Shown here one piece after another: positions 1-64,000 of a stretch of 64,000 nt of DNA. Both the position numbers and the translations under genes were made by a program. This stretch comes from Carpediemonas membranifera BICM (taxonomy: Eukaryota; Protista; Fornicata): assembly GCA_019828565.1 (NCBI GenBank), contig JAHDYR010000067.1:464244-528243 (forward strand), in the 5' to 3' direction. Below the pieces are notes generated by a model. The model worked only from the letters and a program-made list of their open reading frames with translations, was not told the origin of the DNA and did not search any database. Positions within the stretch are counted from its first letter, which is position 1, and every line of letters starts with the position of its first letter.

Positions 1-1372
1 ATGAAGGGAAGAACATGGGTGTGTGTACGAGCCAGGAGCGCTGAATCCACCACGATGCAGTGTGGTCCTTAAAATGCTCCCTCCATGACTCACGAAGCCA
101 CATGGGCAACATGAGGAGGAGTGCCAACATGGCCATGGCAACGTTCATGAAGATCAACGTCCGAGTGAACGAGAAGAACGCCTCCACACTGGATCCGAAC
201 TTGCCGTCGATGCGTCTGAGGTCTTTCTTCCACAAGGGAACGGGATCTCGCCAACGAGTGATAACCCACTTCCCCATTGCTACGAGACGCATCGGATGCA
301 GCTTACCGCGGCGACGGGAGCGGCGTGAGTTCCCGTGCTTGAGCTCGACGTTGTTCTCTCGCACGGCCCTGCGAAGTGATGAGGCCCACGCGTGCGCTTG
401 GCCCGTGACAAGCAGTGTATGAAGAGAGTCGACCTCGACCAGCGATGTCTGAAGGCGAAGCATCTCTGCGTTCTTGCCTACAGTTGTTCCTTTGCGGAGT
501 GTCTTCTTTCTCGGTGATTTCCTGGGCGACTGCTTGGGGGATGGTGGGAGGTCCTCCTCCTCGACTGCCTCCTCCTGGATCGATTTGAGGGTCATCCCAC
601 GCTTCAGATCAGCCATACTGGGTGGCTGCTGGCCTCTCTTGAGGGTTCCAACGATCATGTCCGCTGCTTTGAGCGTGGCGTCCTCGAGAGAAGTATCCTC
701 ATCCGCAGTGACTGTCTCGAGGACAGCCTTGATCTGGTCATCATCGAGGTTAGCGAAGAAGGAGAACAGGTCGTCGTTGGCGTCCAGGACATCCTCGTTC
801 ATCGCACTGGAGTCGGCGATGGAGCTCTCGAAGTCGTCGAGGTAAATGGAGTCGGAAACGACGGAGGTTGGCTCGTCCACGAGATCTGGGATGAGAGAGG
901 GCTCGATAGCGATGGAGGGCAGGTCGGTCTCGGCTGAAGTCGAAAACTGCGCGCTGGGAGGCTCTGTCGAGTAGGCTGGGGGTGACGGAGCAGCGGCGGG
1001 AGTCGGTGGTTCCACAGAGCCATCGGTGGCGTCGGTTACTGTTGTCTCGAGGACCTGGGCCTGCTCCTCTTCGGGCGTTTCAAGGGCAAGTGGTGAGGTA
1101 GGGGACTTCCAGTCGACTGAACCTTGGTCAAAGGCGCTCGATACAGCGTTATTGAACTCGTTGGCGGTTTGTGCAAGAACAGAATCCCAATCGTCGTCGT
1201 CAATTGTGGCCATACGCTCACTGGGCACAAAATTGCTCGGCATTTCCGCGTGACGACTTTGTGAAGCAGAATTTGTCGGGTTGGAGCTCAGTTCACTGGA
1301 CGGGACATCATCATCGCTGACGTCCTCGAAGTCCAGGTCAAAATCGCCGTTTGGCCGGCTCCCTGAGCTCAT
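1..1372 (-). CDS. Transmembrane channel-like (TMC) family protein, 5' part; continues beyond the window start
   Basis: Manual translation from ATG 1372 is open to base 1. An acidic/proline-rich N-terminus is followed by PLWKKDLRRIDGKFGSSVEAFFSFTRTLIFMN and a hydrophobic segment, matching the TMC pre-TM1 motif W..xIK.IE..FGSxV.SYF.FLR...xN. Missing from the ORF track because no stop lies in the window. Confidence 0.7.
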   Translation of the reverse strand, partial: MSSGSRPNGDFDLDFEDVSDDDVPSSELSSNPTNSASQSRHAEMPSNFVPSERMATIDDDDWDSVLAQTANEFNNAVSSAFDQGSVDWKSPTSPLALETPEEEQAQVLETTVTDATDGSVEPPTPAAAPSPPAYSTEPPSAQFSTSAETDLPSIAIEPSLIPDLVDEPTSVVSDSIYLDDFESSIADSSAMNEDVLDANDDLFSFFANLDDDQIKAVLETVTADEDTSLEDATLKAADMIVGTLKRGQQPPSMADLKRGMTLKSIQEEAVEEEDLPPSPKQSPRKSPRKKTLRKGTTVGKNAEMLRLQTSLVEVDSLHTLLVTGQAHAWASSLRRAVRENNVELKHGNSRRSRRRGKLHPMRLVAMGKWVITRWRDPVPLWKKDLRRIDGKFGSSVEAFFSFTRTLIFMNVAMAMLALLLMLPMWLRESWREHFKDHTASWWIQRSWLVHTPMFFPS

Positions 1373-1558
1373 CTGTTAGTTGTTGCCAAAAGTGCACGCC
1401 AAATCGGGCTGGCTGAATGTAGTGACAAATAGTCCGCAATATGGCGCCATATCGTCTGTGGATCGGCGTGGCTCCAACTGCCTCTCGGAGCCGCGCCGTA
1501 ACCTGCGTTGCTACCAAAAGGTGACGTGGACGTTGTTGTCATCAGACGAAAGATAGCC

Positions 1559-2063
1559 ATGGGAAAACAAGCATTTGAACTTAAAGCCACTCTCGAGAAC
1601 GTAGGATCTCTTGTAGTTTCCCCGGATATGCCCTACAACGTTCAAATCAAGTGCTCTCTCTGTGGCGAGATCCACCAGAAGACTGTGCAGCTCACCGAAG
1701 ACCATCTGGAGCCCATTCCTCCGAAAAACCGCAGTGAAGGTATGTTTTATCTCCAAAGCACCATATTCTTAACCAGCACACTTCGTGATGAAATGCAAGG
1801 GCTGCGGCCGCGTCAACTCCCTTAGCATCACCAAAGTGACGCCATACACCCAAAGCGAGAGCTGGCAGATGGTCTGTGAGCTCGAATGCCGCGGATTTGA
1901 GGTGAGCGAGTGGTATCCTCGGCACTTTGTTGGGACTGGCATCGAGGGCGCCGAGGAGGCGAAGTACGAAGTTGAGCTAGAGGACGAGGAGGGGTGGGCC
2001 GACTATGATGAGCGGTTTGACATGCCTGTTTCTGTCCTCGATCTCGAAACCCGCATTGTTTAA
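1559..2063 (+). CDS. CZIB: CXXC zinc-binding protein, DUF866/C1orf123 family; one intron 1740-1776
   Basis: Removing GTATGT...TTCTTAACCAG (37 nt) joins ...NRSE|AHFVMKCKGCGR in frame. Motifs LKATLENV, KCSLCGE, KCKGC, ECRG, WADYDE. Confidence 0.9.
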
Positions 2064-2312
2064 ACACGCCGTATTTTGCTGGAAAATCATAAAAAATATT
2101 CGCGACGCCTGATGCGAACCCAGGCTCCGCTTGGGGTTGCCGCGAGCTGGAGGGCCAAGAAAATAATGTTGGAAAATTAAAAAATAGAGACGAGTTTAGG
2201 ATGGAGGGTCGACCTAGTCCATGCAATAGACACTCTGCTGGTGGTTGGGGAGACTGTTGGGTACCGGGAAATCCACAGTCGAACTGAGTCGATTGAGAAA
2301 CCCAACTATCCT

Positions 2313-4129
2313 ATGTCCGTCGCCGTGAAAGAGGCAATCCAGCTTCTTACCAACGATAAGCCATCTCTAAGGCTCACTGGTATTCGGCAGCTGAAGAGTA
2401 TCGCGGAATTCATCGGTCCTAAGCAAACACAAGAGGAACTCGTGCCATACCTCGAGCGTTTGTCCTCAAAACCCCAAAACCTAACACAGAGGCTGCTGTG
2501 GACGATACCGATGAGATTCTCATTGCAATTGCGGAAGAATTAGCTTGCCTTGGCCCTCTAGTTTCCGACGCCGCATGTCTCATAAGGCCCCTCGCCGTCC
2601 TTGCCAGAGCGGACATGCAATGCATCCGGGACGCCGCCATCGCATCGTTTAAAACGGTCTGCAGGGACCTTCCCACGTCCAAGTGCGACACGGCGCTCCT
2701 TGGCACCGTGGAGCGCCTGGCCTCCTCTTCTTACTACAACGAGGTCGTCTCCGCCTGCTGCTTGATCCCCCTCGCATATTCTCTCTGTTCTACAGGCCAG
2801 CGGTCACTTCTCTCCATGTTCTCCAAGGTCCACGAATCTCCCCTCCAAATTGTCCAGCGTGCAGCAGCAGATAACATGGGTGATCTCGCAGACGCGGTTA
2901 CAAGCAAGAAGAGCGTTGAGGACGCCACCTTCGTGGTGGAGAAATACCTGGCCATGCATGTCGACGACGCTGACAATATCCGTATGGCGAACATCCTTGG
3001 CGGCCCAGCCGTTCTCCGTCTCACGAGCACTGTCATTCCGAAGTACACCTCTACCATCGACGACACCCTCGCTGAGGCATGCAAGGATGTTTCGTGGCGG
3101 GTGAGGCTCTGCGCTGCCACTGTCTTCGCCGACTGGGTAGGTCAGATTCCACGCACACCCGAGCGGACTGAGAAGCTGGCATCCCTCTTCGCAGGCCTCA
3201 TGTCGGACCACGAAGCGGAGGTTAGAGCCAAGGCAGCGGCCGGGTTCCTCGACGTCTGCCGCAACGTTGGCGAGGGAGACATTGTGAACACGCTCTTGCC
3301 CACTCTTTCTCAGCATCGGGTTGACTCGAGTGACCAAGTCAAGAAGTCGACCGCCGCAGTCGTGTGCGGTCTGGCCCATCATCTGACAAGACACGACGTC
3401 ACTCTACACGTGAGGCCGATTCTCTTTAACTTCCTCGCAGATCCGTCACCCGAAGTCAAGCTTAACGTTCTCTCCACAATCAGCGGGCTTGTGGAGAAGG
3501 TTGGACCTGAAGATGAGAACATACGAAAGGCTGTAGCCCTCGCTGTCGGCACAGAGGGCAAGGCGGGGGGGCTGTCAGCTGACGTCGACTGGCACATCAG
3601 AGACAAGCTTGCTCGACTCATGCCCGAGCTCTGCGCCATTTTCTCGCGCCCAGGGGCGCCTCTCGACACCTTCACTGAGTCTCTAGCAGGCGTCCTCCTC
3701 CGTTTCCTCCGCGATTCAGTCTTTGCCGTTCGATCGACAGCAGTGGAGATGATGGCAAGACCCATTGCCCTGTGTGGCACGACTTGGGTTCGCGACCGTC
3801 TAGTCCCCCAGCTGTCGAAGCTGAGCAAACACCTTGATTACCTAAGACGGATCACGGCGCTTCAAGCCATCGCTGCCTTCGCGGAGCCCATCACTGAGCT
3901 TGATCCCAGACTTGCGTCTCCCCTGCTCGATGTGGCCGGGCAGGCAGTCATGGATAAGGTGCCCAACGTGCGGCTCAACGCGGCCTTGACACTCGGTGTG
4001 CTCGGGATGAATGTGCCAGACAAGACCAGGGTTGACTCGGTTGGACCCTTGTTGACTCGACTCCAGAGCGACTCGGACGCTGATGTGCGGGAGTCTGCGG
4101 AGAAATCTATCCGGATGTGCCATGTGTGA
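2313..4129 (+). CDS. PPP2R1: Protein phosphatase 2A scaffold subunit A (HEAT repeats); one intron 2458-2489
   Basis: Removing GTTTGT...CTAACACAG (32 nt) joins EELVPYLE|QAAVDDTDEILIAIAEEL in frame. HEAT motifs DVSWRVR, DHEAEVR, DSVFAVR, YLRRIT, DKVPNVR, DSDADVR. Confidence 0.93.
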
Positions 4130-4300
4130 CGGGTAAATGAATCACCATACGATGTGGATGAATCACTTCAAGAGCCCTTGACGGGAGGATGCGTTACGAT
4201 CTGCGGCCGCTGGGGTCACGTTTCGTGGCTCCGGTGAGTGGTGTCGGCGGTCGGCGAGTCGTCAGTCAGAATTTGGGCACCGAACTGAGCGCTGAAACCA

Positions 4301-5849
4301 ATGAACAGCACTAGTTCCTCGCCATCTGCCATCAGAGATGCGCTGATCACCGCATTCCGCGCCTCGCTTGTTGCAACGGCCTCCATCTCTGGGGACATCC
4401 CATCCTTGATCCAGTGCGCCTACTCCAGGCACTTCAAGAAGCCTCCTCGCCACGCTCTCAGAGATCCCCCCTCTCGAACCGTCCGCGCAAGCCCTCCTCG
4501 ACCGCGCCCGCTCGATCCTCACCAGCGGCCCCCCGCTGTCCATGAACGTCGAGCTCGCGGACGGCGAGGAGCTCCCGGTCGCCATGCACACGCTGAACCA
4601 GGGCGCGGTGTGGGCGTGTCTGGTGGGTGGCGGGGCCAACCCCGACCTCGAGGACAGGGTGCTGGAGGAGGCTCAAGATGAGGAGCCACACACTACCAGG
4701 ATGCACGACAAGATCCGCAACGCTCTCGCCCCTGAGGCCAAGTGCCTCTGGTTCCTCTGCCGCAAGTTCTTCTTCGCGCTGAATGTGGCAGAGAAGGACG
4801 GCGAGTGCTATCAGCACGCTTGGTCCTACATATTTTATCACCACCGCATGTACATGGACCGACTCTTCATGCTCGGCACTGCCAATCACACCGCCTTCAC
4901 CAGGGCCAGGATGCCCAGGGCCCTCGAGGTCTACAGCAACATATGGACCCACATCGCCAGGATGCCCAGGGCATGTGGGGCTGGGGGATAGCGGTCATGG
5001 CCAGCTGGGGTTCAAGTCGTCTAAGGTCGACCCGACCCGCCTCACCTTCCCCGCCTGCGCCGAGGTCGCCGAGCTCGAGGCCAGCCTGCCCCCCTGGGAG
5101 AAGCACTGGATGGTGACTGATGTGTTGATGAAGGGAGATCAGACGTTCATCCTCTCTTCGGTCGGCACTTTCACGGCCGGTGGACATCCAGAATAGTTCA
5201 GAGGCCATGTCCAGGGATACAACCGACTGCTTTCCACCCAGTCGCTGTGCCATCTGGCTTTGTCCCAGATCACATCATTCATGTGGGAAGTTTATTTATC
5301 GCGACTGTCATCCTCTCCATGGGCGATCGGCAGGTGATCAGCGGGAGAAACGATTATGGCCAGCTGGGACTCGGGCACGGCAATGGTTTGTCTGGATTCG
5401 TTGACCTGCCCTTCTGGGTCGACCGGATCATAACAAGCAGCTTATTCTTCGTCTTCCTCAGTGGCCGCCAGCTGCTCTTCGCTGGCAAAGTTCCCATCCA
5501 TATCGCCCAGTCGGGCCTGCTGCCTGGTTTCAGCGAGGATGACTTCTGCATCACAGCCACCCCGCTCCGGTTCCCAGAGAGGGTCAAGGGGTTCTGGTGT
5601 GACGATTATCAGATCGTCTGGGTGACCGAGGGTGCCACCCACTTCTTCCACCATGGGAAGCTTACCGTGGTTCCTATTGAGGCGACAGCGTTCAGTGAAG
5701 ACCTGTACATTCGCTTCTGCGACTCAACTGGCCAGTGGTTCAAGGTGGTGGGTGAGTCAGATGGGGTGGCTGAGCTGGTCGAGTGCGAGGCGCCCATAAG
5801 GCGGGCAGAGATCATTCCTGTCGACATCGACTCAACCCCTCAATCATAA
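4301..5849 (+). pseudogene. RCC1-like repeat family gene, copy 1 (disrupted)
   Basis: Near-identical to the copies at 8778, 13475 and 43695. RCC1-type motifs GHGQLG and GRNDYGQLGLG. Frameshifts near 4440, 4970-4990 and 5230, and an in-frame TAG at 5194-5196. Confidence 0.75.
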
Positions 5850-6182
5850 AGAACTCTAAGCTGCTCAATCTGACTCCGCGCGAGAAGTTCAGCTCAATGG
5901 AAGCCCCACAGAGGCTTCATGTCTTGTCGACACAGTGCGTCAGTACCCAGATTTATGTCAATGTATCAGCTTCTTGGATTTGATGTGCTTTCTTTGGTAG
6001 ATACGCACCAAATCAGAGAAGCGTTTTGTAGATCGATGTTAAGACACCGGGTTGAGCAAAATGGCTTCTGTGCGACCTTCTACTCAACACTGAACCATTT
6101 TTGGCATCTTTCGCGGCAGATGCCCTGCAATCTGTGTCTGTGTTGACCAGCGTTGAAACTGTCTCAATCAACCAGCCACGAA

Positions 6183-8687
6183 ATGCGGTATTTCTCGCTA
6201 GCGCTTTTGCTATGCTTTGCGCTCGCTTCCTATCGTATTAGCGATAGCTCTTCAACGTATGGCGAGAAGCAGGCCGTTCTCACGTACGCCAACGATGCGC
6301 CCGTCTCGTACTGCGAGAACTCCGCGAACCTTGCCCTTTCCGTGAAGTCCTACAAGGTGAATGGCAACGATATGATCCGTGTTACTCTCACAGATAAGGA
6401 CAACGCTCGCTGGCAAGTTCCCGAAGATGCCGTGATCCCGAACCTTGCGTCGATGAAGCAAAACAACTTCGACGACGTGAATGTTGACTTCACAGCCTCT
6501 CCAGCCAGCCTCAAGATTACCCGGAAGAGCGACGGCGTCGTATTGTTCGACACCGCCCCGCTCTCAACGGACAGCGCGCTCGTATACCAAGACTGCTATC
6601 TTTCTCTCGCCAACACGGCCGTACCCCCCAAGGCTTCCATCTACGGCATTGGCGAGCAGATGACGAGCTTCCACCTTGCCGATCCGATGAAGGTCTCCCT
6701 CTTTTCGAGCGACAACCCCACTACACCCGCGGGCTCGGGGTCCTACGGCACCCACCCCTTCTACGTCGAGATCAAGGACTCTCCCATGGGCCACGCCTAC
6801 GGCATGTGGTTTATGAACTCGAATGCTATGGAAGTTACTTTTGATCGGTCTGTGGGCATCAAATATGAGACGATTGGCGGCGTCCTTGACTTCTTCATCT
6901 TCACTGCTGTCAACCCGATCGAAGTGGTCAAGCAGTATCACGCCCTCATCGGATATCCCGTCGAAGTACCCTACTGGGCGTTCGGCTGGCAGCAATCTCG
7001 TTGGGGCTGGCCCAACCTCGATTTTATCGAGAACGTCGTTGCTCAATACGACTCCCACGACCTGCCTCTCGACGTTGTGTGGTTCGATATCGATTATATG
7101 GACAAATACCGTGATTTCACCTTCGACCCCGTCCGTTTCCCTCATGACCAGGTCAAGGCGTTTACTAACAAGCTCCACAGAGACGACAGGTATCTGATGG
7201 CTATCGTAGACCCTTCCATCGCTAATGTAACCGGCTATGCCCCCCACGACGACGGTATGGCCGCGGGTGTCTTCGTCAAGGACACCGATAACACGCCATT
7301 CCTCTCGAAGCAGTGGGCCGGCTTTACTTACTTCCCCGACTACCTCGCCAACCCCGCCACGACGGCCTGGTGGACGAAGTACATCACCTCTTGGGTCAAC
7401 GAGTACGGCATCGACGGTGTCTGGACCGACATGAACGAGCCCGCCTGCTTCATGGACGGTATAAGCCACGCTGCCCCTCCTGCCACGCCGTTCGACATGA
7501 ACAACCCTCCGTGGCAGCCCCCCTCACTGCTCCACCCCAAGCTTTACTCGAAGACACTCCCGATGACATGCCATGACGACTGGTCGTACCAGTACAACAC
7601 TCACAGCCTTTACGGGTTCAAGGAGAGCGTGGACACCCGCACCGCGATCAAGCACGCTAAGCCCGGCCTCCGCTCCTTCCTTCTCACCCGGTCGTCGTTT
7701 GCTGGATCTGGAAGATACACGTCGATGTGGCTGGGTGACAACGAAGCTACTTGGGCTCAGATGTCGGCCTCCATTGCTGGCATCATGACCATGAACATGA
7801 TGGGCCTACCCATGGTCGGCGCTGACGCTTGTGGTTTCATCGGAGACACCACCCAGGAGCTCTGCACCAGATGGTCTCAGCTTTCGGCGTTCACTCCCTT
7901 CTCCAGAAACCACAACGCCAACTCTGCGAAGGACCAGGAGCCCTATCTTTTCGACCAGACCCTCCAGAATGCGCTGAGAGAAGCCGTCTACTTCAAATAC
8001 CAGCTCTTCCCCTTCTACTACACACAGTACATGAAGGTTACCACTGAAGGTGGGCCGTTCATCAGAGGCCTTGCCTTCGAGTTCCCCGATGATTACACCG
8101 CTCGCCTGGTCGACACGACCTTTATGGTGGGGTCGAGCCTGCTCGTCGCCCCCATGCTCGGCCAAGGCTCCTCCTCACTCTCGGTCTACCTTCCCGACGG
8201 CGTGTGGAAGTCCCTAACCACAGCTGATCGCCTAATCGACTCTAAGGGTGCCATCAGTCGCTTCGCTGTGCCTCTGGGCGATCCATTCCCAGTCTTTGTC
8301 CGCGGCGGTCATATCGTGCCCATGCAAGAAAGCGGCCGCACACTTACCGCCGCAATGAAGACCGAACTCTCGCTGTACGTTGTTGCTGACCGCAACGGTA
8401 ACGCTGAGGGCGAGATCATCATCGATGACGGCCTCACTGAGCATGCTGACCGCGCAGTCGTGCAGTTTAAGCTCGCTGACAAAACTCTTAAGAGCACTGT
8501 TGTCGAGTCTAACATCCCCGCATCCATGAACCGCAGCATCTGGGCGATTACTGTCGTCAATGCGGGCAACCCAAAGAAGGTCAAGGTCAACGGCAAGGAG
8601 GCAGCGTACACGACAGTGTTGGATGGAATCAAGATCCACAACATCGACGTCCCCGTGCTTAGCGAGATGACGGTGGAGCTTATGTAA
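6183..8687 (+). CDS. Secreted/lysosomal alpha-glucosidase, glycoside hydrolase family 31
   Basis: Signal peptide MRYFSLALLLCFALA; WFDIDYMD; nucleophile motif WTDMNEP; acid/base motif WLGDN; GADACGF; PFSRNHN. Confidence 0.95.
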   Translation: MRYFSLALLLCFALASYRISDSSSTYGEKQAVLTYANDAPVSYCENSANLALSVKSYKVNGNDMIRVTLTDKDNARWQVPEDAVIPNLASMKQNNFDDVNVDFTASPASLKITRKSDGVVLFDTAPLSTDSALVYQDCYLSLANTAVPPKASIYGIGEQMTSFHLADPMKVSLFSSDNPTTPAGSGSYGTHPFYVEIKDSPMGHAYGMWFMNSNAMEVTFDRSVGIKYETIGGVLDFFIFTAVNPIEVVKQYHALIGYPVEVPYWAFGWQQSRWGWPNLDFIENVVAQYDSHDLPLDVVWFDIDYMDKYRDFTFDPVRFPHDQVKAFTNKLHRDDRYLMAIVDPSIANVTGYAPHDDGMAAGVFVKDTDNTPFLSKQWAGFTYFPDYLANPATTAWWTKYITSWVNEYGIDGVWTDMNEPACFMDGISHAAPPATPFDMNNPPWQPPSLLHPKLYSKTLPMTCHDDWSYQYNTHSLYGFKESVDTRTAIKHAKPGLRSFLLTRSSFAGSGRYTSMWLGDNEATWAQMSASIAGIMTMNMMGLPMVGADACGFIGDTTQELCTRWSQLSAFTPFSRNHNANSAKDQEPYLFDQTLQNALREAVYFKYQLFPFYYTQYMKVTTEGGPFIRGLAFEFPDDYTARLVDTTFMVGSSLLVAPMLGQGSSSLSVYLPDGVWKSLTTADRLIDSKGAISRFAVPLGDPFPVFVRGGHIVPMQESGRTLTAAMKTELSLYVVADRNGNAEGEIIIDDGLTEHADRAVVQFKLADKTLKSTVVESNIPASMNRSIWAITVVNAGNPKKVKVNGKEAAYTTVLDGIKIHNIDVPVLSEMTVELM

Positions 8688-8777
8688 ATGCTGAATGATA
8701 ATCCGGCTTTTGTTTTTTTGGAAGGGTGTTGTGGGCAAGTGAGTTTGGTGTGTTGGCCATTTATATAAGTGCCATAG

Positions 8778-10076
8778 TCACGCTTCGAATGGAATGAGCT
8801 CAAAAACAGTTTGACCCGGCACCTCGCACTCGACCAGCTCAGCCACCCCATCTGACTCACCCACCACCCTGAACCACTGGCCGGTTGAGTCGCAGAAGCG
8901 AATGTACAGGTCTTCACTGAACGCTGTCGCCTCAATAGGAACCACGGCAAGCTTCCCATGGTGGAAGAAGTGGGTGGCACCCTCGGTCACCCAGACGATC
9001 TGATAATCGTCACACCAGAACCCCTTGACCCTCTCTGGGAACCGGAGCGGGGTGGCTGTGATGCAGAAGTCATCCTCGCTGAAACCAGGCAGCAGGCCCG
9101 ACTGGGCGATATGGATGGGAACTTTGCCAGTGAAGAGCAGCTGGCGGCCACTGAGGAAGACGAAGAATAAGCTGCTTGTTATGATCCGGTCGACCCAGAA
9201 GGGCAGGTCAACGAATCCAGACAAACCATTGCCGTGCCCGAGTCCCAGCTGGCCATAATCGTTTCTCCCGCTGATCATCTGCCGATCGCCCATGGAGAGG
9301 ATGACAGTCGCGATAAATAAACTTCCCACATGAATGATGTGATCTGGGACAAAGCCAGATGGCACAGCGACTGGGTGGAAGAGGTACTCGTTCTCCTCCT
9401 CGACTGGGCCGACGAAGCGCACCGAAGCAGCGCCAGCCATGACAGTGCCGACTGGGGTGAGAATGAACGTCTGATCTCCCTTCATCAACACATCAGTCAC
9501 CATCCTGTGCTTCTCCCAAGGGGGCAGGCTGGTCTCGAGCTCGGCGACCTCGGCGCAGGCGGGGAAGGTAAGGCGGGTCGGGTCGTTGAACTCAAATGAC
9601 TCGAACCCCAGCTGACCATTTCCGCTATACCCCCAGCCCCACAGGCCCTTGGGCGTCCTGGCGATGCGGCTAATCCTGTTGCTGTAGACCTCGAGGGCCC
9701 TGGGCATCCTGGCTCTGGTGAAGGCGGTGTGATTGGCAGTGCCGAGCATGAAGAGTCGGCCCATGTACATGCGGTGGTGGTAGCATATGCCTATTCCCGT
9801 GAACTGATAGCTCTCGCCGTCCTTCTCGGCGACGTTCAGCGAGAAGAAGAACTTGCGGCAGAGGAACCAGAGGCACTTGGCCTCGGGGGCGAGAGCGTTG
9901 CGGATCTTGTCGTGCATCCTGGTAGTGTGTGGCTCCTCATCTTGAGCCCCCTGCAGCACCCTGTCCTCGAGGTATGGGTTGGCCCCGCCACCCACCAGAC
10001 ACGCCCACACCGCGCCCTGGTTCAGCGTGTGCATGGCGACCGGGAGCTCCTCGCCATCCGCGAGCTCGACGTTCAT
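8778..10076 (-). CDS. RCC1-like repeat family gene, copy 2 (432 aa open frame; upstream out-of-frame N-terminal segment starts at ATG 10317)
   Basis: Only copy with an uninterrupted frame from MNVEL to stop. Motifs GLWGWGYSGNGQLG and GRNDYGQLGLG. Confidence 0.75.
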   Translation of the reverse strand: MNVELADGEELPVAMHTLNQGAVWACLVGGGANPYLEDRVLQGAQDEEPHTTRMHDKIRNALAPEAKCLWFLCRKFFFSLNVAEKDGESYQFTGIGICYHHRMYMGRLFMLGTANHTAFTRARMPRALEVYSNRISRIARTPKGLWGWGYSGNGQLGFESFEFNDPTRLTFPACAEVAELETSLPPWEKHRMVTDVLMKGDQTFILTPVGTVMAGAASVRFVGPVEEENEYLFHPVAVPSGFVPDHIIHVGSLFIATVILSMGDRQMISGRNDYGQLGLGHGNGLSGFVDLPFWVDRIITSSLFFVFLSGRQLLFTGKVPIHIAQSGLLPGFSEDDFCITATPLRFPERVKGFWCDDYQIVWVTEGATHFFHHGKLAVVPIEATAFSEDLYIRFCDSTGQWFRVVGESDGVAELVECEVPGQTVFELIPFEA

Positions 10077-10475
10077 GGACAGCGGGGGGCCGCTGGTGAG
10101 GATCGAGCGGGCGCGGTCGAGGAGGGCTTGCGCGGTTGGTTCAAGAGGGGGGATCTCTGAGAGCGTGGCGAGGAGGCTTCTTGAAGTGCCTGGAGTAGGC
10201 GCACTGGATCAAGGATGGGATGTCCCCAGAGATGGAGGCCGTTGCAACAAGCGAGGCGCGGAATGCGGTGATCAGCGCATCTCTGATGGCAGATGGCGAG
10301 GAACTAGTGCTGCTCATTGGCTTCAGCGCTCAGTTCGGTGCCCAAATTCTGACTGACGACTCGCCGACCGCCGACACCACTCACCGGAGCCACGAAACGT
10401 GACCCCAGCGGCCGCAGATCGTAACGCATCCTCCCGTCCAGCGGTCTTCTGACATTTATCATGCTCATCAGCCCG

Positions 10476-11603
10476 TCACTCGTCGGCCTCAAGGAAGAGC
10501 AGGCCCGTCATAGCAGCCACGCCGAGAGCCATGCTCAGCATGTGCCCCACTCGGTGGCCCACCGCGGCATGCCCGTCGCGATGCATGGTGTGAGCTAGAA
10601 GCTCGATCAAGCCCACATAGAGGAACGTCCCGGCCGACAAGGACACGCCAACGAAGACGACGGCATCTTTTGCTGCGCCCTCCACAAGCTTATGCGTGGC
10701 CGCACCGAGGAGGTACCCCAGCGGCGTGATGCAGGCGTACGCGACAGTGACCGCGGCCACTACACCCACCCCTGCTCCATGCAGGACGATGGAAGCGACG
10801 AGAGCCATCGCCTCGAGCCCCTTGTGCGCAAATATAGCGACCCAGGACATCCGCGCCGTCGACCCGTATGGAAGCACGCCCAGGCCGAAACCTGCGACGA
10901 TCGAGTGGAAGGAGAGCGCGGAGAGGAGGAACAGAGGGATCAGGCACGCCCGCAGAGGGCCCATTGAGGCGCGGGCCTTGGGCGAGTGCCTGTGGGGGCG
11001 GGCTGGGTAGGGGCAGTGGTCGACCTGGCACCCGGCCTCGGTGCATGTCATGAGGGCATGCTCGCTGTGCGTATGGGGGTATGCGGGCGGGCGATCGTCG
11101 GGCTGGTCCACGGGCGGCTGTTGCTCGCCGTAGTCTGGCCTCACCGACTCTGCCACTGGGATGGACGACTCCGCGTCGCTGGCCTGCGATTCGACGTCGG
11201 AAAGCTCCTTGTCCTCTACGATGTGGAGGGAGCAAAGGCCGTTGTCCTCGACATGCGAGTGGGCGCCTGTGATGTAGTCGACGGCGGCCATGGCGACAAA
11301 GACAGCGGAGGCGATCATGAAAGCAACGGGGCGGCCGGCGAGGAGGGAGGCGTCGGGTATTGTGGACTCCGCAGCCTCGTTGGCCTCAGGCAGCATGTGC
11401 AGCAGGGCGCCAGCGAGGAAGACACCAGCTGAAAGCATGTTCATGTACTCCATAATCGCATCAAACGCGATATTCTTGCTAGAATGGCCGGAGTATATGC
11501 GCCATGCAAGCGGAATGGCCCCGCCAACGAAGGCGACGAGCCATATGGAACCAAGGCAGAAAGCTGCCCAGGTAATCTCTCTCAAATCAACGAAATCAAA
11601 CAT
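10476..11603 (-). CDS. ZIP (SLC39/ZRT-IRT) zinc/iron transporter, copy 1
   Basis: SAGVFLAGALLHMLPEA, His-rich loop, ALSFHSIVAG (TM4), AHKGLEA (TM5), ITPLG, SAGTFLYV. Confidence 0.95.
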   Translation of the reverse strand: MFDFVDLREITWAAFCLGSIWLVAFVGGAIPLAWRIYSGHSSKNIAFDAIMEYMNMLSAGVFLAGALLHMLPEANEAAESTIPDASLLAGRPVAFMIASAVFVAMAAVDYITGAHSHVEDNGLCSLHIVEDKELSDVESQASDAESSIPVAESVRPDYGEQQPPVDQPDDRPPAYPHTHSEHALMTCTEAGCQVDHCPYPARPHRHSPKARASMGPLRACLIPLFLLSALSFHSIVAGFGLGVLPYGSTARMSWVAIFAHKGLEAMALVASIVLHGAGVGVVAAVTVAYACITPLGYLLGAATHKLVEGAAKDAVVFVGVSLSAGTFLYVGLIELLAHTMHRDGHAAVGHRVGHMLSMALGVAAMTGLLFLEADE

Positions 11604-11917
11604 TCAATCCTGTATATGCACGCCAAGTTCTCTTCAGTCTCGTTTCAAGCGCTTGGAGCAAGTTCACGTTGCGCGTGGGCGAGGTGAATGCAGTGGCAGA
11701 TTGATCTGGTCGATGATTTGGTGCGAATCAGTGCGAGATCGAAATAATCAACATGCTATTGCGGTACCAACGTATTTCTACGCCGATGTTGGCTGCGACT
11801 CGGGCTCTCCAGGGGCAGTGCCCTCGCTATGGTCAACGTGAGGCGTGAGCTTGAGGGGGAGAACTTTCGTGCTGGTTGGTGAATCGGGAATGATAAAGGC
11901 TTGAGTCACGTGCGCCA

Positions 11918-12667
11918 GGGCGACGAGTGGTCTGGCGTGAAGCAGCGGTGTCTGGCCTCGCGTGTGCTCTCGCGCGACCCATTCTGGGCAACAACGGCAG
12001 GCGGCATTTAGAGGTGCGATGATGTTGGTTAGCGATGACGTCGGAGAGTAGTCTGAATTGTGTTTCTACTGGGAGAGCCCAGCAGCCCAGTGCATTTGAC
12101 TGATAGATACTTCTGCAGGCTTCCAGCGCCGCGAGCTCTAAGCATCGGCCGGGGCCTCATCTGCCAACGAGCAAGCGGCGGTGCTTTTCTAGTGCCTGCA
12201 GCGGCGCTTTCGTGCCGACTGCCTCTCGCAGCTCACTGTCGAACTCAGACTTTCCCGAGCGCTCGCGCGCCCTGGCACGGGCTTCCGACGTCGTGTTGAT
12301 GTTGTTTGAAAGATGGCGTATACCGTGTGTCTGAGTAGCCCCGATGCGTTAAGGCATTCGCAGCCGTGGAGTTCACGTGCGTTTCGCTAAGTGCCTCGCC
12401 GCGCAGCCCATGCAGGGGCTGAAGGCAGAAGCATTAGCGAGCGCCGAAGCATGAGAACGAGCAAGACGCTCAGTTCGCGGCGCTTCGGCCCTCTGACTTT
12501 TTTGCGTGAAAAAAGCTGCAAAAGTGCGCGGCCGGTTTCGCGCGACTGACACCGCCCGGGGCCTCTGGCCGACAGTCTGCCCTGGGCTGCAGCATCTCCT
12601 TGGTCGCTCAACCTTCTCTGGTCATGCGAGGACAGCGTCCTGCCTGAGACATGCAAGGAGCTCACTG
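11918..12667 (-). repeat. ~750 bp RNase P RNA-containing repeat unit, copy 1
   Basis: Reverse complement of 15046-15794 and near-identical to the copies at 41522 and 60942. Confidence 0.95.
12037..12292 (-). ncRNA. RPR1: Nuclear RNase P RNA, copy 1 (variant)
   Basis: P1 GACGTCGGA/TCCGACGTC, CR-I GGGAAAGTCTGAG, CR-V ACACAATTCAGACTA. Has a P2 3'-strand mismatch (GCACTGG) and a 1-nt insertion relative to the other copies. Confidence 0.9.
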
Positions 12668-13474
12668 CCGCGCTTCTGCAATCCCAGCGGCGACAGATGT
12701 TGCGTTGCGGTGTTCCGTACTCAGGTGGGTCGTGTAGGGGCGACGAACCAACCGTCAAGGTTGGTCAAATGATTGGATCAATTCGGCTGGCCACAATTTG
12801 GTTTCGCCGCCACAGCATGACGTAAATATTCTTCCCCCCGTTGCTTTATGGAACAGTGGCGCAGCGGCGTAGCTCGCTCTTGTGTTGTCTGGTTCCGCAG
12901 GGGACTGGAATGTTTACAGGGTTCGCAGCCAGCCTTAGCAGTGAGTGGACCGACCACCATACTCACCCTACCCTACACAGATCTCAGCGTATCCTCCCGT
13001 CCAGTGGTCCTCGGACATTTATTACGTGCATCAGCCCCACACTTCTCGGCCTGGGTGGTGCAAGTTCAGGATCCAGCGCGCCCTGCTGCAGCTGCCATGT
13101 GCCAATGGATTCATTTCAGCCACTCATTTTCCTGAAAGAGACAGCGGCCATGGCCAGACTCCCTGTCACACCCGCAGTCGCCCAGAGGCTTGACCGGAAG
13201 GACTGACATAGCCATGAAGACAGCGCCAGCGCAATAAACGAGCTAAGCAGTGTAATGATGACGCGAAACGTCGCGAAGATGGCATCATAGCTTCCGGTGT
13301 GGGTGGTGAGGGAGGCCCAGCGAGCGGTGACCATTCCCTTTGACATTGGTTGTCAATCAATTTGTCGCCGCTATGGTCGCGCCTCGCGGCTGCTGTGCGA
13401 CTCCGCGGTGAGTGGTGTCGGCGGTCGGCGAGTCGGCAGTCAGAATTTGGGCACCGAACTGAGCGCTGAAACCA

Positions 13475-15031
13475 ATGAACAGCACTAGTTCCTCGCCATC
13501 TGCCATCAGAGATGCGCTGATCACCGCATTCCGCGCCTCGCTTGTTGCAACGGCCTCCATCTCTGGGGACATCCCATCCTTGATCCAGTGCGCCTACTCC
13601 AGGCACTTCAAGAAGCCTCCTCGCCACGCTCTCAGAGATCCCCCCTCTCGAACCAACCGCGCAAGCCCTCCTCGACCGCGCCCGCTCGATCCTCACCAGC
13701 GGCCCCCCGCTGTCAATGAACGTTGAGCTCGCGGATGGCGAGGAGCTCCCGGTCGCCATGCACACGCTGAACCAGGGCGCGGTGTGGGCGTGTCTGGTGG
13801 GTGGCGGGGCCAACCCCGACCTCGAGGACAGGGTGCTGGAGGAGGCTCAAGAGGAGTGGCCGCACAATCCCGAGATGCACGACAAGATCCGCAAGGCTCT
13901 CGCCCCTGAGGCCAAGTGCCTCTGGTTCCTCTGCCGCAAGTTCTTCTTCTCGCTGAATGTGGCAGAGAAGGACGGCGAGTGCTATCAGCACGCTTGGTCC
14001 TACATATTTTATCACCACCGCATGTACATGGGCCGCCTCTTCATGCTCGGCACTGCCAATCACACCGCCTTCACCAGGGCCAGGATGCCCAGGGCCCTCG
14101 AGGTCTATAGCAACAGCAACGGCTTCACCCACATCGCCAGGACGCCCAAGGGTCTGTGGGGCTGGGGGATAGCGGTCATGGCCAGCTGGGGTTCAAGTCG
14201 TCTAAGGTCGCCCCGACCCGCCTCACCTTCCCCGCCTGCCCCAAGGTCGCCGAGCTCGAGGCCAGCCTGCCCCCCTGGGAGAAGCACTGGATGGTGACAG
14301 ATGTGTCGCTGATTTGTGATCGGACGTTCATCCTCTCTTCGGTCGGCACTTTCACGGCCGGTGGACATCCAGAATAGTTCAGAGGCCATGTCCAGGGATA
14401 CAACCGACTGCTATTCCACCCAGTCGCTGTGCCCGCTGGCTTTGTCCCAGATCACATCATTCATGTGGGAAGTTTATTTATCGCGACTGTCATCCTCTCC
14501 ATGGGCGATCGGCAGGTGATCAGCGGGAGAAACGATTATGGCCAGCTGGGACTCGGGCACGGCAATGGTTTGTCTGGATTCGTTGACCTGCCCTTCTGGG
14601 TCGACCGGATCATAACAAGCAGCTTATTCTTCGTCTTCCTCAGTGGCCGCCAGCTGCTCTTCACTGGCAAAGTTCCCATCCATATCGCCCAGTCGGGCCT
14701 GCTGCCTGGTTTCAGCGAGGATGACTTCTGCATCACAGCCACCCCGCTCCGGTTCCCAGAGAGGGTCAAGGGGTTCTGGTGTGACGATTATCAGATCGTC
14801 TGGGTGACCGAGGGTGCCACCCACTTCTTCCACCATGGGAAGCTTACCGTGGTTCCTATTGAGGCGACAGCGTTCAGTGAAGACCTGTACATTCGCTTCT
14901 GCGACTCAACCGGCCAGTGGTTCAGGGTGGTGGGTGAGTCAGATGGGGTGGCTGAGCTGGTCGAGTGCGAGGCGCCCAGAAGGCCGAGAGACATCATTCC
15001 CGTCGATTTCGACCCAAGCCCTCAATCATAA
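13475..15031 (+). pseudogene. RCC1-like repeat family gene, copy 3 (disrupted)
   Basis: Same family. Frameshift near 14168 and TAG at 14375-14377; both lesions are shared with copy 1. Confidence 0.75.
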
Positions 15032-15045
15032 ACGTTCTGAAGCGA

Positions 15046-15794
15046 CAGTGAGCTCCTTGCATGTCTCAGGCAGGACGCTGTCCTCGCATGACCAGAGAAG
15101 GTTGAGCGACCAAGGAGATGCTGCAGCCCAGGGCAGACTGTCGGCCAGAGGCCCCGGGCGGTGTCAGTCGCGCGAAACCGGCCGCGCACTTTTGCAGCTT
15201 TTTTCACGCAAAAAAGTCAGAGGGCCGAAGCGCCGCGAACTGAGCGTCTTGCTCGTTCTCATGCTTCGGCGCTCGCTAATGCTTCTGCCTTCAGCCCCTG
15301 CATGGGCTGCGCGGCGAGGCACTTAGCGAAACGCACGTGAACTCCACGGCTGCGAATGCCTTAACGCATCGGGGCTACTCAGACACACGGTATACGCCAT
15401 CTTTCAAACAACATCAACACGACGTCGGAAGCCCGTGCCAGGGCGCGCGAGCGCTCGGGAAGGTCTGAGTTCGACAGTGAGCTGCGAGAGGCAGTCGGCA
15501 CGAAAGCGCCGCTGCAGGCACTAGAAAGCACCGCCGCTTGCTCGTTGGCAGATGAGGCCCCGGCCGATGCTTAGAGCTCGCGGCGCTGGAAGCCTGCAGA
15601 AGTATCTATCAGTCAAATGCACGGGGCTGCTGGGCTCTCCCAGTAGAAACACAATTCAGACTACTCTCCGACGTCATCGCTAACCAACATCATCGCACCT
15701 CTAAATGCCGCCTGCCGTTGTTGCCCAGAATGGGTCGCGCGAGAGCACACGCGAGGCCAGACACCGCTGCTTCACGCCAGACCACTCGTCGCCC
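15046..15794 (+). repeat. RNase P RNA-containing repeat unit, copy 2 (empty-site version for both element A and the LINE)
   Basis: Contains uninterrupted CAGTGAGCTCCTTGCA and AGAGGGCCGAAG, the sites occupied by retroelements in copies 4 and 3. Confidence 0.95.
15421..15675 (+). ncRNA. RPR1: Nuclear RNase P RNA, copy 2
   Basis: CR-I GGGAAGGTCTGAG (15457-15469) and CR-V CAATTCAGACTACTCTCC match the human H1 RNA motifs as I recall them and form P4. P1 GACGTCGGA/TCCGACGTC; P2 CCCGTGC/GCACGGG; P9-like CGGCAC-GAAA-GCGCCG; P10/11 CTGCAGGC/GCCTGCAG; CR-II AGAA, CR-III TGGAA, CR-IV AGTCAAAT; P19 CTGCTGGG/CCCAGTAG. Confidence 0.95.
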
Positions 15795-15916
15795 CAGGCT
15801 AGACCCGCTGAACCCCTCTTCAAAATCGAGCAGAGTTGAGATTCGAGCAACTCTAAGCAAACTCAGCGGAACTGAGCCTCAAGTCAATTCGCCGGTCACG
15901 TTCGAAAACACCGCAT

Positions 15917-18900
15917 ATGATCAACATCGGTATCGATCTCGGCGGTGTAGGTGCTCACATTGGTTTGTATCATCCAATTCTCAGCTTATTCAGTAATCTC
16001 CGATGAGAATGGCTCCATCGTTTATCAGGCCTCCAAAGCTCATCACGGAAACGCTCTCCCCGCTCTTTCTGAGCTGATTCCACCGGAATTCCTCAACCAG
16101 AACGCAGTTGTTGGTGTTACCGGCCTTCTCGCCCCCATCATCTGCTCCAAGCTCGGGCTTGAGCCCATCGATACCGTGAACTGCACTGTTCGTGGCCTCC
16201 AGTCTCTCACGGACAAGAAGTTCGACCACATCATTGACATCGGTGGCACTTCCCTTTCCCTTGTTTCCCTTGAGAAGCAGAACGAGTTTAAGTCTTTCTC
16301 TTGCAACACCCTTTGCGCCGCCGGTACTGGCTCCTTCCTTGACGAGCAGGCCTCCCGTCTCGGCATCTCCTACGATAAGATCGAGGCCAAGGACACCTAC
16401 GAGCAGCCCCCCTCTATCGCCGCGCGTTGCGCAGTTTTCGCCAAGTCTGATCTCATCCACCGTCAGCAGCAGGGCTACACGCCCGAGCAGTGCTGGTCCG
16501 GCCTCTGCCGCGGTATGACCAAGACCATCGTCTCTACCCTCTTCAAGGGTCGCCGTTCCGCTGGCGAGATCGTCGCCATCGGTGGTGTCGCCCTCAACAA
16601 CGAGGTTGTCTACTGGCTCAACGGCGAGTGCGAGGGCAACGTCCAGACCCTCCCCAGCACCCAGGCTGACCTCATCACCGCCATCGGTGCGATGAAGCTC
16701 GCCAAGGAGCGCACCCTCCCCGCTGTCTCCATCACTGAGACCACCCTCACCGAGCAGGACCTCCTCGACAAGGACAAGTACCACCTCCGCAAGCCCCTCG
16801 TCCTCAACAAGACCCACTACCCCTCTTTCGACTGCTTCGAGGACTGGATCAACGAGGATCGCTCCGAGATCCGCGTCCTCTGTGACCTCAACCAGGTCAA
16901 GTCCGAGGCTGGCGAGATCATCGCCTACTGCGGTCTCGATATCGGCTCCACCTCTACCAAGGCGTTGCTCGTCAACGACAAGGAGGAGCCCATCCTCGAT
17001 ATTTACCGTAAGACCCGCGGTGACCCCCTTGGTGCCACCTCCCTTCTCTTCAAGGCCGTCCGCGAGGTCGCCGAGAAGTACGGTATCACCATCACTGTCA
17101 GCGGCTTCGGTACCACTGGTTCCGGCCGTAAGATCGTCGGCCAGGTCTGCGGTGCCGACTTTGTCGTCAACGAGATCACTGCTCACGTCACTGGCGCCAT
17201 GAAGGTTGACCCTACCATCGACACCATCTTCGAGATCGGTGGCCAGGATGCCAAGTACATCCACACGGTCAACGGCCGCCACCACAACTCTAACATGAAC
17301 TACGTGTGCGCTGCCGGTACAGGCTCCTTCGTCGAGGAGCTCGCCCGCTCCCTTGGCTTCGACCTCTTCACCCTCGGTGACGAGTGCCTCGGCGCCCAGC
17401 CCCCCGCCACGTCCGAGAGGTAAGTTCCCTTTCACTCACACTTACGTAGATGCACTGTCTTCATGCAGCAGGACGCCGCCCGCCTCCTCCGCGAGGGTGT
17501 GTCCAAGCGCGACGTCATGGCCGCCGTCATGTACTCCGTCGTCCGCAACTACCTCCTCAAGGTCGTTGGCTCCCGCTACTACTCCCGTAAGAAGGTCTTC
17601 TTCCAGGGCGCTACTGCCAAGAACAAGTCCCTTGTTGCCGCCTTCGAGAACCTCCTCGACGTCGAGGTTGTCGTCTCCCCTCTCTGCCACGTCATGGGCT
17701 CGTACGGTGTCGCCCTTCTCACGGCCCAGCGCCTCCAGAAGTCTGGCAACCAGACCACCTTCGTCGGCATTGACTTCAACTCCTCCCACGTCAAGCTCGT
17801 GAAGGAGAGCTGCACTTTCTGCAACAACTACTGCGAGATCACCTTCGCCGAGGTCGAGGGTCTCGAGAACCGCCCCTCCTGGGGCTACATGTGCGGCCGT
17901 GACCCCGAAGACAACAAGGTCCGCCGCTGCGACGAGTACAAGTGGTTCACCAAGAGAAACGGCATATTCCGCAAGAAGTACGCCCTGCCCGCTAGCCACA
18001 AGGCCGTCGAGCAGAAGAAGACGATCGGCATCAACCGCTGCCTGCTGACCTGGGAGTTCTACCCCCTCTACCGCGCCGTCTTCGAGCACCTTGGCTTCAA
18101 CGTCAAGCTCTCCCGCCCCACTGACCGCAACACCGTCGAGATGTCCTCCCAGTGGGTCGGCGCCGACTACTGCTTCCCCGCTAAGCTCGCCCACGGGCAC
18201 ACCCGTGACCTCCTGGACGACGCCGAGGTCGACTTCGTCTTCCTCCCCTACAGCACTGGCTCCTTCAGCTCTCCCCAGACTAACAACTCGTGCTTCTGCC
18301 CCTACAACACCGCCACGGCCTCTTTCATCAACTCGGCCATTTACCTCAACTCCACCAAGGCCGACACCGACGCTGCCCGCATCATCTCCCCCGTCATCGA
18401 CTTCCGCCAGACCCCCAAGACCATCGCCATGCGCATGGCTGAGGTCCTCACGCCCAAGCTCGGCGTCAGCGAGAAGGATATCCTCAACGCCCTCAACCAC
18501 GCCATGGACGTCTGGAGCAACTACCAGGAGGGCCTCCAGGGCATCGGCCAGCAGGCCCTCGCCGACCTCGAGGCTAACCCCGACGGAAAGCCCGGCATTG
18601 TCATCATCGGCCGCCCCTACAACGTCTACGACTCTGGCGCCAACCTCGACCTTCCCAAGAAGATTGCCATGCTCGGCTTCCCCGTGATCCCCATGGAGAC
18701 CCTGCCCCTCGACTCTGTCCAGCTCGACGCCGAGCACGCCAACATGTACTGGGCTTACGGCCGTAAGATCCTGCAGGCCGCCAAGTTCATCTCCCAGCAC
18801 GAGCGTCTGTACGGTGTCTACTTCACCAACTTCTGCTGCGGGCCTGACGCCTTCATCCAGACCTACGTCGAGCAGATCATGGGCCACAAGCCCATGCTGA

Positions 18901-20222
18901 TGCTCGAGCTCGATGAGCATGGTGCCGATGCCGGCTACATCACCCGTATCGAGGCCTTCGCCGACGTCCTTTCCCAGACCAACGTCATCACATGGAACGC
19001 CAAGCCCCTCGACGTCAAGCCCTTCGACAAGGAGACCACCCTCAAGGACCGCATCATGTGGATCCCCATCATCCAGCCTGTCTGTGCTGAGCTCACGGCC
19101 GCCGTCATCCGCGCCTCTGGCCAGGACTGCCGCGTGCTCCCCCCTGAAACCGGCGACGTTTACGACCTCGGCCGTTCCCTCACCCGTGGCACTGAGTGCG
19201 TGCCCTGCCCCACTGTGCTCGGTGGCTTCCTCAACGTCATGCGCACCTGGCCCGACCAGAGCCAGAAGCACGCCATCCTCATGACTGAGGCCCACGGCCC
19301 CTGCCGCTACGGCCAGTACCGTACCCTCCAGCGCGTTGTCCTCAACGAGCAGGGTTTCGAGGACGTCCCCATCGTCTACTGGTCGGCCCGCGACTCGTAC
19401 GCCGCCGCTGAGGGCTACTCTCGCCGCATCATCTTCCAGGCTGTCTGCACCGGCGACCTTCTCGTTAAGATGCGCAACCGCGCCGCTCCCTACACCCGCA
19501 CCCCCGCCGAGAAGCAGGAGGTCGAGGAGATGCTCGTTGAGTTCACCCGCCGTTGTGCTGACGCCTACGAGAACAACCAGCCTGCCCGCGTCAAGGACAT
19601 CATCCGTGAGGCTGCCCGCCGCTTCAAGGCCAAGATGGACCCCTCGATGCCCCGCAAGCCCGTCGTCGGCCTCGTTGGTGAGATTTACATCCGTACTAAC
19701 AAGTACCTCAACCGCGACCTCGTCGGCGCCATTGAGGCGTGCGGCGGTGAGGCCTGGGCCGCTCCCATCGCCGAGTGGGTGCTCTACGCCGCCGCCATGG
19801 AGGGCTACAAGGGCAAGCGCAACAAGACCGCCATCATGGGCCGCGCTGGCACCTACATCAAGAACCTCTTCCTCTCCAAGGACTTCAAGGACATCTACGC
19901 TGCCGGTGCCGAGCTGATCTCCGACTCGCCCGAGTCTGACCCGCTCGAGACCATCAAGGAGGGCGCTGAGTACATGTCCCAGGACTTCGAGGGTGAGGCC
20001 CTCTGCACAGTCGGCCGCGCCGTCGAGTTTATCAAGCACGGCGCCGCCCTCGTCGTTAACGTCACCCCCTTCGGCTGCATGCCTGGCAACATCACAATGG
20101 GTGTTTTTGAACGCGTTCAGGAGGAGCACAACGCCTCTATCGTGAACATGGTTTATGACGGCGACTCTGACATTAACGGGAAGATCAACGTCTTCATGTC
20201 CAACCTTCGCCAGCGCGAGTAA
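15917..20222 (+). CDS. Bacterial-type 2-hydroxyacyl-CoA dehydratase activator fusion (2x BadF/BadG/BcrA/BcrD ATPase + DUF2229-type domains), ~1414 aa; introns 15963-15993 and 17420-17449
   Basis: Splicing gives MINIGIDLGG...; DIGG, CAAGTGSF twice, ARCAVFAKSD, GLDIGSTSTK, EIGGQDAK, and SER|CTVFM restored across the 30-nt intron; CFPAKLAHGH, IGRPYN, FCCGPD, ELDEH, GPCRYGQY, PFGCMPG. Confidence 0.92.
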
Positions 20223-21231
20223 GTTTATAAATGCGAATATTATTAATAGTCTGTGGCTGTTATGGCGGTCGATGCTTCAATCTGTCACTCTCTTTGACCA
20301 TCACCTTATTAACCACCCGACCGACAAAGCAAGCTGAGCACGAAAGGCACTGACACAGCGACTCCCGGACAGAAGCAGCTGAGTCACACAAGCCATTTAG
20401 TGGTGCCGGGAAGCTCCGGGCTGGGTCGAGTCTGCACCAGAGGAAGACCTGACCAGTCTCGACTGGGGCAAACTCGACTGCCCAAAAAGGAAACGGCCTG
20501 AATGAGAAAAGCTGGAATGACCCAACTGCGACTCTGACCAGGGTTGACCAGTCGACTTTGACGACTCCGAGCCGTGCATAAAATGCATATTTGCAATGCG
20601 CCAACTGAGGCTTTGCGTGTTCTTAATGCGATGAAATAGCTGCAGGACTGCACATATGATCATTTTACTGTAATAACCTGTGTCTAACTTGATCCTCATG
20701 CAAGAATGTTCTCTTAAGTTTCTCATGGGCGCCAATGGCGGTATGGCTGCGATAGCGGGGAAGAAGCTGATGGTGAAGATATCATTCGAGAAAACTATTG
20801 AAAGTGCCGTCGTTTGCCCACCTGAAGATTGTGCAAGTTCCCATGTTCGGACCCGATTTGGCTCAGGGGTACGGTTGTCCAGGCGAGGTGTGGCACGAGT
20901 CTTCAAGGCCGATTGTAGACCGACGACTGCCAACGCCTGATATGGCGCCGCATGCCCGAGACAATGCAGCTATCGCCCTATAGTATCCCCGCACTGTTTC
21001 GAAGGTCTTGTCTCGTTTCCCACGCGAGTTGGACTCATTCAGTTCGGGTTGTCAGCCGATGCTAGTCAGCGATGGCATGGTTATCCGACCAGTTTTCCAG
21101 ATTTTTTTCACAACCATCCCTTGTGACCATTTTGTCGTACAAGCTGGAAAGATGCTAGTTTGTCTTATTCTTGACTATCTGGCACTCTTTACCTGACAAT
21201 ATGCCCGCTCCTCTCTGTTGCGCCGTCCTTT

Positions 21232-22181
21232 TTGCTTGTTATGTTCATGAAACACCAGGATCCCTCTGATCCATCTTCGACAACACTTCTGCTCTTGCTA
21301 ATTCCTCTCTTCTCAGTTGTGGCTGTTGTAGCGATCGTATTCTACCTCGCTCAGACCGTTTTCTTCAACATCTTCTTTTCTGAAGCAATTGGCGATGCGG
21401 CAATCTTCATCACAATGATCGGTGCGATTCCACACATCACTGTCATACCCTATACCATCCTCTGCTATGTCGTCCAGAAGGCTCACAAGTCCGAGGACCG
21501 GTCGTTCTCCTCTGCAGAGCTCGTGGCTCCATTGGCTGGTTCACAGCTGTGCCGATGACTGTGCTGGGCGGGCTCCACGCACTACTGTTTATGCAGACTG
21601 CCATTGACTTATCAGATTCGCTCACGGACACCGTTGTCATGCTCTGCGCGTTCTTCGTCTCTGTTGCTCTCATACTCCTCTACGGGACCACCCTTTGCCT
21701 TGCACCGTTCGTATTCAGCATTGGCGCCCTTTTAATGTTCGTGTCCAGCGTCTACCACAATGCTGTGAAGACCGGACAGATGGGCATTGGACAGAAAGTA
21801 GACGAAGCACAGTTTGTCCAAAAGCTCATGAAAGCCACACCCTACATCAAGATCACAGCACGCGGGGTTGAGACACGCCAGTGGACAACCCCGATCCTCA
21901 CTACGAACGTCCAGGGCAACACGACAACTGAGTACAGGACGACGTCGATGACAACGCAGGACACCACGGATGGGCGGTACGATGGCCCTTGTAGTGATGT
22001 CCTCACGAGTACGTCTGGTGGTGTAGACGAGTGTACTATTCTGCACATTAGGCTGGTTTATTCATTCTCCACAGATGAAGAAGAGGCGGTATTCGGGAAG
22101 AGAAAGAACGCGAGGCTGTACGAGCCAGGAACACACACAATTACCCATATATGTCCGAAAAACTACAGCTTGCTGGGTTAA
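21232..22181 (+). CDS. Multi-pass membrane protein, weakly TMEM151-like C-terminal part; split across frames (introns or decay)
   Basis: Adjacent hydrophobic ORFs 21232-21558 and 21549-22181. Segment LMKATPYIKITARG...TTT...YSFS resembles TMEM151 family architecture. Gene model unresolved. Confidence 0.35.
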
Positions 22182-22609
22182 GCTACGAATCAAGCTTTAC
22201 CGTCCACGCTGGCAAGACTCCCTCCCGCCATTTCATCGCTTATATCATTACTTCCTTGCTCATGCCAGGCTTCCAAGTTCTTTTCCTGGGAGTGCCGGTA
22301 GGTGTTGCTCACCGAGACGTCACATTGGAATATGTTAACATATATATATATGTTACATGTGTTTGGGGCGAGGGCAGGACGGTATTCATCATGGGGAAGG
22401 GTCTGCTTCAACACTTAACCTGCTTGGCGATGGAGAGTGCCCTCCGCAAGCTTACCAGGCCTATGCTGAAAGATGAATGCACCTGTAAACGTGTGATCGT
22501 GATTCTCCAATACATGGGTCGATATGCAGTGTCACGTGATGCCTCGACGAGATTGGTCAACAGAAAGATTGTTTAGATTAAAGCTACCAGTACATCGCTA
22601 CTAGTGGAT

Positions 22610-23212
22610 CTATCGGATTGGCCAGTCAGCCAAGAACTCTTGAATTGCCCTGATGGCACCAAACACGATGACAAGAATGAGCAACGCGCCCGTGATAATA
22701 GCTCCTCCCGCAAGCTGCACCGCCGCAAGTGAGGAGAAGATAACCGTTCGAATCAGCTTAAAGTCAGCCGTTCTCCTGGATATGATGGCTGCGGAGATCT
22801 CGAGGGAAAGCTCAACGAGCCCCGCAATGGAGAAGGGGAGAGGAAACAAGACCAAGCTGACGATTAGGACGACCTCAAACGGGCGCCAGGAGGAGTATAG
22901 CACAAGTAGGATCTCGAATACTGGCAGAACAAGCGCTAGAATGGTGAATGCAAGGAGGGTTACTGCGATTGTGCAGCGATTGATGGTTGAAATGAAGAGG
23001 TTCCGCGATGTGCCAGCGGGATAGGATGCAGAATGCTTATTGAATGACATATGCTCGCTTTTGGTCCCCATGTCGGCTGTGTGAGGCCCCGCTTTCGCTA
23101 ATTGGTGAGGATCACCATAAGTGATCGTCGGAGGGACATCGCTGAGCAAGCACTGCGTTTCATGTGGTGATTTTTCTATAGTTTCATCTGACCTATTGTC
23201 ATTTGAGTTCAT
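22610..23212 (-). CDS. Hypothetical membrane protein (~3 TM segments)
   Basis: Open frame from ATG 23212 with a polar N-terminus and three hydrophobic stretches; no family motif recognised. Confidence 0.45.
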   Translation of the reverse strand: MNSNDNRSDETIEKSPHETQCLLSDVPPTITYGDPHQLAKAGPHTADMGTKSEHMSFNKHSASYPAGTSRNLFISTINRCTIAVTLLAFTILALVLPVFEILLVLYSSWRPFEVVLIVSLVLFPLPFSIAGLVELSLEISAAIISRRTADFKLIRTVIFSSLAAVQLAGGAIITGALLILVIVFGAIRAIQEFLADWPIR

Positions 23213-23555
23213 ATGCTCGATATTTGGTTCTTCGTTGTATTGAGCCAAATCTCGGAAGAACGATCTCCCAATCCCACTCGATCAACCGTTTTTTCAGCAA
23301 CACGATGTTAGTATTTTCGAATCACGCGACATGCCGGATTCACCAATACAGCATGGTGCAAAATCTGATCGCCAGTGCGAGTGCATTCGAATTCATCAAA
23401 AAATCTTGACCAGCGTCGGTCCTGGCGCCGTCGCTTCCAGCGACAACTCTTCTGGCATTGTCCTTATCCTGCACATTGCGCCAAAACCCATCACCCGAGG
23501 TGATAAATATCAGACCTGATGTGGTGCCAAGTTCAGTTCGGGTTTGTGAGCATAA

Positions 23556-23660
23556 GCAGCCCAGGGCAGACTGTCGGCCAGAGGCCCCGGGCGGTGTCAG
23601 TCGCGCGAAACCGGCCGCGCACTTTTGCAGCTTTTTTCACGCAAAAAAGTCAGAGGGCCG
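23556..23660 (+). repeat. 5' part of RNase P repeat unit copy 3 (continues at 41522-42093 after element A)
   Basis: Matches 15123-15227; the sequence resumes after the GGCCG duplication at 41522. Confidence 0.95.
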
Positions 23661-23741
23661 TGTAGTCTCAGTAGACTTTCGAGTGATCGGGGGTGTGCAC
23701 TTTAATGATCGCTACATTCCCCTCCAGAGGCCGAACCGGCA

Positions 23742-26446
23742 CTAACGACGAGGAGTGCGAGTGCGTGGACGCGAGTTCCTGCCCGGATGAGCGCTTTCGA
23801 AGCGCTTGCAGGCCTTGTCGAACTGCGGGTGAAGGTCGCGATACTTCAAGAGAGCATCAAGAGTGCGGACCTCACTCAGGGGCAGTTCGGAGTCTTCGTC
23901 CTGCTCAAACCCGAGCCAGCGGAGCATGCAGATCGGCTCGTGGGTCGTGGGGTGAGAGCGCCAGTCAACCACATGGTCGACTGTCTTCCAGGTGTTGTCG
24001 GACTCGAACATCTTACGAGCCTCATCGATGGAACCCGGGGGGTGCTGCAGCTTGGCGAGACGGTTGGCGTGTCTGACGATGATGACCCTGGTGGTGGGAT
24101 TCTGGATCTCGTAGGTGCCGTTGCCGAGCTGGCGGATGACGTGGTACGGGCCTCTCATGGCGTACTCCATGCGTGGAATGGGCTTGTCTCGCTTGACGAG
24201 GACCCAGTTGCCAGGATGGAGCTCCTTGGACCCAATGACAGGATAGAGCTCGTCTTTCTTCCCCCTCCTGACGAGCTGCTGCTCTTGGATACGCGCAAGG
24301 ACGGCGGCGGCCTGTTCTTGGGTCTCAGGAGTGACTGGTTCAGACGTGGACGGCTCAGCGCGCTTAACCTGGTGGAAGGCCAGCGCGGCGGCTAGTGCGG
24401 CCTCCCTGGGTGTCTTATTGCCTAAGATTCGCGAAGGAGTCGCGTTAATGTTGACCTCCGCGGTCATCACGGCGGAACGCCAGTGTGTGCGTGGAGAATC
24501 GAGGAGAGTGGACACTGCGATGCGCAAATGCTTGTTAACCTCGCGGTTAAATCTCTCCACCAGCCCATTGGCCTCGTGGCGCTGTGGCGTGGTGATGTGG
24601 TGATGTATGCCGTATGTAGCGGTGAAACGATCGAACTCCGCGTTCTTAAACTGTCCGCCAGAGTCCGTCACGATGGTGTCGGGCGTAGCCCACCGCCCAA
24701 TGATGTTGGTGCGGATGGCCTCGATTGTCTCTCTGGGAGTTAAAGTTTTCAGCGGAATGAGGTGGGTCAGATGAGTGGTGGAATCCACGCACGTCATGAT
24801 GTACTCGTAGCCCTCGTCGGCCGGGGCGATGGGGCCCACCGAGTCGATGTAGAGAGTGGCTAGAGGTCGGGCTGGCGGTAAGCCTGCCGGGTTGTAGGCC
24901 ACGTCTGGGACGGCGCGGTCGCGCTGGCACGTGATGCAGCCCTGGACGAAGCGCTGGACGTCAGGTCGGGAGCCGGGCCAGTCCAGACCAGCGACCTGGA
25001 GCAGATGGATGGACGTGTCCACCCCGGCGTGGTGACGCAGGTGGACAAAGAGGAAGCGCTCCCGCTTCTGCTCGTCCGTCAGTGAGCCTGACTCCGGGAT
25101 CGACATAATCACCGGCAGACGGCTCAGTGCGTCCGCGGCTGAATTTGTCAGACCCGGGACATGGCAGATCTCGATGATCGGGAATCTAGCGAGTTCGAGC
25201 GCCCAGCGGACCACTTTCGGCGTCGCGCTGGTCACCATTGACACCAGACATGAGTTATCAGTGTGTAGTATCGTCGGGGTCCCTCCCAGGATGGAGTCGA
25301 ACCGCTCGCATGTCGCGTAGACGGAGAACATCTCCTTCTCCACGATCTTCCAGTTGCGTTGAGTTGCGTCGAATCGACGCGAGAAAAAGGCCAGTGGGGC
25401 GCCGTCCTGGAAGCAGAACAGCGCCGATCCCGATTGTTGACGCATCAGTGTAGAGGTCGATTGGTTTCGCGGGATCGAAGTGGGCCAGCTCGACGGCCTT
25501 CTTTGCAGTGTCGCGAAGTGCGGACAGTGCTGCCGAGGCGTCGGCCTTGGATACCGGCTCTCCACGCTTGAGGCGCTCGAGCGGATCAGCTAGGCGGATG
25601 AAATCAGGGATGTGACGGCGGATGAAGCCGAATATTCCGACAATATGGGCAGCCTCCTTCGCAGTTTGAGGCGTGCGGAGGGTGTCCAGGGAGGACAGGC
25701 GCTCCGGGTCGATGCGTACGCCGGTGCCAGATACAATCGCTCCCAGATAGCGGACCTCAAGAAGGCCGATGTGCGACTTGCGTGCCGAGAGGCGGACACG
25801 GTGGAGTCGGAGTGCCGTGAAGAGCTCCTTGAGCGCTTCGAGGAGGCTCTCTGCTCTCCCTGCGTAGCAGAGGAGGTCGTCGATGAACGCGAGGCACTTG
25901 AGGTTGTGACGCCGGCGGATGTCGTCCATACGGTGCTGGAACGCCATGGGACCGTTCATCAGTCCAAATGGGAGGCGATTAAACACGTAGCGGCGACCCT
26001 CGTGCTCGAAGCCCGTGAGACGAGACGCCTCCGGGGTCAGTGGCATTTGGTGGAAACCAGATGTGAGATCAAAAACGGCAAAGATCTCAGCGCCTCTGCA
26101 CCGCTCGTACAGTTCTTCGGCCGTGGGCATGGTGTACACGAGGGGCTCAGTGGCAGCGTTGAGCGGCCGGTAGTCGACAACTGGGCGGAAAGGCGGGTCT
26201 GCCGCCGGCTTGCTCGTCATAAAGACGGGAGATAGCCAGTCCAGGTGGTCGTCGGTCGTCGAGATGATGTTGTTCTTTGTCATCTCCTTGATGAAGAAGT
26301 CCATGGCGTCCTTGTGCCCCTTCGACCTCATCGGGCGGACGATGGCGGACGGCTTGGCATCAGCACGCAGCTGGATGTCATACGGAGCGATATCTGCGCC
26401 GTCTTGGTGGATAGGGTGAAAGACGTCTGCGAAACTGCGGACCAGC
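23742..26446 (-). CDS. Element A pol: RT, RNase H, integrase, chromodomain (one frameshift near 25410)
   Basis: DLTSGFHQ, LPFGL, FIDD; TDAS, EKEM, TDN, ADALSR; HHCC zinc finger, D-D-E (IDS, TDSG, GLVER), GPY, C-terminal chromodomain LRWLGFEQDEDS. Confidence 0.93.
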
Positions 26447-27295
26447 TGTGCCTCGCTAATGCGGAGAATGCTTTTACAGGGAAAGAAGAAGAGAAAACCC
26501 TTGTGCCAATAAATGGCTTAAACTGTATAAATGATTAGTGTGGTCTATGACCACCACACTGCCCCTCCATGCCTGGGTAATAGGCATGACACTCAACGAG
26601 TTACGGGGGTTAGGTTGGCCTAGGGTCATCCGTGTTATAGTTTGGTGCCACCCAAGCTATGCAACGGTCTACTCCATTGGCAGTGGAGTGGGCAACGCCC
26701 GACCCGCGGTCTTCCGATACGGAATTATGGTATCACCAACGGTGACATGGGAATAAAACCCGACAGCTGTATATGATAACGTGGATCCACTGTGTAAGCA
26801 ATTGCTATGTTACGTGTTAAGATGGTCTTACCAGGGCTTCGCCGCCCTCATGAACCGCATATAGGGTCCGAACTTACCGACGTCAATGACAGTCAAACGG
26901 ACGGCTAGGGTTCGCCCGTATTCATAGAGGCTTATCCCTGCCCCTCCACGGCCTCATATGGCCGTGTCTCGAAAAATATTACGTGTTACGCATGCTTCTA
27001 AGTAATTCGAGGGTTGATCTCGGCGTCTAGAAGAATAAGAAGAAGTACTGTACCATTTGCGCTGAAACTTACGCAGACGCCGAAAAAGGCATTAAGAGGC
27101 TCCAAAAGGCCTTCGTTGGCGAGTTTTGGGCCTTTCATTTTTCCTGGCGCGCTCGTACTTCATTAACAACATCAATCGGCTTCCGATGGAGCTAATAGGC
27201 TACAGCGCTTAGTAAATAGATGAATTAGCTTGATTTGGCGTCCTATTACTGCTCTAGGTTTCGTCCTGAAACCGATTGTTCCAAAAGTGCAGAAT

Positions 27296-28375
27296 ATGTC
27301 GCCGTCAACTCAGTTGATGTCGGACAACGCCGCCGTAGAAGCAATTCTGGATACTATTCGCGCTAAAATCGCCGAAATTGGTGACGAGGAACTCACTAAG
27401 CCTCTTGTTTCCGCTCATTCCGCCGTCTGTCGTTCTCTTCGTGCTCAAACACGTACTCAGCGCAAGCGCTTGGCCTCCGGTAACCTGTAAGTAACAAATA
27501 TCAATCAACCACTCATCCAGGCACCGTGTACAAGCCGCAGAGCGTGTTACTCGACCCGTGACGGCATCTATGAATCTTCCCGCGACATCAGAGCTGAGGT
27601 CTCCCGGCGCCTGAATGGCTACAGCAACTCGATTGAAATGCCTCTTCAGCGCATCTTCGACGCCATTGAGCAGGGTCGCCTCCACGACGCCGCGGTAGTC
27701 ACCGATGTTAAGAAGTCTCGCCAGATTCTTAACCTCGTGGCTTACTGTCAGTTCGCTCTCGCTGGGGTGGTGACCCACCTCAAGATCAAGCTGTGCCCGA
27801 CGCTCACTGATGGCGATATCGTCTCAGCAGCCCTCCGGAGTGGCGACATCAGCCTGACCGGTAGTGGGCGCTACTCTGCCGGGCTCGTGGCCGCAGTTCG
27901 CGCTGCTGCCGGTGTCACGTCGGATACCACGGCTCGCGGATACCTCAACCGCCTGCTGATCCTCGTCCTCTCGCCCGATTACTTCCGAGTGGCACTCTTC
28001 GGGATCAGCCGCTGCATCTCAGCTCCCAGCGCCTTCTGGGCGACCCTGGTCGACGAGCTGTGTCGCGAGGGTCACCTGCCTGCGATCGGTGACGAGGTCC
28101 ACTGGGAGCCTATTCAGGTCTCGGACCCGGACCGTTACTACACCGTGACGTGTGTTGTCCGTCATGAATTCCTCAAAACGACTCGTGGACCTGGGACCTT
28201 CGCTCTCATACTCCAGTATGAGGGTTACTCTAGCCTCAGCATCGTCTGGCTGAACGCCGATCTCTGTCTCGTCCGTTGTGTGCGCGACTATCTTGCTGAG
28301 CACGATCTTGAGCGCCACGCTGACGCGTCTTGGTTGGTCGAGCTGACCGATACCGAGGAGTCGGACGACGAATAA
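27296..28375 (+). CDS. Antisense accessory gene of element D with a chromodomain-like C-terminus (possibly spliced near 27487)
   Basis: ORFs 27296-27490 and 27638-28375 are in the same frame, separated by one TAA inside an intron-like GTAAGT..AT-rich segment. C-terminus YYTVTCVVRH...LILQYEGYSSLSIVWL...VRDYL. Confidence 0.6.
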
Positions 28376-28417
28376 ATCTGATGACTTGACGCTGGAGCGA
28401 TTAGATGTGGTGAAGAT

Positions 28418-31115
28418 TTATAGACCGTCCAGTTTGGCTTGGTCAGACTTCAAATATATATCTAATGCTTCCAGGTCCTTGACGGAGTCCCAATCCTGCC
28501 ATGTCGCCTCCTCGTCCTCGAAACCAGACCAGTGAACGCGGTATTCGCGTTTGGTTCGTGTTCCGTTCCCTCGCGATTTGGAAATACGGTCCACTTCCCA
28601 CTCATCGTTCGCCGTGGCGGCCAAGTCCTTGATCTCTCGCTCGGATAGATTGCCAGGGTTAAATCTGCGTACGCGCGAGGCGTCGACCTTCAATATCTTG
28701 CCTTGGCTTCCCTGGTTGAGGTCCTGAACTTCATAGGCGACCGTCACGCCATCTTGCTTAACCGCACTGACCCGTCGCATGGGCCCTCGCCATCCTGGCA
28801 TCAGCTTGTTGGGAGGTCTGGCTGGGTACTTGACCAACACGAACCGGCACAGTAACTCCTGACGTGACGATGCGGCGTTTGCGAGAGCGTCCTCTCTCAT
28901 TGCCTGAATTCTAGCCTTCGCTAGCTGGATGGCTTGGCCAGCCGCCGCGCGTCTGTCCTGTATTCTGGCGCTAGTCGAGTGGGTGCAGATGATGATCTCG
29001 TTCGGGATCCTGATGTTGACACCTAGTATGATCTCGGATGGTGAGAGGTGAGTGGGTATCCTGGGCGTCGAATTGACGATAAATTGTGCGACAGGTAAGT
29101 GCTTGACCCAGTCCGCGTCCCGGAAATGGAACTTTCTGGCCTTCAAGATTTTGAGAACTCCACTGTTGGCCCGTTCGACGATGCCATTAGATTGCGGGTG
29201 ATGTGGAGTCGTAACATGGGTGTGGAAACCCATCTCGTCGGCCAGGGACTTCATGAGCTGATTGTTAAACTCGGGCCCGCCGTCAGTCTGTAAGACCTCG
29301 GGGCAGCCATAGCGTAAGACCCAGTTATTAACGAACGCCGTAACTGCGGCTTGCGCAGTCGTACCTGTAACTGGAACCAACTCGGTCCACCTACTACACA
29401 TATCTATGATGACGGAGATGTGCGTGAACCCCTGCGACTTGGGGAACGGACCTAAGGTGTCGATGGCTACTCGCTTAAACGGTTCATCAACGGCGGTATG
29501 CAGACCATCCGGTGTATCGACGTGGGGTCTCTCGAGGACTTGGCACACCGGGCAAGCTGCAATCACCTGGTCGACTGCGGCTCTCGACACCGACAACCCT
29601 TCGGCTCTAAGCTTCTCGGTCGTTAGTCGTCGAGATAGATGGGCGCCGGCGGTGGTGTGTGCTTCTTCAATCTCATCGGTCGTAGCTTTGCGAGTGAACA
29701 TAGTAAACACACGGGACAGACCATCTGCGGCTCCATTGTCCAGGCCGGCGACGTGCTTAATCTCAAAGTCCAAGTCGGAAATGGCATCGGCCCACCTCCT
29801 GACTTTCGGGTTGATGCTACGGTACATGAAGGTAAGGTTTCGGTGGTCAGTGAGTATGGAGAAAGGTCCCCAGGCAAGGAACTTGCGCCAGCGCTGCAAG
29901 GCCGCCACAATGGCGTACGCCTCCTTCTCAATCGTTGACCAACGAGACTGTGTGGCGTTGAAGGCCTTCGACATGTAACAGACAGGCTTGCCCTCTTGCA
30001 ATAGGACTGCGCCGTACCCCACTCCCGAGGCGTCGGTCATTATAGAATGCTCCTTCGTGGCGTCGAAAATTGCTAGGGCGTCAGCGGAGGTAAGGCTCTG
30101 CTTGAGCTTATCGAGGGCCTCCTGCTGGGCGGTCAGGCCGAGACTTGTGTGACCGGACATAGCTTTGATTAACGGGTGTCCGATTTCCGCAAAATGGGGG
30201 ATGTGATCCCGGAAATAGTTGAGGAATCCTACTAGGCCCTGCATGCCCTTGATGGATGTCGGCATCTGGAGATTTGCGATGTCGTCTACACGGCTGGGTG
30301 CGATGCTCACCTGCCCATCATTGACAACCCAACCTAAGAACTCGACCTCCTGCCTGCCGAATTGGCATTTCTCGCGATTGAGCTGGAGCTTGACCTTACG
30401 CGCACGGTCCAGGACTCTTTCGAGGTTCGCGAGATATTCGGCCTCGTCGCTGCCGAAGACAATAATATCGTCGATGTAAATGTAACATGAGCTGCCCACG
30501 AGCCCGGCGAAGGCGCGCTCCATGGCCTTCTGGAAGTGAGCTCCTGCGTTGCGCAGCCCGAAAGGCATCCGTCGGTATTGATACTGCCCTAGTACGGTGG
30601 TAAATGCAGTCAGGGGTCTTGATCGTTCTGTCAAAGGGATCTGGTGGTACCCGGACGACAGGTCTAGAGTCGCGAAGATCTTCTGTCCTGCGAGCTGTGA
30701 CAGCACCTCGTCGATACGAGGGATGGGGTAGTCGAACGGCTCAGTAAGCTCGTTAATACGGCGGAAATCGACTACGAAACGCGACTTGCCTCCCTTCTTA
30801 GGCACAGTCATAGCTGGGGAAGCGTATTGTGACTGGCAGGCCTCGATATATTTCTTGGCTAGCAGCGTGTCGATGTGCTCTCTCACGACGTGTATCTTCG
30901 CTGGGGGTACATAGTAAGGTCTGGCGTTCACGACCCGATCGTCCTTCAGAACGAGGTCGTACGGCTCTAGCCTGCTAGGTTCGTCCCGGTCTTGGAATAG
31001 ATCGGAGAACCTCTTGATCAGTTCGGCTTGACTCTTGGTCGACTGGTCGGATAGACTAAAAATGGCAGCGTTGTGCTTGAAAGCTTCGGGGACCTGGACT
31101 TCGTCCGAGTATTCC
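28418..31115 (-). CDS. Element D pol: RT-RNase H-integrase-chromodomain
   Basis: LDLSSGYHQ, MPFGL, YIDD, TDAS, EKEA, TDH, D-D-E, chromodomain YRVHWSGFEDEEATW. The frame stays open upstream of the tracked ORF to a G5 run near 31115. Confidence 0.95.
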
Positions 31116-32354
31116 CCCTGACTCTACGTTCACGTCGGGGAGGATTCCCAGCTCGACAAGGTGGGGGTACCCCAGGACGACGTCGAACTCAGTATCTAGC
31201 ACAATCAACTCCGGCTTGAAGGACACTGCCTTAGGTGTAAAGGCTGACGGCATGAGTTTGATGTTCCCTTGCACGGAACCTTGGGACTGTATAGTTCCCT
31301 TGGCTGTACGCACGCTTCGCTCTTCATCTGATATACGCGTCATACCCTTGGTCAGCTTGGGGGATATAGTGGAGCAGTTGGCTCCCGAATCAATCAAGGC
31401 AACGACGTCTCGACCCTCGACCTTAACTTTGCACAGAGGTAGGCTATCTTTGCGTTTGTGTGAAGTCATCGAGAACAAGGACAAGTACTGTGGGGATTTA
31501 CAGAACCTGTCAAGGTGTCCGCTCTTCCCGCACTTCTGACACTTGTTCTTGGGCTTCTTACACTCGTAGACGGCGTGACCCTTACCACCACAGTTATAGC
31601 AAGTGAACTGTGAATGATCACGTCTGCCCTTCTTGTCGATAGGCTTAGTCGACGCGTGTTCAGGTCTGGTAGCATGCGAACGGTCTTCGGTGGGACGTGA
31701 CTGAGGCTTGCGATCGTTGCGTCGGTGGGAGTTACGGCTCGTGTGGTGGTGCTCGGCGTTGGACGGCTTGTCCTGGAACGCGTTGGCGATCGCGGTGCTC
31801 TCTTGGACTGTTCTGGATAGGGCTAGAACGCGCGGCATGGCATCTTCTAGCGACATGTCCTGGATCACCTCCTTGATGCGGTACATCGTCTGGTTGGATC
31901 CGAACTTGAAACAACGAACGTATATGTCGCGTAGTGTCTCGAGGGGGAACTCGGGTTGGACGACTGCCATGGTAATACGGAACTTCTTGTTGACTCGAGC
32001 AACTTCGATAGGGGAGAAGTCCTTGGCGGTGATTCTAAAGAGACGGAGCTTGTTGACTTCTTGAGTAGGTCTGAGAGCGCGTCCTAGGCGCTTGATGATC
32101 TTGAGGTCCTTCTGGGCTCTGGAGCGAGCGGCACGATGATGTTGATTAAGGAGGAGAGGGATCTCTTCCTCCGCGTCGTCAAGATCGTCCGCTGGTAGGA
32201 TTGCTGTCACCATCTCCCGAACCTCGCTGTCGATTAGCTTCTCAATGTCTCGCTTGCCCCCTAAGGCGCGGTAATCGTTGAACTTGTCCACAAAGATGAA
32301 CAGTTCGTTCAGATCTGGCGACTTCAGCAACGGGGGATCGGATTTCTTCAGCAT
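31056..32354 (-). CDS. Element D gag-protease
   Basis: Two CCHC knuckles (CYNCGGKGHAVYEC, CQKCGKSGHLDRFC); protease LIDSGA and VVLG. Confidence 0.93.
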   Translation of the reverse strand: MLKKSDPPLLKSPDLNELFIFVDKFNDYRALGGKRDIEKLIDSEVREMVTAILPADDLDDAEEEIPLLLNQHHRAARSRAQKDLKIIKRLGRALRPTQEVNKLRLFRITAKDFSPIEVARVNKKFRITMAVVQPEFPLETLRDIYVRCFKFGSNQTMYRIKEVIQDMSLEDAMPRVLALSRTVQESTAIANAFQDKPSNAEHHHTSRNSHRRNDRKPQSRPTEDRSHATRPEHASTKPIDKKGRRDHSQFTCYNCGGKGHAVYECKKPKNKCQKCGKSGHLDRFCKSPQYLSLFSMTSHKRKDSLPLCKVKVEGRDVVALIDSGANCSTISPKLTKGMTRISDEERSVRTAKGTIQSQGSVQGNIKLMPSAFTPKAVSFKPELIVLDTEFDVVLGYPHLVELGILPDVNVESGGILGRSPGPRSFQAQRCHF

Positions 32355-32674
32355 TTGAGGGGAATTAACGTTAATGTGCCTCGCTAATGCGGAGAATGCT
32401 TTTACAGGGAAAGAAGAAGAGAAAACCCTTGTGCCAATAAATGGCTTAAACTGTATAAATGATTAGTGTGGTCTATGACCACCACACAGCTCGTCGAAGT
32501 CGTCGGCCAGGTCCCCCAGGTTCTCTCGATGGACTGTGGGGAGCTCCTGCGAGCCAGACGCGGTGTACATCTGGGCGAGCTCATGGAAGTCTGCCGGCTC
32601 AAAGAGCGCGGGCGTATCAACAGGTGTTGCCTTGTTGTGGCCAAAGTCGAGGCCCACCGCGCGAAGCGCTACGG

Positions 32675-35600
32675 TGTGATATATACATATAATATATATA
32701 CATATAATTACCCTCTACATATAATCCCCTGATCTCGATACGGTCAATGGCCGTCTCGACTCGACACAATTGGTGTCGCCATATAAAGCAGTGCACCCTT
32801 CACAGTGTTAACACTGCGGTAATGATCCCCAGCTCAATGATTGTCCCGTCGCTCGATGCCGACTTTAATTCTGAAGACCTACGCCGTTTCCAAACGGATC
32901 TTGCCCGTCTCAAGGCAATTACAAGAGACCGCAACGTTCGTATGGCTACCTTCATGGCTCCCGAGACGCTGGACCTCCTGGAAGACTTCTTCGGAGAGGA
33001 GAATCTCATCGACGAAGACGACGAAACCATCGCGGACTACTTGCATCGCTTTTTGGCTCCGTCATCCACTGCCGAGCTTAAGTCAAAGCTCCAAAGCCTC
33101 ATTTGCCCCACAGACGAACATTCCGAACGTGTAGCACTCATTCGCCAGTTTATTCGGTCCTTCCGTGCGACATTCGCCGACATGGAGGACAGCGACTCGG
33201 AGTCAGAGAGTGAGGGTGGCCTCGTTGAGGACCACGTCTCACAGATGGAGCGCCAAGCAATGAAGCTCTTCATCGATGCCCTGGAGCCGAAGCCGTTCCG
33301 AGAGGCGGTCAAATTTGCGGCCAAAGTCAAGCGCCCCTCGAACCTCAAGGCAATGTACTCCCTAGCCACCCGAGAAGCAAAGCGAGACGACGCGGCCCGC
33401 CAAGAAGCCGAACGTTACGGCTATTATAGGCCGCCCCAGGCAAAGACCAAGTCCAAGAAGCCCCGAGGCCAGACCTCCAAGCCTTCTCCGTCCGACAGTC
33501 GCTCTTCTCCAGCCGATCGTCGCGAGGCCCGCCACAACAGCTCCGACAAGGCCAATGACGTCGACCCGGCCAAGAAGCCTCCCCATCGCCCTTGCTCTAG
33601 CTGCGGTGGCTGGCACTGGGACTCCCAGTGTCCGACAGGCAAGCCCGAGGTGAACCTCCTAGAGAACGCCAAGCCCCTCATGACCTCCGGCCAAATAAAT
33701 GGCCAGCAGTGTTCGTTTCGTTTGGATACAGGGGCGACGTTCTCAGCGGTGACGGAGGGAGCAGTGGAACAATTTCACTTACCAACTTGCACCGGGCCAA
33801 CGATACACTACGTGACCGCTGATCAGCGAGTGTCGAAGACAAACACCTATGCCACCGCTACAATAATATTGGAGAGGCTGACGCCGGTTGACGTCGAGAT
33901 ACAGGTACGGCTAGTGGTACTCCCAGGCGCTCCGGTCAAGACCATCGTCGGTCTAGACATTCTTCGCGAGCTCGGAGTCGTGACGAACGATGAACTCTTC
34001 ATCAGGCTCATCGATAAGGCCGAGGATGGCGACGATGGGGATGACATTGATGTTGAGATTAATCAGGTGGAGGAGACGTTGGATGACTCACTGTCGGCCA
34101 TCACTGTGCCGGATTCAGACATAGCTCCCCGACATATGGGCGCTGATCCGGGAGTTTGCCGAGCTGTTCGGGGGACTACCCCCGGAGGGCTCTACCCTTG
34201 GCCCCATGGCCATAGATACATCCGAAGACGCGCTCATCCAGAGCCGCCCGAGACACCTGGGACCCCCTAAGCGGGAGTTAGTGCGGCAGGAAGTCCGCCG
34301 GTTGAAGCGGGAAGGTATTATCCGAGACTGCCGTGGGCCGTGGGCAAGCCCAATAGTGGTCGCCACGAAGAAGGATGGGGCTATTCGACTCTGTGTGGAC
34401 CTCACTGCGGTCAACAACGTAACCAAGCCGGACCGGTTCCCGCTGCCGGACCTACGGTCCTTCGTCCACGAGGCCGCAGGTGCTGAGTGGTTCAGCAGTA
34501 TGGACCTCAGGGTACCATCAGATGAAGGTCCGGCCCGAAGACGTTTTCAAGACGGGGTTCGTCACCCCCGACGACTATTGCGAGTTTGTTCGCACGCCGT
34601 TCGGCTTGAGGAATGCTCCTGCGGTGTTCCAGCGGGAGATGCAGCGCAGCCTGGCACCAGTCTTGCACAAGGGCGCTTGCGTGTACATCGACGATATTCT
34701 GAACTATGCCCGGACGGCAGAGGAATACCTTGCTACACTCCGGACGGTCTTCGAGTGTTTGAGAGCGGCCAGACTAAGGCTGGCACCCAAGAAGTGCACG
34801 TTCGGAGCCAAGAGCGTGGAAGTGGTCGGGTTCGTCATTGACGGAACCGGCAGTCGCGTGTCGGAGTCGAGGATTGCCTCGCTCAGGGCCCTAGCTAGGC
34901 CCAACAACATGACAGATCTCCGCGGCATCATTGGAAAATTCAACTATCTGGCAAGGTTCATACCGGACTGCCAGAGGGTCCTCGCCCCGCTCTACGAGAT
35001 CAAGGATATGGGGCAGTGGACCGACGAGCACGACGGCATAGTACGCGAGCTCGCAGAGACGGTAGCGAACGCAGCGGCGCTAGTGTTCCCCGACCTGACA
35101 AAGCCGTGGCAGCTATACACTGATGCTTCTGACGAGGGCATCGGCGGGGTCCTGCTTCAGGGTGACCCAGGGGAAGAACAGGTAGTTGCCTTTTTCAGCA
35201 AGAAGTTCTCGGCAGTTCAAGGGCGGTGGTCGACGTATGACAAGGAACTATACGCCATTGTACACTGCGTGACACAGCCCGACCTCGCCCCGCTGTTCAA
35301 GCTACACCCAGACCTCACTGTGTGTTCCGACCACAAGAACCTACTATTCCTTCACAAGCGGAAGGACCTCAGCGCCAAGCTCGAGAGGTGGAGGATTATC
35401 CTGGGCGAGTATCCGTTCAGGCTGCGGCATGTAGCCGGGAAGGACAACGTAGTAGCGGATGCCCTATCCCGACTGCCGATGGAGACAAACTTACTCGACC
35501 GGCAACAGATTCCTGACGACGCTCGTGCATTACTAGAGTCTCTACATGGGGGCAGTGCGGGCCACGTTCCATTGGCAGCAATGCAGGACCGGGCGGGTGA

Positions 35601-37099
35601 TCGATGGGAGGAGATTAGACCCTTCACTCGCCAGTGGGTCGAAGAGTGCCCCATATGCCAGAAGGCACGGGAACCGGGGCGTACGAGAGTCCCCTGGCAC
35701 TCCACGCAGCACAGGCAGCCATTCGAGGTGGTGCAGCTTGATACTATCGGGCCCCTCCCCCAATCACCGCACGGCAACCAGTACGTTGTCGTAGTCATTG
35801 ATGCGTTCTCGAAGTACGTGGACGTCTACCCGGTGAAGAGCACCGACGCCCAGGGGGCGGCCGAGGTGGTTGCCCGCGTGTGTGGTCGATGGGGAGTACC
35901 ACAGACGATCCAGACTGACCAAGGCTCGCAGTTCCGAAATGAACTCGTCAACCAAGTCACGACTCGACTGACCCTCAACCATCGATTCTCCACCGCATAT
36001 CATCCTGCTAGTAATGGCATAGTGGAGAGAGCCAATGGCACGTTGGTCCGAGCTCTACGCAAGCTGTTGTTGGAGGCGGAAGACGACCAGTGGGAGCACT
36101 GGCTCCCCGGTCGCGCAGCTGGTGATTAACAGCGCGCCACACAGCACGCTAGGGGGCATGAGCCCACTCCAATGCCTCTTCGGCATCTCACCCGCCGTTC
36201 TTAAGTCGGCCGAGCAGTTGGCACCGATGGCGGAGGCTGTCGGGGCCCCGGCGGATCTGGCAGAGTGGGCACGGGCTCGGCAGGGCTTCAGAGCGGCAGC
36301 GGAACAAGCGGTGGGTGAGTATGAACGCCGCCAGGCTGCGAAACAGCCGGCTGAGTCTCAGTCTAAGGTACGGACTGGCGACCTCTATTTTGTGAGGTGG
36401 GCAACGAGACAGACGAAGTTGACTGCTAAGGCCCGTGGACCGATGCAGGCCGTCGGGCAAGGGGAAAGCCCGAACACCTGGCGCATGAAGGACTTAATCT
36501 CGCACAAGGTGGTACTGATCCATGAGGAACGGATAAGCGTGGCTAAGGTCTCGATGGAGCAAGCGGTGCGCTTAGCGGCACGGGATCATCAGGAATTCGT
36601 TGTCGAAAGGATCGTAGGCCACAAGCTCGGTAGTAGGAAGAATCGTTCGGCCATCTTGATCGAATGGGCCGGTTTTGAACCAGATGAAGCCACTTGGGAA
36701 CCGTTGAACGCGGCGAATGCGCAGCTAAGAGCTCTGGACGACTATTTGGACACTTTGACATCAGTAAGTAGGAAAAGGCTGGAAGGAACCATCCCGAAGC
36801 GCCATTAGGGAAATGTCGACGACGAACTTCGTTGTTGCGGACTCCTCGACGATTTATCGACTCCTGGACTATCCGCCGACTTCTGGACGATTACGTCAAG
36901 GGTCAGAGATTTGCCCTGGATTTTTTTCTCAGGAGTGAGGATTTATTTTTTTGGGTGGGGAGGGGGTAGTGTGATATATACATATAATATATATACATAT
37001 AATTACCCTCTACATATAATCCCCTGATCTCGATACGGTCAATGGCCGTCTCGACTCGACACAATTGGTGTCGCCATATAAAGCAGTGCACCCTTCACA
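32675..37099 (+). mobile_element. Ty3/gypsy chromovirus C (4425 bp) nested in A, opposite orientation
   Basis: 130-bp TGTGA...TCACA LTRs at 32675-32804 and 36970-37099; TSD ACGG (the 5th base is ambiguous with the LTR T); PPT GGGTGGGGAGGGGGTAG. Confidence 0.97.
32822..36808 (+). pseudogene. Element C gag-pol with three frameshifts (near 34130, 34505, 36105)
   Basis: CSSCGGWHWDSQC knuckle, LDTGA, TPFGL, YIDD, TDAS, D-D-E, chromodomain IEWAGFEPDEATWEP, spread over four overlapping ORFs. Confidence 0.9.
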
Positions 37100-37103
37100 A
37101 CGG

Positions 37104-37934
37104 TGCCATACAGGACTGCCACGGGCAGGTCGTTGACAATATAGGCGGTCAGCTCGGTCGAGGCTCGGACCGGAATGTCGAAGTATGGCTCTGAGATGAT
37201 GGGAGTGAGCTGTGCTGTGCCCACATACTCGCCGTGGACATCTCTCCAGCCGTTGACAGGGCCTGAGGCTGGTTTCACCTCGAGGGAGAGGTAGGCGGCA
37301 GCATCCGGGCGCATCAATATGGGGTACTGTTCCGCACCTGTGTCGAGTGACACGACCAGTGGTGAGCCGTTCCGCTGCGTGCGCATCACTGCGCGATATC
37401 GGTTCGTCGGAGTATCCGGTAGGCTGTCCAATAGGGGCTCGGTTGCGACTCCCGGCACGTATGACATGGGCTTATCAGCATCACGAGCCTCCCGGTTGCG
37501 TGCAATGCCAGGGAGGGCGAGATTGCGCCTCTCGGCTTCCTTCTTGACCTCGGGCATGACTGTCTTGCCTTGCTTATCGCACACTCGGTAGTGGTCGGTC
37601 AACTGCTTATTCTTCAGCTTGCTCGGATCAACGCGGAGCTGTTTGACAATGTTGCAGTCTTTCGTCGGGTGTGCGGTCAGGTGGAACGCGCACTTTCCGC
37701 CCGTCGTTCTCGGCGGGGGTGGTGCGAGTACGGGGCCCGAGCTGGGTTGTCGCTCTGGGGCCGTGTCGGACGATACTGGTCGCAGCAGCGGCTCGATACG
37801 GATCAAATCCGCTTGCAGCGAGCCGAGGGCCTCCCGTGCCTCATCTAGCATGGCGGTGACAGGCTCTGCCGCCGTGACGCGGTTGATAGAGCCCTCGCCC
37901 ACCAGATATGCTGTGGTCGTGGCGTTTGGGGAGG
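37104..37934 (-). CDS. Element A gag C-terminus and protease fragment
   Basis: CAFHLTAHPTKDC knuckle, LDTGA. In frame with 40643-41441 and 32491-32674 once B and C are removed. Confidence 0.9.
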
Positions 37935-40637
37935 TGTGGCAACAGGTTCTCTAGTCAGTGCAGTTTATGGTAAATAGAATCTCATCTTTGTCTCTTCCGT
38001 GCTGCCACAGTTATATAACTGCCAATAAGCTTTGCGGTAGTATCATGCTGGTTCGGATGGACGAAGTTCTGGCGATTCAGGAGAAAGAAAGAGGTGTGCT
38101 AGCCTTTCCGTTCAAAATTCTGCAGTATTTCGGCAGTGAGGGAGGTGATAATGCTTAACACCTAATATGCAGCGAATTCTTCCGTTGCTTGCTATGGAAT
38201 TCGCACTCCAACGCGAGTAGCGCAAGTCGGTAGCTCTGTTCATCATGGTTCCGTCGAAGAAGTGCGCCTGGGGACTATACGGCGTAAAAAACGACGTGAG
38301 ACAACACCTGGTGACGTATAATAGTAGAGCTGTGCGAAACTGACGACGCTGAATGAAGTCCGCTCCCACAACGAGTGCGAAAATCGATCGATCGCTAGCT
38401 AAGCGCAACGCGACGATTCAGGAAGACTTGCACAGAGGGGGGCGAGCTCCAGACACGAGGAGGACGGATAGCCATGATGGTGTCCCCTTGTAATGACCGA
38501 GCGAGGTAGAAAATCCCTCAATCTTTTGATTGAAGCCCGAGTGAGTGACCTAACCTCTCGAGCGAAGACTTGGGATGGCTAGAGCCATTTTGCCCCGCGA
38601 TGTTCAATTTGCCCCAGATTGATCAGCTGAGCGGACACATGTTCGTTTCAACCAAATAGCGGCTTTGCTTGCAGCTAAGTGGGATGTTCCCCTTGAAAAT
38701 GCTTAGTTTATATGCGAACAGCTGAAATTAGCTGCTATGTCCATGCTCCGACGACTTTTCGTGTGGTACTAGCGATCTTACGGACAATTTCGCTGTTTCA
38801 TGCCACGACGAGCCATTGTGCTGGTCCAGGAGCGTAATAATGCCTTGATACAACGAGTGGCTGCGTTGGCTGCTCTCTTCAAGTGATATAACCGTCGTTC
38901 CAGCGGCGTCGTTCCACGACGAGCGCCGCATCGAGCTCATCTAGCTCTCACCATTTTCCTCACCTTCCTCGCCACGCAAGCAGCAACGGGGTACCACGAC
39001 GAGGGTTCGTTCCCCCTACAGCGAGCTGACGTGTCTGAGACCATGTTCGATCGACCGAATCTTTATAGATTCGATGGCCGAATCTTCTGATATCTACGGT
39101 CTACAGAAGGAACTAAGTCATTCTAACGCATTCTAGCGTGACGAGAAGCCCTATAACAGATTTATGAGAGGTCTGACGCGACATTTGACCATTGTTGACC
39201 GCAGGTGAATTGCACCAATGATATGCCTCAAAAGGCGGGTAAGCAAGTTCATATGACATCCAGCGGTACAAGACGAGTGGTCTGCGGCGTCTGAGAGACC
39301 TGCACTGTGAAACAGGGAGGTGATTGGTCTGCTGCCCGCGCTGCCAACGACGTGGCGCGACAGCCTTTGAGGCCTTACAGCGGACGCAGGGCGAGGGTAC
39401 GAGCTGTATACGACGGTGATGTACGGGGTGGCGACCTTACTAGGTCCAGTCCGACCCACGGAGTCATTCATTTGACGGGTTGGCAGGTTGACCTTCGCCT
39501 TTATGACTTGACTTTTATGCTCATTCGATGGAGCCTTGGGACTGACGTATCGTGCTTGTGAGGTGGCCCAAGTCGGTCTGCCTTCTGCCAGTCTACCCAA
39601 CGGTGTCCATGTGCTGAGTCGAGGTTGGTGCTCCAAGCTCCGGCATATGCTAAGCCGGGACAGTGGCGAGCCTGAATCAGTGTGATGAGCTGTACAAATC
39701 AATCTCAGTGTCTATCGACCAAGACGTGACCTGAACCCGGAACGTGCGGAGGTCGACGGTGCTCCTTTAGCACACTTGGTCTGACGTGAAGGACACTTCT
39801 TCTTATGCGGGGTGGACGACGGTGACGAGCTGTGTTAGAACGTCTATCGCGATGACTTATATCGGTGATGGAGCTGGTCTCTGGTGGGTTGAGCGGCTAT
39901 GCTTGGCCTTGATCAGTATTCACGTCCAGGTCGGCGTGACTCCTATCCTTCCCTTTTGTTCGTAGATGATAAGTTGCCTTGAAGTGGGTGAGCGTAGGCC
40001 CAACGCCGGTCAAAACGACAGAGTACCGTGGATGGCTGGAAGCTTTCTTTCTGCTCGAAGTTACTGCCTTGAAGCGGCTGATCTTGGAGGCCATAAGAAG
40101 TCAGGCGGAGACTCGAGTTAACGAACAACATGAGGGGCAACCCCCACTCTCTCCTTGAAGGGACCCTGAACCTACTGGTTATTCCCTTCTGATGCGTGGT
40201 AACAGGCCACATGTCGCCGCAACATGTAGTTTCGGTGATGATGCCCTCGACATGATGTCGTGGTGTGCAGAGTTTTCTCTTCTGGAGTTCTCTGATATGA
40301 TGAGAACAGCTGTGTGCCAGCGGTCTCAGAACAACGCACCTTCTTTCCGGTCCTCGGCCGCGACCTTCCGGTCCGTGGGGGCAGGGTGTGCGGTCTTCTG
40401 CTCTTAAGTCGAGTCAGCCTCGAGCCGTTTCAGTTGTTCCTCGCCTGCCGTTTGCGCTGTTGTGCTTGGTACGGTCGGTATCTCTGCCATCTTTTCTGCA
40501 CTTCCCTGTTCTCCTTCTTCCGTTGTCCTGTCCTCGCCTTTGGCTCCGGGCCGTGGGGGCAGTGTGGCAACAGGTTCTCTAGTCAGTGCAGTTTATGGTA
40601 AATAGAATCTCATCTTTGTCTCTTCCGTGCTGCCACA
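37935..40637 (+). mobile_element. Non-autonomous LTR element B (2703 bp) nested in A
   Basis: Identical 75-bp TGTGGCA...TGCCACA LTRs at 37935-38009 and 40563-40637; 5-bp TSD GGAGG; GGGGGCAG before the 3' LTR; no gag/pol ORF inside. Confidence 0.92.
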
Positions 40638-40642
40638 GGAGG

Positions 40643-41441
40643 CGAGGCCATGGAGAAAGGCTGTCTTGACCTCCGTGCTGACCTTGTTGTCGTGCTCTTT
40701 CCCGCTCTTGTCAGACCTGTCGGCAAAAACGAAGTTATAAGTGGAGCGGAATTTGGCGAGGTACTCCAACACGCTGCGGCTCGTTGCGAGCTTGTCGGAG
40801 GTGTAAATGGGGCTGGGGACGGCCCGGAGAATCTCCAGACTTTCGGCAATCGAAAAGTCCAAGAGGTCGCGTATCAGCCAGAAGAACTGCTCTGCCTGGG
40901 TGGCGAGAGCCTGGGCGCGATTCAAGACGGGTTCCTTGTTCTCCTTAACCGACGGTGTCTCGGGGTTCGCCTCGAGGGCTTGCAGCTCTTTCACAAGCTT
41001 GATAGCCTCGCGGGCGGTTGTCTGCATATCAGCCTTCTCTTCTGAAGTGAGCTCGGTGCCGATACTCTTGAAGAGGACAATGGCGCGCTCGAGTGTCTCC
41101 AGCTCTTGGCGCTTCTTGCTGATGGCGTCCGGTGAGGGAGGCTTGGTGTTGGCGGTATCGCTCTTGACCGTGCGGTCCCTGGAATAGGGCACCAGCTCGG
41201 TAACCAAGTACTCAAACAGATCGTCGCAGGTCAACATCTTCACACCCTTGTCGTTGATATCCGTGTAAACTGTGCCGGGCTTGAAGTAGCCGCGAATAAA
41301 GTCTTCTACGGGACCAGGCGTTAGGAAATGTCGCAGGGGGTCCGGTTTCGTGGTTGTTTGGAAATAAGTTTTCATCTGATCGGTGAACGCCGCCCAAAGA
41401 ACGAGATTTCGTTCGTGCGGGGCGTTAATATCGGTAGTCAT
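40643..41441 (-). CDS. Element A gag N-terminus
   Basis: ATG lies 24 nt after the 5' LTR; the frame continues as ...HGLAS|PNATTTAYLVGEG across the B insertion. Confidence 0.85.
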
Positions 41442-41719
41442 TACTTTGTTTGCTGGAGAAGCTTCTGTAGTCTCAGTAGACTTTCGAGTGATCGGGGGTG
41501 TGCACTTTAATGATCGCTACAGGCCGAAGCGCCGCGAACTGAGCGTCTTGCTCGTTCTCATGCTTCGGCGCTCGCTAATGCTTCTGCCTTCAGCCCCTGC
41601 ATGGGCTGCGCGGCGAGGCACTTAGCGAAACGCACGTGAACTCCACGGCTGCGAATGCCTTAACGCATCGGGGCTACTCAGACACACGGTATACGCCATC
41701 TTTCAAACAACATCAACAC

Positions 41720-41974
41720 GACGTCGGAAGCCCGTGCCAGGGCGAGCGAGCGCTCGGGAAGGTCTGAGTTCGACAGTGAGCTGCGAGAGGCAGTCGGCAC
41801 GAAAGCGCCGCTGCAGGCACTAGAAAGCACCGCCGCTTGCTCGTTGACAGATGAGGCCCCGGCCGATGCTTAGAGCTCGCGGCGCTGGAAGCCTGCAGAA
41901 GTATCTATCAGTCAAATGCACGGGGCTGCTGGGCTCTCCCAGTAGAAACACAATTCAGACTACTCTCCGACGTC
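41720..41974 (+). ncRNA. RPR1: Nuclear RNase P RNA, copy 3
   Basis: Same CR-I to CR-V motifs and P1/P2/P4 pairings as copy 2. Confidence 0.93.
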
Positions 41975-42407
41975 ATCGCTAACCAACATCATCGCACCTC
42001 TAAATGCCGCCTGCCGTTGTTGCCCAGAATGGGTCGCGCGAGAGCACACGCGAGGCCAGACACCGCTGCTTCACGCCAGACCACTCGTCGCCCTGGCGCA
42101 CGTGACTCAAGCCTTTATCATTCCCGATTCACCAACCAGCACGAAAGTTCTCCCCCTCAAGCTCACGCCTCACGTTGACCATAGCGAGGGCACTGCCCCT
42201 GGAGAGCCCGAGTCGCAGCCAACATCGGCGTAGAAATACGTTGGTACCGCAATAGCATGTTGATTATTTCGATCTCGCACTGATTCGCACCAAATCATCG
42301 ACCAGATCAATCTGCCACTGCATTCACCTCGCCCACGCGCAACGTGAACTTGCTCCAAGCGCTTGAAACGAGACTGAAGAGAACTTGGCGTGCATATACA
42401 GGATTGA

Positions 42408-43536
42408 ATGTTTGATTTCGTTGATTTGAGAGAGATTACCTGGGCAGCTTTCTGCCTTGGTTCCATATGGCTCGTCGCCTTCGTTGGTGGGGCCATTCCG
42501 CTTGCATGGCGCATATACTCCGGCCATTCTAGCAAAGAATATCGCGTTTGATGCGATTATGGAGTACATGAACATGCTTTCAGCTGGTGTCTTCCTCGCT
42601 GGCGCCCTGCTGCACATGCTGCCTGAGGCCAACGAGGCTGCGGAGTCCACAATACCCGACGCCTCCCTCCTCGCCGGCCGCCCCGTTGCTTTCATGATCG
42701 CCTCCGCTGTCTTTGTCGCCATGGCCGCCGTCGACTACATCACAGGCGCCCACTCGCATGTCGAGGACAACGGCCTTTGCTCCCTCCACATCGTAGAGGA
42801 CAAGGAGCTTTCCGACGTCGAATCGCAGGCCAGCGACGCGGAGTCGTCCATCCCAGTGGCAGAGTCGGTGAGGCCAGACTACGGCGAGCAACAGCCGCCC
42901 GTGGACCAGCCCGACGATCGCCCGCCCGCATACCCCCATACGCACAGCGAGCATGCCCTCATGACATGCACCGAGGCCGGGTGCCAGGTCGACCACTGCC
43001 CCTACCCAGCCCGCCCCCACAGGCACTCGCCCAAGGCCCGCGCCTCAATGGGCCCTCTGCGGGCGTGCCTGATCCCTCTGTTCCTCCTCTCCGCGCTCTC
43101 CTTCCACTCGATCGTCGCAGGTTTCGGCCTGGGCGTGCTTCCATACGGGTCGACGGCGCGGATGTCCTGGGTCGCTATATTTGCGCACAAGGGGCTCGAG
43201 GCGATGGCTCTCGTCGCTTCCATCGTCCTGCATGGAGCAGGGGTGGGTGTAGTGGCCGCGGTCACTGTCGCGTACGCCTGCATCACGCCGCTGGGGTACC
43301 TCCTCGGTGCGGCCACGCATAAGCTTGTGGAGGGCGCAGCAAAAGATGCCGTCGTCTTCGTTGGCGTGTCCTTGTCGGCCGGGACGTTCCTCTATGTGGG
43401 CTTGATCGAGCTTCTAGCTCACACCATGCATCGCGACGGGCATGCCGCGGTGGGCCACCGAGTGGGGCACATGCTGAGCATGGCTCTCGGCGTGGCTGCT
43501 ATGACGGGCCTGCTCTTCCTTGAGGCCGACGAGTGA
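42408..43536 (+). pseudogene. ZIP transporter, copy 2 (extra A near 42534; real lesion or assembly error)
   Basis: Inverted near-identical duplicate of 10476-11603; AGCAAAGAAT versus AGCAAGAAT shifts the frame. Confidence 0.85.
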
Positions 43537-43694
43537 CGGGCTGATGAGCATGATAAATGTCAGAAGACCGCTGGACGGGAGGATGCGTTACGATCTGCGG
43601 CCGCTGGGGTCACGTTTCGTGGCTCCGGTGAGTGGTGTCGGCGGTCGGCGAGTCGGCAGTCAGAATTTGGGCACCGAACTGAGCGCTGGAAGGC

Positions 43695-45252
43695 ATGAGC
43701 AGCACTAGTTCCTCTCCAACGTGCATCAAAGACACACTTACCTCCGCATATCGCTCCTCGGTCGCCATAACGGCCTCCATCTCTGGGGACATCCCATCCT
43801 TGATCCAGTGCGCCTACTCCAGGCACTTCAAGAAGCCTCCTCGCCACGCTCTCAGAGATCCCCCCTCTCGAACCAACCGCGCAAGCCCTCCTCGACCGCG
43901 CCCGCTCGATCCTCACCAGCGGCCCCCCGCTGTCAATGAACGTTGAGCTCGCGGATGGCGAGGAGCTCCCGGTCGCCATGCACACGCTGAACCAGGGCGC
44001 GGTGTGGGCGTGTCTGCTGGGTGGCGGGGCCAACCCCGACCTCGAGGACAGGGTGCTGCAAGAGGCCCAAGTGCTGGGGTCACGTGGTACCACGATTTAC
44101 GACAAGATCCGCAAGGTCATCGCCCCCGAGGCCAAGTGCCTCTGGTTCCTCTGCCGCAAGTTCTTCTTCTCGCTGAACGTCGCCGAGAAGGACGGCGAGA
44201 GCTATCAGCACGCTTGGTCCTACATATTTTATCACCACCGCATGTACATGGACCGACTCTTCATGCTCGGCACTGCCAATCACACCGCCTTCACCAGGGC
44301 CAGGATGCCCAGGGCCCTCGAGGTCTACAGCAACATATGGACCCACATCGCCAGGACGCCCAAGGGCATGTGGGGCTGGGGGTATAGCGGTCATGGCCAG
44401 CTGGGGTTCGAGTCATTTGAGTTCAACGACCCGACCCGCCTTACCTTCCCCGCCTGCGCCGAGGTCGCCGAGCTCGAGACCAGCCTGCCCCCTTGGGAGA
44501 AGCACAGGATGGTGACTGATGTGTTGATGAAGGGAGATCAGACGTTCATTCTCACCCCAGTCGGCACTGTCATGGCTGGCGCTGCTTCGGTGCGCTTCGT
44601 CGGCCCAGTCGAGGAGGAGAACGAGTACCTCTTCCACCCAGTCGCTGTGCCCGCTGGCTTTGTCCCAGATCACATCATTCATGTGGGAAGTTTATTTATC
44701 GCGACTGTCATCCTCTCCATGGGCGATCGGCAGATGATCAGCGGAGACAACGATTATGGTTAGCTGGGAATTGGGCACGAGAATGAGATGACTGGCTTCG
44801 AGGTGCTGCCCTTCAGGGTCGACCGGATCATTTCTTCTGCACTTGATTTCACCGAGGAATACGGTGGCCGCCAGCTGCTGTTCGCTGGCGAAGTTCCCGA
44901 TCATATCGCCCAGTCGGGCCTGCTGCCTGGGTACAGAAAGAACGACAACTGCCTCACACCCACCCCGCTCCGGTTCCCAGAGAGGGTCAAGGGGTTCTGG
45001 TGTGACGATTATCAGATCGTCTGGGTGACCGAGGGTGCCACCCACTTCTTCCACCATGGGAAGCTTACCGTGGTTCCTATTGAGGCGACAGCGTTCAGTG
45101 AAGACCTGTACATTCGCTTCTGCGACTCAACCGGCCAGTGGTTCAGGGTGGTGGGTGAGTCAGATGGGGTGGCTGAGCTGGTCGAGTGCGAGGCGCCCAG
45201 AAGACCGAGAGACATCATTCCCGTCGATTTCGACCCAAGCCCTCAATCATAA
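43695..45252 (+). pseudogene. RCC1-like repeat family gene, copy 4 (in-frame TAG at 44761-44763)
   Basis: Same family; the CAG of NDYGQLG reads TAG here. Confidence 0.75.
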
Positions 45253-47205
45253 ACGTTCTGAAGCGACAGTGAGCTCCTTGCAGTTGAAATGTCCGGTATG
45301 GGAAGTTGACGAAACCAACCGGAAAAAGGCCAAAAGCTGGCAATCGGGATTTATCGGATCTCATTGAAAGCTATTCGAGCTCGAAGCGAGCGACGGTGCC
45401 CCGCGGCGCCAGCATCCACCAAATGGTAATTTCAGGACCAAGAGTTCGTCTGCTCTGGGGCACGAGAGCAGAAATGGGAAGTTTTCTCCTAACCCACTAG
45501 CCATAGGGCACATTGGGGAAGCAAATTGCTCCCCGGAGGAGATCGCCCGTTGCGAAGCAGGTTAGCGCCAGAGCGGGCCGGCAGAGGACAACTGGCTGCT
45601 CCAGGTGAGGTGCGCACCACCTCACCTGGAGCCCACTCCCTGCCCTGTATACCTCGCCGTGCGCCAAGCTATGTCGAGCAACAGATGATCGTCCTCGTGT
45701 GCCCAAAAATGCACAGAGGCAAAAACCACCCAAAAGGGAATAAGTTAGCCTCGGTAGGAAAGCGTTGACAGAATACACAGTACTCTAACAACAAACAAAA
45801 CCTACCGCCCATGCTCCTGGGACCCACAAGGGGACCAGACGCAACTAAACGCTCCTCGCACAAACCCACAAGGGAAATCAACGCGAACAAGCGTACTGCG
45901 CCACCTTTATGATTGAAACCCCTACCGTAACCGGTACCCGCAGTAGGCCCCAGAGGCACTGCGACACGATTGCCTCAGACAACTTAACTGGGGCCATATG
46001 GCAAAGTAACCCGAGAGCACCGGGACCGGCGGCCAATAGGCTCTCACTGGGAGGCCACTGGGCCACACTACTCCGGCGCCCGTGCTCTCATGCCGCCCAA
46101 GACCGGGCTTGTGGACGTCATCGCCACGAGAGCCGGGATCGCCGCCCGCCGCCGGCATAGGCAACAGGGCCACCACAACAGGCCCCCAGTACACCAGCCA
46201 TACCGGACAACAGACCGGGAGCGCTGAGGGCCCCGTCCACAGCCCCACAAGAAACGCCCAGCCGAAGCCAAAAGGCATAAACCATCACGGTGTTTACCAG
46301 GACTCACAACCTCTTGGGAGTGACGCGACCCAGGAAGGAAACAACCGGGCTGCGACCACAAGATACAGGACGAGGGGCGTGAATGGCAACCAGCTGGTGC
46401 AGCCGGGCGTCTATGCGAGCACGAAGGCGCTTATAGACCCGCATTTGGCCCCTCAGCTCAGCGTCGAAACCCCGAGCCGACTTAGACTCGTGGGGACTCA
46501 GGTCCTCGTCACGGTAATTCTGAGCCAGGTAGGAAAAGGCAGCGGCACGCTCCCGCCACCGGCTGGCCAGGACGTCCACCTGGGCAAAATCGTCAGCTAT
46601 GGTCCGCAGGAAATGCGCCTCCCAACCCCGAGGAGTCGCCGGGCCAGGAGTCGGGGACTCCCGAGAAGGAGCGGTGAAGCCCCTGCCGCCACAAGGCAAG
46701 GGACTACCCTGGGGCCCGGAGGGGAATATGGGATCCCCCGTCGGAGTGCGAAGAGGGCCCTGCTTCCCGGGAAAGAGGCGGCGCCCCCGAAATCGGAGTC
46801 CAGGCCGTACTCGGGCCAAGGACTCGATAGGGATCGGAGTGCATAACCCCTGGTAATGCACCTCCCCCTCTGGGGACCGCTGGGCAGCGGAGGCGCCGGC
46901 CGAATGGCCAGGAGGAGGCGTGAAGGTGGAAGGAGAGATGGAACGGACGCATGGGGAATAAGGGACAGCAGCCCCGTGTGGGGCGATGCTCCCTGTCCCT
47001 GCAATAAGGTTCCCTTTTGGGTTTTCGCCAGACATGTTTTGTGTGGAAACAAGGTCCGCAACAAACCTCGCCCCTGAACCATCTGCCCTGAGGAAGGGAA
47101 AGGAGCCATACAAGACCAGGACATCGCTGGCTGGCGCCCCTTGGAACCTCCACCAAACCTCCTCAAGCCCCTCCAAGAAGCTGGCAAAAGTGCACTTCCC
47201 GCCTT

Positions 47206-50200
47206 TTGCCACTCCAAATGGAAACAGGGGAATATCCCAACAGGGACATGCCAGATAGGGAAGAAAGCATGATTTATGGCTTATTCGCCCTTAAGGCTGC
47301 ACCCAGAAGGGATCTCAGGAAAACCAGAAGGGAAAAAGCAAATACGTCCATTATCCAGCTCGGCAACGCGATAGGATACGACAAGATTGTAGACCCAGAA
47401 CAGGGAAGCTTTACAGCAAAGGAAGGCCCAGGGGAGCTCCGGAAAAGCCGGGCCAAGAAGCTGTTTGCATCACTTCCCCTCCTGAGACGGTACACAAAAG
47501 CCGCCCAACAGCCATACTGGCTATTCATTGAAGGGAACCGGCTGGACCTAGAGCAGGCGGAGACACTAAGCCGGCTTCGCCCAGGGTCCCCCAAATTTGT
47601 GTTCTACCCCAGAGTCCAGGCGGACTACTCCAAGTACGTAGCACATCCCCACCGGACGAGCCAGACGGCACCAGCTAGTGAGCAACACACCCCATCACTT
47701 CTCCCCGTGGAGGAGGGCCTTGATCTCGGCCGAATCCATAACCGGGACTTTTCGAGACCACGCCACACAATGACCTCGAACAGCTCCCAAAGCGTCCCAG
47801 ACGCCTTGGATTGCGCAAACACCACCCCAAATGGGATCAAGGAGTCGTTAACGCCACTGGGCAAGCAACTGGCCACACCGGACGAATGGGACTGCATCAG
47901 AGCCTCAGCAGATGCGGCTATTCCCACAAGGGACGTTGCCATGGTCTTCACCAGAGATGACGCAACGGACTTCACTGCCCGAACGGGAAAGGTCGCAAGG
48001 ACGCTCCTCCTAGAGCTCGTGGCAACATCGCTGCAAGCTGCAGGACATTCTTCGATCTCAGGCAACGGCATCCAGACCAAGTACGGGATGGAGGCTGCAA
48101 TGTGGCTCCTCCATGCCGCCGGACACGCCATCTCCGCGGGAGCTGCAGCCAGAGGGCTCCCCCTCACTAGGACGCGAAAACAAGAAGCTCTGGGCCGACC
48201 TAGGCCGGGAACTAGCCAAAGGGCAAGGCTACCACGCCCCTCACCCCCCGGAGGGAGGTTTCCGCAGACCAGACGGCACGCCCATCCAGATCTGGACCCA
48301 GGGCCCCGTCGAGGAGATCCTCATCTACAGCAGAACCGAGGGTGTGATGAGGCCAGTCTTCCCACCCCCACCCCTGGAAGAAGAGCCTTCGGCAGCAGAG
48401 GCAGACCTGAGGGAGGAGGTCAGAGACCTCATCCAACGGTGGTCAGTCCCCGGCTTCCCCGAACTCTGGTCGGCATGGGATAAGACCAGGCGTCTCTGGC
48501 CCCCACCCGCGAGGATTGCCCGCGAACTGGTGTCTGCCTCCTTTCTGACGCGCAACATCACTAACTACTGGCTCACAACGGGGCAGACCCAAGTTATAGA
48601 GCCCGTACGGGACGGGGCATCTCATGGAGCCCTGGGTACTAACGAAGAAGAAACCCCCCTGGGCCCGAGCGGCAGCAGGACTTCCGGCCCTGATGACACA
48701 CCCACCACGCCAAACAAGGGCACATGCGGGCCCAGCATGGGAGCTAGCCCGCCTCGTTCCAATATCACCCAACGAGCCAACACCACCAGGCAGTTGATCG
48801 CTATGGTGGACTTTGAGGAAGGAAGAGCCAGATCCAACCAAGGAGACGAGGCCATCATTTGCGAAGGGGCGGCACTGATTTTCGACCCAGCTAACGAGCA
48901 AATCCTCTACTACATGCACGGGATGCTTGGGGAAGACATCACAGTGGATGCCCTGGACCAATGTCTGTGGGCCACGCACTACATCCATGGCTGCCCACCA
49001 GCTACGTTTGTCGACGTCACCACGGGCAAAGCCCCCAAGGGATACGAAGCAGACTTCCCCCACGCCAAGCGATGGTGCACCGAGATGGCTACAGAGCTGA
49101 AGAGACTGGAAGACGACTCGGGGCCACAGAAGACCCACGTCCACATCGTGGCTAAGGGAGTCGAGGCTGAGAGAAGCATCCTGACCAGTGAGAAGTTCGT
49201 CCCAGACGGGAACCTCCGCACCTGGCTAAGCTTACGCCTCATGGATGAAACTGACCTCAACACGATCTTCCCCAACATCCTCGACACGCTGACCTGGTTC
49301 TACCCCAATAGTGGGGAGAAGAGCCTCACCGGCCTCCCCTCCCGACCCCAGTCCGAACTGGGCCGGACCTGGACCAGAAGGTACCAACAGCGCCCGGAGG
49401 CAAAATTGGTGTGCCCCTATCACAAGCACGCACCCCACCACTGCCACTGCGCCCTAGCAGATGTCTCCATATTCTACGCCAGACTAGCAACAGCGTTCTG
49501 GATGAGAGACAACCCAGGCTGGGACTGGGGGCAGGTAGAAGCCCACCTCACAGCCCTAGGAAGCATGCTCATGGGCAGGGAGTCGCCGTACCATGATGAA
49601 TACAAGGACCTGGCGACCAAAGTCAACGCCAGACACGGCCTCGGCACCGTGGCGGCCGGTCGCCTAACCCCATTGTCCCAACAAGTCAACCTCTTTGGCA
49701 CCAAGAACCCCAAACGGGGCCAGATTATCATGACCAACTGGGAGGAAAACGATTTCAGCTCCGGAAAGGGTATCACCAGAGCCCTGGAAGGAACAGCCGT
49801 GATCATCGGAAACCCAGAATCGCTCGCGAGAGTAGGCGAACCAGCGCGACCCATCCTCCTGGAAATCCACTCGGAGTGGAACGGGCGCCGCCGCGCTGTC
49901 CAAGACGGTTTCCCTTGGGCGAACCTGAGGGGGGAGCCCACGGAAATAGACGCGGAAAAGATGCTTACTCTAGACGTCAGCGACACCAAAACGATGACCC
50001 TATCCCAAGCGGCGTCTTTGATGCCCGTCCACAAATTCGACATAGCTGGAGGCCACATGGGCAGAGAAGCCAGGAAGAAGATCTTCAACTACTTCACGGA
50101 GGTCCCAGCCGACGATCGAGAACTCCTGGCCAACATGTGTGTCGACCCGGAGACAGGCTCCATCAACTTCCTCCCCTCGTTCCTCCCCCGGGACTGGGGT

Positions 50201-51054
50201 ATCACGGATGAACCAGCAGAAAGAGGGAAGAGGCGAGTGGGCACCTTGAGGAGCGCCTCCTGGATAGGCAAACTCGCCCTGGCGGGCTCAGGCGTGGAAC
50301 ACCCAAAAGGGGGGAAGCCATGGGACACGCTGAACTGTGTTTTCCCGGAAGGCGCCAGCACTAACGCCAAGAACAGACTGAGGACCGAGAGGAAGCAGGC
50401 GCTTCGAACAAAGGTGAGACGAAGGGCTACTGAACTCGCCAAGATGCTCCACAGGAGGACGGAGGTCTACCTGCCGAATGGCGGCATAGGGGGCCTATAT
50501 GGCCCTCCACGCGAGCAAATTGTCACTGAACAACCGCAAAGTAGCAGGACAGAGCGAACAGAGCCCGGGCCCCCTCCAACTAAGAGCTGTGCCCCCCCAT
50601 ACCCCCAACCCATCAGCCAAGACCCGCCAGGTCAGACAGGTGGACCAAGAGGACCTGCAGCCCAAAAAGAGCACGACAGGAGGACACCGACCTGGGCAGA
50701 GGCATAGCGGCCCTGCTGGACCAAGCCATGGCCCGGCGAGAAGCAGAGGTCAGACAACAGCTGGAAGAAGCTGCAGCCAGAACCATCAACGAGCTCAAGG
50801 CCAAAAGCCAGGAGCTGGAGGAAGAACGGGAAGCCCGGAGAGCAGCCCAAGCTGCGTTGGACGAGATGCGGAAGGACCTCAGGAAGACAACGGAGAAGTG
50901 CTCGTCTCTAACCGAAGAGAACGAGGACTTACTCAGCCGCGCGGCCCGACTCTCGGCAACCAACGAAGCCCTCAGCTTCACCCTAGCAGCCAAGATGGAT
51001 AACTTCAGGTCTGACCTGAGAAGGAAGAGAGGCGAGGAGAAGGAAGGAGAGTAG
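47206..51054 (+). CDS. LINE ORF1 region (overlapping ORFs 47206-48483, 48113-50707, 50728-51054) with a DEDDh/zinc exonuclease-like domain and a C-terminal coiled coil
   Basis: VDFEEG, CEGAA, HYIHG, AKGVEAE, CPYH...HCALAD; terminal coiled coil. The ORFs are probably one protein broken by frameshifts near 48160 and 50665. True start unresolved. Confidence 0.6.
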
Positions 51055-51627
51055 AAACAATCATAAGTAAGAGGTGCAGAGGGTAGTGTGATATAAGTCT
51101 GAGCTAAAAGTGTATATACTGAACCAGCATGTATGGCCAGGCTGTGACTAGTAGGGCCTTAAAGTCCAAATGGACACCGGCGAACCATTCCGGCGGGAGC
51201 AAAAATGCAACACATTCTTTTTTCAACAAACCCCTGTGCCCCACAGGGGCCGGGGGCAGGGTTACCAAAAGGTAAAAAGAGCCCTGCCTGTCCGGCAGGC
51301 TGTAACTCCAGCCTTGGGAGGGGCAACAACCACTGTCGCTCCCACCTAAGCTCGTTAGGTAATGGTCCTGCCATGCGGCGAGGAAGGAAGCTAAGCGGAG
51401 ACCGGCAGCAATGCCGACAAGCATCGTGAGGCCCCGACTGTGAAAGGGAATGGTATGCCCTAGGCCGGGAACTAAGGGAATACAGGCACAAGCCTGCCCA
51501 AAAGGAAACGACTGCTCGGTTAGAGGCCTCAGCAACCCACCAAAAGGTACGCCCAAAAGGGAATGTCTACAAAGAGCAGATTAGTGCGCGCAGGGTAACT
51601 CCCGCAGTTTATGTCAGAACAACCTGA

Positions 51628-54600
51628 ATGAGAATAATATCGCTAAACAGCGAAGGGCACCTAGCGGGCGCAAACGATTACAGCGGATCCATAGCTTTAT
51701 CCATCCGCAAGAGGATAAGGACTGATGCGATCCTCCTCCAGGAAACCAAGCGGTACGGTAATACCACCATCCCTTGCTGGGTAGATCTCCAGTACGCCTG
51801 TGCAGGAGAGGTCAAGCCATTAGAGGCAACGCGCAAGCGACCCACAAAGGGACTGGCCACACTGATTAGCCCGCACTCCAAAGCGGAATGGGACGTAGGC
51901 GTGTCCGACGGGACGAACCCACGAATCCAAGTAAGCATCCTCAAAGCATCGAGGGCCACGGCAGTCATCAATATCTACGCTCCCGATAGTGGATGTGCAC
52001 GACCCGATGTGCCCTTAACCTGCGGAATTCGTAAAACAGTCTTTATCATATTTCTGGGCCCTAGCACGGCACAGTATCGATACTGCCGATTCAAATGAAG
52101 ACTCTTACAATTGACACCCCGTTCGCCGTCGAGAGAGCACTCCAGGAGTACCTCTCGGCGATGCCCCACGAGAAGAATCCAATTTCGTTCTTTAGGGCAT
52201 TGTCCCCCGAGACAACAGAAAAACTTCGCGCCCAGTGGCGCCCAACCACTCTTTTTGACACTTTCGAGGACCTACAACGAACCGTTCTGTCCGATTCCGA
52301 TGCTCGCCGCGCGGCGAACACAAGCTCTGCCAGTACTGCGGCACGAGCCCGTACAACGAAGACCGACAACCTCACCGCCATCTGGGTAGAGGAGGTACAG
52401 AAGACCATAAGAAAAGCCACGTTCGCCGCCTGTAGCGAGTGTGCAGCTAAGCACAAGGACCCCACCCTGACAGCAATGACCCGGGAGTGCCTTGAAGCTC
52501 AACATCCCCAGATACTGACTGACTGCGGCAAGAAGGCCCGCGACTTCTTCACCCAGCTGACCGACGACCACGACATCGCAAACGTCGAGACAGTCGCACG
52601 GCCTGGCAACCTGACCGGCCCGGACGGCGAAGACGTCTCGGTGGCGTTCGTGTACATGCCCCCAGTGCCCGAGGAGACCAAGCCCGCCCCCTCCTCGGCG
52701 GCTTGGCCAGTCTTCGATGGCGGGGACGTCTACGCTTTCCTCGCCAAGGAGGCGACCTCCATCGCCCCCTACCTCGCATATACCCTCTTGACTAGTACGG
52801 ACCCGGGCGCAAGAGCCAAGCTCCTCAAGGCAAAGCTCGACAACATCACGCTATACGGTCCGGAGCCCCGGCACCGAACGGCCGTCGAGAAGGCACGTAA
52901 GCTCATAAGCGCCCTCAACCCAGACATCAAGGACGTCCCCACCATCTCCGCAAAACTGCTCGAGCGGATCATTCGGGACTTCGCCACTAGAGGTTTCTCC
53001 AAAGAAGCCGAGGATGTATACGAAGAAGAGATTGAGGACTACTCCGACAAGATCAGCGAACTTCTCGACAAACTACGCGACTTGGATGTTGATCACGACG
53101 AGAACATCATTATCCCATGGCGTGCCTTCAGACTCGCCAGCCCACAAGCCGACAACAACGAGCAGGCGTCGGGCACTTCAGGCAGGAAGCCGCTCGCTCG
53201 CAGGCTCGATGGTCGCGATCCGTTCCAGCAGTTCAGGGACAAGACCAAGTTCCGCATGCCTCCTTCCCACACGAGATACTGCACACAGCATGGCTGGAAC
53301 CCGCACCACGAGACGAAGGACTGCAGGTTCCTCATCAGACGGGAGGCTTACAAGGCCCAAGAACGCCAGCCACAGACCGAGAAGCGTCAGGAACGCAGAC
53401 CCGAAGAGCGGCAAAAGCAGCCCGGCAACCGCGCACGCCCTGTGGCGCCCACCAGTCACCAACAGTCGGATCGCCGGGCCGGCCGCATGGACCTCCGCCC
53501 CTCGTCTACCCTGAAGAACCCCCGCCGCGTCGATGAGGTGTTTGACGCGGATGAAGCGTCTCATTCGGAGTTGGAGAACGAAGTCTACGAGATCGAGGAC
53601 ATCATACTCGACAAGGACCCGGTGAAGGTCCCGGCTGTTATCAACGGCCAGCACATGAACGTCAAGTTCGACATCGGCGCTTGCACGTCGGTCATATCAG
53701 CCCCTGCCCTCGCAGCGATCCCCGACGTGACCCTGATACCGACCTCAGTCGAACTTCTCGGCGCTGGGGACGAGATCATCTCCACTGGCAAAGCCGCCAA
53801 GGTCTCGCTGACCCTCCCCAGTGTCGACGGAAAGACCGTGACCACCACTGCATTGCTCATGGTCACGAAGGGCCAGAGGAAGAAGGTCCTCATTGGACGC
53901 GATTTGCTCCGCCGCCTCGGCTTCCTGCTGAACGACCGGCTACTAATACCGTCCGCTGACCCGATCGATGACGACGACGGCCTGGGACAGCACCCCTACC
54001 TCGACTCGACAACAGAAGAAGTCGACCCCGAGGAAGAGTGGCGCAAGGTTAAGCTGCCGACCGAAGAGAACCCGGAGCTGGCTGCCTGGCTGACCGACTT
54101 CCTTCGCGAGCGCAAGGCCGTGTTTGGCCCTCTACCTCCGGATGGCAGCAGGATGCCGCCACACGAGATCGTCGTCGATCCAAGCCGCCCTACACCCAGG
54201 GCCCGACCCAGGCCGTTGAAGGGTGACCCGGGAAACTCAGCCCTCGCGGAGATCGACAAGATGCTCAACCAGGGCGTGATCCGAGAGAGTCAAAGTCCGC
54301 ACTCTAGCCCGCACGTCATGGCAAAGAAGAAGAGCGGCGAAGACCGCTTCTGCATCGCTTACAACGTCTTGAACAACGCCACCATCGACGACCTGTACCC
54401 CACGCCGGACATCCGATCGTTTGTACACGAGGCGAGCGGATGCTCCGTGTTCGCGGCGCTCGACCTGCGCAGCGGATACTGGCAGCAGAACATGGCAACC
54501 GATAGCATCCCGCTCACCGCATTCACCGTCCCGGGCGGGCATTACGAGTTCTTACGTACACCATTCGGGCTGAAGAACGCCCCAGCAAAGTTCCAGCGAG

Positions 54601-57600
54601 CCATGGACGAGATGCTCGCTGGTATCGACGGTTCGAGAGCCTATATCGACGATATCTTTGCGTACGCCCGCTCCATTCAGGATTTCAAGTCGACCCTCAC
54701 CCAGATCTTCGACCAGTTGGAAGCTTACGATATCAAACTCCGCGCCGACAAGTGTGCCATTGGCATGAAGGAGGTTGAAGTCTGTGGGTTTATAGTCAAC
54801 GAGTCTGGCAGGTCGGTTTCCCCCTCACGTATCGCAGCCATCCAGGACCTCACACCCCCAACGACGACAACGGAGCTGCGCCGCACGCTAGGCAAGTTCA
54901 ACTATCTGTCAAACTATATCCCACACCTCGCCCACGCATCAGCCCCGCTCAACGCCCTCCTAAAGGGATCGCCGCAGAAGTCGGCCCCCCTCGATTGGAC
55001 TGCCACTGAGGACGAAGCATTCGCCCGTATGAAGACCCTAGTAGCCGAGCACACCGCCCTCGCGCTCCCAGACCTGAGTGCAAAGTGGACTCTCGAGACC
55101 GACGCATCGTCGACCGCCATCGGTGGTGTACTGTGGCAGGGCGAGGGTGACGAGAAGGTCCCACTCGCCTTCTACAGCAAGACCCTCGACGAGACCCAGC
55201 AACGGTGGTCCACGGTGGAACAGGAGCTTTTCGCCATTGTCTATTGTGTAACGCGACCAGAGTTTTCCCCCCTCTTCAAGCTGAAGCCGTTCGAGCTTCG
55301 CACGGACCATCGTAATCTGATATGGCTACTCAGGAAGACAGACGAGGACGGCACTAAGAAACTGACACGATGGCGACTCACCATGACAGAGTATCCGTAT
55401 AACGTCACACACATAGCTGGAGCGCAGAACCTCGTAGCCGACGCACTGTCGCGGCCATCATCTCAGCGCAAGAACGAGGTGCGCCGCTCGATCGACCACG
55501 TCACCACGACGCGCCAAGAGCAGATCACCAGGGCGCACGCCGGTGCACAGGGCCACGTCGGCCCAGACCAGACCATCGCCAATCTGAAGCAGTCCGGTGT
55601 CACGTGGCCAGGCATGTCGGATGACGTCCGCGCGACCTTACGCCAGTGTCCAATCTGTCGCAAGACAAAGCCAGCCCGCAAGGAGCCGATCAAGTGGCAC
55701 TCTACTCAGCGCATCCGCCCATTCGAGACGGTGCAGGTGGACACCATTGGCCCTTTGCCCGAGAGAGACGGTCTCAAGTACGTCATCACGGTGGTGGACG
55801 TGTTCTCGAAGTTCACCATATTGAAGCCCACACGGTCAACGAGCGCAGCCGAGGCAGCAGCCGCATTGCTGGAGATCTGGGCGACTTTCGGCGTCCCGGC
55901 CGAGCTCCAGTCTGACCAAGGTACACAGTTCAGGAATGCCCTAGTCGAGGAGATGAACGAGCGACTGAGCCTCAAGCACCGGTTCAGTACGGCATATCAT
56001 CCGGCCAGCAACGGCGTAGTCGAACGCCTGAATGGTACCGTCATGAGACGCTTAAGAGCGCTCCTGCTGGACGCCCGCGACGACAACTGGCCCGCATACC
56101 TGCCCATCGCCCAGCACGTTATCAACGCCACCCGCCACTCCACCACAGGCCTCAGCCCCTTCGAACTATTGTTCGGACGCAAGTCAACCATGCTGCGCGT
56201 CGCGCCCGACGCCCTGACCAACGCAACCCAGATGCTCGAGCCGGGCTCAGTCGAAGCCGACGACATCGTCCGCTTCCAGGCCCACGTCACGTCGCTCCAA
56301 CAACTTGCCGCGATCAAGGTCAAAGCCTACGAGGTAAACAAGGCTGCAGGCTCCTCGGACAGCACACGGGCCTGGGAGAACGAAACCTACGTCCTGCTGA
56401 GATACCCGGGCAAGCCGCCGACCAAGCTACTCCCGCCTCTGCGCGGACCGCTCCGCATGGAGGGGAAGGGCGATCACCCCAACACCTACAAGGTGATGGA
56501 TCTCGTGTCGAAGTGCGTCGCCACAGTCCACGCAGACCGACTCGTCACATTCCACGCCGACGGCCTCACGGAGAAGGAGCTCGAGGAAATTGCCGCCTAC
56601 GAGCAAGATGAACAACCCGTGGAGGCAGTCGTAGGCCACCGTAAGAAGAAGAACGGCTCTCTGGAGCTACTGATCCGTTGGGAAGGCCTCACCCCCGACG
56701 AGGACTCATACATCCCCTATAATCGCTACTACGACCAGCTCGAGGCTATCGACAGTTATCTCGAGCTCAATCCTGGTCTCAAGCCGATGTTTGAGAGTGC
56801 TAAGAAGAAGTTCCGCAGGAGCGGTCGCCGTTAGTCGTGCGACACGCATTGGGAGGGAAGTGTGCCCTTAACCTGCGGAATTCGTAAAACAGTCTTTATC
56901 ATATTTCTGGGCCCTAGCACGGCACACCGAGATTGAGGAGTTCGACCGGATGCTAGAGCAAACCGTCGCGAACTATGAGGGGTGTGACATCATCATCATC
57001 GGGGACTGGAACAGGAGGCCAGGGAAACTCAGGCAAGCAACTGCGATGACCCTCCAGCGATGGAACCTCACCCCAATAGCACCAACTGCACCGACGTACG
57101 GGACTAACTCCCGAACGTCCACAATAGACTATGCAGCGGTAACAGGGGGTATCCAAAACCCGGTTGTTAGGGTAATAGACAAGACCACAATCGGGCACTG
57201 GGGGTCGGCACACAAAGCCATAGAGCTCACCTGGGATAGCAACCCGACAGGGAAACCAGAGATATCAAAGAGACTGGAAATCCCACGGATCGATACGTGG
57301 CTGGTCAAACCCAGGAGAACAGGGCCCAAGCTAGAAGAGTGGCCACCACTAGACAGCAAAATACCAGTGGACGAGATGGAGACTCTCATAAGGAAATGGT
57401 TGTCCACCGGGTTTGCTACCTCCAGAAGGCACCCATTCGCTGTAGAAAACCAGGAACGTATCCCTAGTGAGGTATGGGAACGGCTGGCCAAAGCCTCCAC
57501 CTGGAGCAAAACCGCCGCCAAAGATATCAAAAAGTCCCTCAACGGAGCACTGAGCAGATCATGGAGGACCTTCCAACATGACTGGAATGAGCAGGTTGAG

Positions 57601-59922
57601 GTTGGATCCCGTGATGGGTACAAAACGACAAAAAGGATCCTCGCAAACCAAGTGTTCTGCTTCTGGAACGAGAAGCAGCACGCCGGTCTCCCGGTGATGC
57701 TGAAGGCTGGAAACAAGATTCTAGCAAGGCAGAGGGAGATTGCAGACTCCCTCCAGGAACAGTACGCGAAGGTAAGCTCCGGGAAGGAACCCACCTGGGA
57801 ACCCACCTGGGAAACCGAGCCGGAAACGGACATGGAGGACCATCCGCCATCGCTTGAAGAAGTGACAGCGGCGGTCAAGTCCATAAGGAAGTCCTCGGCC
57901 GGAGGCCCGGACGGGATTATTGGAGATTGTCTGAGGGACCTCCCCGAGTCAGCGTACGAGGCAATCACAGTCCTGCTCGCGAAAGTATACGACAGCGGGA
58001 CCATGCCAACCACATGGAAGTATGCAGCGGTGTCGCCTATCCACAAGGTTGGGAAGGACAAGCTCACGCCCAGCTCGTACAGACCGATCTCCCTCACCCC
58101 CCTCCTATACAGAGCCTACGGGAGGATACTGAAATGGCGCCTCAGGCCGACGGTGGAGAAGTTCATCCCCAGAGAGCAAGTTGGGTTCATGAAAGGGAAA
58201 ACTGTAGTGGATCACATAGCCCTCCTAGCCCAACTCCACCAGTCCGGAAACCGTACCAGCGTCCTACTTGACATAGCAAAAGCATATGATACGGTCCCAA
58301 GGGACCTGCTGGTGAACAAGTTGACGCTCATGGGGGTACACCCAAGACTGACGAGGGCCATCCGAAATACACTTACAGAAACGTACATCTCGGTACGAGG
58401 GGCAAGCACATGGTCCAGAACAAACATGGGGGTCAAGCAAGGATGTGTGGTGGCCCCCACTCTGTTCATTCTCTTCACAGCTAACTGGCTAAGCCAGGCG
58501 GCACTGTACCTCCGGCATAGAGAGATCCCGGACCCCTGCCTCCCTCCAACGGACGATATGCCCCCAAACTGCCTCATTGCAATGTTTGTAGATGATACAA
58601 GCATCTCAGCCGAGACCCCGCAGCTCGCCGAAGAAGGCACAGACGCAGTGGTCAGGGTAATTGAAGCCCATGGACTCCAGACCAGCCCAGGCAAAAGTGT
58701 GGTGATAAGTACCGACGTAACTGCAGCGGTCAGCATCCAAGGAACTCCCACACTGGCGTCAGACTCAGCAAGGTATCTGGGACTCTGGCTAGCCAGCGGA
58801 AAGAATCCGTTGGCAGCATGCATCAAAATGAAGACGTCACAATCCCGGAAATACCTAGCCCTGGCAAGGAGAGCAGGGTGGACCAAAGGATCCACCCCGG
58901 CCGCCACCTCGGAATCCATCCTCAGAACCTTCCTCTGGACCAAGATCGAGTTCGGGATCGAGATCTGGGGCCAAGCGCCAGGGGGAAGAGCCATCTGGAA
59001 CAACTGGCGCGGCCTAATGGCAGGCACAGGACCAGGGGGAGGAGGAGCCGCCCGTGTACTAATGGGATGGATGTGCTGGGAGGCAGATATGGGGCAGAGA
59101 GCGGTGAGGCTCTATGAGTCTGCGCACGACCTGGACCGTCCGACCCCCCTAGGGAATCTGGACTGGGCGACAGCGGAGAGAGGATCGGTCTTACATCGCC
59201 TCTACCAATGGCGACGGAGCGTCCTCCAGGGCACACAGGAGGAGATGCCCGCCAGGGAAAGAGCAAAGAGGGGAGGCTGGACCCTCACAGCAGAAGAACT
59301 ACTGCACACCGGGAGCCGAACGGCCAAAGGGGTGGCAACAGTACTAGCCCCGGAAGTCATCCTCAGCATGCAGCAAGGGAAGAGACCCAAGAAACCAGGA
59401 ATGATCAAGGGTGAGATGATAACCAGACGGGAAGTCAAGAGAGTAATCATGACTGCATCCAACACACTCCCCTCCCCCAGCAACAGTGGCAGAAGCAGAG
59501 CCATACTTGGGAGCGCGATCGGCCAGCCCCAGGCCCTCCTGAGCAGGATCAAGCGGTGTTGCCCCCTATGTACCCTGGACTCAGAAGGTGACACCATTAC
59601 TCGCCTGTACACTGTCACCAGAACCGCGGCGGAAACCACCAAAATCCTCTCAGAATGGGCATACAACCAGCCCCTGGGAACACAAAGCCACATCATCTGC
59701 CAATGCAAGGCGGTAGAACGCCCAGAAGGATGGAATGACATCCTGGCGGAGGCGCATCTACGCACACAGTACCACGCCCTAAGGCAAGGGCAGGAGGCGG
59801 AGTGGTACAACTCAAGGCCAATCCTGGAAATGCTCTGGCTCCTCCGCAGCGAGGACCATACCGTCAGAGAGGGACTGCAGAACGGCAGACGTGCCCTTCT
59901 GAACCTCCGGAAAGACGGGTAA
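51628..59922 (+). CDS. LINE ORF2 (APE endonuclease + RT + Cys/His C-terminus, ~1123 aa), interrupted by element E
   Basis: MRIISLN, LLQET, INIYAP|...GDWN, TIDY, SAHKAI; GPDGI, YRPISL, QVGF, LDIAKAYDTV, GVKQG, FVDD, YLG. Removing 52008-56930 restores YAPDSGCARPEIEEFDRMLEQ in frame. Confidence 0.95.
52008..56926 (+). mobile_element. Ty3/gypsy chromovirus E (4919 bp) nested in the LINE endonuclease domain
   Basis: Identical 66-bp TGTGCC...GGCACA LTRs at 52008-52073 and 56861-56926; 4-bp TSD CCGA; PPT GGGAGGGAAG. Confidence 0.97.
52095..56834 (+). CDS. Element E single-ORF Gag-Pol polyprotein (1579 aa)
   Basis: CTQHGWNPHHETKDC knuckle, FDIGA protease motif, LDLRSGYWQ, YIDD, TDAS, D-D-E, chromodomain LIRWEGLTPDEDSY. 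Confidence 0.96.
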   Translation: MKTLTIDTPFAVERALQEYLSAMPHEKNPISFFRALSPETTEKLRAQWRPTTLFDTFEDLQRTVLSDSDARRAANTSSASTAARARTTKTDNLTAIWVEEVQKTIRKATFAACSECAAKHKDPTLTAMTRECLEAQHPQILTDCGKKARDFFTQLTDDHDIANVETVARPGNLTGPDGEDVSVAFVYMPPVPEETKPAPSSAAWPVFDGGDVYAFLAKEATSIAPYLAYTLLTSTDPGARAKLLKAKLDNITLYGPEPRHRTAVEKARKLISALNPDIKDVPTISAKLLERIIRDFATRGFSKEAEDVYEEEIEDYSDKISELLDKLRDLDVDHDENIIIPWRAFRLASPQADNNEQASGTSGRKPLARRLDGRDPFQQFRDKTKFRMPPSHTRYCTQHGWNPHHETKDCRFLIRREAYKAQERQPQTEKRQERRPEERQKQPGNRARPVAPTSHQQSDRRAGRMDLRPSSTLKNPRRVDEVFDADEASHSELENEVYEIEDIILDKDPVKVPAVINGQHMNVKFDIGACTSVISAPALAAIPDVTLIPTSVELLGAGDEIISTGKAAKVSLTLPSVDGKTVTTTALLMVTKGQRKKVLIGRDLLRRLGFLLNDRLLIPSADPIDDDDGLGQHPYLDSTTEEVDPEEEWRKVKLPTEENPELAAWLTDFLRERKAVFGPLPPDGSRMPPHEIVVDPSRPTPRARPRPLKGDPGNSALAEIDKMLNQGVIRESQSPHSSPHVMAKKKSGEDRFCIAYNVLNNATIDDLYPTPDIRSFVHEASGCSVFAALDLRSGYWQQNMATDSIPLTAFTVPGGHYEFLRTPFGLKNAPAKFQRAMDEMLAGIDGSRAYIDDIFAYARSIQDFKSTLTQIFDQLEAYDIKLRADKCAIGMKEVEVCGFIVNESGRSVSPSRIAAIQDLTPPTTTTELRRTLGKFNYLSNYIPHLAHASAPLNALLKGSPQKSAPLDWTATEDEAFARMKTLVAEHTALALPDLSAKWTLETDASSTAIGGVLWQGEGDEKVPLAFYSKTLDETQQRWSTVEQELFAIVYCVTRPEFSPLFKLKPFELRTDHRNLIWLLRKTDEDGTKKLTRWRLTMTEYPYNVTHIAGAQNLVADALSRPSSQRKNEVRRSIDHVTTTRQEQITRAHAGAQGHVGPDQTIANLKQSGVTWPGMSDDVRATLRQCPICRKTKPARKEPIKWHSTQRIRPFETVQVDTIGPLPERDGLKYVITVVDVFSKFTILKPTRSTSAAEAAAALLEIWATFGVPAELQSDQGTQFRNALVEEMNERLSLKHRFSTAYHPASNGVVERLNGTVMRRLRALLLDARDDNWPAYLPIAQHVINATRHSTTGLSPFELLFGRKSTMLRVAPDALTNATQMLEPGSVEADDIVRFQAHVTSLQQLAAIKVKAYEVNKAAGSSDSTRAWENETYVLLRYPGKPPTKLLPPLRGPLRMEGKGDHPNTYKVMDLVSKCVATVHADRLVTFHADGLTEKELEEIAAYEQDEQPVEAVVGHRKKKNGSLELLIRWEGLTPDEDSYIPYNRYYDQLEAIDSYLELNPGLKPMFESAKKKFRRSGRR

Positions 59923-60941
59923 GTACACCATCCCAGAATCCTATGACCTCTGGGACCAGGGTCAAACTGGGACCCAACCCCCGCCTCAACCGAAGCGGAG
60001 CGCTCCTGGGATCAGCGGGGGACGCAAGCCCACGTATCCCGGTAGCACCCAGCCGCGGAAGGGGGACTCAACCCGAACACTAATCTCGCTAACACACAAA
60101 CGCTCACCCATACTGGGAACGTAGACAACATTCAGCCGGCAGAACCGGCACACTCTTCACACGTATAAGAAATAACCCAGAGCCATAGGGCGGGGCACGT
60201 ATGCACATGTATACACGTACGTGCGAGGTATCGGGGCGCAGCAGCCAAACAGGAGGGTAACCATAAGGCAACAATACCACCTGGGCGGCACCTGGACCAA
60301 AACAGAGCTGCGCCGAACGGCCCGGCACCCAAAACTGGGAACCAGCCGGAAGCTAGGAAGAAGCCCTATAGGGAACAAATCCTTGAGGAGGGGATCCATG
60401 CCGGAACGGAAAGTGTGGAAGAGCCCGAACGCAGCCGTGAATCATATAGCTACCCAGCGATGATCGGTGGGTTTCATAACTGGCCCAATTGCGTGGTACG
60501 GCAAACGCCAAGCCCGAAACCGCTTCGGCGGGTGCCTGAAAAATTGCAAACTGGGTCGAATGGTATGGAGAACATATCCCTGAGAGGAGCCCTGTAGGGG
60601 AAACCGAGCAGAAGGCCCCGGTGGCGGGTGTGCAGGGCAAGGCCTTGCGGGTGCCAGGCAGAACGGGGGCCCGAAGGACCCCCAAGAGTAAGACCTGGGT
60701 TATCCCGACTTTGGGGGTATCGGGCCAGCCAGTTGATAGGTCAACATGCAAGGGACTACCCAGCCTTACCAGCTGGACCCTGACGGTGATGGTGCTAACG
60801 CCCCCAACGTAGTATCAGGCTCGCTCACGAAGGGAAGTCAACACGCTAAGGCGTTCCCGGGGACATGGGGTGGTGCAAACTGGTAATTCCCTGATTTACA
60901 CAGGTGTACAGGATACGTTAAATTTCTTTCTTTCTTTCTTT

Positions 60942-61684
60942 CAGTGAGCTCCTTGCATGTCTCAGGCAGGACGCTGTCCTCGCATGACCAGAGAAGGTTG
61001 AGCGACCAAGGAGATGCTGCAGCTCAGGGCAGACTGTCGGCCAGAGGCCCCGGGCGGTGTCAGTCGCGCGAAACCGGCCGCGCACTTTTGCAGCTTTTTT
61101 CACGCAAAAAAGTCAGAGGGCCGAAGCGCCGCGAACTGAGCGTCTTGCTCGTTCTCATGCTTCGGCGCTCGCTAATGCTTCTGCCTTCAGCCCCTGCATG
61201 GGCTGCGCGGCGAGGCACTTAGCGAAACGCACGTGAACTCCACGGCTGCGAATGCCTTAACGCATCGGGGCTACTCAGACACACGGTATACGCCATCTTT
61301 CAAACAACATCAACACGACGTCGGAAGCCCGTGCCAGGGCGCGCGAGCGCTCGGGAAGGTCTGAGTTCGACAGTGAGCTGCGAGAGGCAGTCGGCACGAA
61401 AGCGCCGCTGCAGGCACTAGAAAGCACCGCCGCTTGCTCGTTGACAGATGAGGCCCCGGCCGATGCTTAGAGCTCGCGGCGCTGGAAGCCTGCAGAAGTA
61501 TCTATCAGTCAAATGCGCGGGGCTGCTGGGCTCTCCCAGTAGAAACACAATTCAGACTACTCTCCGACGTCATCGCTAACCAACATCATCGCACCTCTAA
61601 ATGCCGCCTGCCGTTGTTGCCCAGGAGAATGGGTCGCGCGAGAGCACACGCGAGGCCAGACACCGCTGCTTCATGCCAGACCAC
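60942..61684 (+). repeat. RNase P RNA-containing repeat unit, copy 4
   Basis: Near-identical to 15046-15785. Confidence 0.95.
61317..61571 (+). ncRNA. RPR1: Nuclear RNase P RNA, copy 4
   Basis: All conserved regions present; the P2 3' strand GCGCGGG keeps pairing through a G-U wobble. Confidence 0.93.
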
Positions 61685-61819
61685 AAACTCAGCGGAGCTG
61701 AGCCTCAAGTCGCCGCAGATGAGGGCAGTTCATCAGAGAGACACTCTCTTCGCCAAGTCGGCCCGAACAGATAAATCAGTTTATAAGTCTACTCTCACAT
61801 ATATACAACCGCCACCGCC

Positions 61820-64000
61820 TCAAAACTCAAAAACAGATGCCGTGGCTACGCTATCCTCCTCATCCGACTCGGCCATAATAAATGAATCCATCTGCTCAAC
61901 AGAGAGCACACGAGCGCACTCCTTACAGACGCGGACCGGATCAGCTGGCCAGTCGCCCTCCTTTCGAATGACCTTCTTATACTTGCTGCACGTGCCACAG
62001 ACTAGCCGGCCGCAATGACGACAATGGTGGCGTTTCTTCTTGAGATTGCCGAACTTCTCGCTGCAAACCATGCATGCTGGCCCGTGGACCCAGGGTGGTG
62101 GTCGGTCAATGCTTCGAAGGATGGCGTCCCTGACACAAGCGTCACGGCACATCTGGAGAGGCGTCACATCGGTCTCGTCAGCAGCATGGATATTGGCCCC
62201 TGCGTTGACAAGACTAGTTGCAATGTCCGCATTGCCTGCCTGGACGGCAATGTGAAGCGGCGTCCTGCCCCGCCTGTCTGTGGCAGTGGGGTCTGCTCCA
62301 CGGCTGAGCATCAGCACCACGGCGCCTGGAGAGCCACTGCGGGCTGCAAAGTGCAGCGGTGTCTCACCGTTTGAGTTCTTCACGCCAATACACGCCTCGA
62401 TGATGCCGTGCTTGTCAAGCGTGGACAGAATCTCCGTCCTCCCGACGTTAGCGGCGAGGTGGGCGAGTGTGTTCATATCCTCGTCGACCAGCGGTGTCTC
62501 TCGGCCATCTCGGTGGAGCACAAGGGGTGCGCCATGCTTGAGAAGCTCCGCGGTGGCATTGACGCATCCGTTGGTGACTGCGACCATGACTGGACGCCGC
62601 TCCTGCCTGTCGTTCTCGTGGATGTTGGCCCCGCCGCCAATCAGCCGGGCAATGATCCCGTCGTCGTCCATCTGTGCCGCACGGTGCAGGGGTGTGAAGC
62701 CCTCGATATCCCTGACATTCCTGGCAACTTGAATGAGCGTTCTTCCCACCCGTTGGCTGATTCCAAGCACGAAATCGACCGCCTCTCGTCTTGAAGTAAG
62801 CACCGCGATATGGAGAATGCTCCTCCCCATCGTGTCGAGCTCGTTGATGTCGATACCGAGGCCAACAAGGATCTCGGCTGACTCGAGGTCGCCCTTGGTG
62901 ATGTACTGATGAAGCAGCGTCGCGGCACGGGCGCCATGGCGGACCAAGGAACGTGCAATGGTCTTGTCCCGCCTCTCCACGGCGATTGAAAGGGCAGTCT
63001 CGCGTTTAGGCTCGGTGCGGTGTGATACGTTGGTATCTAGCCGGTCCTTGATGAGCTCGAGAACCACACTCTGGGCGCCAATCCTGACTGCCTGGATCAG
63101 CGGCGTTTCCACAAACAGATTGATTGGGTCTGGCCGCTTGATGTAGTGCAGGTACCGGGCAACATCGGTCGGCTCACCCGTCTGAACCACCTCGTGAAGG
63201 AGCTGGTCGCCGTTGCAGTTCCAGGAGCGTGCCCCGCCTGCTCGATCGAGTGTAACGAACCAAGGGGCTGAGGCTGAGCATGCTAGGGCGAGTTGGGGCG
63301 CGGGCGTGGCCGAGGTGCGACAGACTGTCTGGTGCTCGAGGTCGACGACAACGCAGCCGGCGGGCTCGCCCTCGCTGAACAGCCACACATGGTCGGGTTG
63401 GTCGCTCCTGTCGATGGCGATGCGGGTGATAGGGCTGATCGGCTCAAGTGGCATCGACCAGGCGGTCTCCAGGGTGGCGGGGGAGACCATCGCGATCGAA
63501 TCCGCCTTGGCAACGAACAGTGCGTGTCTGAGCACACCTAGGGAGGTCGTGAGGATGCAGTGGCCATCAAACATGCTCATCTCGGGCAAATGGGAGCTCA
63601 GTTCATCGTTGGTGCCCATGAGGAAGGTGGCAACACTGGTGGCCTTCATCTTCTTGCCCGCGACAGCTGTCATGGTCTCAGAATCTACAGAGAAGACTTT
63701 TCCGGCGCTCCGGACAATAATCAGACCCCCGGTGGCCTCATTGTCGTGATAAACTGGAATAAACTGGGTCTGGTCGACTTCCGTTATTGGAAGCCGGCAG
63801 TGGACACTGGAACACTCCTCCATATCATAGTGGATCTTGCCAGCCAGAGAGGGGCGGCAAGCGCGGCGAAGGATGACGAGAGCGGCGCTGTCAGTAGACT
63901 TGAAAATGACTAGGATCCGGCCGTTGATGAGTCCGATGATGTCGAGGATCTCAGTGTAATCGTTATTAGATACGAAAGATATTGAGACATCGCCGACTTC
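61820..64000 (-). CDS. Ankyrin-repeat + C-terminal FYVE domain protein; 5' end lies beyond the window
   Basis: Multiple TPLH/TPL ankyrin repeats; FYVE motifs W...CMVC, RHHCRHCG, RVC. The frame is open from 63823 to base 64000. Confidence 0.9.
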   Translation of the reverse strand, partial: EVGDVSISFVSNNDYTEILDIIGLINGRILVIFKSTDSAALVILRRACRPSLAGKIHYDMEECSSVHCRLPITEVDQTQFIPVYHDNEATGGLIIVRSAGKVFSVDSETMTAVAGKKMKATSVATFLMGTNDELSSHLPEMSMFDGHCILTTSLGVLRHALFVAKADSIAMVSPATLETAWSMPLEPISPITRIAIDRSDQPDHVWLFSEGEPAGCVVVDLEHQTVCRTSATPAPQLALACSASAPWFVTLDRAGGARSWNCNGDQLLHEVVQTGEPTDVARYLHYIKRPDPINLFVETPLIQAVRIGAQSVVLELIKDRLDTNVSHRTEPKRETALSIAVERRDKTIARSLVRHGARAATLLHQYITKGDLESAEILVGLGIDINELDTMGRSILHIAVLTSRREAVDFVLGISQRVGRTLIQVARNVRDIEGFTPLHRAAQMDDDGIIARLIGGGANIHENDRQERRPVMVAVTNGCVNATAELLKHGAPLVLHRDGRETPLVDEDMNTLAHLAANVGRTEILSTLDKHGIIEACIGVKNSNGETPLHFAARSGSPGAVVLMLSRGADPTATDRRGRTPLHIAVQAGNADIATSLVNAGANIHAADETDVTPLQMCRDACVRDAILRSIDRPPPWVHGPACMVCSEKFGNLKKKRHHCRHCGRLVCGTCSKYKKVIRKEGDWPADPVRVCKECARVLSVEQMDSFIMAESDEEDSVATASVFEF

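What the first reader, a model, noticed from the sequence alone, without database searches (positions are those of the whole stretch)
12037..61571. Four dispersed copies of the RNase P ribozyme gene in 64 kb
Seen: complete ~255-nt RNase P RNAs at 12037-12292 (-), 15421-15675, 41720-41974 and 61317-61571, each inside the same ~750-bp unit. Copies differ at a few sites (CR-I GGAAG/GGAAA, P2 A-U to G-U, a P2 mismatch in copy 1). Known: this gene is usually single- or low-copy in eukaryotes. Inference: dosage amplification, passive co-duplication, or an RNase P-derived mobile unit.
Basis: partly seen in the sequence, partly recalled or inferred. Interest (0 to 1): 0.75.

Follow-up and report, generated by a model that had tools for sequence, protein, structure and literature searches.

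The report
Duplicated RNase P genes, unknown partner
The four copies of the tRNA-cutting RNase P RNA gene are real and were likely copied passively with neighbouring genes in a rearrangement-prone stretch of a protist genome, which is fairly ordinary, but each copy lies behind a conserved folded RNA of unknown kind, and a fifth, diverged copy is transcribed as well.

Summary
Confirmed: four complete nuclear RNase P RNA genes lie at the stated coordinates (RF00009, 84-88 bits). Named paralogs of neighbouring genes place the window in Carpediemonas membranifera. The '750-bp unit' is not a mobile element: its ends differ between copies, and it has no target-site duplication, tail or terminal repeats. 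The copies ride in larger near-identical tracts with ZIP and RCC1-like genes, and two tract ends fall inside RCC1-like paralogs. Two later retroelement insertions (33.5 kb) spread a ~16-kb cluster over 50 kb. Public RNA contigs bridge the 3' junctions of copy 4 and of copy 1/3. First, a fifth RNase P RNA type, about 12% diverged, keeps the fold through compensatory changes. Second, a ~180-nt structured RNA sits just upstream in both types, with two compensatory pairs, a 67-nt invariant block and no Rfam match; it fails the MRP and snoRNA tests. Multi-copy RNase P genes are published (Daphnia ten, Trichomonas two). Genome-wide copy number and catalytic activity were not testable. The scan's earlier notes held nothing on this locus.

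The parts
12037..12292 (-). RNase P RNA gene, copy 1 (three private changes: CR-I G>A, extra A in CR-II, P2 mismatch)
   Evidence: RF00009 84.1 bits; differences; none of the three is in the RNA contigs
15421..15675 (+). RNase P RNA gene, copy 2
   Evidence: RF00009 88.0 bits
41720..41974 (+). RNase P RNA gene, copy 3
   Evidence: RF00009 85.6 bits
61317..61571 (+). RNase P RNA gene, copy 4
   Evidence: RF00009 87.5 bits; its own 3' flank is bridged by an RNA contig, 61624-61783, 0 differences
15219..15402 (+). Upstream structured RNA (~180 nt, unclassified; ends inferred), copy 2
   Evidence: fold z = -3.24, 0 of 200 shuffles as good; a diverged, adapter-marked RNA contig covers it; no Rfam family near its cut-off
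12311..12494 (-). Upstream structured RNA, copy 1
   Evidence: identical to copy 2
61115..61298 (+). Upstream structured RNA, copy 4
   Evidence: identical to copy 2 in this stretch; type-B differences mapped here
41522..41701 (+). Upstream structured RNA, copy 3, cut off from its first ~9 nt (23652-23660) by the LTR insertion
23556..23660 (+). Stranded 5' piece of the copy 3 block (equals 15123-15227)
   Evidence: 105 of 105 identical
23661..41521 (.). Ty3/gypsy-type LTR element (56-bp LTRs, TG...CA, 5-bp target duplication) holding further nested LTR elements; inserted 199 bp upstream of copy 3
45283..60941 (+). LINE (RT and weak endonuclease match, TTTC tail), with an LTR element nested at 52008-56926; inserted 359 bp upstream of copy 4
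   Evidence: 16-bp target-site duplication at 45267-45282 and 60942-60957; Pfam; relatives
8778..10448 (-). RCC1-like gene B (large Carpediemonas family)
13406..15032 (+). RCC1-like gene C, directly upstream of the copy 2 block
43564..45253 (+). RCC1-like gene D; the near-identical copy 1/3 tract ends at its 5' end, its 3' end matches C, and it lay directly upstream of copy 4 before the LINE inserted
4170..5850 (+). RCC1-like gene A, with no RNase P gene beside it
10476..11603 (-). ZIP zinc transporter downstream of copy 1
   Evidence: PF02535
42430..43536 (+). ZIP zinc transporter downstream of copy 3, near-identical to the first
15918..20222 (+). Acyl-CoA dehydratase activase gene downstream of copy 2; a 98%-identical paralog lies on another contig

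Best explanation
The window holds four real nuclear RNase P RNA genes that were likely multiplied passively, by recombination between copies of a large RCC1-like gene family, and each is likely transcribed as the second half of a two-part RNA behind a conserved ~180-nt folded RNA of unknown kind. Shown: the four genes, the shared tracts, the two insertions with their target-site duplications, and RNA contigs over the gene, the spacer and the upstream RNA. Inferred order of events: (1) a block RNase P - ZIP - RCC1-like gene was duplicated, with crossovers inside RCC1-like paralogs, and part of it inverted, giving four copies in about 16 kb; (2) an LTR element and a LINE then inserted in front of copies 3 and 4. 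Inferred expression: one promoter just upstream of about 15219 drives upstream RNA, a short spacer, RNase P RNA and a long trailer; with no oligo-T terminator this is likely Pol II-type, and the RNase P RNA would be cut out afterwards. A fifth gene elsewhere in the genome (type B, about 12% diverged) has the same two-part layout and is likely functional too. The upstream RNA is most likely a separate small RNA or a structured processing leader, not RNase MRP.
For: Tracts: copies 1 and 3 share 3.7 kb, with 7 differences in ~2,100 columns over RNase P + ZIP and then 144 in ~1,530 inside the RCC1-like gene; genes C and D differ strongly in the middle but by 1 in 307 at the 3' end that leads into copies 2 and 4. 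The family has 139 hits at E<=0.001, many of the closest on the same 906-kb contig. The 16-bp and 5-bp target duplications show that the insertions came later; without them the span is 15,994 bp and copies 3 and 4 are 3,667 bp apart. RNA contigs bridge the copy 4 junction and the copy 1/3 junction into ZIP. No TTTT within 1.5 kb downstream of copies 1, 3 and 4; first at +760 for copy 2. Type B: 40 other letters and 5 gaps in 333 nt, with compensatory pairs in P9 (61393/61406) and P12 (61438/61471), P3 loop still GNRA, and no listed change in CR-I to CR-IV (helices read by hand). Upstream RNA: pairs 61192/61201 and 61170/61224 change C-G to U-A on both sides, and 61225-61291 is invariant. Diverged contigs can come from paralogs in this genome: the diverged activase contig carries the residues of P0279, on another contig.
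Against: No genome was held, so the type-B locus was seen only as RNA contigs and the total copy number is unknown. Contigs are collapsed graphs: they cannot show a single transcript, a strand, an end or a level. The four runs are at most two samples, and X1 and X2 look like one data set. Copies 1 and 3 cannot be told apart at their shared junction. The 3' breakpoints and the 5' breakpoints of copies 1 and 3 do not lie in RCC1-like genes, so a second mechanism (template switching or deletion) is needed there. Some type-B changes break predicted pairs (P3 61339, P12 61429, upstream 61183), and 6 differences were not displayed, so CR-V and the 3' strand of P1 could not be checked. Covariation rests on two sequences only.
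Confidence: 0.7

Rival explanations
1. Selection for RNase P dosage keeps the extra copies; neighbouring genes hitch-hike.
For: All four RNA genes are whole although breakpoints and insertions cluster within 110-380 bp of them; at least two type-A loci and type B appear in RNA contigs.
Against: The copies are too young (2-4 substitutions in 563-740 bp) for integrity to show selection. Copy 3 lost most of its upstream DNA and the start of the upstream RNA to an LTR insertion. ZIP, activase and RCC1-like genes are duplicated in the same stretch.
Confidence: 0.12
2. Retroelements of this genome target the region upstream of the RNase P unit, as Ty3 and the Dictyostelium TRE elements target Pol III genes (recalled). 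This would add to, not replace, passive duplication.
For: Both top-level insertions in the window sit within 375 bp upstream of an RNase P gene; rough chance 0.2% over all non-TE DNA and 4% over non-genic DNA. The LTR target duplication lies about +5 to +9 from the inferred transcript start.
Against: Two events, a test made after the fact, and two unrelated element types at different distances. Redundant copies tolerate insertions. No Pol III terminator was found. Unchecked scan notes report LINEs on other pieces of this genome.
Confidence: 0.2
3. The upstream RNA is a very divergent RNase MRP RNA, so that the unit is an MRP-plus-P tandem.
For: Its invariant 3' block holds a GGGGCUAC run like the 3' strand of MRP P4 (recalled consensus), preceded by an AGNNA motif; its length is near that of Giardia MRP (189 nt, PMC3228867), which consensus models also missed.
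Against: No RF00030 hit at E<=10. No MRP-type CR-I and no GARAR in it. The AGNNA motif lies in a stem whose pair 61170/61224 covaries, and the only nearby CCCC is tied up in a second covarying hairpin.
Confidence: 0.08
4. The block is a non-autonomous mobile element derived from RNase P RNA (SINE-like or DNA element).
For: Four near-identical copies in both orientations; active-looking LINE and LTR elements nearby.
Against: The ends differ in every copy. Direct and inverted repeats at the ends are 4-6 nt, the chance level being 4-6; no A or T run over 4. The sharp 5' end of copy 4 is a LINE insertion site. Upstream DNA and whole protein genes travel with it.
Confidence: 0.04
5. Some copies, or the differences between them, are assembly artefacts.
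For: None of copy 1's three private changes appears in RNA contigs, and the main type-A contig joins copy 4's 3-nt insertion to the copy 1/3 flank, a combination that no assembled copy has. Bcheck judged 16 of 36 multi-hit metazoan cases to be assembly errors (PMC2996960).
Against: Each copy has different flanks; two carry insertions with exact target duplications; two different 3' junctions are bridged by RNA contigs. The odd contig may be a collapsed majority path. So single-letter differences are doubtful, but a single true locus is excluded.
Confidence: 0.06

Closest known systems
Nuclear RNase P RNA (Rfam RF00009); Giardia and Trichomonas RNase P RNAs (PMC3228867, PMC1950533)
   Same: Full-length model match, CR-I to CR-V, 8-nt CR-IV, compact size (255 nt; Giardia 237-246, Trichomonas 251), short P3 without internal loop as described for Giardia. 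Giardia RNase P RNA is also reported in a longer transcript with a second ncRNA (GlsR15).
   Different: At least five genes in two sequence types. The partner RNA is upstream and unclassified. The P8 loop is GAGAG, a motif that papers list as MRP-specific.
Multi-copy RNase P RNA genes: Daphnia pulex (ten), Tribolium and Heliconius (two each) (PMC4287351); Trichomonas vaginalis (two, PMC3228867); at least 20 metazoans (PMC2996960)
   Same: Extra copies from local or segmental duplication; in crustaceans and insects no Pol III signals.
   Different: Here the copies are intergenic and clustered, with two types both in RNA contigs and compensatory changes between them. In the Bcheck cases only one copy had a promoter-like flank.
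RNase MRP RNA (RF00030; PMC13184271)
   Same: The four genes share the GARAR P8 pentaloop; the upstream RNA has an MRP-like CR-V-type run.
   Different: The four genes have 8-nt CR-IV and CR-II/III, so they are P; the upstream RNA lacks CR-I and GARAR.
Dicistronic ncRNA precursors of Giardia (PMC3510501)
   Same: Two ncRNAs, or an ncRNA and a downstream ORF, in one precursor that is cut afterwards.
   Different: A joint precursor is inferred here, not shown; the Giardia 12-nt processing motif was not tested.

Membership tests
Nuclear RNase P RNA (four copies) | Covariance-model match to RF00009 above the gathering score, full length | tested here: met
   84.1-88.0 bits against 28, model positions 1-301
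Nuclear RNase P RNA (four copies) | CR-I/CR-V pseudoknot P4, CR-II and CR-III T-loop motifs, 8-nt CR-IV | tested here: met
   alignments; 8-nt CR-IV found; criteria from PMC13184271. Copy 1 has changes in CR-I and CR-II
Nuclear RNase P RNA (four copies) | Pre-tRNA cleavage and binding of Pop/Rpp proteins | not testable with these tools
   needs an assay
RNase MRP RNA (four copies) | P8 pentaloop GARAR | tested here: met
   GAGAG loop closed by 5 pairs; seen in 2 of 42 other RNase P cores
RNase MRP RNA (four copies) | 6-nt CR-IV and absence of CR-II/III | tested here: not met
   CR-IV is 8 nt, CR-II/III present
RNase MRP RNA (upstream RNA) | CR-I able to form P4 with CR-V, GARAR loop, RF00030 match | tested here: not met
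   no CR-I or GARAR motif (CR-I pattern recalled); no hit at E<=10
snoRNA / snRNA (upstream RNA) | C and D boxes, or H box plus ACA, or Sm site | tested here: not met
   no C box, no Sm site, no H box inside 15217-15402; ACA and one CTGA are present (motifs recalled). Divergent boxes cannot be excluded
snoRNA / snRNA (upstream RNA) | Complementarity to rRNA or snRNA targets | not tested
SINE or other non-autonomous mobile unit | Constant ends, target-site duplication, 3' tail or terminal inverted repeats | tested here: not met
SINE or other non-autonomous mobile unit | Many dispersed copies genome-wide | not testable with these tools
   no genome held
Segmental duplication by recombination | Multi-gene near-identical tracts with variable ends, some ending in dispersed paralogs | tested here: met

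The most novel reading that the evidence does not exclude
Carpediemonas runs two diverged, functional RNase P ribozymes, each made in one transcript behind an undescribed conserved ~180-nt RNA. The invariant 3' block of that RNA can pair 8 bp with catalytic CR-I (65 of 3000 shuffles) and may hold the precursor inactive until it is cut out. The P RNA's MRP-type GARAR loop raises the possibility that it also does MRP's job.
Probability: 0.2. Interest if true: 0.7.

Novelty: new variant of a known kind. Interest (0 to 1): 0.42.

Why it matters
The copy number alone matters little: it follows from a duplication-prone region, and it has precedents. The useful parts are an annotated RNase P RNA for a free-living fornicate, a natural pair of diverged RNase P RNAs from one genome (a ready covariation and specificity test), and a candidate new structured RNA tied to RNase P expression. 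If the upstream RNA controls maturation, or if one P type covers MRP functions, it bears on how RNase P and MRP split in early eukaryotes.

Tried and rejected
Whole-genome census: no genome held. No tRNA genes in the window; tandem repeats irrelevant. I first read 15062-15390 as a ~330-nt MRP with the LINE at its 5' end; dropped, because contigs start near 15219-15230 and the covarying hairpins contradict it. Rfam E-value scans of the upstream RNA gave only chance-level hits. A metagenome scan with 24 nt of the invariant block found 0 matches. A gapped CR-I/CR-V pattern found 54 loci, none close to this organism and none with a significant match to the upstream RNA (best E 0.62); 20 of the 54 scanned with Rfam each held one RNase P gene and no other family. 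No RNA holder was listed on record as RNA. No contig covers 15042-15218, the copy 2 junction into the activase gene, or the LINE junction of copy 4; a hole proves nothing. Contig depths were not used to rank copies or genes. The LINE's RT has only distant relatives (22-38% identity), which gave no clade or target information. Literature: 'Carpediemonas' + 'RNase P' gave 1 unrelated paper; searches listed no paper on this locus, on an RNA upstream of RNase P in fornicates, or on RNase P-targeted retroelements (listings only). One review of P and MRP RNAs was not held. Supplements of PMC8516963 have no hit for RNase P, POP1 or POP4 (1 file unreadable); the supplement of PMC3228867 had no hit, and its figures with the MRP alignments could not be seen. 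Scan notes: nothing by place or sequence for this RNA; the word search returned unrelated notes.
Full report
Observation. Overlapping hits of one clan are reduced to the best, so this says that P beats MRP at these places. The copies differ from copy 2 by 2-4 substitutions and at most one indel in 563-740 bp.

Organism. The repeated 1.6-kb gene beside the copies has 139 relatives at E<=0.001; of the 120 listed, 118 are named Carpediemonas membranifera and 2 are unnamed, and many of the closest lie on the same 906-kb contig. It has weak RCC1 matches. The activase gene behind copy 2 matches a C. membranifera record at 100%. The species' genome paper (PMC8516963, passages seen) describes a likely haploid organism, a Nanopore assembly polished with short reads, and reliance on homologous recombination for repair and perhaps replication. 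I use it as background only.

The '750-bp unit' is not a discrete element. Self-comparison shows that copies 1 and 3 share 3.7 kb (RNase P, ZIP, RCC1-like gene), and that copies 2 and 4 share the 3' end of an RCC1-like gene upstream. The sharp 5' end of copy 4 is the 3' tail of a LINE: a 16-bp target-site duplication at 45267-45282 and 60942-60957 brackets 15.7 kb, with RT and endonuclease matches. The upstream part of copy 3 is split by a 17.9-kb nest of LTR elements with a 5-bp duplication, its 5' piece stranded at 23556-23660. The 3' flank of copy 4 is that of copy 2 with about 72 bp missing. Repeats at the block ends are 4-6 nt, the chance level, and there are no tails. Without the two insertions the four genes span 15,994 bp.

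Mechanism of duplication (inferred). In the copy 1/3 tract, identity is about 99.7% through RNase P and ZIP (7 differences in ~2,100 columns) and drops to about 91% on entering the RCC1-like gene. Gene D matches gene C at 1 difference in 307 only over its last 300 bp. So the young tracts begin and end in RCC1-like paralogs, as expected from recombination or conversion between family members. The other breakpoints, close to the RNA gene, are not in such paralogs and need template switching or deletion.

Are the copies real and transcribed? Four public runs were laid, all as contigs. X1 and X2 lack a 30-nt intron of the activase gene, so they are RNA; their depths are nearly identical, so I count them once; X3 and X4 are the same sample as X1. 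One 813-nt contig runs from RNase P into the copy 1/3 flank and the start of ZIP. A 160-nt contig in X3 matches the private 3' flank of copy 4 with 0 differences. A single true locus is therefore excluded. Against taking single letters at face value: none of copy 1's three private changes appears, and the 813-nt contig joins copy 4's 3-nt insertion to the copy 1/3 flank. That may be a collapsed majority path, an assembly error or a further copy.

A fifth, diverged type. At 80% likeness, X1 and X2 hold a second RNase P contig with 40 other letters and 5 gaps in 333 nt, and X4 holds its 5' part. Read by hand against the helices: P9 (61393/61406) and P12 (61438/61471) change on both sides; P2 (61330) and P12 (61437) go to wobble pairs; P8 (61391) is strengthened; the P3 tetraloop stays GNRA; 61339 and 61429 break predicted pairs; no listed change falls in CR-I to CR-IV. 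Six differences were not displayed, and nothing is listed beyond 61517, so CR-V is unchecked. A second strain is less likely than a paralog, because ZIP and RCC1-like contigs match the window exactly while the diverged activase contig carries the residues of P0279, a paralog on a different contig.

An upstream RNA. Contigs in X1, X3 and X4 cover the ~200 nt before the RNase P gene, in the diverged type. In X3 and X4 they begin with a loose end whose first part also appears at an unrelated place (12793), so it is an adapter; that it marks an RNA 5' end, at about 15219 in copy 2 coordinates, is inference. The window version folds well (z = -3.24, 0 of 200 shuffles). Of six type-B changes at paired positions of its second hairpin, four form two compensatory pairs (61170/61224, 61192/61201), one gives a wobble pair and one breaks a pair. 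Positions 61225-61291 show no change, against about 12% elsewhere. Rfam finds nothing near a cut-off. It fails the motif tests for MRP, C/D, H/ACA and Sm RNAs. Eight bases of the invariant block (15377-15384) are complementary to CR-I of the RNase P RNA (65 of 3000 shuffles, one test among several). No TTTT follows the RNase P genes nearby, which fits read-through, Pol II-type transcription. I commit to a co-transcribed small RNA or processing leader; the joint precursor is inferred, since contigs cannot show it.

Retroelement targeting. Both top-level insertions lie within 375 bp upstream of an RNase P gene (rough chance 0.2-4%, after the fact). Two events do not establish targeting.

Comparison with what is known. 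Bcheck (PMC2996960, passages) reports multiple predictions in 36 metazoan genomes, 20 judged true duplications with one promoter-bearing copy each. PMC4287351 (passages) reports ten genes in Daphnia pulex, two or more in five crustaceans, and Pol II-dependent expression. PMC3228867 (passages and section 6) lists two RNase P and two MRP loci in Trichomonas vaginalis. PMC1950533 (passages) and PMC3510501 (passages) report an extended RNase P transcript and dicistronic ncRNA precursors in Giardia. PMC13184271 (passages) gives the P/MRP criteria used here; by them the four genes are P, with one MRP-type trait, the GAGAG P8 loop, seen in 2 of 42 other RNase P cores. My searches (listings only) found no paper on this locus or on the upstream RNA; the library lacks most subscription papers.

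Verdict. Real, and mostly explained by passive local duplication (0.7). Multi-copy RNase P genes are known. What is new is the pair of diverged, transcribed types and the unclassified upstream RNA. Interest 0.42; new variant of a known kind.

Noticed in passing
window 15482-15496 (P8 of each copy): The RNase P RNA has a GAGAG pentaloop on P8, which papers call MRP-specific; no listed change there in type B; 2 of 42 other RNase P cores show such a loop.
   Followed up: partly
window 23661-41521: Nest of at least four LTR elements with very short LTRs (56-131 bp), some with chromodomain integrases; the outer one and two inner ones show clear 4-5-bp target duplications.
   Followed up: partly
window 47092-50707: Long LINE ORF1-region frames with no Pfam match and a Cys/His cluster; scan notes on other pieces of this genome report Maelstrom-like domains in LINE ORF1, not tested here.
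   Followed up: no
window 15918-20222: Bacterial-type acyl-CoA dehydratase activase with a 30-nt spliced intron at 17421-17450; the best non-self hits are two unnamed proteins at 72% and then unnamed or bacterial proteins at 40-48%; the expressed contig matches the paralog on another contig.
   Followed up: partly
window 12793-13153: Adapter-marked RNA contig in the spacer between copy 1 and RCC1-like gene C, 0 differences; the spacer also holds a 75-bp relic of the ZIP/RCC1-like junction at 12978-13052.
   Followed up: no
window 11537-11918: Type-A RNase P contigs run on into the 5' end of the ZIP gene, so ZIP may be read from the RNase P promoter.
   Followed up: no
window 4170-5850, 13406-15032, 43564-45253: Three of the four RCC1-like copies have broken frames in this assembly; pseudogenes or sequencing errors.
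   Followed up: no
L041 311-524 and 712: A metagenome contig with a second CR-I motif 400 bp after an RNase P gene; possibly a tandem partial copy in another eukaryote.
   Followed up: no

Follow-up and report, generated by a model that had tools for sequence, protein, structure and literature searches.

A self-complementary site in place of the tRNA primer-binding site in a chromovirus clade that probably primes reverse transcription by pairing two of its own RNAs

In one clade of chromoviruses, the position directly after the 5' LTR is occupied by a short, perfect palindrome. Its position and symmetry are conserved, its sequence is highly diverse, its occurrence is restricted to this clade, and it shows neither tRNA-type nor Tf1-type complementarity. 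Reverse transcription in these elements probably begins with the pairing of two element RNAs, and it appears rather likely that the palindrome is the minus-strand priming site of chromoviruses that gave up tRNA primers, via dimer self-priming. The start of reverse transcription is a defining step of retroelement biology, for which, to our knowledge, only two primer sources are established in LTR elements, namely host tRNAs and the fold-back of Tf1. A self-complementary site shared by a whole clade suggests a variant of priming that depends on dimers.

The palindromes were found in five families, A to E, within a 64,000-nt stretch of the Carpediemonas membranifera contig JAHDYR010000067.1 (the window, i.e., the whole stretch of DNA that was analysed). 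All five are Ty3/gypsy chromoviruses (Metaviridae) with LTRs of 56–130 nt, and TG...CA LTR ends, a polypurine tract before the 3' LTR and target-site duplications of 4–5 bp are present in 5/5. Element A (23661-41521, minus strand) contains B (37935-40637), C (32675-37099) and D (26447-32486) as nested insertions; E spans 52008-56926. The 56-nt 5' LTR of A (TGTAG...CTACA, 41466..41521, minus strand) is a 100% repeat of the 3' LTR at 23661-23716, which together with the adjoining polypurine tract GGAGGGGAA (23717-23725) makes up 23661..23725 on the minus strand, and the target-site duplication GGCCG lies at 23656-23660 and 41522-41526. The 5' LTR of B (75 nt, 37935..38009, plus strand) is repeated at 40563-40637 with the duplication GGAGG, and that of C (130 nt, 32675..32804, plus strand) is repeated with 100% identity at 36970-37099, with the duplication ACGG and a polypurine tract at 36953-36969. 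The 5' LTR of D (112 nt, 32375..32486, minus strand) is repeated at 26447-26558, with the duplication CAGC and the polypurine tract GGAGGGGCAG at 26559-26568, and that of E (66 nt, 52008..52073, plus strand) is a 100% repeat of 56861-56926 with the duplication CCGA.

Pfam searches of C, D and E give the order protease, reverse transcriptase (RT), RNase H and integrase with a C-terminal chromodomain. RT, RNase H, integrase and chromodomain were detected in E, the protease in addition in C, and the protease and a gag zinc knuckle in addition in D. The nearest solved relative is the Ty3 Gag-Pol polyprotein (E value 1e-78). Element E encodes a single gag-pol ORF of 1579 aa (52095-56834), and an exact-protein look-up with this protein, made in search of transcript ends, returned no match. 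Element B had been described in an earlier note on this DNA as non-coding, which agrees with the absence of any ORF longer than 183 aa; this non-autonomous element has kept both the palindromic site and the polypurine tract.

All five palindromes of the earlier note were located where it had placed them. With LTR ends placed by means of the 3' LTR copy, polypurine tract and target-site duplication, and without reference to the palindromes, a perfect core of 8–10 nt, different in each family, begins at base +1 after the 5' LTR in 5/5, and the symmetry reaches 1–2 nt into the LTR end. In A, the palindrome AGAAGCTTCT (41457-41466, minus strand) consists of the core GAAGCTTC (41458..41465) extended to 10 nt by the LTR-terminal A and the next T. 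In D, ATTAACGTTAAT (32364-32375, minus strand) extends the core TTAACGTTAA (32365..32374) to 12 nt with A/T flanks. The remaining three lie on the plus strand and reach 14 nt with CA/TG flanks: CAGTTATATAACTG in B (38008-38021, core GTTATATAAC at 38010..38019), CAGTGTTAACACTG in C (32803-32816, core GTGTTAACAC at 32805..32814) and CAGTATCGATACTG in E (52072-52085, core GTATCGATAC at 52074..52083). Perfect 10-mer palindromes occur in the window at a background rate of 1.2e-3 per position and 8-mers at 4.6e-3; from these rates, the chance that all five LTR ends would be followed at +1 by such a palindrome, a 10-mer in four cases and an 8-mer in one, is about 9e-15. The further features attributed to the site by the earlier note hold as well: no TGG is found within 5 nt of the LTR end in the five families, no copies of the cores occur inside the LTRs of the window elements, and the gag ATG follows 7-16 nt downstream of the core in A, C, D and E (16 nt in A).

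Eighteen further elements with the same layout were found in C. membranifera, metagenomes and read-run assemblies, giving 23 in total. The contigs of assembly GCA_002919055.1 also occur in the metagenome collection. The core begins at +1 in 12/12 elements whose LTR end is fixed independently by the 3' LTR; in the other 11 of 23, the LTR end is inferred from a single collapsed LTR copy and not from a pair. The read-run contigs are collapsed circles with k-1 overlaps and are uninformative on RNA ends; in five collapsed contigs, the only joining was of tail to head across their exact overlap, which made the one LTR copy readable. In 22/23 elements, one or more LTR nucleotides take part in the symmetry. 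The claim that position and symmetry are conserved and sequence is not is borne out by 22 distinct cores among these 23 elements of one clade. C. membranifera alone holds seven families with seven different cores (A to E and two at locus L004), and the sole sequence trait shared by the cores is a weak preference for T at +2. The short LTRs hold an AT-rich box, and the site lies 20-45 nt downstream of this box and just upstream of, or overlapping, the gag ATG. Most of the 15 elements that were tabulated in full have a gag start 0-30 nt downstream of the site.

In a tree of the RT-RNase H-integrase region, 20 palindrome elements and two probable ones fall on one side of a branch with an SH-aLRT support of 90. 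Seven outgroup elements were read, of which five have a canonical or near-canonical TGG and two have neither TGG nor palindrome. The five that were taken into the tree all lie outside the palindrome group, four with a canonical TGG and one with the TGG one base in. The outgroup controls with a TGG site include L012, L055, L069 inner and L078.

Complementarity of the site to known types of primer was searched for in several ways. Among the 15 fully tabulated elements, a TGG within 5 nt of the LTR end occurs in one, where it is part of the palindrome and of the gag ATG; in the five window families, which all lack the TGG, the site is not a tRNA 3'-end site. ARAGORN found no tRNA genes in the window or in seven loci, and a stretch of L005 that resembles a T-arm, in its 3' untranslated part, had no Rfam tRNA match. 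A fold-back of Tf1 type was examined by comparing LTR complements of the 16 nt after the LTR, with G:U pairs allowed, to 500 shuffles. LTR-to-site pairing did not exceed that of shuffled LTRs in 15/15 elements (P 0.11-1.0), and fold-back was rejected, in agreement with the earlier note. A search of the whole elements for a second copy of the palindrome (at least 7 nt) gave counts at chance level and inconsistent positions, which led to the rejection of a second box as known from the GalEa elements described below.

In the established scheme of reverse transcription, the inner end of the LTR is set by the position of the primer's 3' end. The primer must thus end in the complement of the first post-LTR bases and, because the site is palindromic, this complement is the site's own right arm. 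With 22 cores in 23 elements, seven of them in C. membranifera, a matching set of host RNAs is implausible; each element matches itself. Since the site is complementary only to itself and has no complement in the LTR, pairing between two RNA molecules is implied. The retention of site and polypurine tract in the non-coding element B also counts for a priming-site reading. Dimer-mediated self-priming is the best reading of these observations; the pairing of the RNAs, the cut, the nuclease responsible and priming from the cut end are steps that we infer. Two genomic RNA copies would pair via the self-complementary site to form an RNA duplex of 10-16 bp that includes the last 1-3 nt of the LTR. 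One strand would next be cleaved by a nuclease where the 8-14 nt core ends on its 3' side, and the example of Tf1 suggests that this nuclease would be the element's own RNase H domain. The RNase H domains of C, D and E and the gag zinc knuckle of D fit this scheme. The new 3'-OH would lie opposite the first post-LTR base of the partner and would be extended across U5-R, yielding minus-strand strong-stop DNA. Later steps would follow the usual LTR scheme, with the polypurine tract priming the plus strand and the copied palindrome serving the second strand transfer. A cut in both partner RNAs would deprive the template of its site for the second transfer, so that an asymmetric cut or a template switch would be needed. 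As the cores are short and AT-rich, pairing would also need a chaperone.

The earlier note had left open whether the site pairs between two RNAs or folds back on itself. In the latter case, after a cut 3' of the palindrome, the 3' end of a small hairpin would copy the upstream U5-R of the same RNA. The versions of 14-16 nt can form predicted hairpins of 5-6 bp with -2 to -4 kcal/mol, and the 3' end would come to lie at the LTR because the symmetry reaches into it. However, a hairpin would put no constraint on its loop bases, whereas self-complementarity of the four central bases is seen in 23/23 elements, which favours a full duplex between two RNAs. Predicted energies for the site alone range from 0 to -4 kcal/mol for the hairpin, with 0 for the versions of 10-12 nt, and from -9 to -24 kcal/mol for the two-RNA duplex; predicted folds of the elements revealed no common hairpin. 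Furthermore, a snap-back would leave the LTR-terminal CA covered by the primer and not copied. Thus, the two-RNA variant of the earlier proposal is favoured by the self-complementary centre and the duplex energies, and the snap-back variant is disfavoured and distinctly improbable.

The palindrome could also have a role other than priming. Palindromes in retroviral leaders are known dimerisation sites, and self-complementary 5' leader sequences of 6-16 nt dimerise retroviral and Ty1 genomes, so that the chromovirus site could dimerise without being a primer; the predicted duplexes are stable enough for dimer nucleation. It would then be a dimerisation or packaging signal only, and another primer would pair with a few bases at or near the LTR end. 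This reading is unlikely but carries some weight. Against it, all elements carry the site immediately after the LTR (+1), where the 3' end of a primer must pair, and the symmetry enters the LTR. No other primer-binding candidate was found: among the 15 fully tabulated elements, the single TGG within 5 nt of the LTR end lies within a palindrome, and in most of them gag begins close by. Moreover, the seven cores in one genome would require seven primers. That the symmetry acts on DNA or is incidental to expression, as the site of a dimeric protein, a promoter or initiator, or a translation-start context, is very unlikely. The location between the AT-rich box and the gag ATG would suit such a function, as would the absence of G:U pairs: none were seen at the palindrome edges, where the symmetry is usually broken first by C.C or A.C. 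However, 22 sequences with no common motif beyond the weak T at +2 argue for pairing and not for protein recognition, non-coding B retains the site, and the elements would be left without any primer site. Half-tRNA priming, as in copia and Ty5, occurs in some LTR elements (PMC6317226), and each core might accordingly correspond to part of a host tRNA or of another small RNA, be it internal sequence or a fragment. Only a very small probability is assigned to this explanation, since cloverleaf tRNAs, with loops breaking up their helices, would not be expected to contain perfect palindromes of 10-16 nt, and since the cores are so diverse, even within one genome; the ARAGORN result for the window and the loci examined points in the same direction.

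Dimer-mediated self-priming shares several traits with known systems. Tf1/sushi elements (Tf1 of Schizosaccharomyces pombe) are likewise Ty3/gypsy chromoviruses without a tRNA site, and their primer is derived from their own RNA, with a cut in an RNA duplex needed to provide the 3'-OH, as in the reading proposed here. Self-priming of Tf1 is reported to depend on cleavage of this duplex by RNase H. The site of Tf1 is not palindromic: the transcript's initial 11 nt fold back and pair with it, so that the LTR holds the complement of the site, in contrast to the elements of the window type with their self-complementary site. The Pfam domain SH3_Tf2-1 was not detected in C, D and E; it is present in the plant outgroup element P0102. 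Self-priming of Tf1 type has been predicted for the plant Tcn1 lineage (PMC6317226). The Skipper chromoviruses of dictyostelids have lost the TGG site and show no LTR complementarity, and an unconventional self-priming has been proposed for them (PMC5006619), but their LTR is followed by a polypyrimidine stretch and not by a palindrome.

The earlier note presented the site as a candidate new priming mechanism; a claim of complete novelty is overstated. For fungal GalEa Copia elements, a Conserved Hairpin Site, i.e., a roughly 10-nt palindrome adjoining the 5' LTR, was reported by Donnart et al. in 2017; it includes the final A of the LTR, replaces the primer-binding site and has no tRNA or Tf1-type match (PMC5445492). 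The authors concluded that no described model fits and proposed no mechanism (PMC5445492). Position and inclusion of the final A are shared with the elements studied here. However, the GalEa palindrome hardly varies in sequence (85% of families have CTGATCAGT or CTAATTAGT) and a second complementary box 12-41 nt downstream forms a hairpin (PMC5445492), whereas the cores of the present clade differ in almost every family and lack a second box. In addition, integrase precedes RT in GalEa, as in other Copia elements, and RT precedes integrase here. A literature search for palindromic primer-binding sites in chromoviruses or Carpediemonas found nothing beyond GalEa. The dimer initiation palindromes of retroviruses and Ty1 are likewise short and self-complementary, lie in the 5' leader and pair two genomic RNAs, but they occupy the loops of hairpins, and a separate tRNA primer-binding site lies upstream of them; in the present elements, the palindrome itself is at the primer position (+1) and there is no separate primer site.

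The chances are about even that these elements represent a third mode of LTR priming, in which co-packaged RNAs pair at an LTR-abutting site and the cut 5' fragment of one primes the other, so that dimerisation and priming become one event, and which may have arisen independently in this deep protist chromovirus clade and in fungal GalEa Copia. If true, a dimer-dependent variant would explain the GalEa palindrome and make dimerisation of the RNA a direct part of priming; the elements would also depend on no host RNA, tRNAs included, and their LTRs could be as short as 56 nt. For in vitro tests, the 22 variants found in nature constitute a ready compensatory-mutation series. Common LTR finders apply a minimum LTR length of about 100 nt and seek a tRNA site, so that elements with LTRs of 56-130 nt and no tRNA site would be missed in protist annotation. 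The LTRs of all five window elements are unusually short.

Carpediemonas membranifera is a free-living metamonad, and the G+C content of the window lies between 51 and 63% per 2 kb, mostly between 55 and 60%. Five LTR retrotransposons were delimited in it by self-comparison and direct reading: A (23661-41521, minus strand, LTR of 56 nt, target-site duplication GGCCG), B (37935-40637, plus, 75 nt, GGAGG), C (32675-37099, plus, 130 nt, ACGG), D (26447-32486, minus, 112 nt, CAGC), and E (52008-56926, plus, 66 nt, CCGA). All of them have TG...CA ends, a target-site duplication, and a purine tract before the 3' LTR. A hosts B, C, and D as nested insertions, and identity within the LTR pairs is 98-100%. 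The set of domains encoded by C, D, and E, namely protease, reverse transcriptase (RT), RNase H, integrase, and a chromodomain, identifies them as Ty3/gypsy chromoviruses; no ORF longer than 183 aa is found in B. The best solved relative is Ty3, and the closest named relative of the polymerase of E, at 62% identity, is encoded on C. membranifera contig JAHDYR010000067.1. The insertion of B, C, and D into A is a local chromovirus pile-up of the kind expected from chromodomain-guided targeting.

Direct reading bears out the earlier note at the coordinates it gives: in all five elements, the 5' LTR is followed without a gap by a perfect palindrome. Its core comprises 8 nt in A and 10 nt in the other four, and the symmetry reaches 1-2 nt into the LTR end. 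Perfect 10-mer palindromes occur in the window at a background of 1.2e-3 per position and 8-mers at 4.6e-3, giving a joint chance of about 9e-15 for the arrangement observed in the five elements.

Contigs with relatives were fetched by the closest polymerase matches (30-40% identity), and metagenome contigs were also scanned with a clade profile. This yielded 18 further elements with the same layout, 23 in all. Two more families, with LTRs of 57 and 82 nt, are located at C. membranifera locus L004. Several elements stem from NCBI assembly GCA_002919055.1, whose contigs are also present in the metagenome collection, and several from ENA, JGI, and Logan assemblies, with LTRs of 57 to about 306 nt. 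Among the 23 elements there are 22 distinct cores of 8-14 nt, most commonly 10 nt, and in 22 elements one or more nucleotides of the LTR end belong to the symmetric stretch. The core starts at position +1 in all 12 elements in which a 3' LTR bordering on unrelated sequence gives an independent LTR end; in the other 11, the LTR end was inferred from the CA preceding the palindrome because only one collapsed LTR copy is available.

More distant Ty3/gypsy elements, fetched in the same way, served as controls. The plant-type chromovirus L012 carries TGGTATCAGAGC immediately after the LTR, L055 and the inner element of L069 carry TGGTGGCAGCGG, and L078 carries TGGGGGCTCGTCC. In L031, a TGG lies one base in from the LTR, and in L049 and L050 both a TGG and a palindrome are lacking after the LTR. 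In a tree of RT, RNase H, and integrase, which comes from a quick search and has long terminal branches, 20 palindrome elements and two probable ones are placed on one side of a branch with an SH-aLRT support of 90, and all five outgroup elements included are placed on the opposite side. The palindrome is thus a marker of a deep clade, not a peculiarity of the window. The observation is real and general for this clade.

A tRNA 3'-end site was rejected: of the 15 fully tabulated elements, which were scored for TGG and LTR complementarity, 14 have no TGG within 5 nt of the LTR. The exception is the relative L001, where the TGG belongs to both the palindrome and the gag ATG. In Skipper chromoviruses, the tRNA site has also been lost, but a polypyrimidine stretch is found in its place (PMC5006619). 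Self-priming of the Tf1 type is the closest mechanism; however, its defining LTR complement is absent from the 15 tabulated elements, as the earlier note had stated for the five cores of the window: the longest pairing of the 16 nt following the LTR with the LTR itself, allowing G:U, never exceeds that with shuffled LTRs. Among published observations, the Conserved Hairpin Site of fungal GalEa Copia elements comes closest: it is a palindrome that likewise includes the final A of the LTR and replaces the primer-binding site, and its authors found no described model to fit it (PMC5445492). The GalEa elements differ in belonging to the Copia superfamily and in having a near-fixed site sequence and a second box (PMC5445492). 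A hairpin of the GalEa type was rejected for the elements studied here, in which a second copy of the site does not occur at a consistent place; predicted folds of the elements gave no common hairpin, and no Rfam families overlap the palindrome sites. Literature searches yielded no paper on a palindromic site in chromoviruses and no account of Carpediemonas LTR elements. In the relative L005, a stretch resembling a tRNA T-arm (GGTTCGAATCC) lies in the 3' untranslated part, at about 4310-4390; neither ARAGORN nor Rfam called a tRNA in it.

In the established scheme for LTR elements, U5 ends on its inner side where the 3' end of the primer is annealed, which requires the last primer bases to be complementary to those that directly follow the LTR. 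Since the site is a palindrome, its own right arm supplies this complement. C. membranifera harbors seven families with seven different cores in one genome; host primers matching all of them are implausible, and each element matches itself. Of the two forms of self-pairing that had been proposed, pairing between two RNAs is favored over a snap-back hairpin, because a hairpin would let the central four bases vary, and these are self-complementary in all 23 elements. The predicted energies point the same way: by folding, a single site reaches 0 to -4 kcal/mol, and its duplex with a second copy -9 to -24 kcal/mol. Two element RNAs would accordingly pair through the palindrome, and cutting at the 3' border of the core would leave a 3'-OH that faces position +1 of the partner and is poised for copying U5-R, with the 1-3 bp of symmetry past the cut staying inside the duplex. 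The cut, the enzyme making it, and what becomes of the template's copy of the site are parts of this scheme that we infer. Tf1 self-priming reportedly rests on RNase H-dependent cutting of an RNA duplex. Since cutting both partners would strip the template of its site, the model has to assume either that the cut is asymmetric or that a template switch takes place. We regard the two-RNA form, with moderate confidence, as the best available reading. It would be a new variant of self-priming, but not one without precedent. Twenty of the 23 elements have T at position +2 of the core, mirrored by A at the opposite end, and most LTRs terminate in ACA; a cleavage preference of the enzyme may underlie this bias.

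LTRs of 56-75 nt are found in A (41466-41521), E (52008-52073), B (37935-38009), L001 (1-57), and L004 (9952-10008). As LTR finders are commonly set to a minimum length of about 100 nt, such elements are likely missed in annotation. In most short-LTR elements, the LTR contains an AT-rich box located 24-46 nt upstream of its end, speculatively a promoter or poly(A) signal. The otherwise unrelated LTRs of B, the outer element of L004, L003, and L005 share a similar GTAAA-containing motif, preceded by a T-rich stretch, 35-45 nt before the LTR end; in B (window 37958-37978) and the outer L004 element (9960-9980), it reads GTGCAGTTTATG. This motif may act as promoter and poly(A) signal in one. The gag ATG annotated for the outer L004 element is found 8 nt inside the LTR; transcription would have to start within the LTR, and at most about 30 nt would remain for R plus U5.

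Several further features were noted in the window. An AT-rich cluster of overlapping 14-nt palindromes at 22330-22352 adjoins no LTR. The plus strand shows a marked excess of A between 46000 and 62000 (AT skew 0.16-0.34). Large ORFs flank E, and one of them (56950-59922), with RT as its only domain, is probably a non-LTR retrotransposon that was the target of the E insertion. Nuclear RNase P RNA (Rfam RF00009) has four full-length matches of 84-88 bits, at 15421-15675, 61317-61571, and 41720-41974 on the plus strand and at 12037-12292 on the minus strand. They are enclosed in a repeat of about 750 nt, whose copies are 98.7-99.6% identical by self-comparison. To our knowledge, multiple copies of an RNase P RNA gene are unusual. 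One repeat copy is split by the insertion of A (41521/41522 and 23660/23661, 5-bp duplication), about 199 nt upstream of the RNase P RNA; this may represent insertion near a Pol III gene or coincidence. Direct and inverted duplications of 1.6-3.7 kb with 89-96% identity involve 4170-5850, 8818-12490, 13406-15061, and 41522-45282.

Follow-up and report, generated by a model that had tools for sequence, protein, structure and literature searches.

Introduction

Many viruses encode their own suppressors of RNA silencing, but for LINEs such suppressors are, to our knowledge, scarcely documented. Maelstrom (MAEL) helps to silence elements of this kind, and we take Trypanosoma brucei RIF4 (TbRIF4) to be a further MAEL member. 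MAEL has been reported in animals and a few protists, and the accessible part of that account does not mention transposons as carriers (PMC2628886). The metazoan MAELs have lost catalysis and bind RNA; in Bombyx MAEL the zinc ligands are E137 (on β2), C290, H293 and C302, with R306 at the last catalytic position, and EhMael, which has both the DEDD and the ECHC residues, is an active exoribonuclease on ssRNA with Mg or Mn (PMC4408791). The available text of a further source describes the ECHC site in MAEL and the arenavirus nucleoprotein (NP) and in no other protein (PMC7968707). TbRIF4 prefers dsRNA, turns siRNA duplexes into single strands and acts in the RNAi pathway in which ingi and SLACS siRNAs accumulate, in a report that cites the MAEL paper (PMC3359990), and Lassa NP is a dsRNA-specific nuclease that digests dsRNA and needs a Gly directly after the Exo I Glu (PMC3429428).

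Retroelement-borne DnaQ-like nucleases are already known, since ORF3 of the Juno/Vesta LTR elements and of the Athena/Terminon elements in bdelloids encodes a DEDDy-like exonuclease with a DEED set and putative activity, for which a role in 3′-end processing has been proposed; Vesta2 and Vesta5 additionally carry a Cys-His-Cys motif (PMC5408684). No report of a MAEL-type or DEDD domain in a non-LTR ORF1 was found in a literature search conducted mostly outside subscription journals and outside Repbase, and the accessible portions of PMC3564120 and bioRxiv 10.64898/2026.05.21.726589 hold nothing on a MAEL-type domain in LINE ORF1. A search of the literature, supplementary files included, likewise returned nothing on RNAi or LINEs in Carpediemonas.

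Here, we describe a domain in a 64,000-nucleotide stretch of Carpediemonas membranifera BICM contig JAHDYR010000067.1 (hereafter the window) that we predict to be a 3′–5′ exoribonuclease of the Maelstrom type, with its catalytic set complete (DEDDh plus ECHC zinc), in ORF1 of an APE-RT LINE.

Results

The LINE insertion and its parts

The LINE is bounded by two copies of a 16-mer and is interrupted by a second retrotransposon. Its parts are as follows (window positions).

45267..45282, + strand: target-site duplication (TSD), 5′ copy, 16 bp; the 16-mer is present once at the empty paralogous site, 15046–15061
45283..60941, + strand: whole LINE insertion, 15,659 bp, or about 10.7 kb without the nested Gypsy
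45283..45680, + strand: structured LINE 5′ leader, z = −4.07 for RNA folding; one hairpin lies at 45598–45632
46040..46846, + strand: possible additional ORF near the 5′ end, 268 codons between stops, weakly supported; its codon signal is modest, though no other frame scores better in 46183–46783
51628..52007, + strand: 5′ part of ORF2, with which the APE endonuclease begins; by itself it matches nothing in Pfam
52008..56926, + strand: nested Gypsy (chromodomain) LTR retrotransposon with a 4-bp duplication and an intact 1,589-codon ORF
56931..59922, + strand: 3′ part of ORF2, with the remaining APE and the non-LTR reverse transcriptase (RT)
60923..60941, + strand: (TTTC)n 3′ tail, preceded by a 3′ UTR of about 1 kb
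60942..60957, + strand: target-site duplication, 3′ copy, 16 bp, the same 16-mer as at 45267–45282

The host block 14779–15604 is paralogous to both flanks of the LINE with a 99.6% match and contains the 16-mer a single time, and is therefore read as the empty site. The features of an APE-type LINE are all present (an APE-RT ORF2, a TSD of variable length, a simple-repeat tail and no LTRs). The 3′ end is the microsatellite (TTTC)n, not poly(A), and the last 200 nt show no unusual RNA structure (z = +1.08). At the opposite end, none of 100 shuffles folds as well as the 5′ leader, which could act as a ribozyme, promoter or translation element; an Rfam search of 45200–61000, leader included, gave no match. 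The ORF at 46040–46846, which has no Pfam match, is possibly an extra LINE ORF upstream of ORF1. In total, 6.3 kb lie 5′ of ORF2 in the LINE, an unusually long region.

The 5′ part of ORF2 carries what we take to be APE motifs. Once the Gypsy insertion is discounted, ORF2 stays open over 1,123 codons, and its Pfam matches are RVT_1 (3.6e-32) and, below the cut-off, Exo_endo_phos_2 (0.0016), the latter being sub-threshold because the insertion splits the domain. Its best sequence match in the PDB is LINE-1 ORF2p (1.6e-16), and no RNase H was detected in it by Pfam. The Gypsy element, inserted in the APE domain, has identical and very short LTRs (66 bp, 52008–52073 and 56861–56926) and an intact ORF in the order protease-RT-RNase H-integrase-chromodomain. 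Both insertions look recent.

Several features of the surrounding DNA were also observed. The target 16-mer (12652–12667, 15046–15061 and 45267–45282) is part of a multi-copy host repeat that sits shortly 3′ of the members of a GQLG-repeat gene family, which we take to be RCC1-like, and one paralogous host block ends four bases from the LINE target site. A cluster of further Gypsy gag/pol-like ORFs, on both strands and in several cases split over frames, occupies 23742–37950; the repeat pairs 26447/32375, 32674/36969 and 37921/40549 may be their LTRs. At 15951–20222, two in-frame ORFs separated by a single stop (17421–17423) read like what is presumably a bacterial-type acyl-CoA dehydratase activator, possibly reflecting lateral transfer, an intron or an assembly error.

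Layout of ORF1

The coding frame of ORF1 shifts twice 5′ of ORF2, giving three pieces of which A and C share a frame.

47092..48483, + strand: piece A; first ATG at 47218, homology to the relative P0001 over 47848–48156
48014..50707, + strand: piece B, made up of the linker, the MAEL-type domain and, 3′ of it, a conserved region that extends to about FLPRDWG
50584..51054, + strand: piece C, a predicted coiled coil; only sub-threshold coiled-coil families in Pfam

As P0001 aligns with A over 47848–48156 and then with B from 48272 as a single protein, A and B are parts of one gene. The assignment of piece C to ORF1 rests on its position, codon score and composition, and it has no significant BLAST match to the relative P0004. 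When scored for codon use, with three other ORFs in the window as the training set, the frame of piece B is favored throughout 48283–50383; the GC content at third codon positions in the domain is 0.73, and the strand and A-rich skew of the ORF1 region agree with those of ORF2. Read as one gene from the ATG at 47218 or 47770, ORF1 would encode about 1,100–1,280 aa. Searches of ORF1 outside the domain turned up neither an RRM nor a zinc knuckle.

Each of the two frame-junction zones contains a five-base homopolymer, and paralogous host genes in the window are also broken by single-base gaps. Programmed frameshifting was considered and judged less likely than indels: inspection of the two junctions by eye showed no canonical slippery heptamer in the required frame. 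The breaks may be assembly errors or real decay. The assembly was built from Nanopore and Illumina reads, with repeats masked before gene calling (PMC8516963). Exact database look-ups of six ORFs of the element found none of them, one query being uninformative as it began a codon past the Met. With its ORF1 frame breaks and the Gypsy element in ORF2, this LINE copy is likely dead.

Motifs and key residues of the predicted nuclease domain

The initial annotation had placed a DEDDh exonuclease, similar to Maelstrom and arenavirus NP, within the TSD-bounded element on the basis of six motifs; all six do lie between the 16-mers, in the single frame of ORF 48014–50707 (+), where they span 48803–49465. 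The domain, its motifs and its key residues (numbered as in the structural model) are listed below.

48788..49510, + strand: predicted MAEL-type DEDDh exonuclease domain (model residues 5–245)
48803–48823, + strand: MVDFEEG
48809..48817, + strand: Exo I Asp and Glu, D12 and E14; D in 9/10 and E in 10/10 covering relatives
48854–48883, + strand: IICEGAALIF
48863..48865, + strand: predicted zinc ligand Glu, E30, on strand β2 (residues 27–37); 10/10 relatives
48974–48991, + strand: THYIHG
49151–49171, + strand: AKGVEAE
49169..49171, + strand: Exo II position, Glu not Asp, E132, in the helix after β4; 8/8 relatives
49412–49423, + strand: CPYH
49412..49462, + strand: C213-x2-H216...H224-C225-x3-D229, three predicted zinc ligands plus the Exo III His and Asp; each 8/8
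49439–49465, + strand: HCHCALADV

A scan of all six frames of the window for the joint motif pattern gave a single match, and none of 20,000 ORF shuffles contained it; as the pattern was derived from this same sequence, conservation in relatives is the better test. The claim that AKGVEAE supplies Exo II holds for the position, which falls on its second Glu, but not for the expected residue, so that the catalytic set is DEED rather than DEDD; D/E at Exo II occurs in nidoviral ExoN (PMC7968707). Only seven residues separate H216 from H224, forming a short zinc loop. The residue after the Exo I Glu is a Glu in the window and a Gly in 3/10 relatives. H48 is kept in 9/10 relatives and H71 in 3/10; these may be the two further His of the EHHCHC MAEL signature (PMC2628886).

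Relatives and residue conservation

A sequence search of 1.84 billion representatives returned 10 proteins at E up to 0.001, and cluster members together with a profile search added three, giving 13 relatives. Six of these are diverged C. membranifera hypothetical proteins, several of them truncated; the other seven are on contigs of 2.9–12.2 kb. Identity to most relatives is 23–35%. Five of those seven are 1,129–1,250 aa long; in them an N-terminal region and a low-complexity linker precede the domain, which is followed by another region and, close to the end, by a coiled-coil-like stretch. Homology flanks the domain on both sides, reaching 50203 for P0004, and the motif F[IL]P[RK][DE]WG, about 240 residues past the domain, is common to the window and P0003, P0004, P0006/P0012, P0009 and P0011. 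The relatives thus share a long ORF1-like layout, as judged on proteins only, and the linkage of the domain to an RT is seen for this one copy.

The residue counts were made over 11 relatives, leaving out P0005 and P0012 as near duplicates. Eight of the nine catalytic and zinc residues are unchanged in every relative that covers them, the exception being D12, which is a Tyr in P0002. The proposed E/C/H/C zinc site stood up well, as a predicted site: E30, C213, H216 and C225 are invariant wherever covered. Among eight complete domains (the window's included, which is 25–33% identical to the others), 24 of 220 ungapped columns are invariant, and these 24 include eight of the nine key residues; invariance in domains so diverged points to selection for catalysis and not for binding alone. 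The tree of the eight domains has no outgroup and has long branches.

No homologue emerged from 545 candidates in a search among proteins of 137–438 aa, and no domain locus was found in viral contigs or in prokaryote genomes. The one locus obtained from 22 pattern matches in metagenome contigs (L001) was rejected as a chance 8-residue word in an unrelated short ORF. Separately, P0009 is a C. membranifera gene model in which the first half of the domain and FLPKDWG are joined to unrelated sequence; it is likely what is left of a decayed LINE, mistaken for a host gene in the annotation.

Predicted fold

AlphaFold2 run on a 12-sequence alignment gave a model with a mean pLDDT of 78.9 and a pTM of 0.78, in which the elements follow the DnaQ order (β1-β2-β3-αA-β4-αB-β5-αC); the single-sequence model (pLDDT 37) was unusable and its Foldseek result meaningless. 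Against 48,161 PDB representatives, the best match was Bombyx MAEL at Z 13.1 (rmsd 3.6 over 191 aligned residues), followed by Drosophila MAEL at 12.9, RNase T at 12.8 and a PIWI-bound MAEL at 12.6, so that MAEL chains rank 1, 2 and 4, with the top four tied within 1 Z in this wide search. A second structural comparison again placed Bombyx MAEL (5af0_C) first, at Z 14.4 (rmsd 3.6, 186 aligned), with RNase T at 13.0. Trimming enzymes of the RNase T, ERI1 and RNase AS type follow MAEL in the ranking, and the top fold matches are all DEDD nucleases, bearing out the DEDDh core that had been proposed from the motifs. In Foldseek, the top matches are DEDDh enzymes and MAEL is 50th. In a viral structure library, the matches are DEDDh-type exonucleases wherever they carry names. 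The suggested likeness to arenavirus NP fared less well than that to Maelstrom: Lassa NP (Z 9.2) and LCMV NP (Z 9.0) match more weakly, the Lassa features needed for dsRNA are missing (see below), and yet their identities to the domain (22% and 20%) are the highest among the fold matches.

The ESM Atlas search is independent of the AlphaFold model. For the window domain it returned mostly arthropod clusters without a name (0.93–0.94), with Maelstrom at 0.86, just under the recognition threshold and a lead only; for P0004 it returned Rv2179c-like, RNase_T and arenavirus NP clusters at 0.92. Among the feature matches of the window domain, 27 of 30 were clusters without a name, the best three being 156–252 aa long and two of them mostly arthropod; such clusters may represent more mobile-element-borne DEDDh/zinc nucleases. 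By sequence, the domain matched nothing in Pfam or PHROGs, none of 11 aligned domains matched PF13017 at E up to 10, and PDB sequence searches with the single domain and with profiles found no MAEL. As no sequence method ties it to MAEL, the domain is classed here as MAEL-type by its predicted fold and zinc site and not as a member of PF13017.

Discussion

RNA is the likely substrate of the domain, as EhMael, TbRIF4 and Lassa NP all act on RNA. The reading that we favor, tentatively, is that the LINE uses its MAEL-type domain to destroy silencing RNA aimed at the LINE itself. It is favored because the characterized enzymes with DEDD and ECHC residues are RNases tied to silencing or to dsRNA sensing, because MAEL is the best fold match and the catalytic and zinc residues are conserved, and because the ESM Atlas search returned DEDDh, Maelstrom and arenavirus NP clusters. 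ORF1 protein is normally abundant and coats LINE RNA. An intact ORF1 protein, with its N-terminal domain, low-complexity linker, nuclease, conserved region and coiled coil, would oligomerize and coat the LINE RNA, placing many nuclease sites on a particle that travels with the transcript; these sites would chew the 3′ ends of antisense RNA or small-RNA duplexes, and the loss of those RNAs would starve any RNAi of the host. The model has its parallel in arenavirus NP, an RNA coat joined to an exonuclease. Where a protein coats the ssRNA that encodes it, a built-in nuclease would presumably be tolerated most easily if duplexes were the RNAs attacked.

Several observations count against counter-silencing. 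The glycine that Lassa NP needs for dsRNA is absent (Glu in the window, Gly in 3/10 relatives) and there is no room for the basic arm; the activity of EhMael was shown on single-stranded RNA; RNase T is in a near-tie with MAEL (12.8 against 13.1), which Foldseek ranks only 50th; and the linkage to an RT comes from one copy. In addition, newly sequenced diplomonads are reported to be without Dicer and Argonaute (PMC11437800).

The absent glycine also favors the rival that survives best, in which the domain is an enzyme of the element's own cycle that trims the 3′ end of the transcript to (TTTC)n ahead of target-primed reverse transcription or, once that step is over, clears RNA or 3′ flaps in place of the RNase H that ORF2 lacks. 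The microsatellite end of the LINE, the failure to detect RNase H in ORF2, the fact that trimming enzymes of the RNase T, ERI1 and RNase AS type come after MAEL by fold and the 3′-end role proposed for the bdelloid DEDDy ORFs (PMC5408684) all fit such a role. However, most LINEs manage without such a domain, few copies of a processing enzyme are needed and yet it is found in the usually high-copy ORF1 rather than in ORF2, and the last 200 nt have no unusual structure to stop an exonuclease; we consider this explanation rather unlikely. If it were true, the domain would constitute a new enzymatic step in LINE retrotransposition.

An improbable alternative is a binding or decoy module like metazoan Maelstrom, which with little catalysis would package LINE RNA or compete for Argonaute complexes with a MAEL- or RIF4-like protein of the host. 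The best fold matches are indeed the inactive, RNA-binding metazoan MAELs (PMC4408791), ORF1 has no other recognizable RRM or zinc knuckle and one relative has Tyr for the first Asp, but, that one substitution aside, the five catalytic positions are kept across 23–35% identity, whereas binding-only MAELs lose them (PMC4408791). Very improbable is a host gene or fragment caught by this one insertion (by 5′ transduction or as a chimera) with no role in the LINE, as the unusual length before ORF2 and the broken ORF of this copy might suggest, because five full-length relatives share the layout with its C-terminal coiled-coil-like region, homology continues past the domain on both sides, the six diverged and often truncated C. 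membranifera paralogues form the pattern of a transposon family and not of a single host gene, and strand and A-rich skew are as in ORF2. The binding or decoy and passenger readings both fit the conservation poorly.

Counter-silencing, if true, would directly exemplify how a transposon can take over its host's own weapon. A wider proposal, which we advance with more doubt, is that this ORF1 is a host silencing nuclease turned into a built-in silencing suppressor, the retrotransposon counterpart of arenavirus NP, and that such LINEs form an old, diversified mobile reservoir of active MAEL nucleases, possibly a route between hosts and RNA viruses. A MAEL-type LINE domain represents a new architecture for ORF1 and a definite enzyme that can be assayed. 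It also adds to protist MAEL and arenavirus NP a third branch along which the DEDD plus ECHC family can be traced.

Comparison with known systems

The LINE domain has in common with Maelstrom (Bombyx 5af0/9nhc, Drosophila 4ybg; PF13017) the DnaQ fold, the Glu on β2 and the C-x2-H-x8-C arrangement, and with EhMael (EHI_192630) the kept catalytic residues. The spacing of C213, H216, C225 and D229 equals that of C290, H293, C302 and R306 in Bombyx MAEL (C-x2-H-x8-C-x3-D), and the structural alignment, which closes by pairing 248 with 325, sets D229 on R306 if ungapped. Unlike Maelstrom, the domain lies inside ORF1, has no HMG box, has Glu at Exo II and is only 10% identical to 5af0. T. brucei RIF4, a protist DEDDh exonuclease that acts on small-RNA duplexes in a retroposon-siRNA pathway (PMC3359990), is likened to it by description and not by sequence, and is a host factor needed for silencing, whereas the LINE domain is element-borne.

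Among mobile elements, the bdelloid elements share a retroelement-borne, DnaQ-like 3′–5′ exonuclease with a DEED set, but theirs is DEDDy (RNase D-like) and located in a separate ORF3 of LTR or Penelope-like elements, where here a DEDDh MAEL-type domain is part of LINE ORF1. The CR1, L2 and RTEX LINEs also have a captured enzyme domain in ORF1, beside a coiled coil (PMC5408684); that enzyme is an SGNH esterase, and the one described here is a predicted nuclease. Arenavirus NP (Lassa 3r3l, LCMV 4o6h; PF17290) combines DEDDh and ECHC residues in a nuclease fused to an RNA-coating protein, and the alignment ends set D12, E14, H224 and D229 on Lassa D389, E391, H528 and D533 if ungapped; in comparison, the LINE domain has a DEED set, no equivalent of Gly392 and no long basic arm before the Exo III His, for which its short zinc loop leaves no room.
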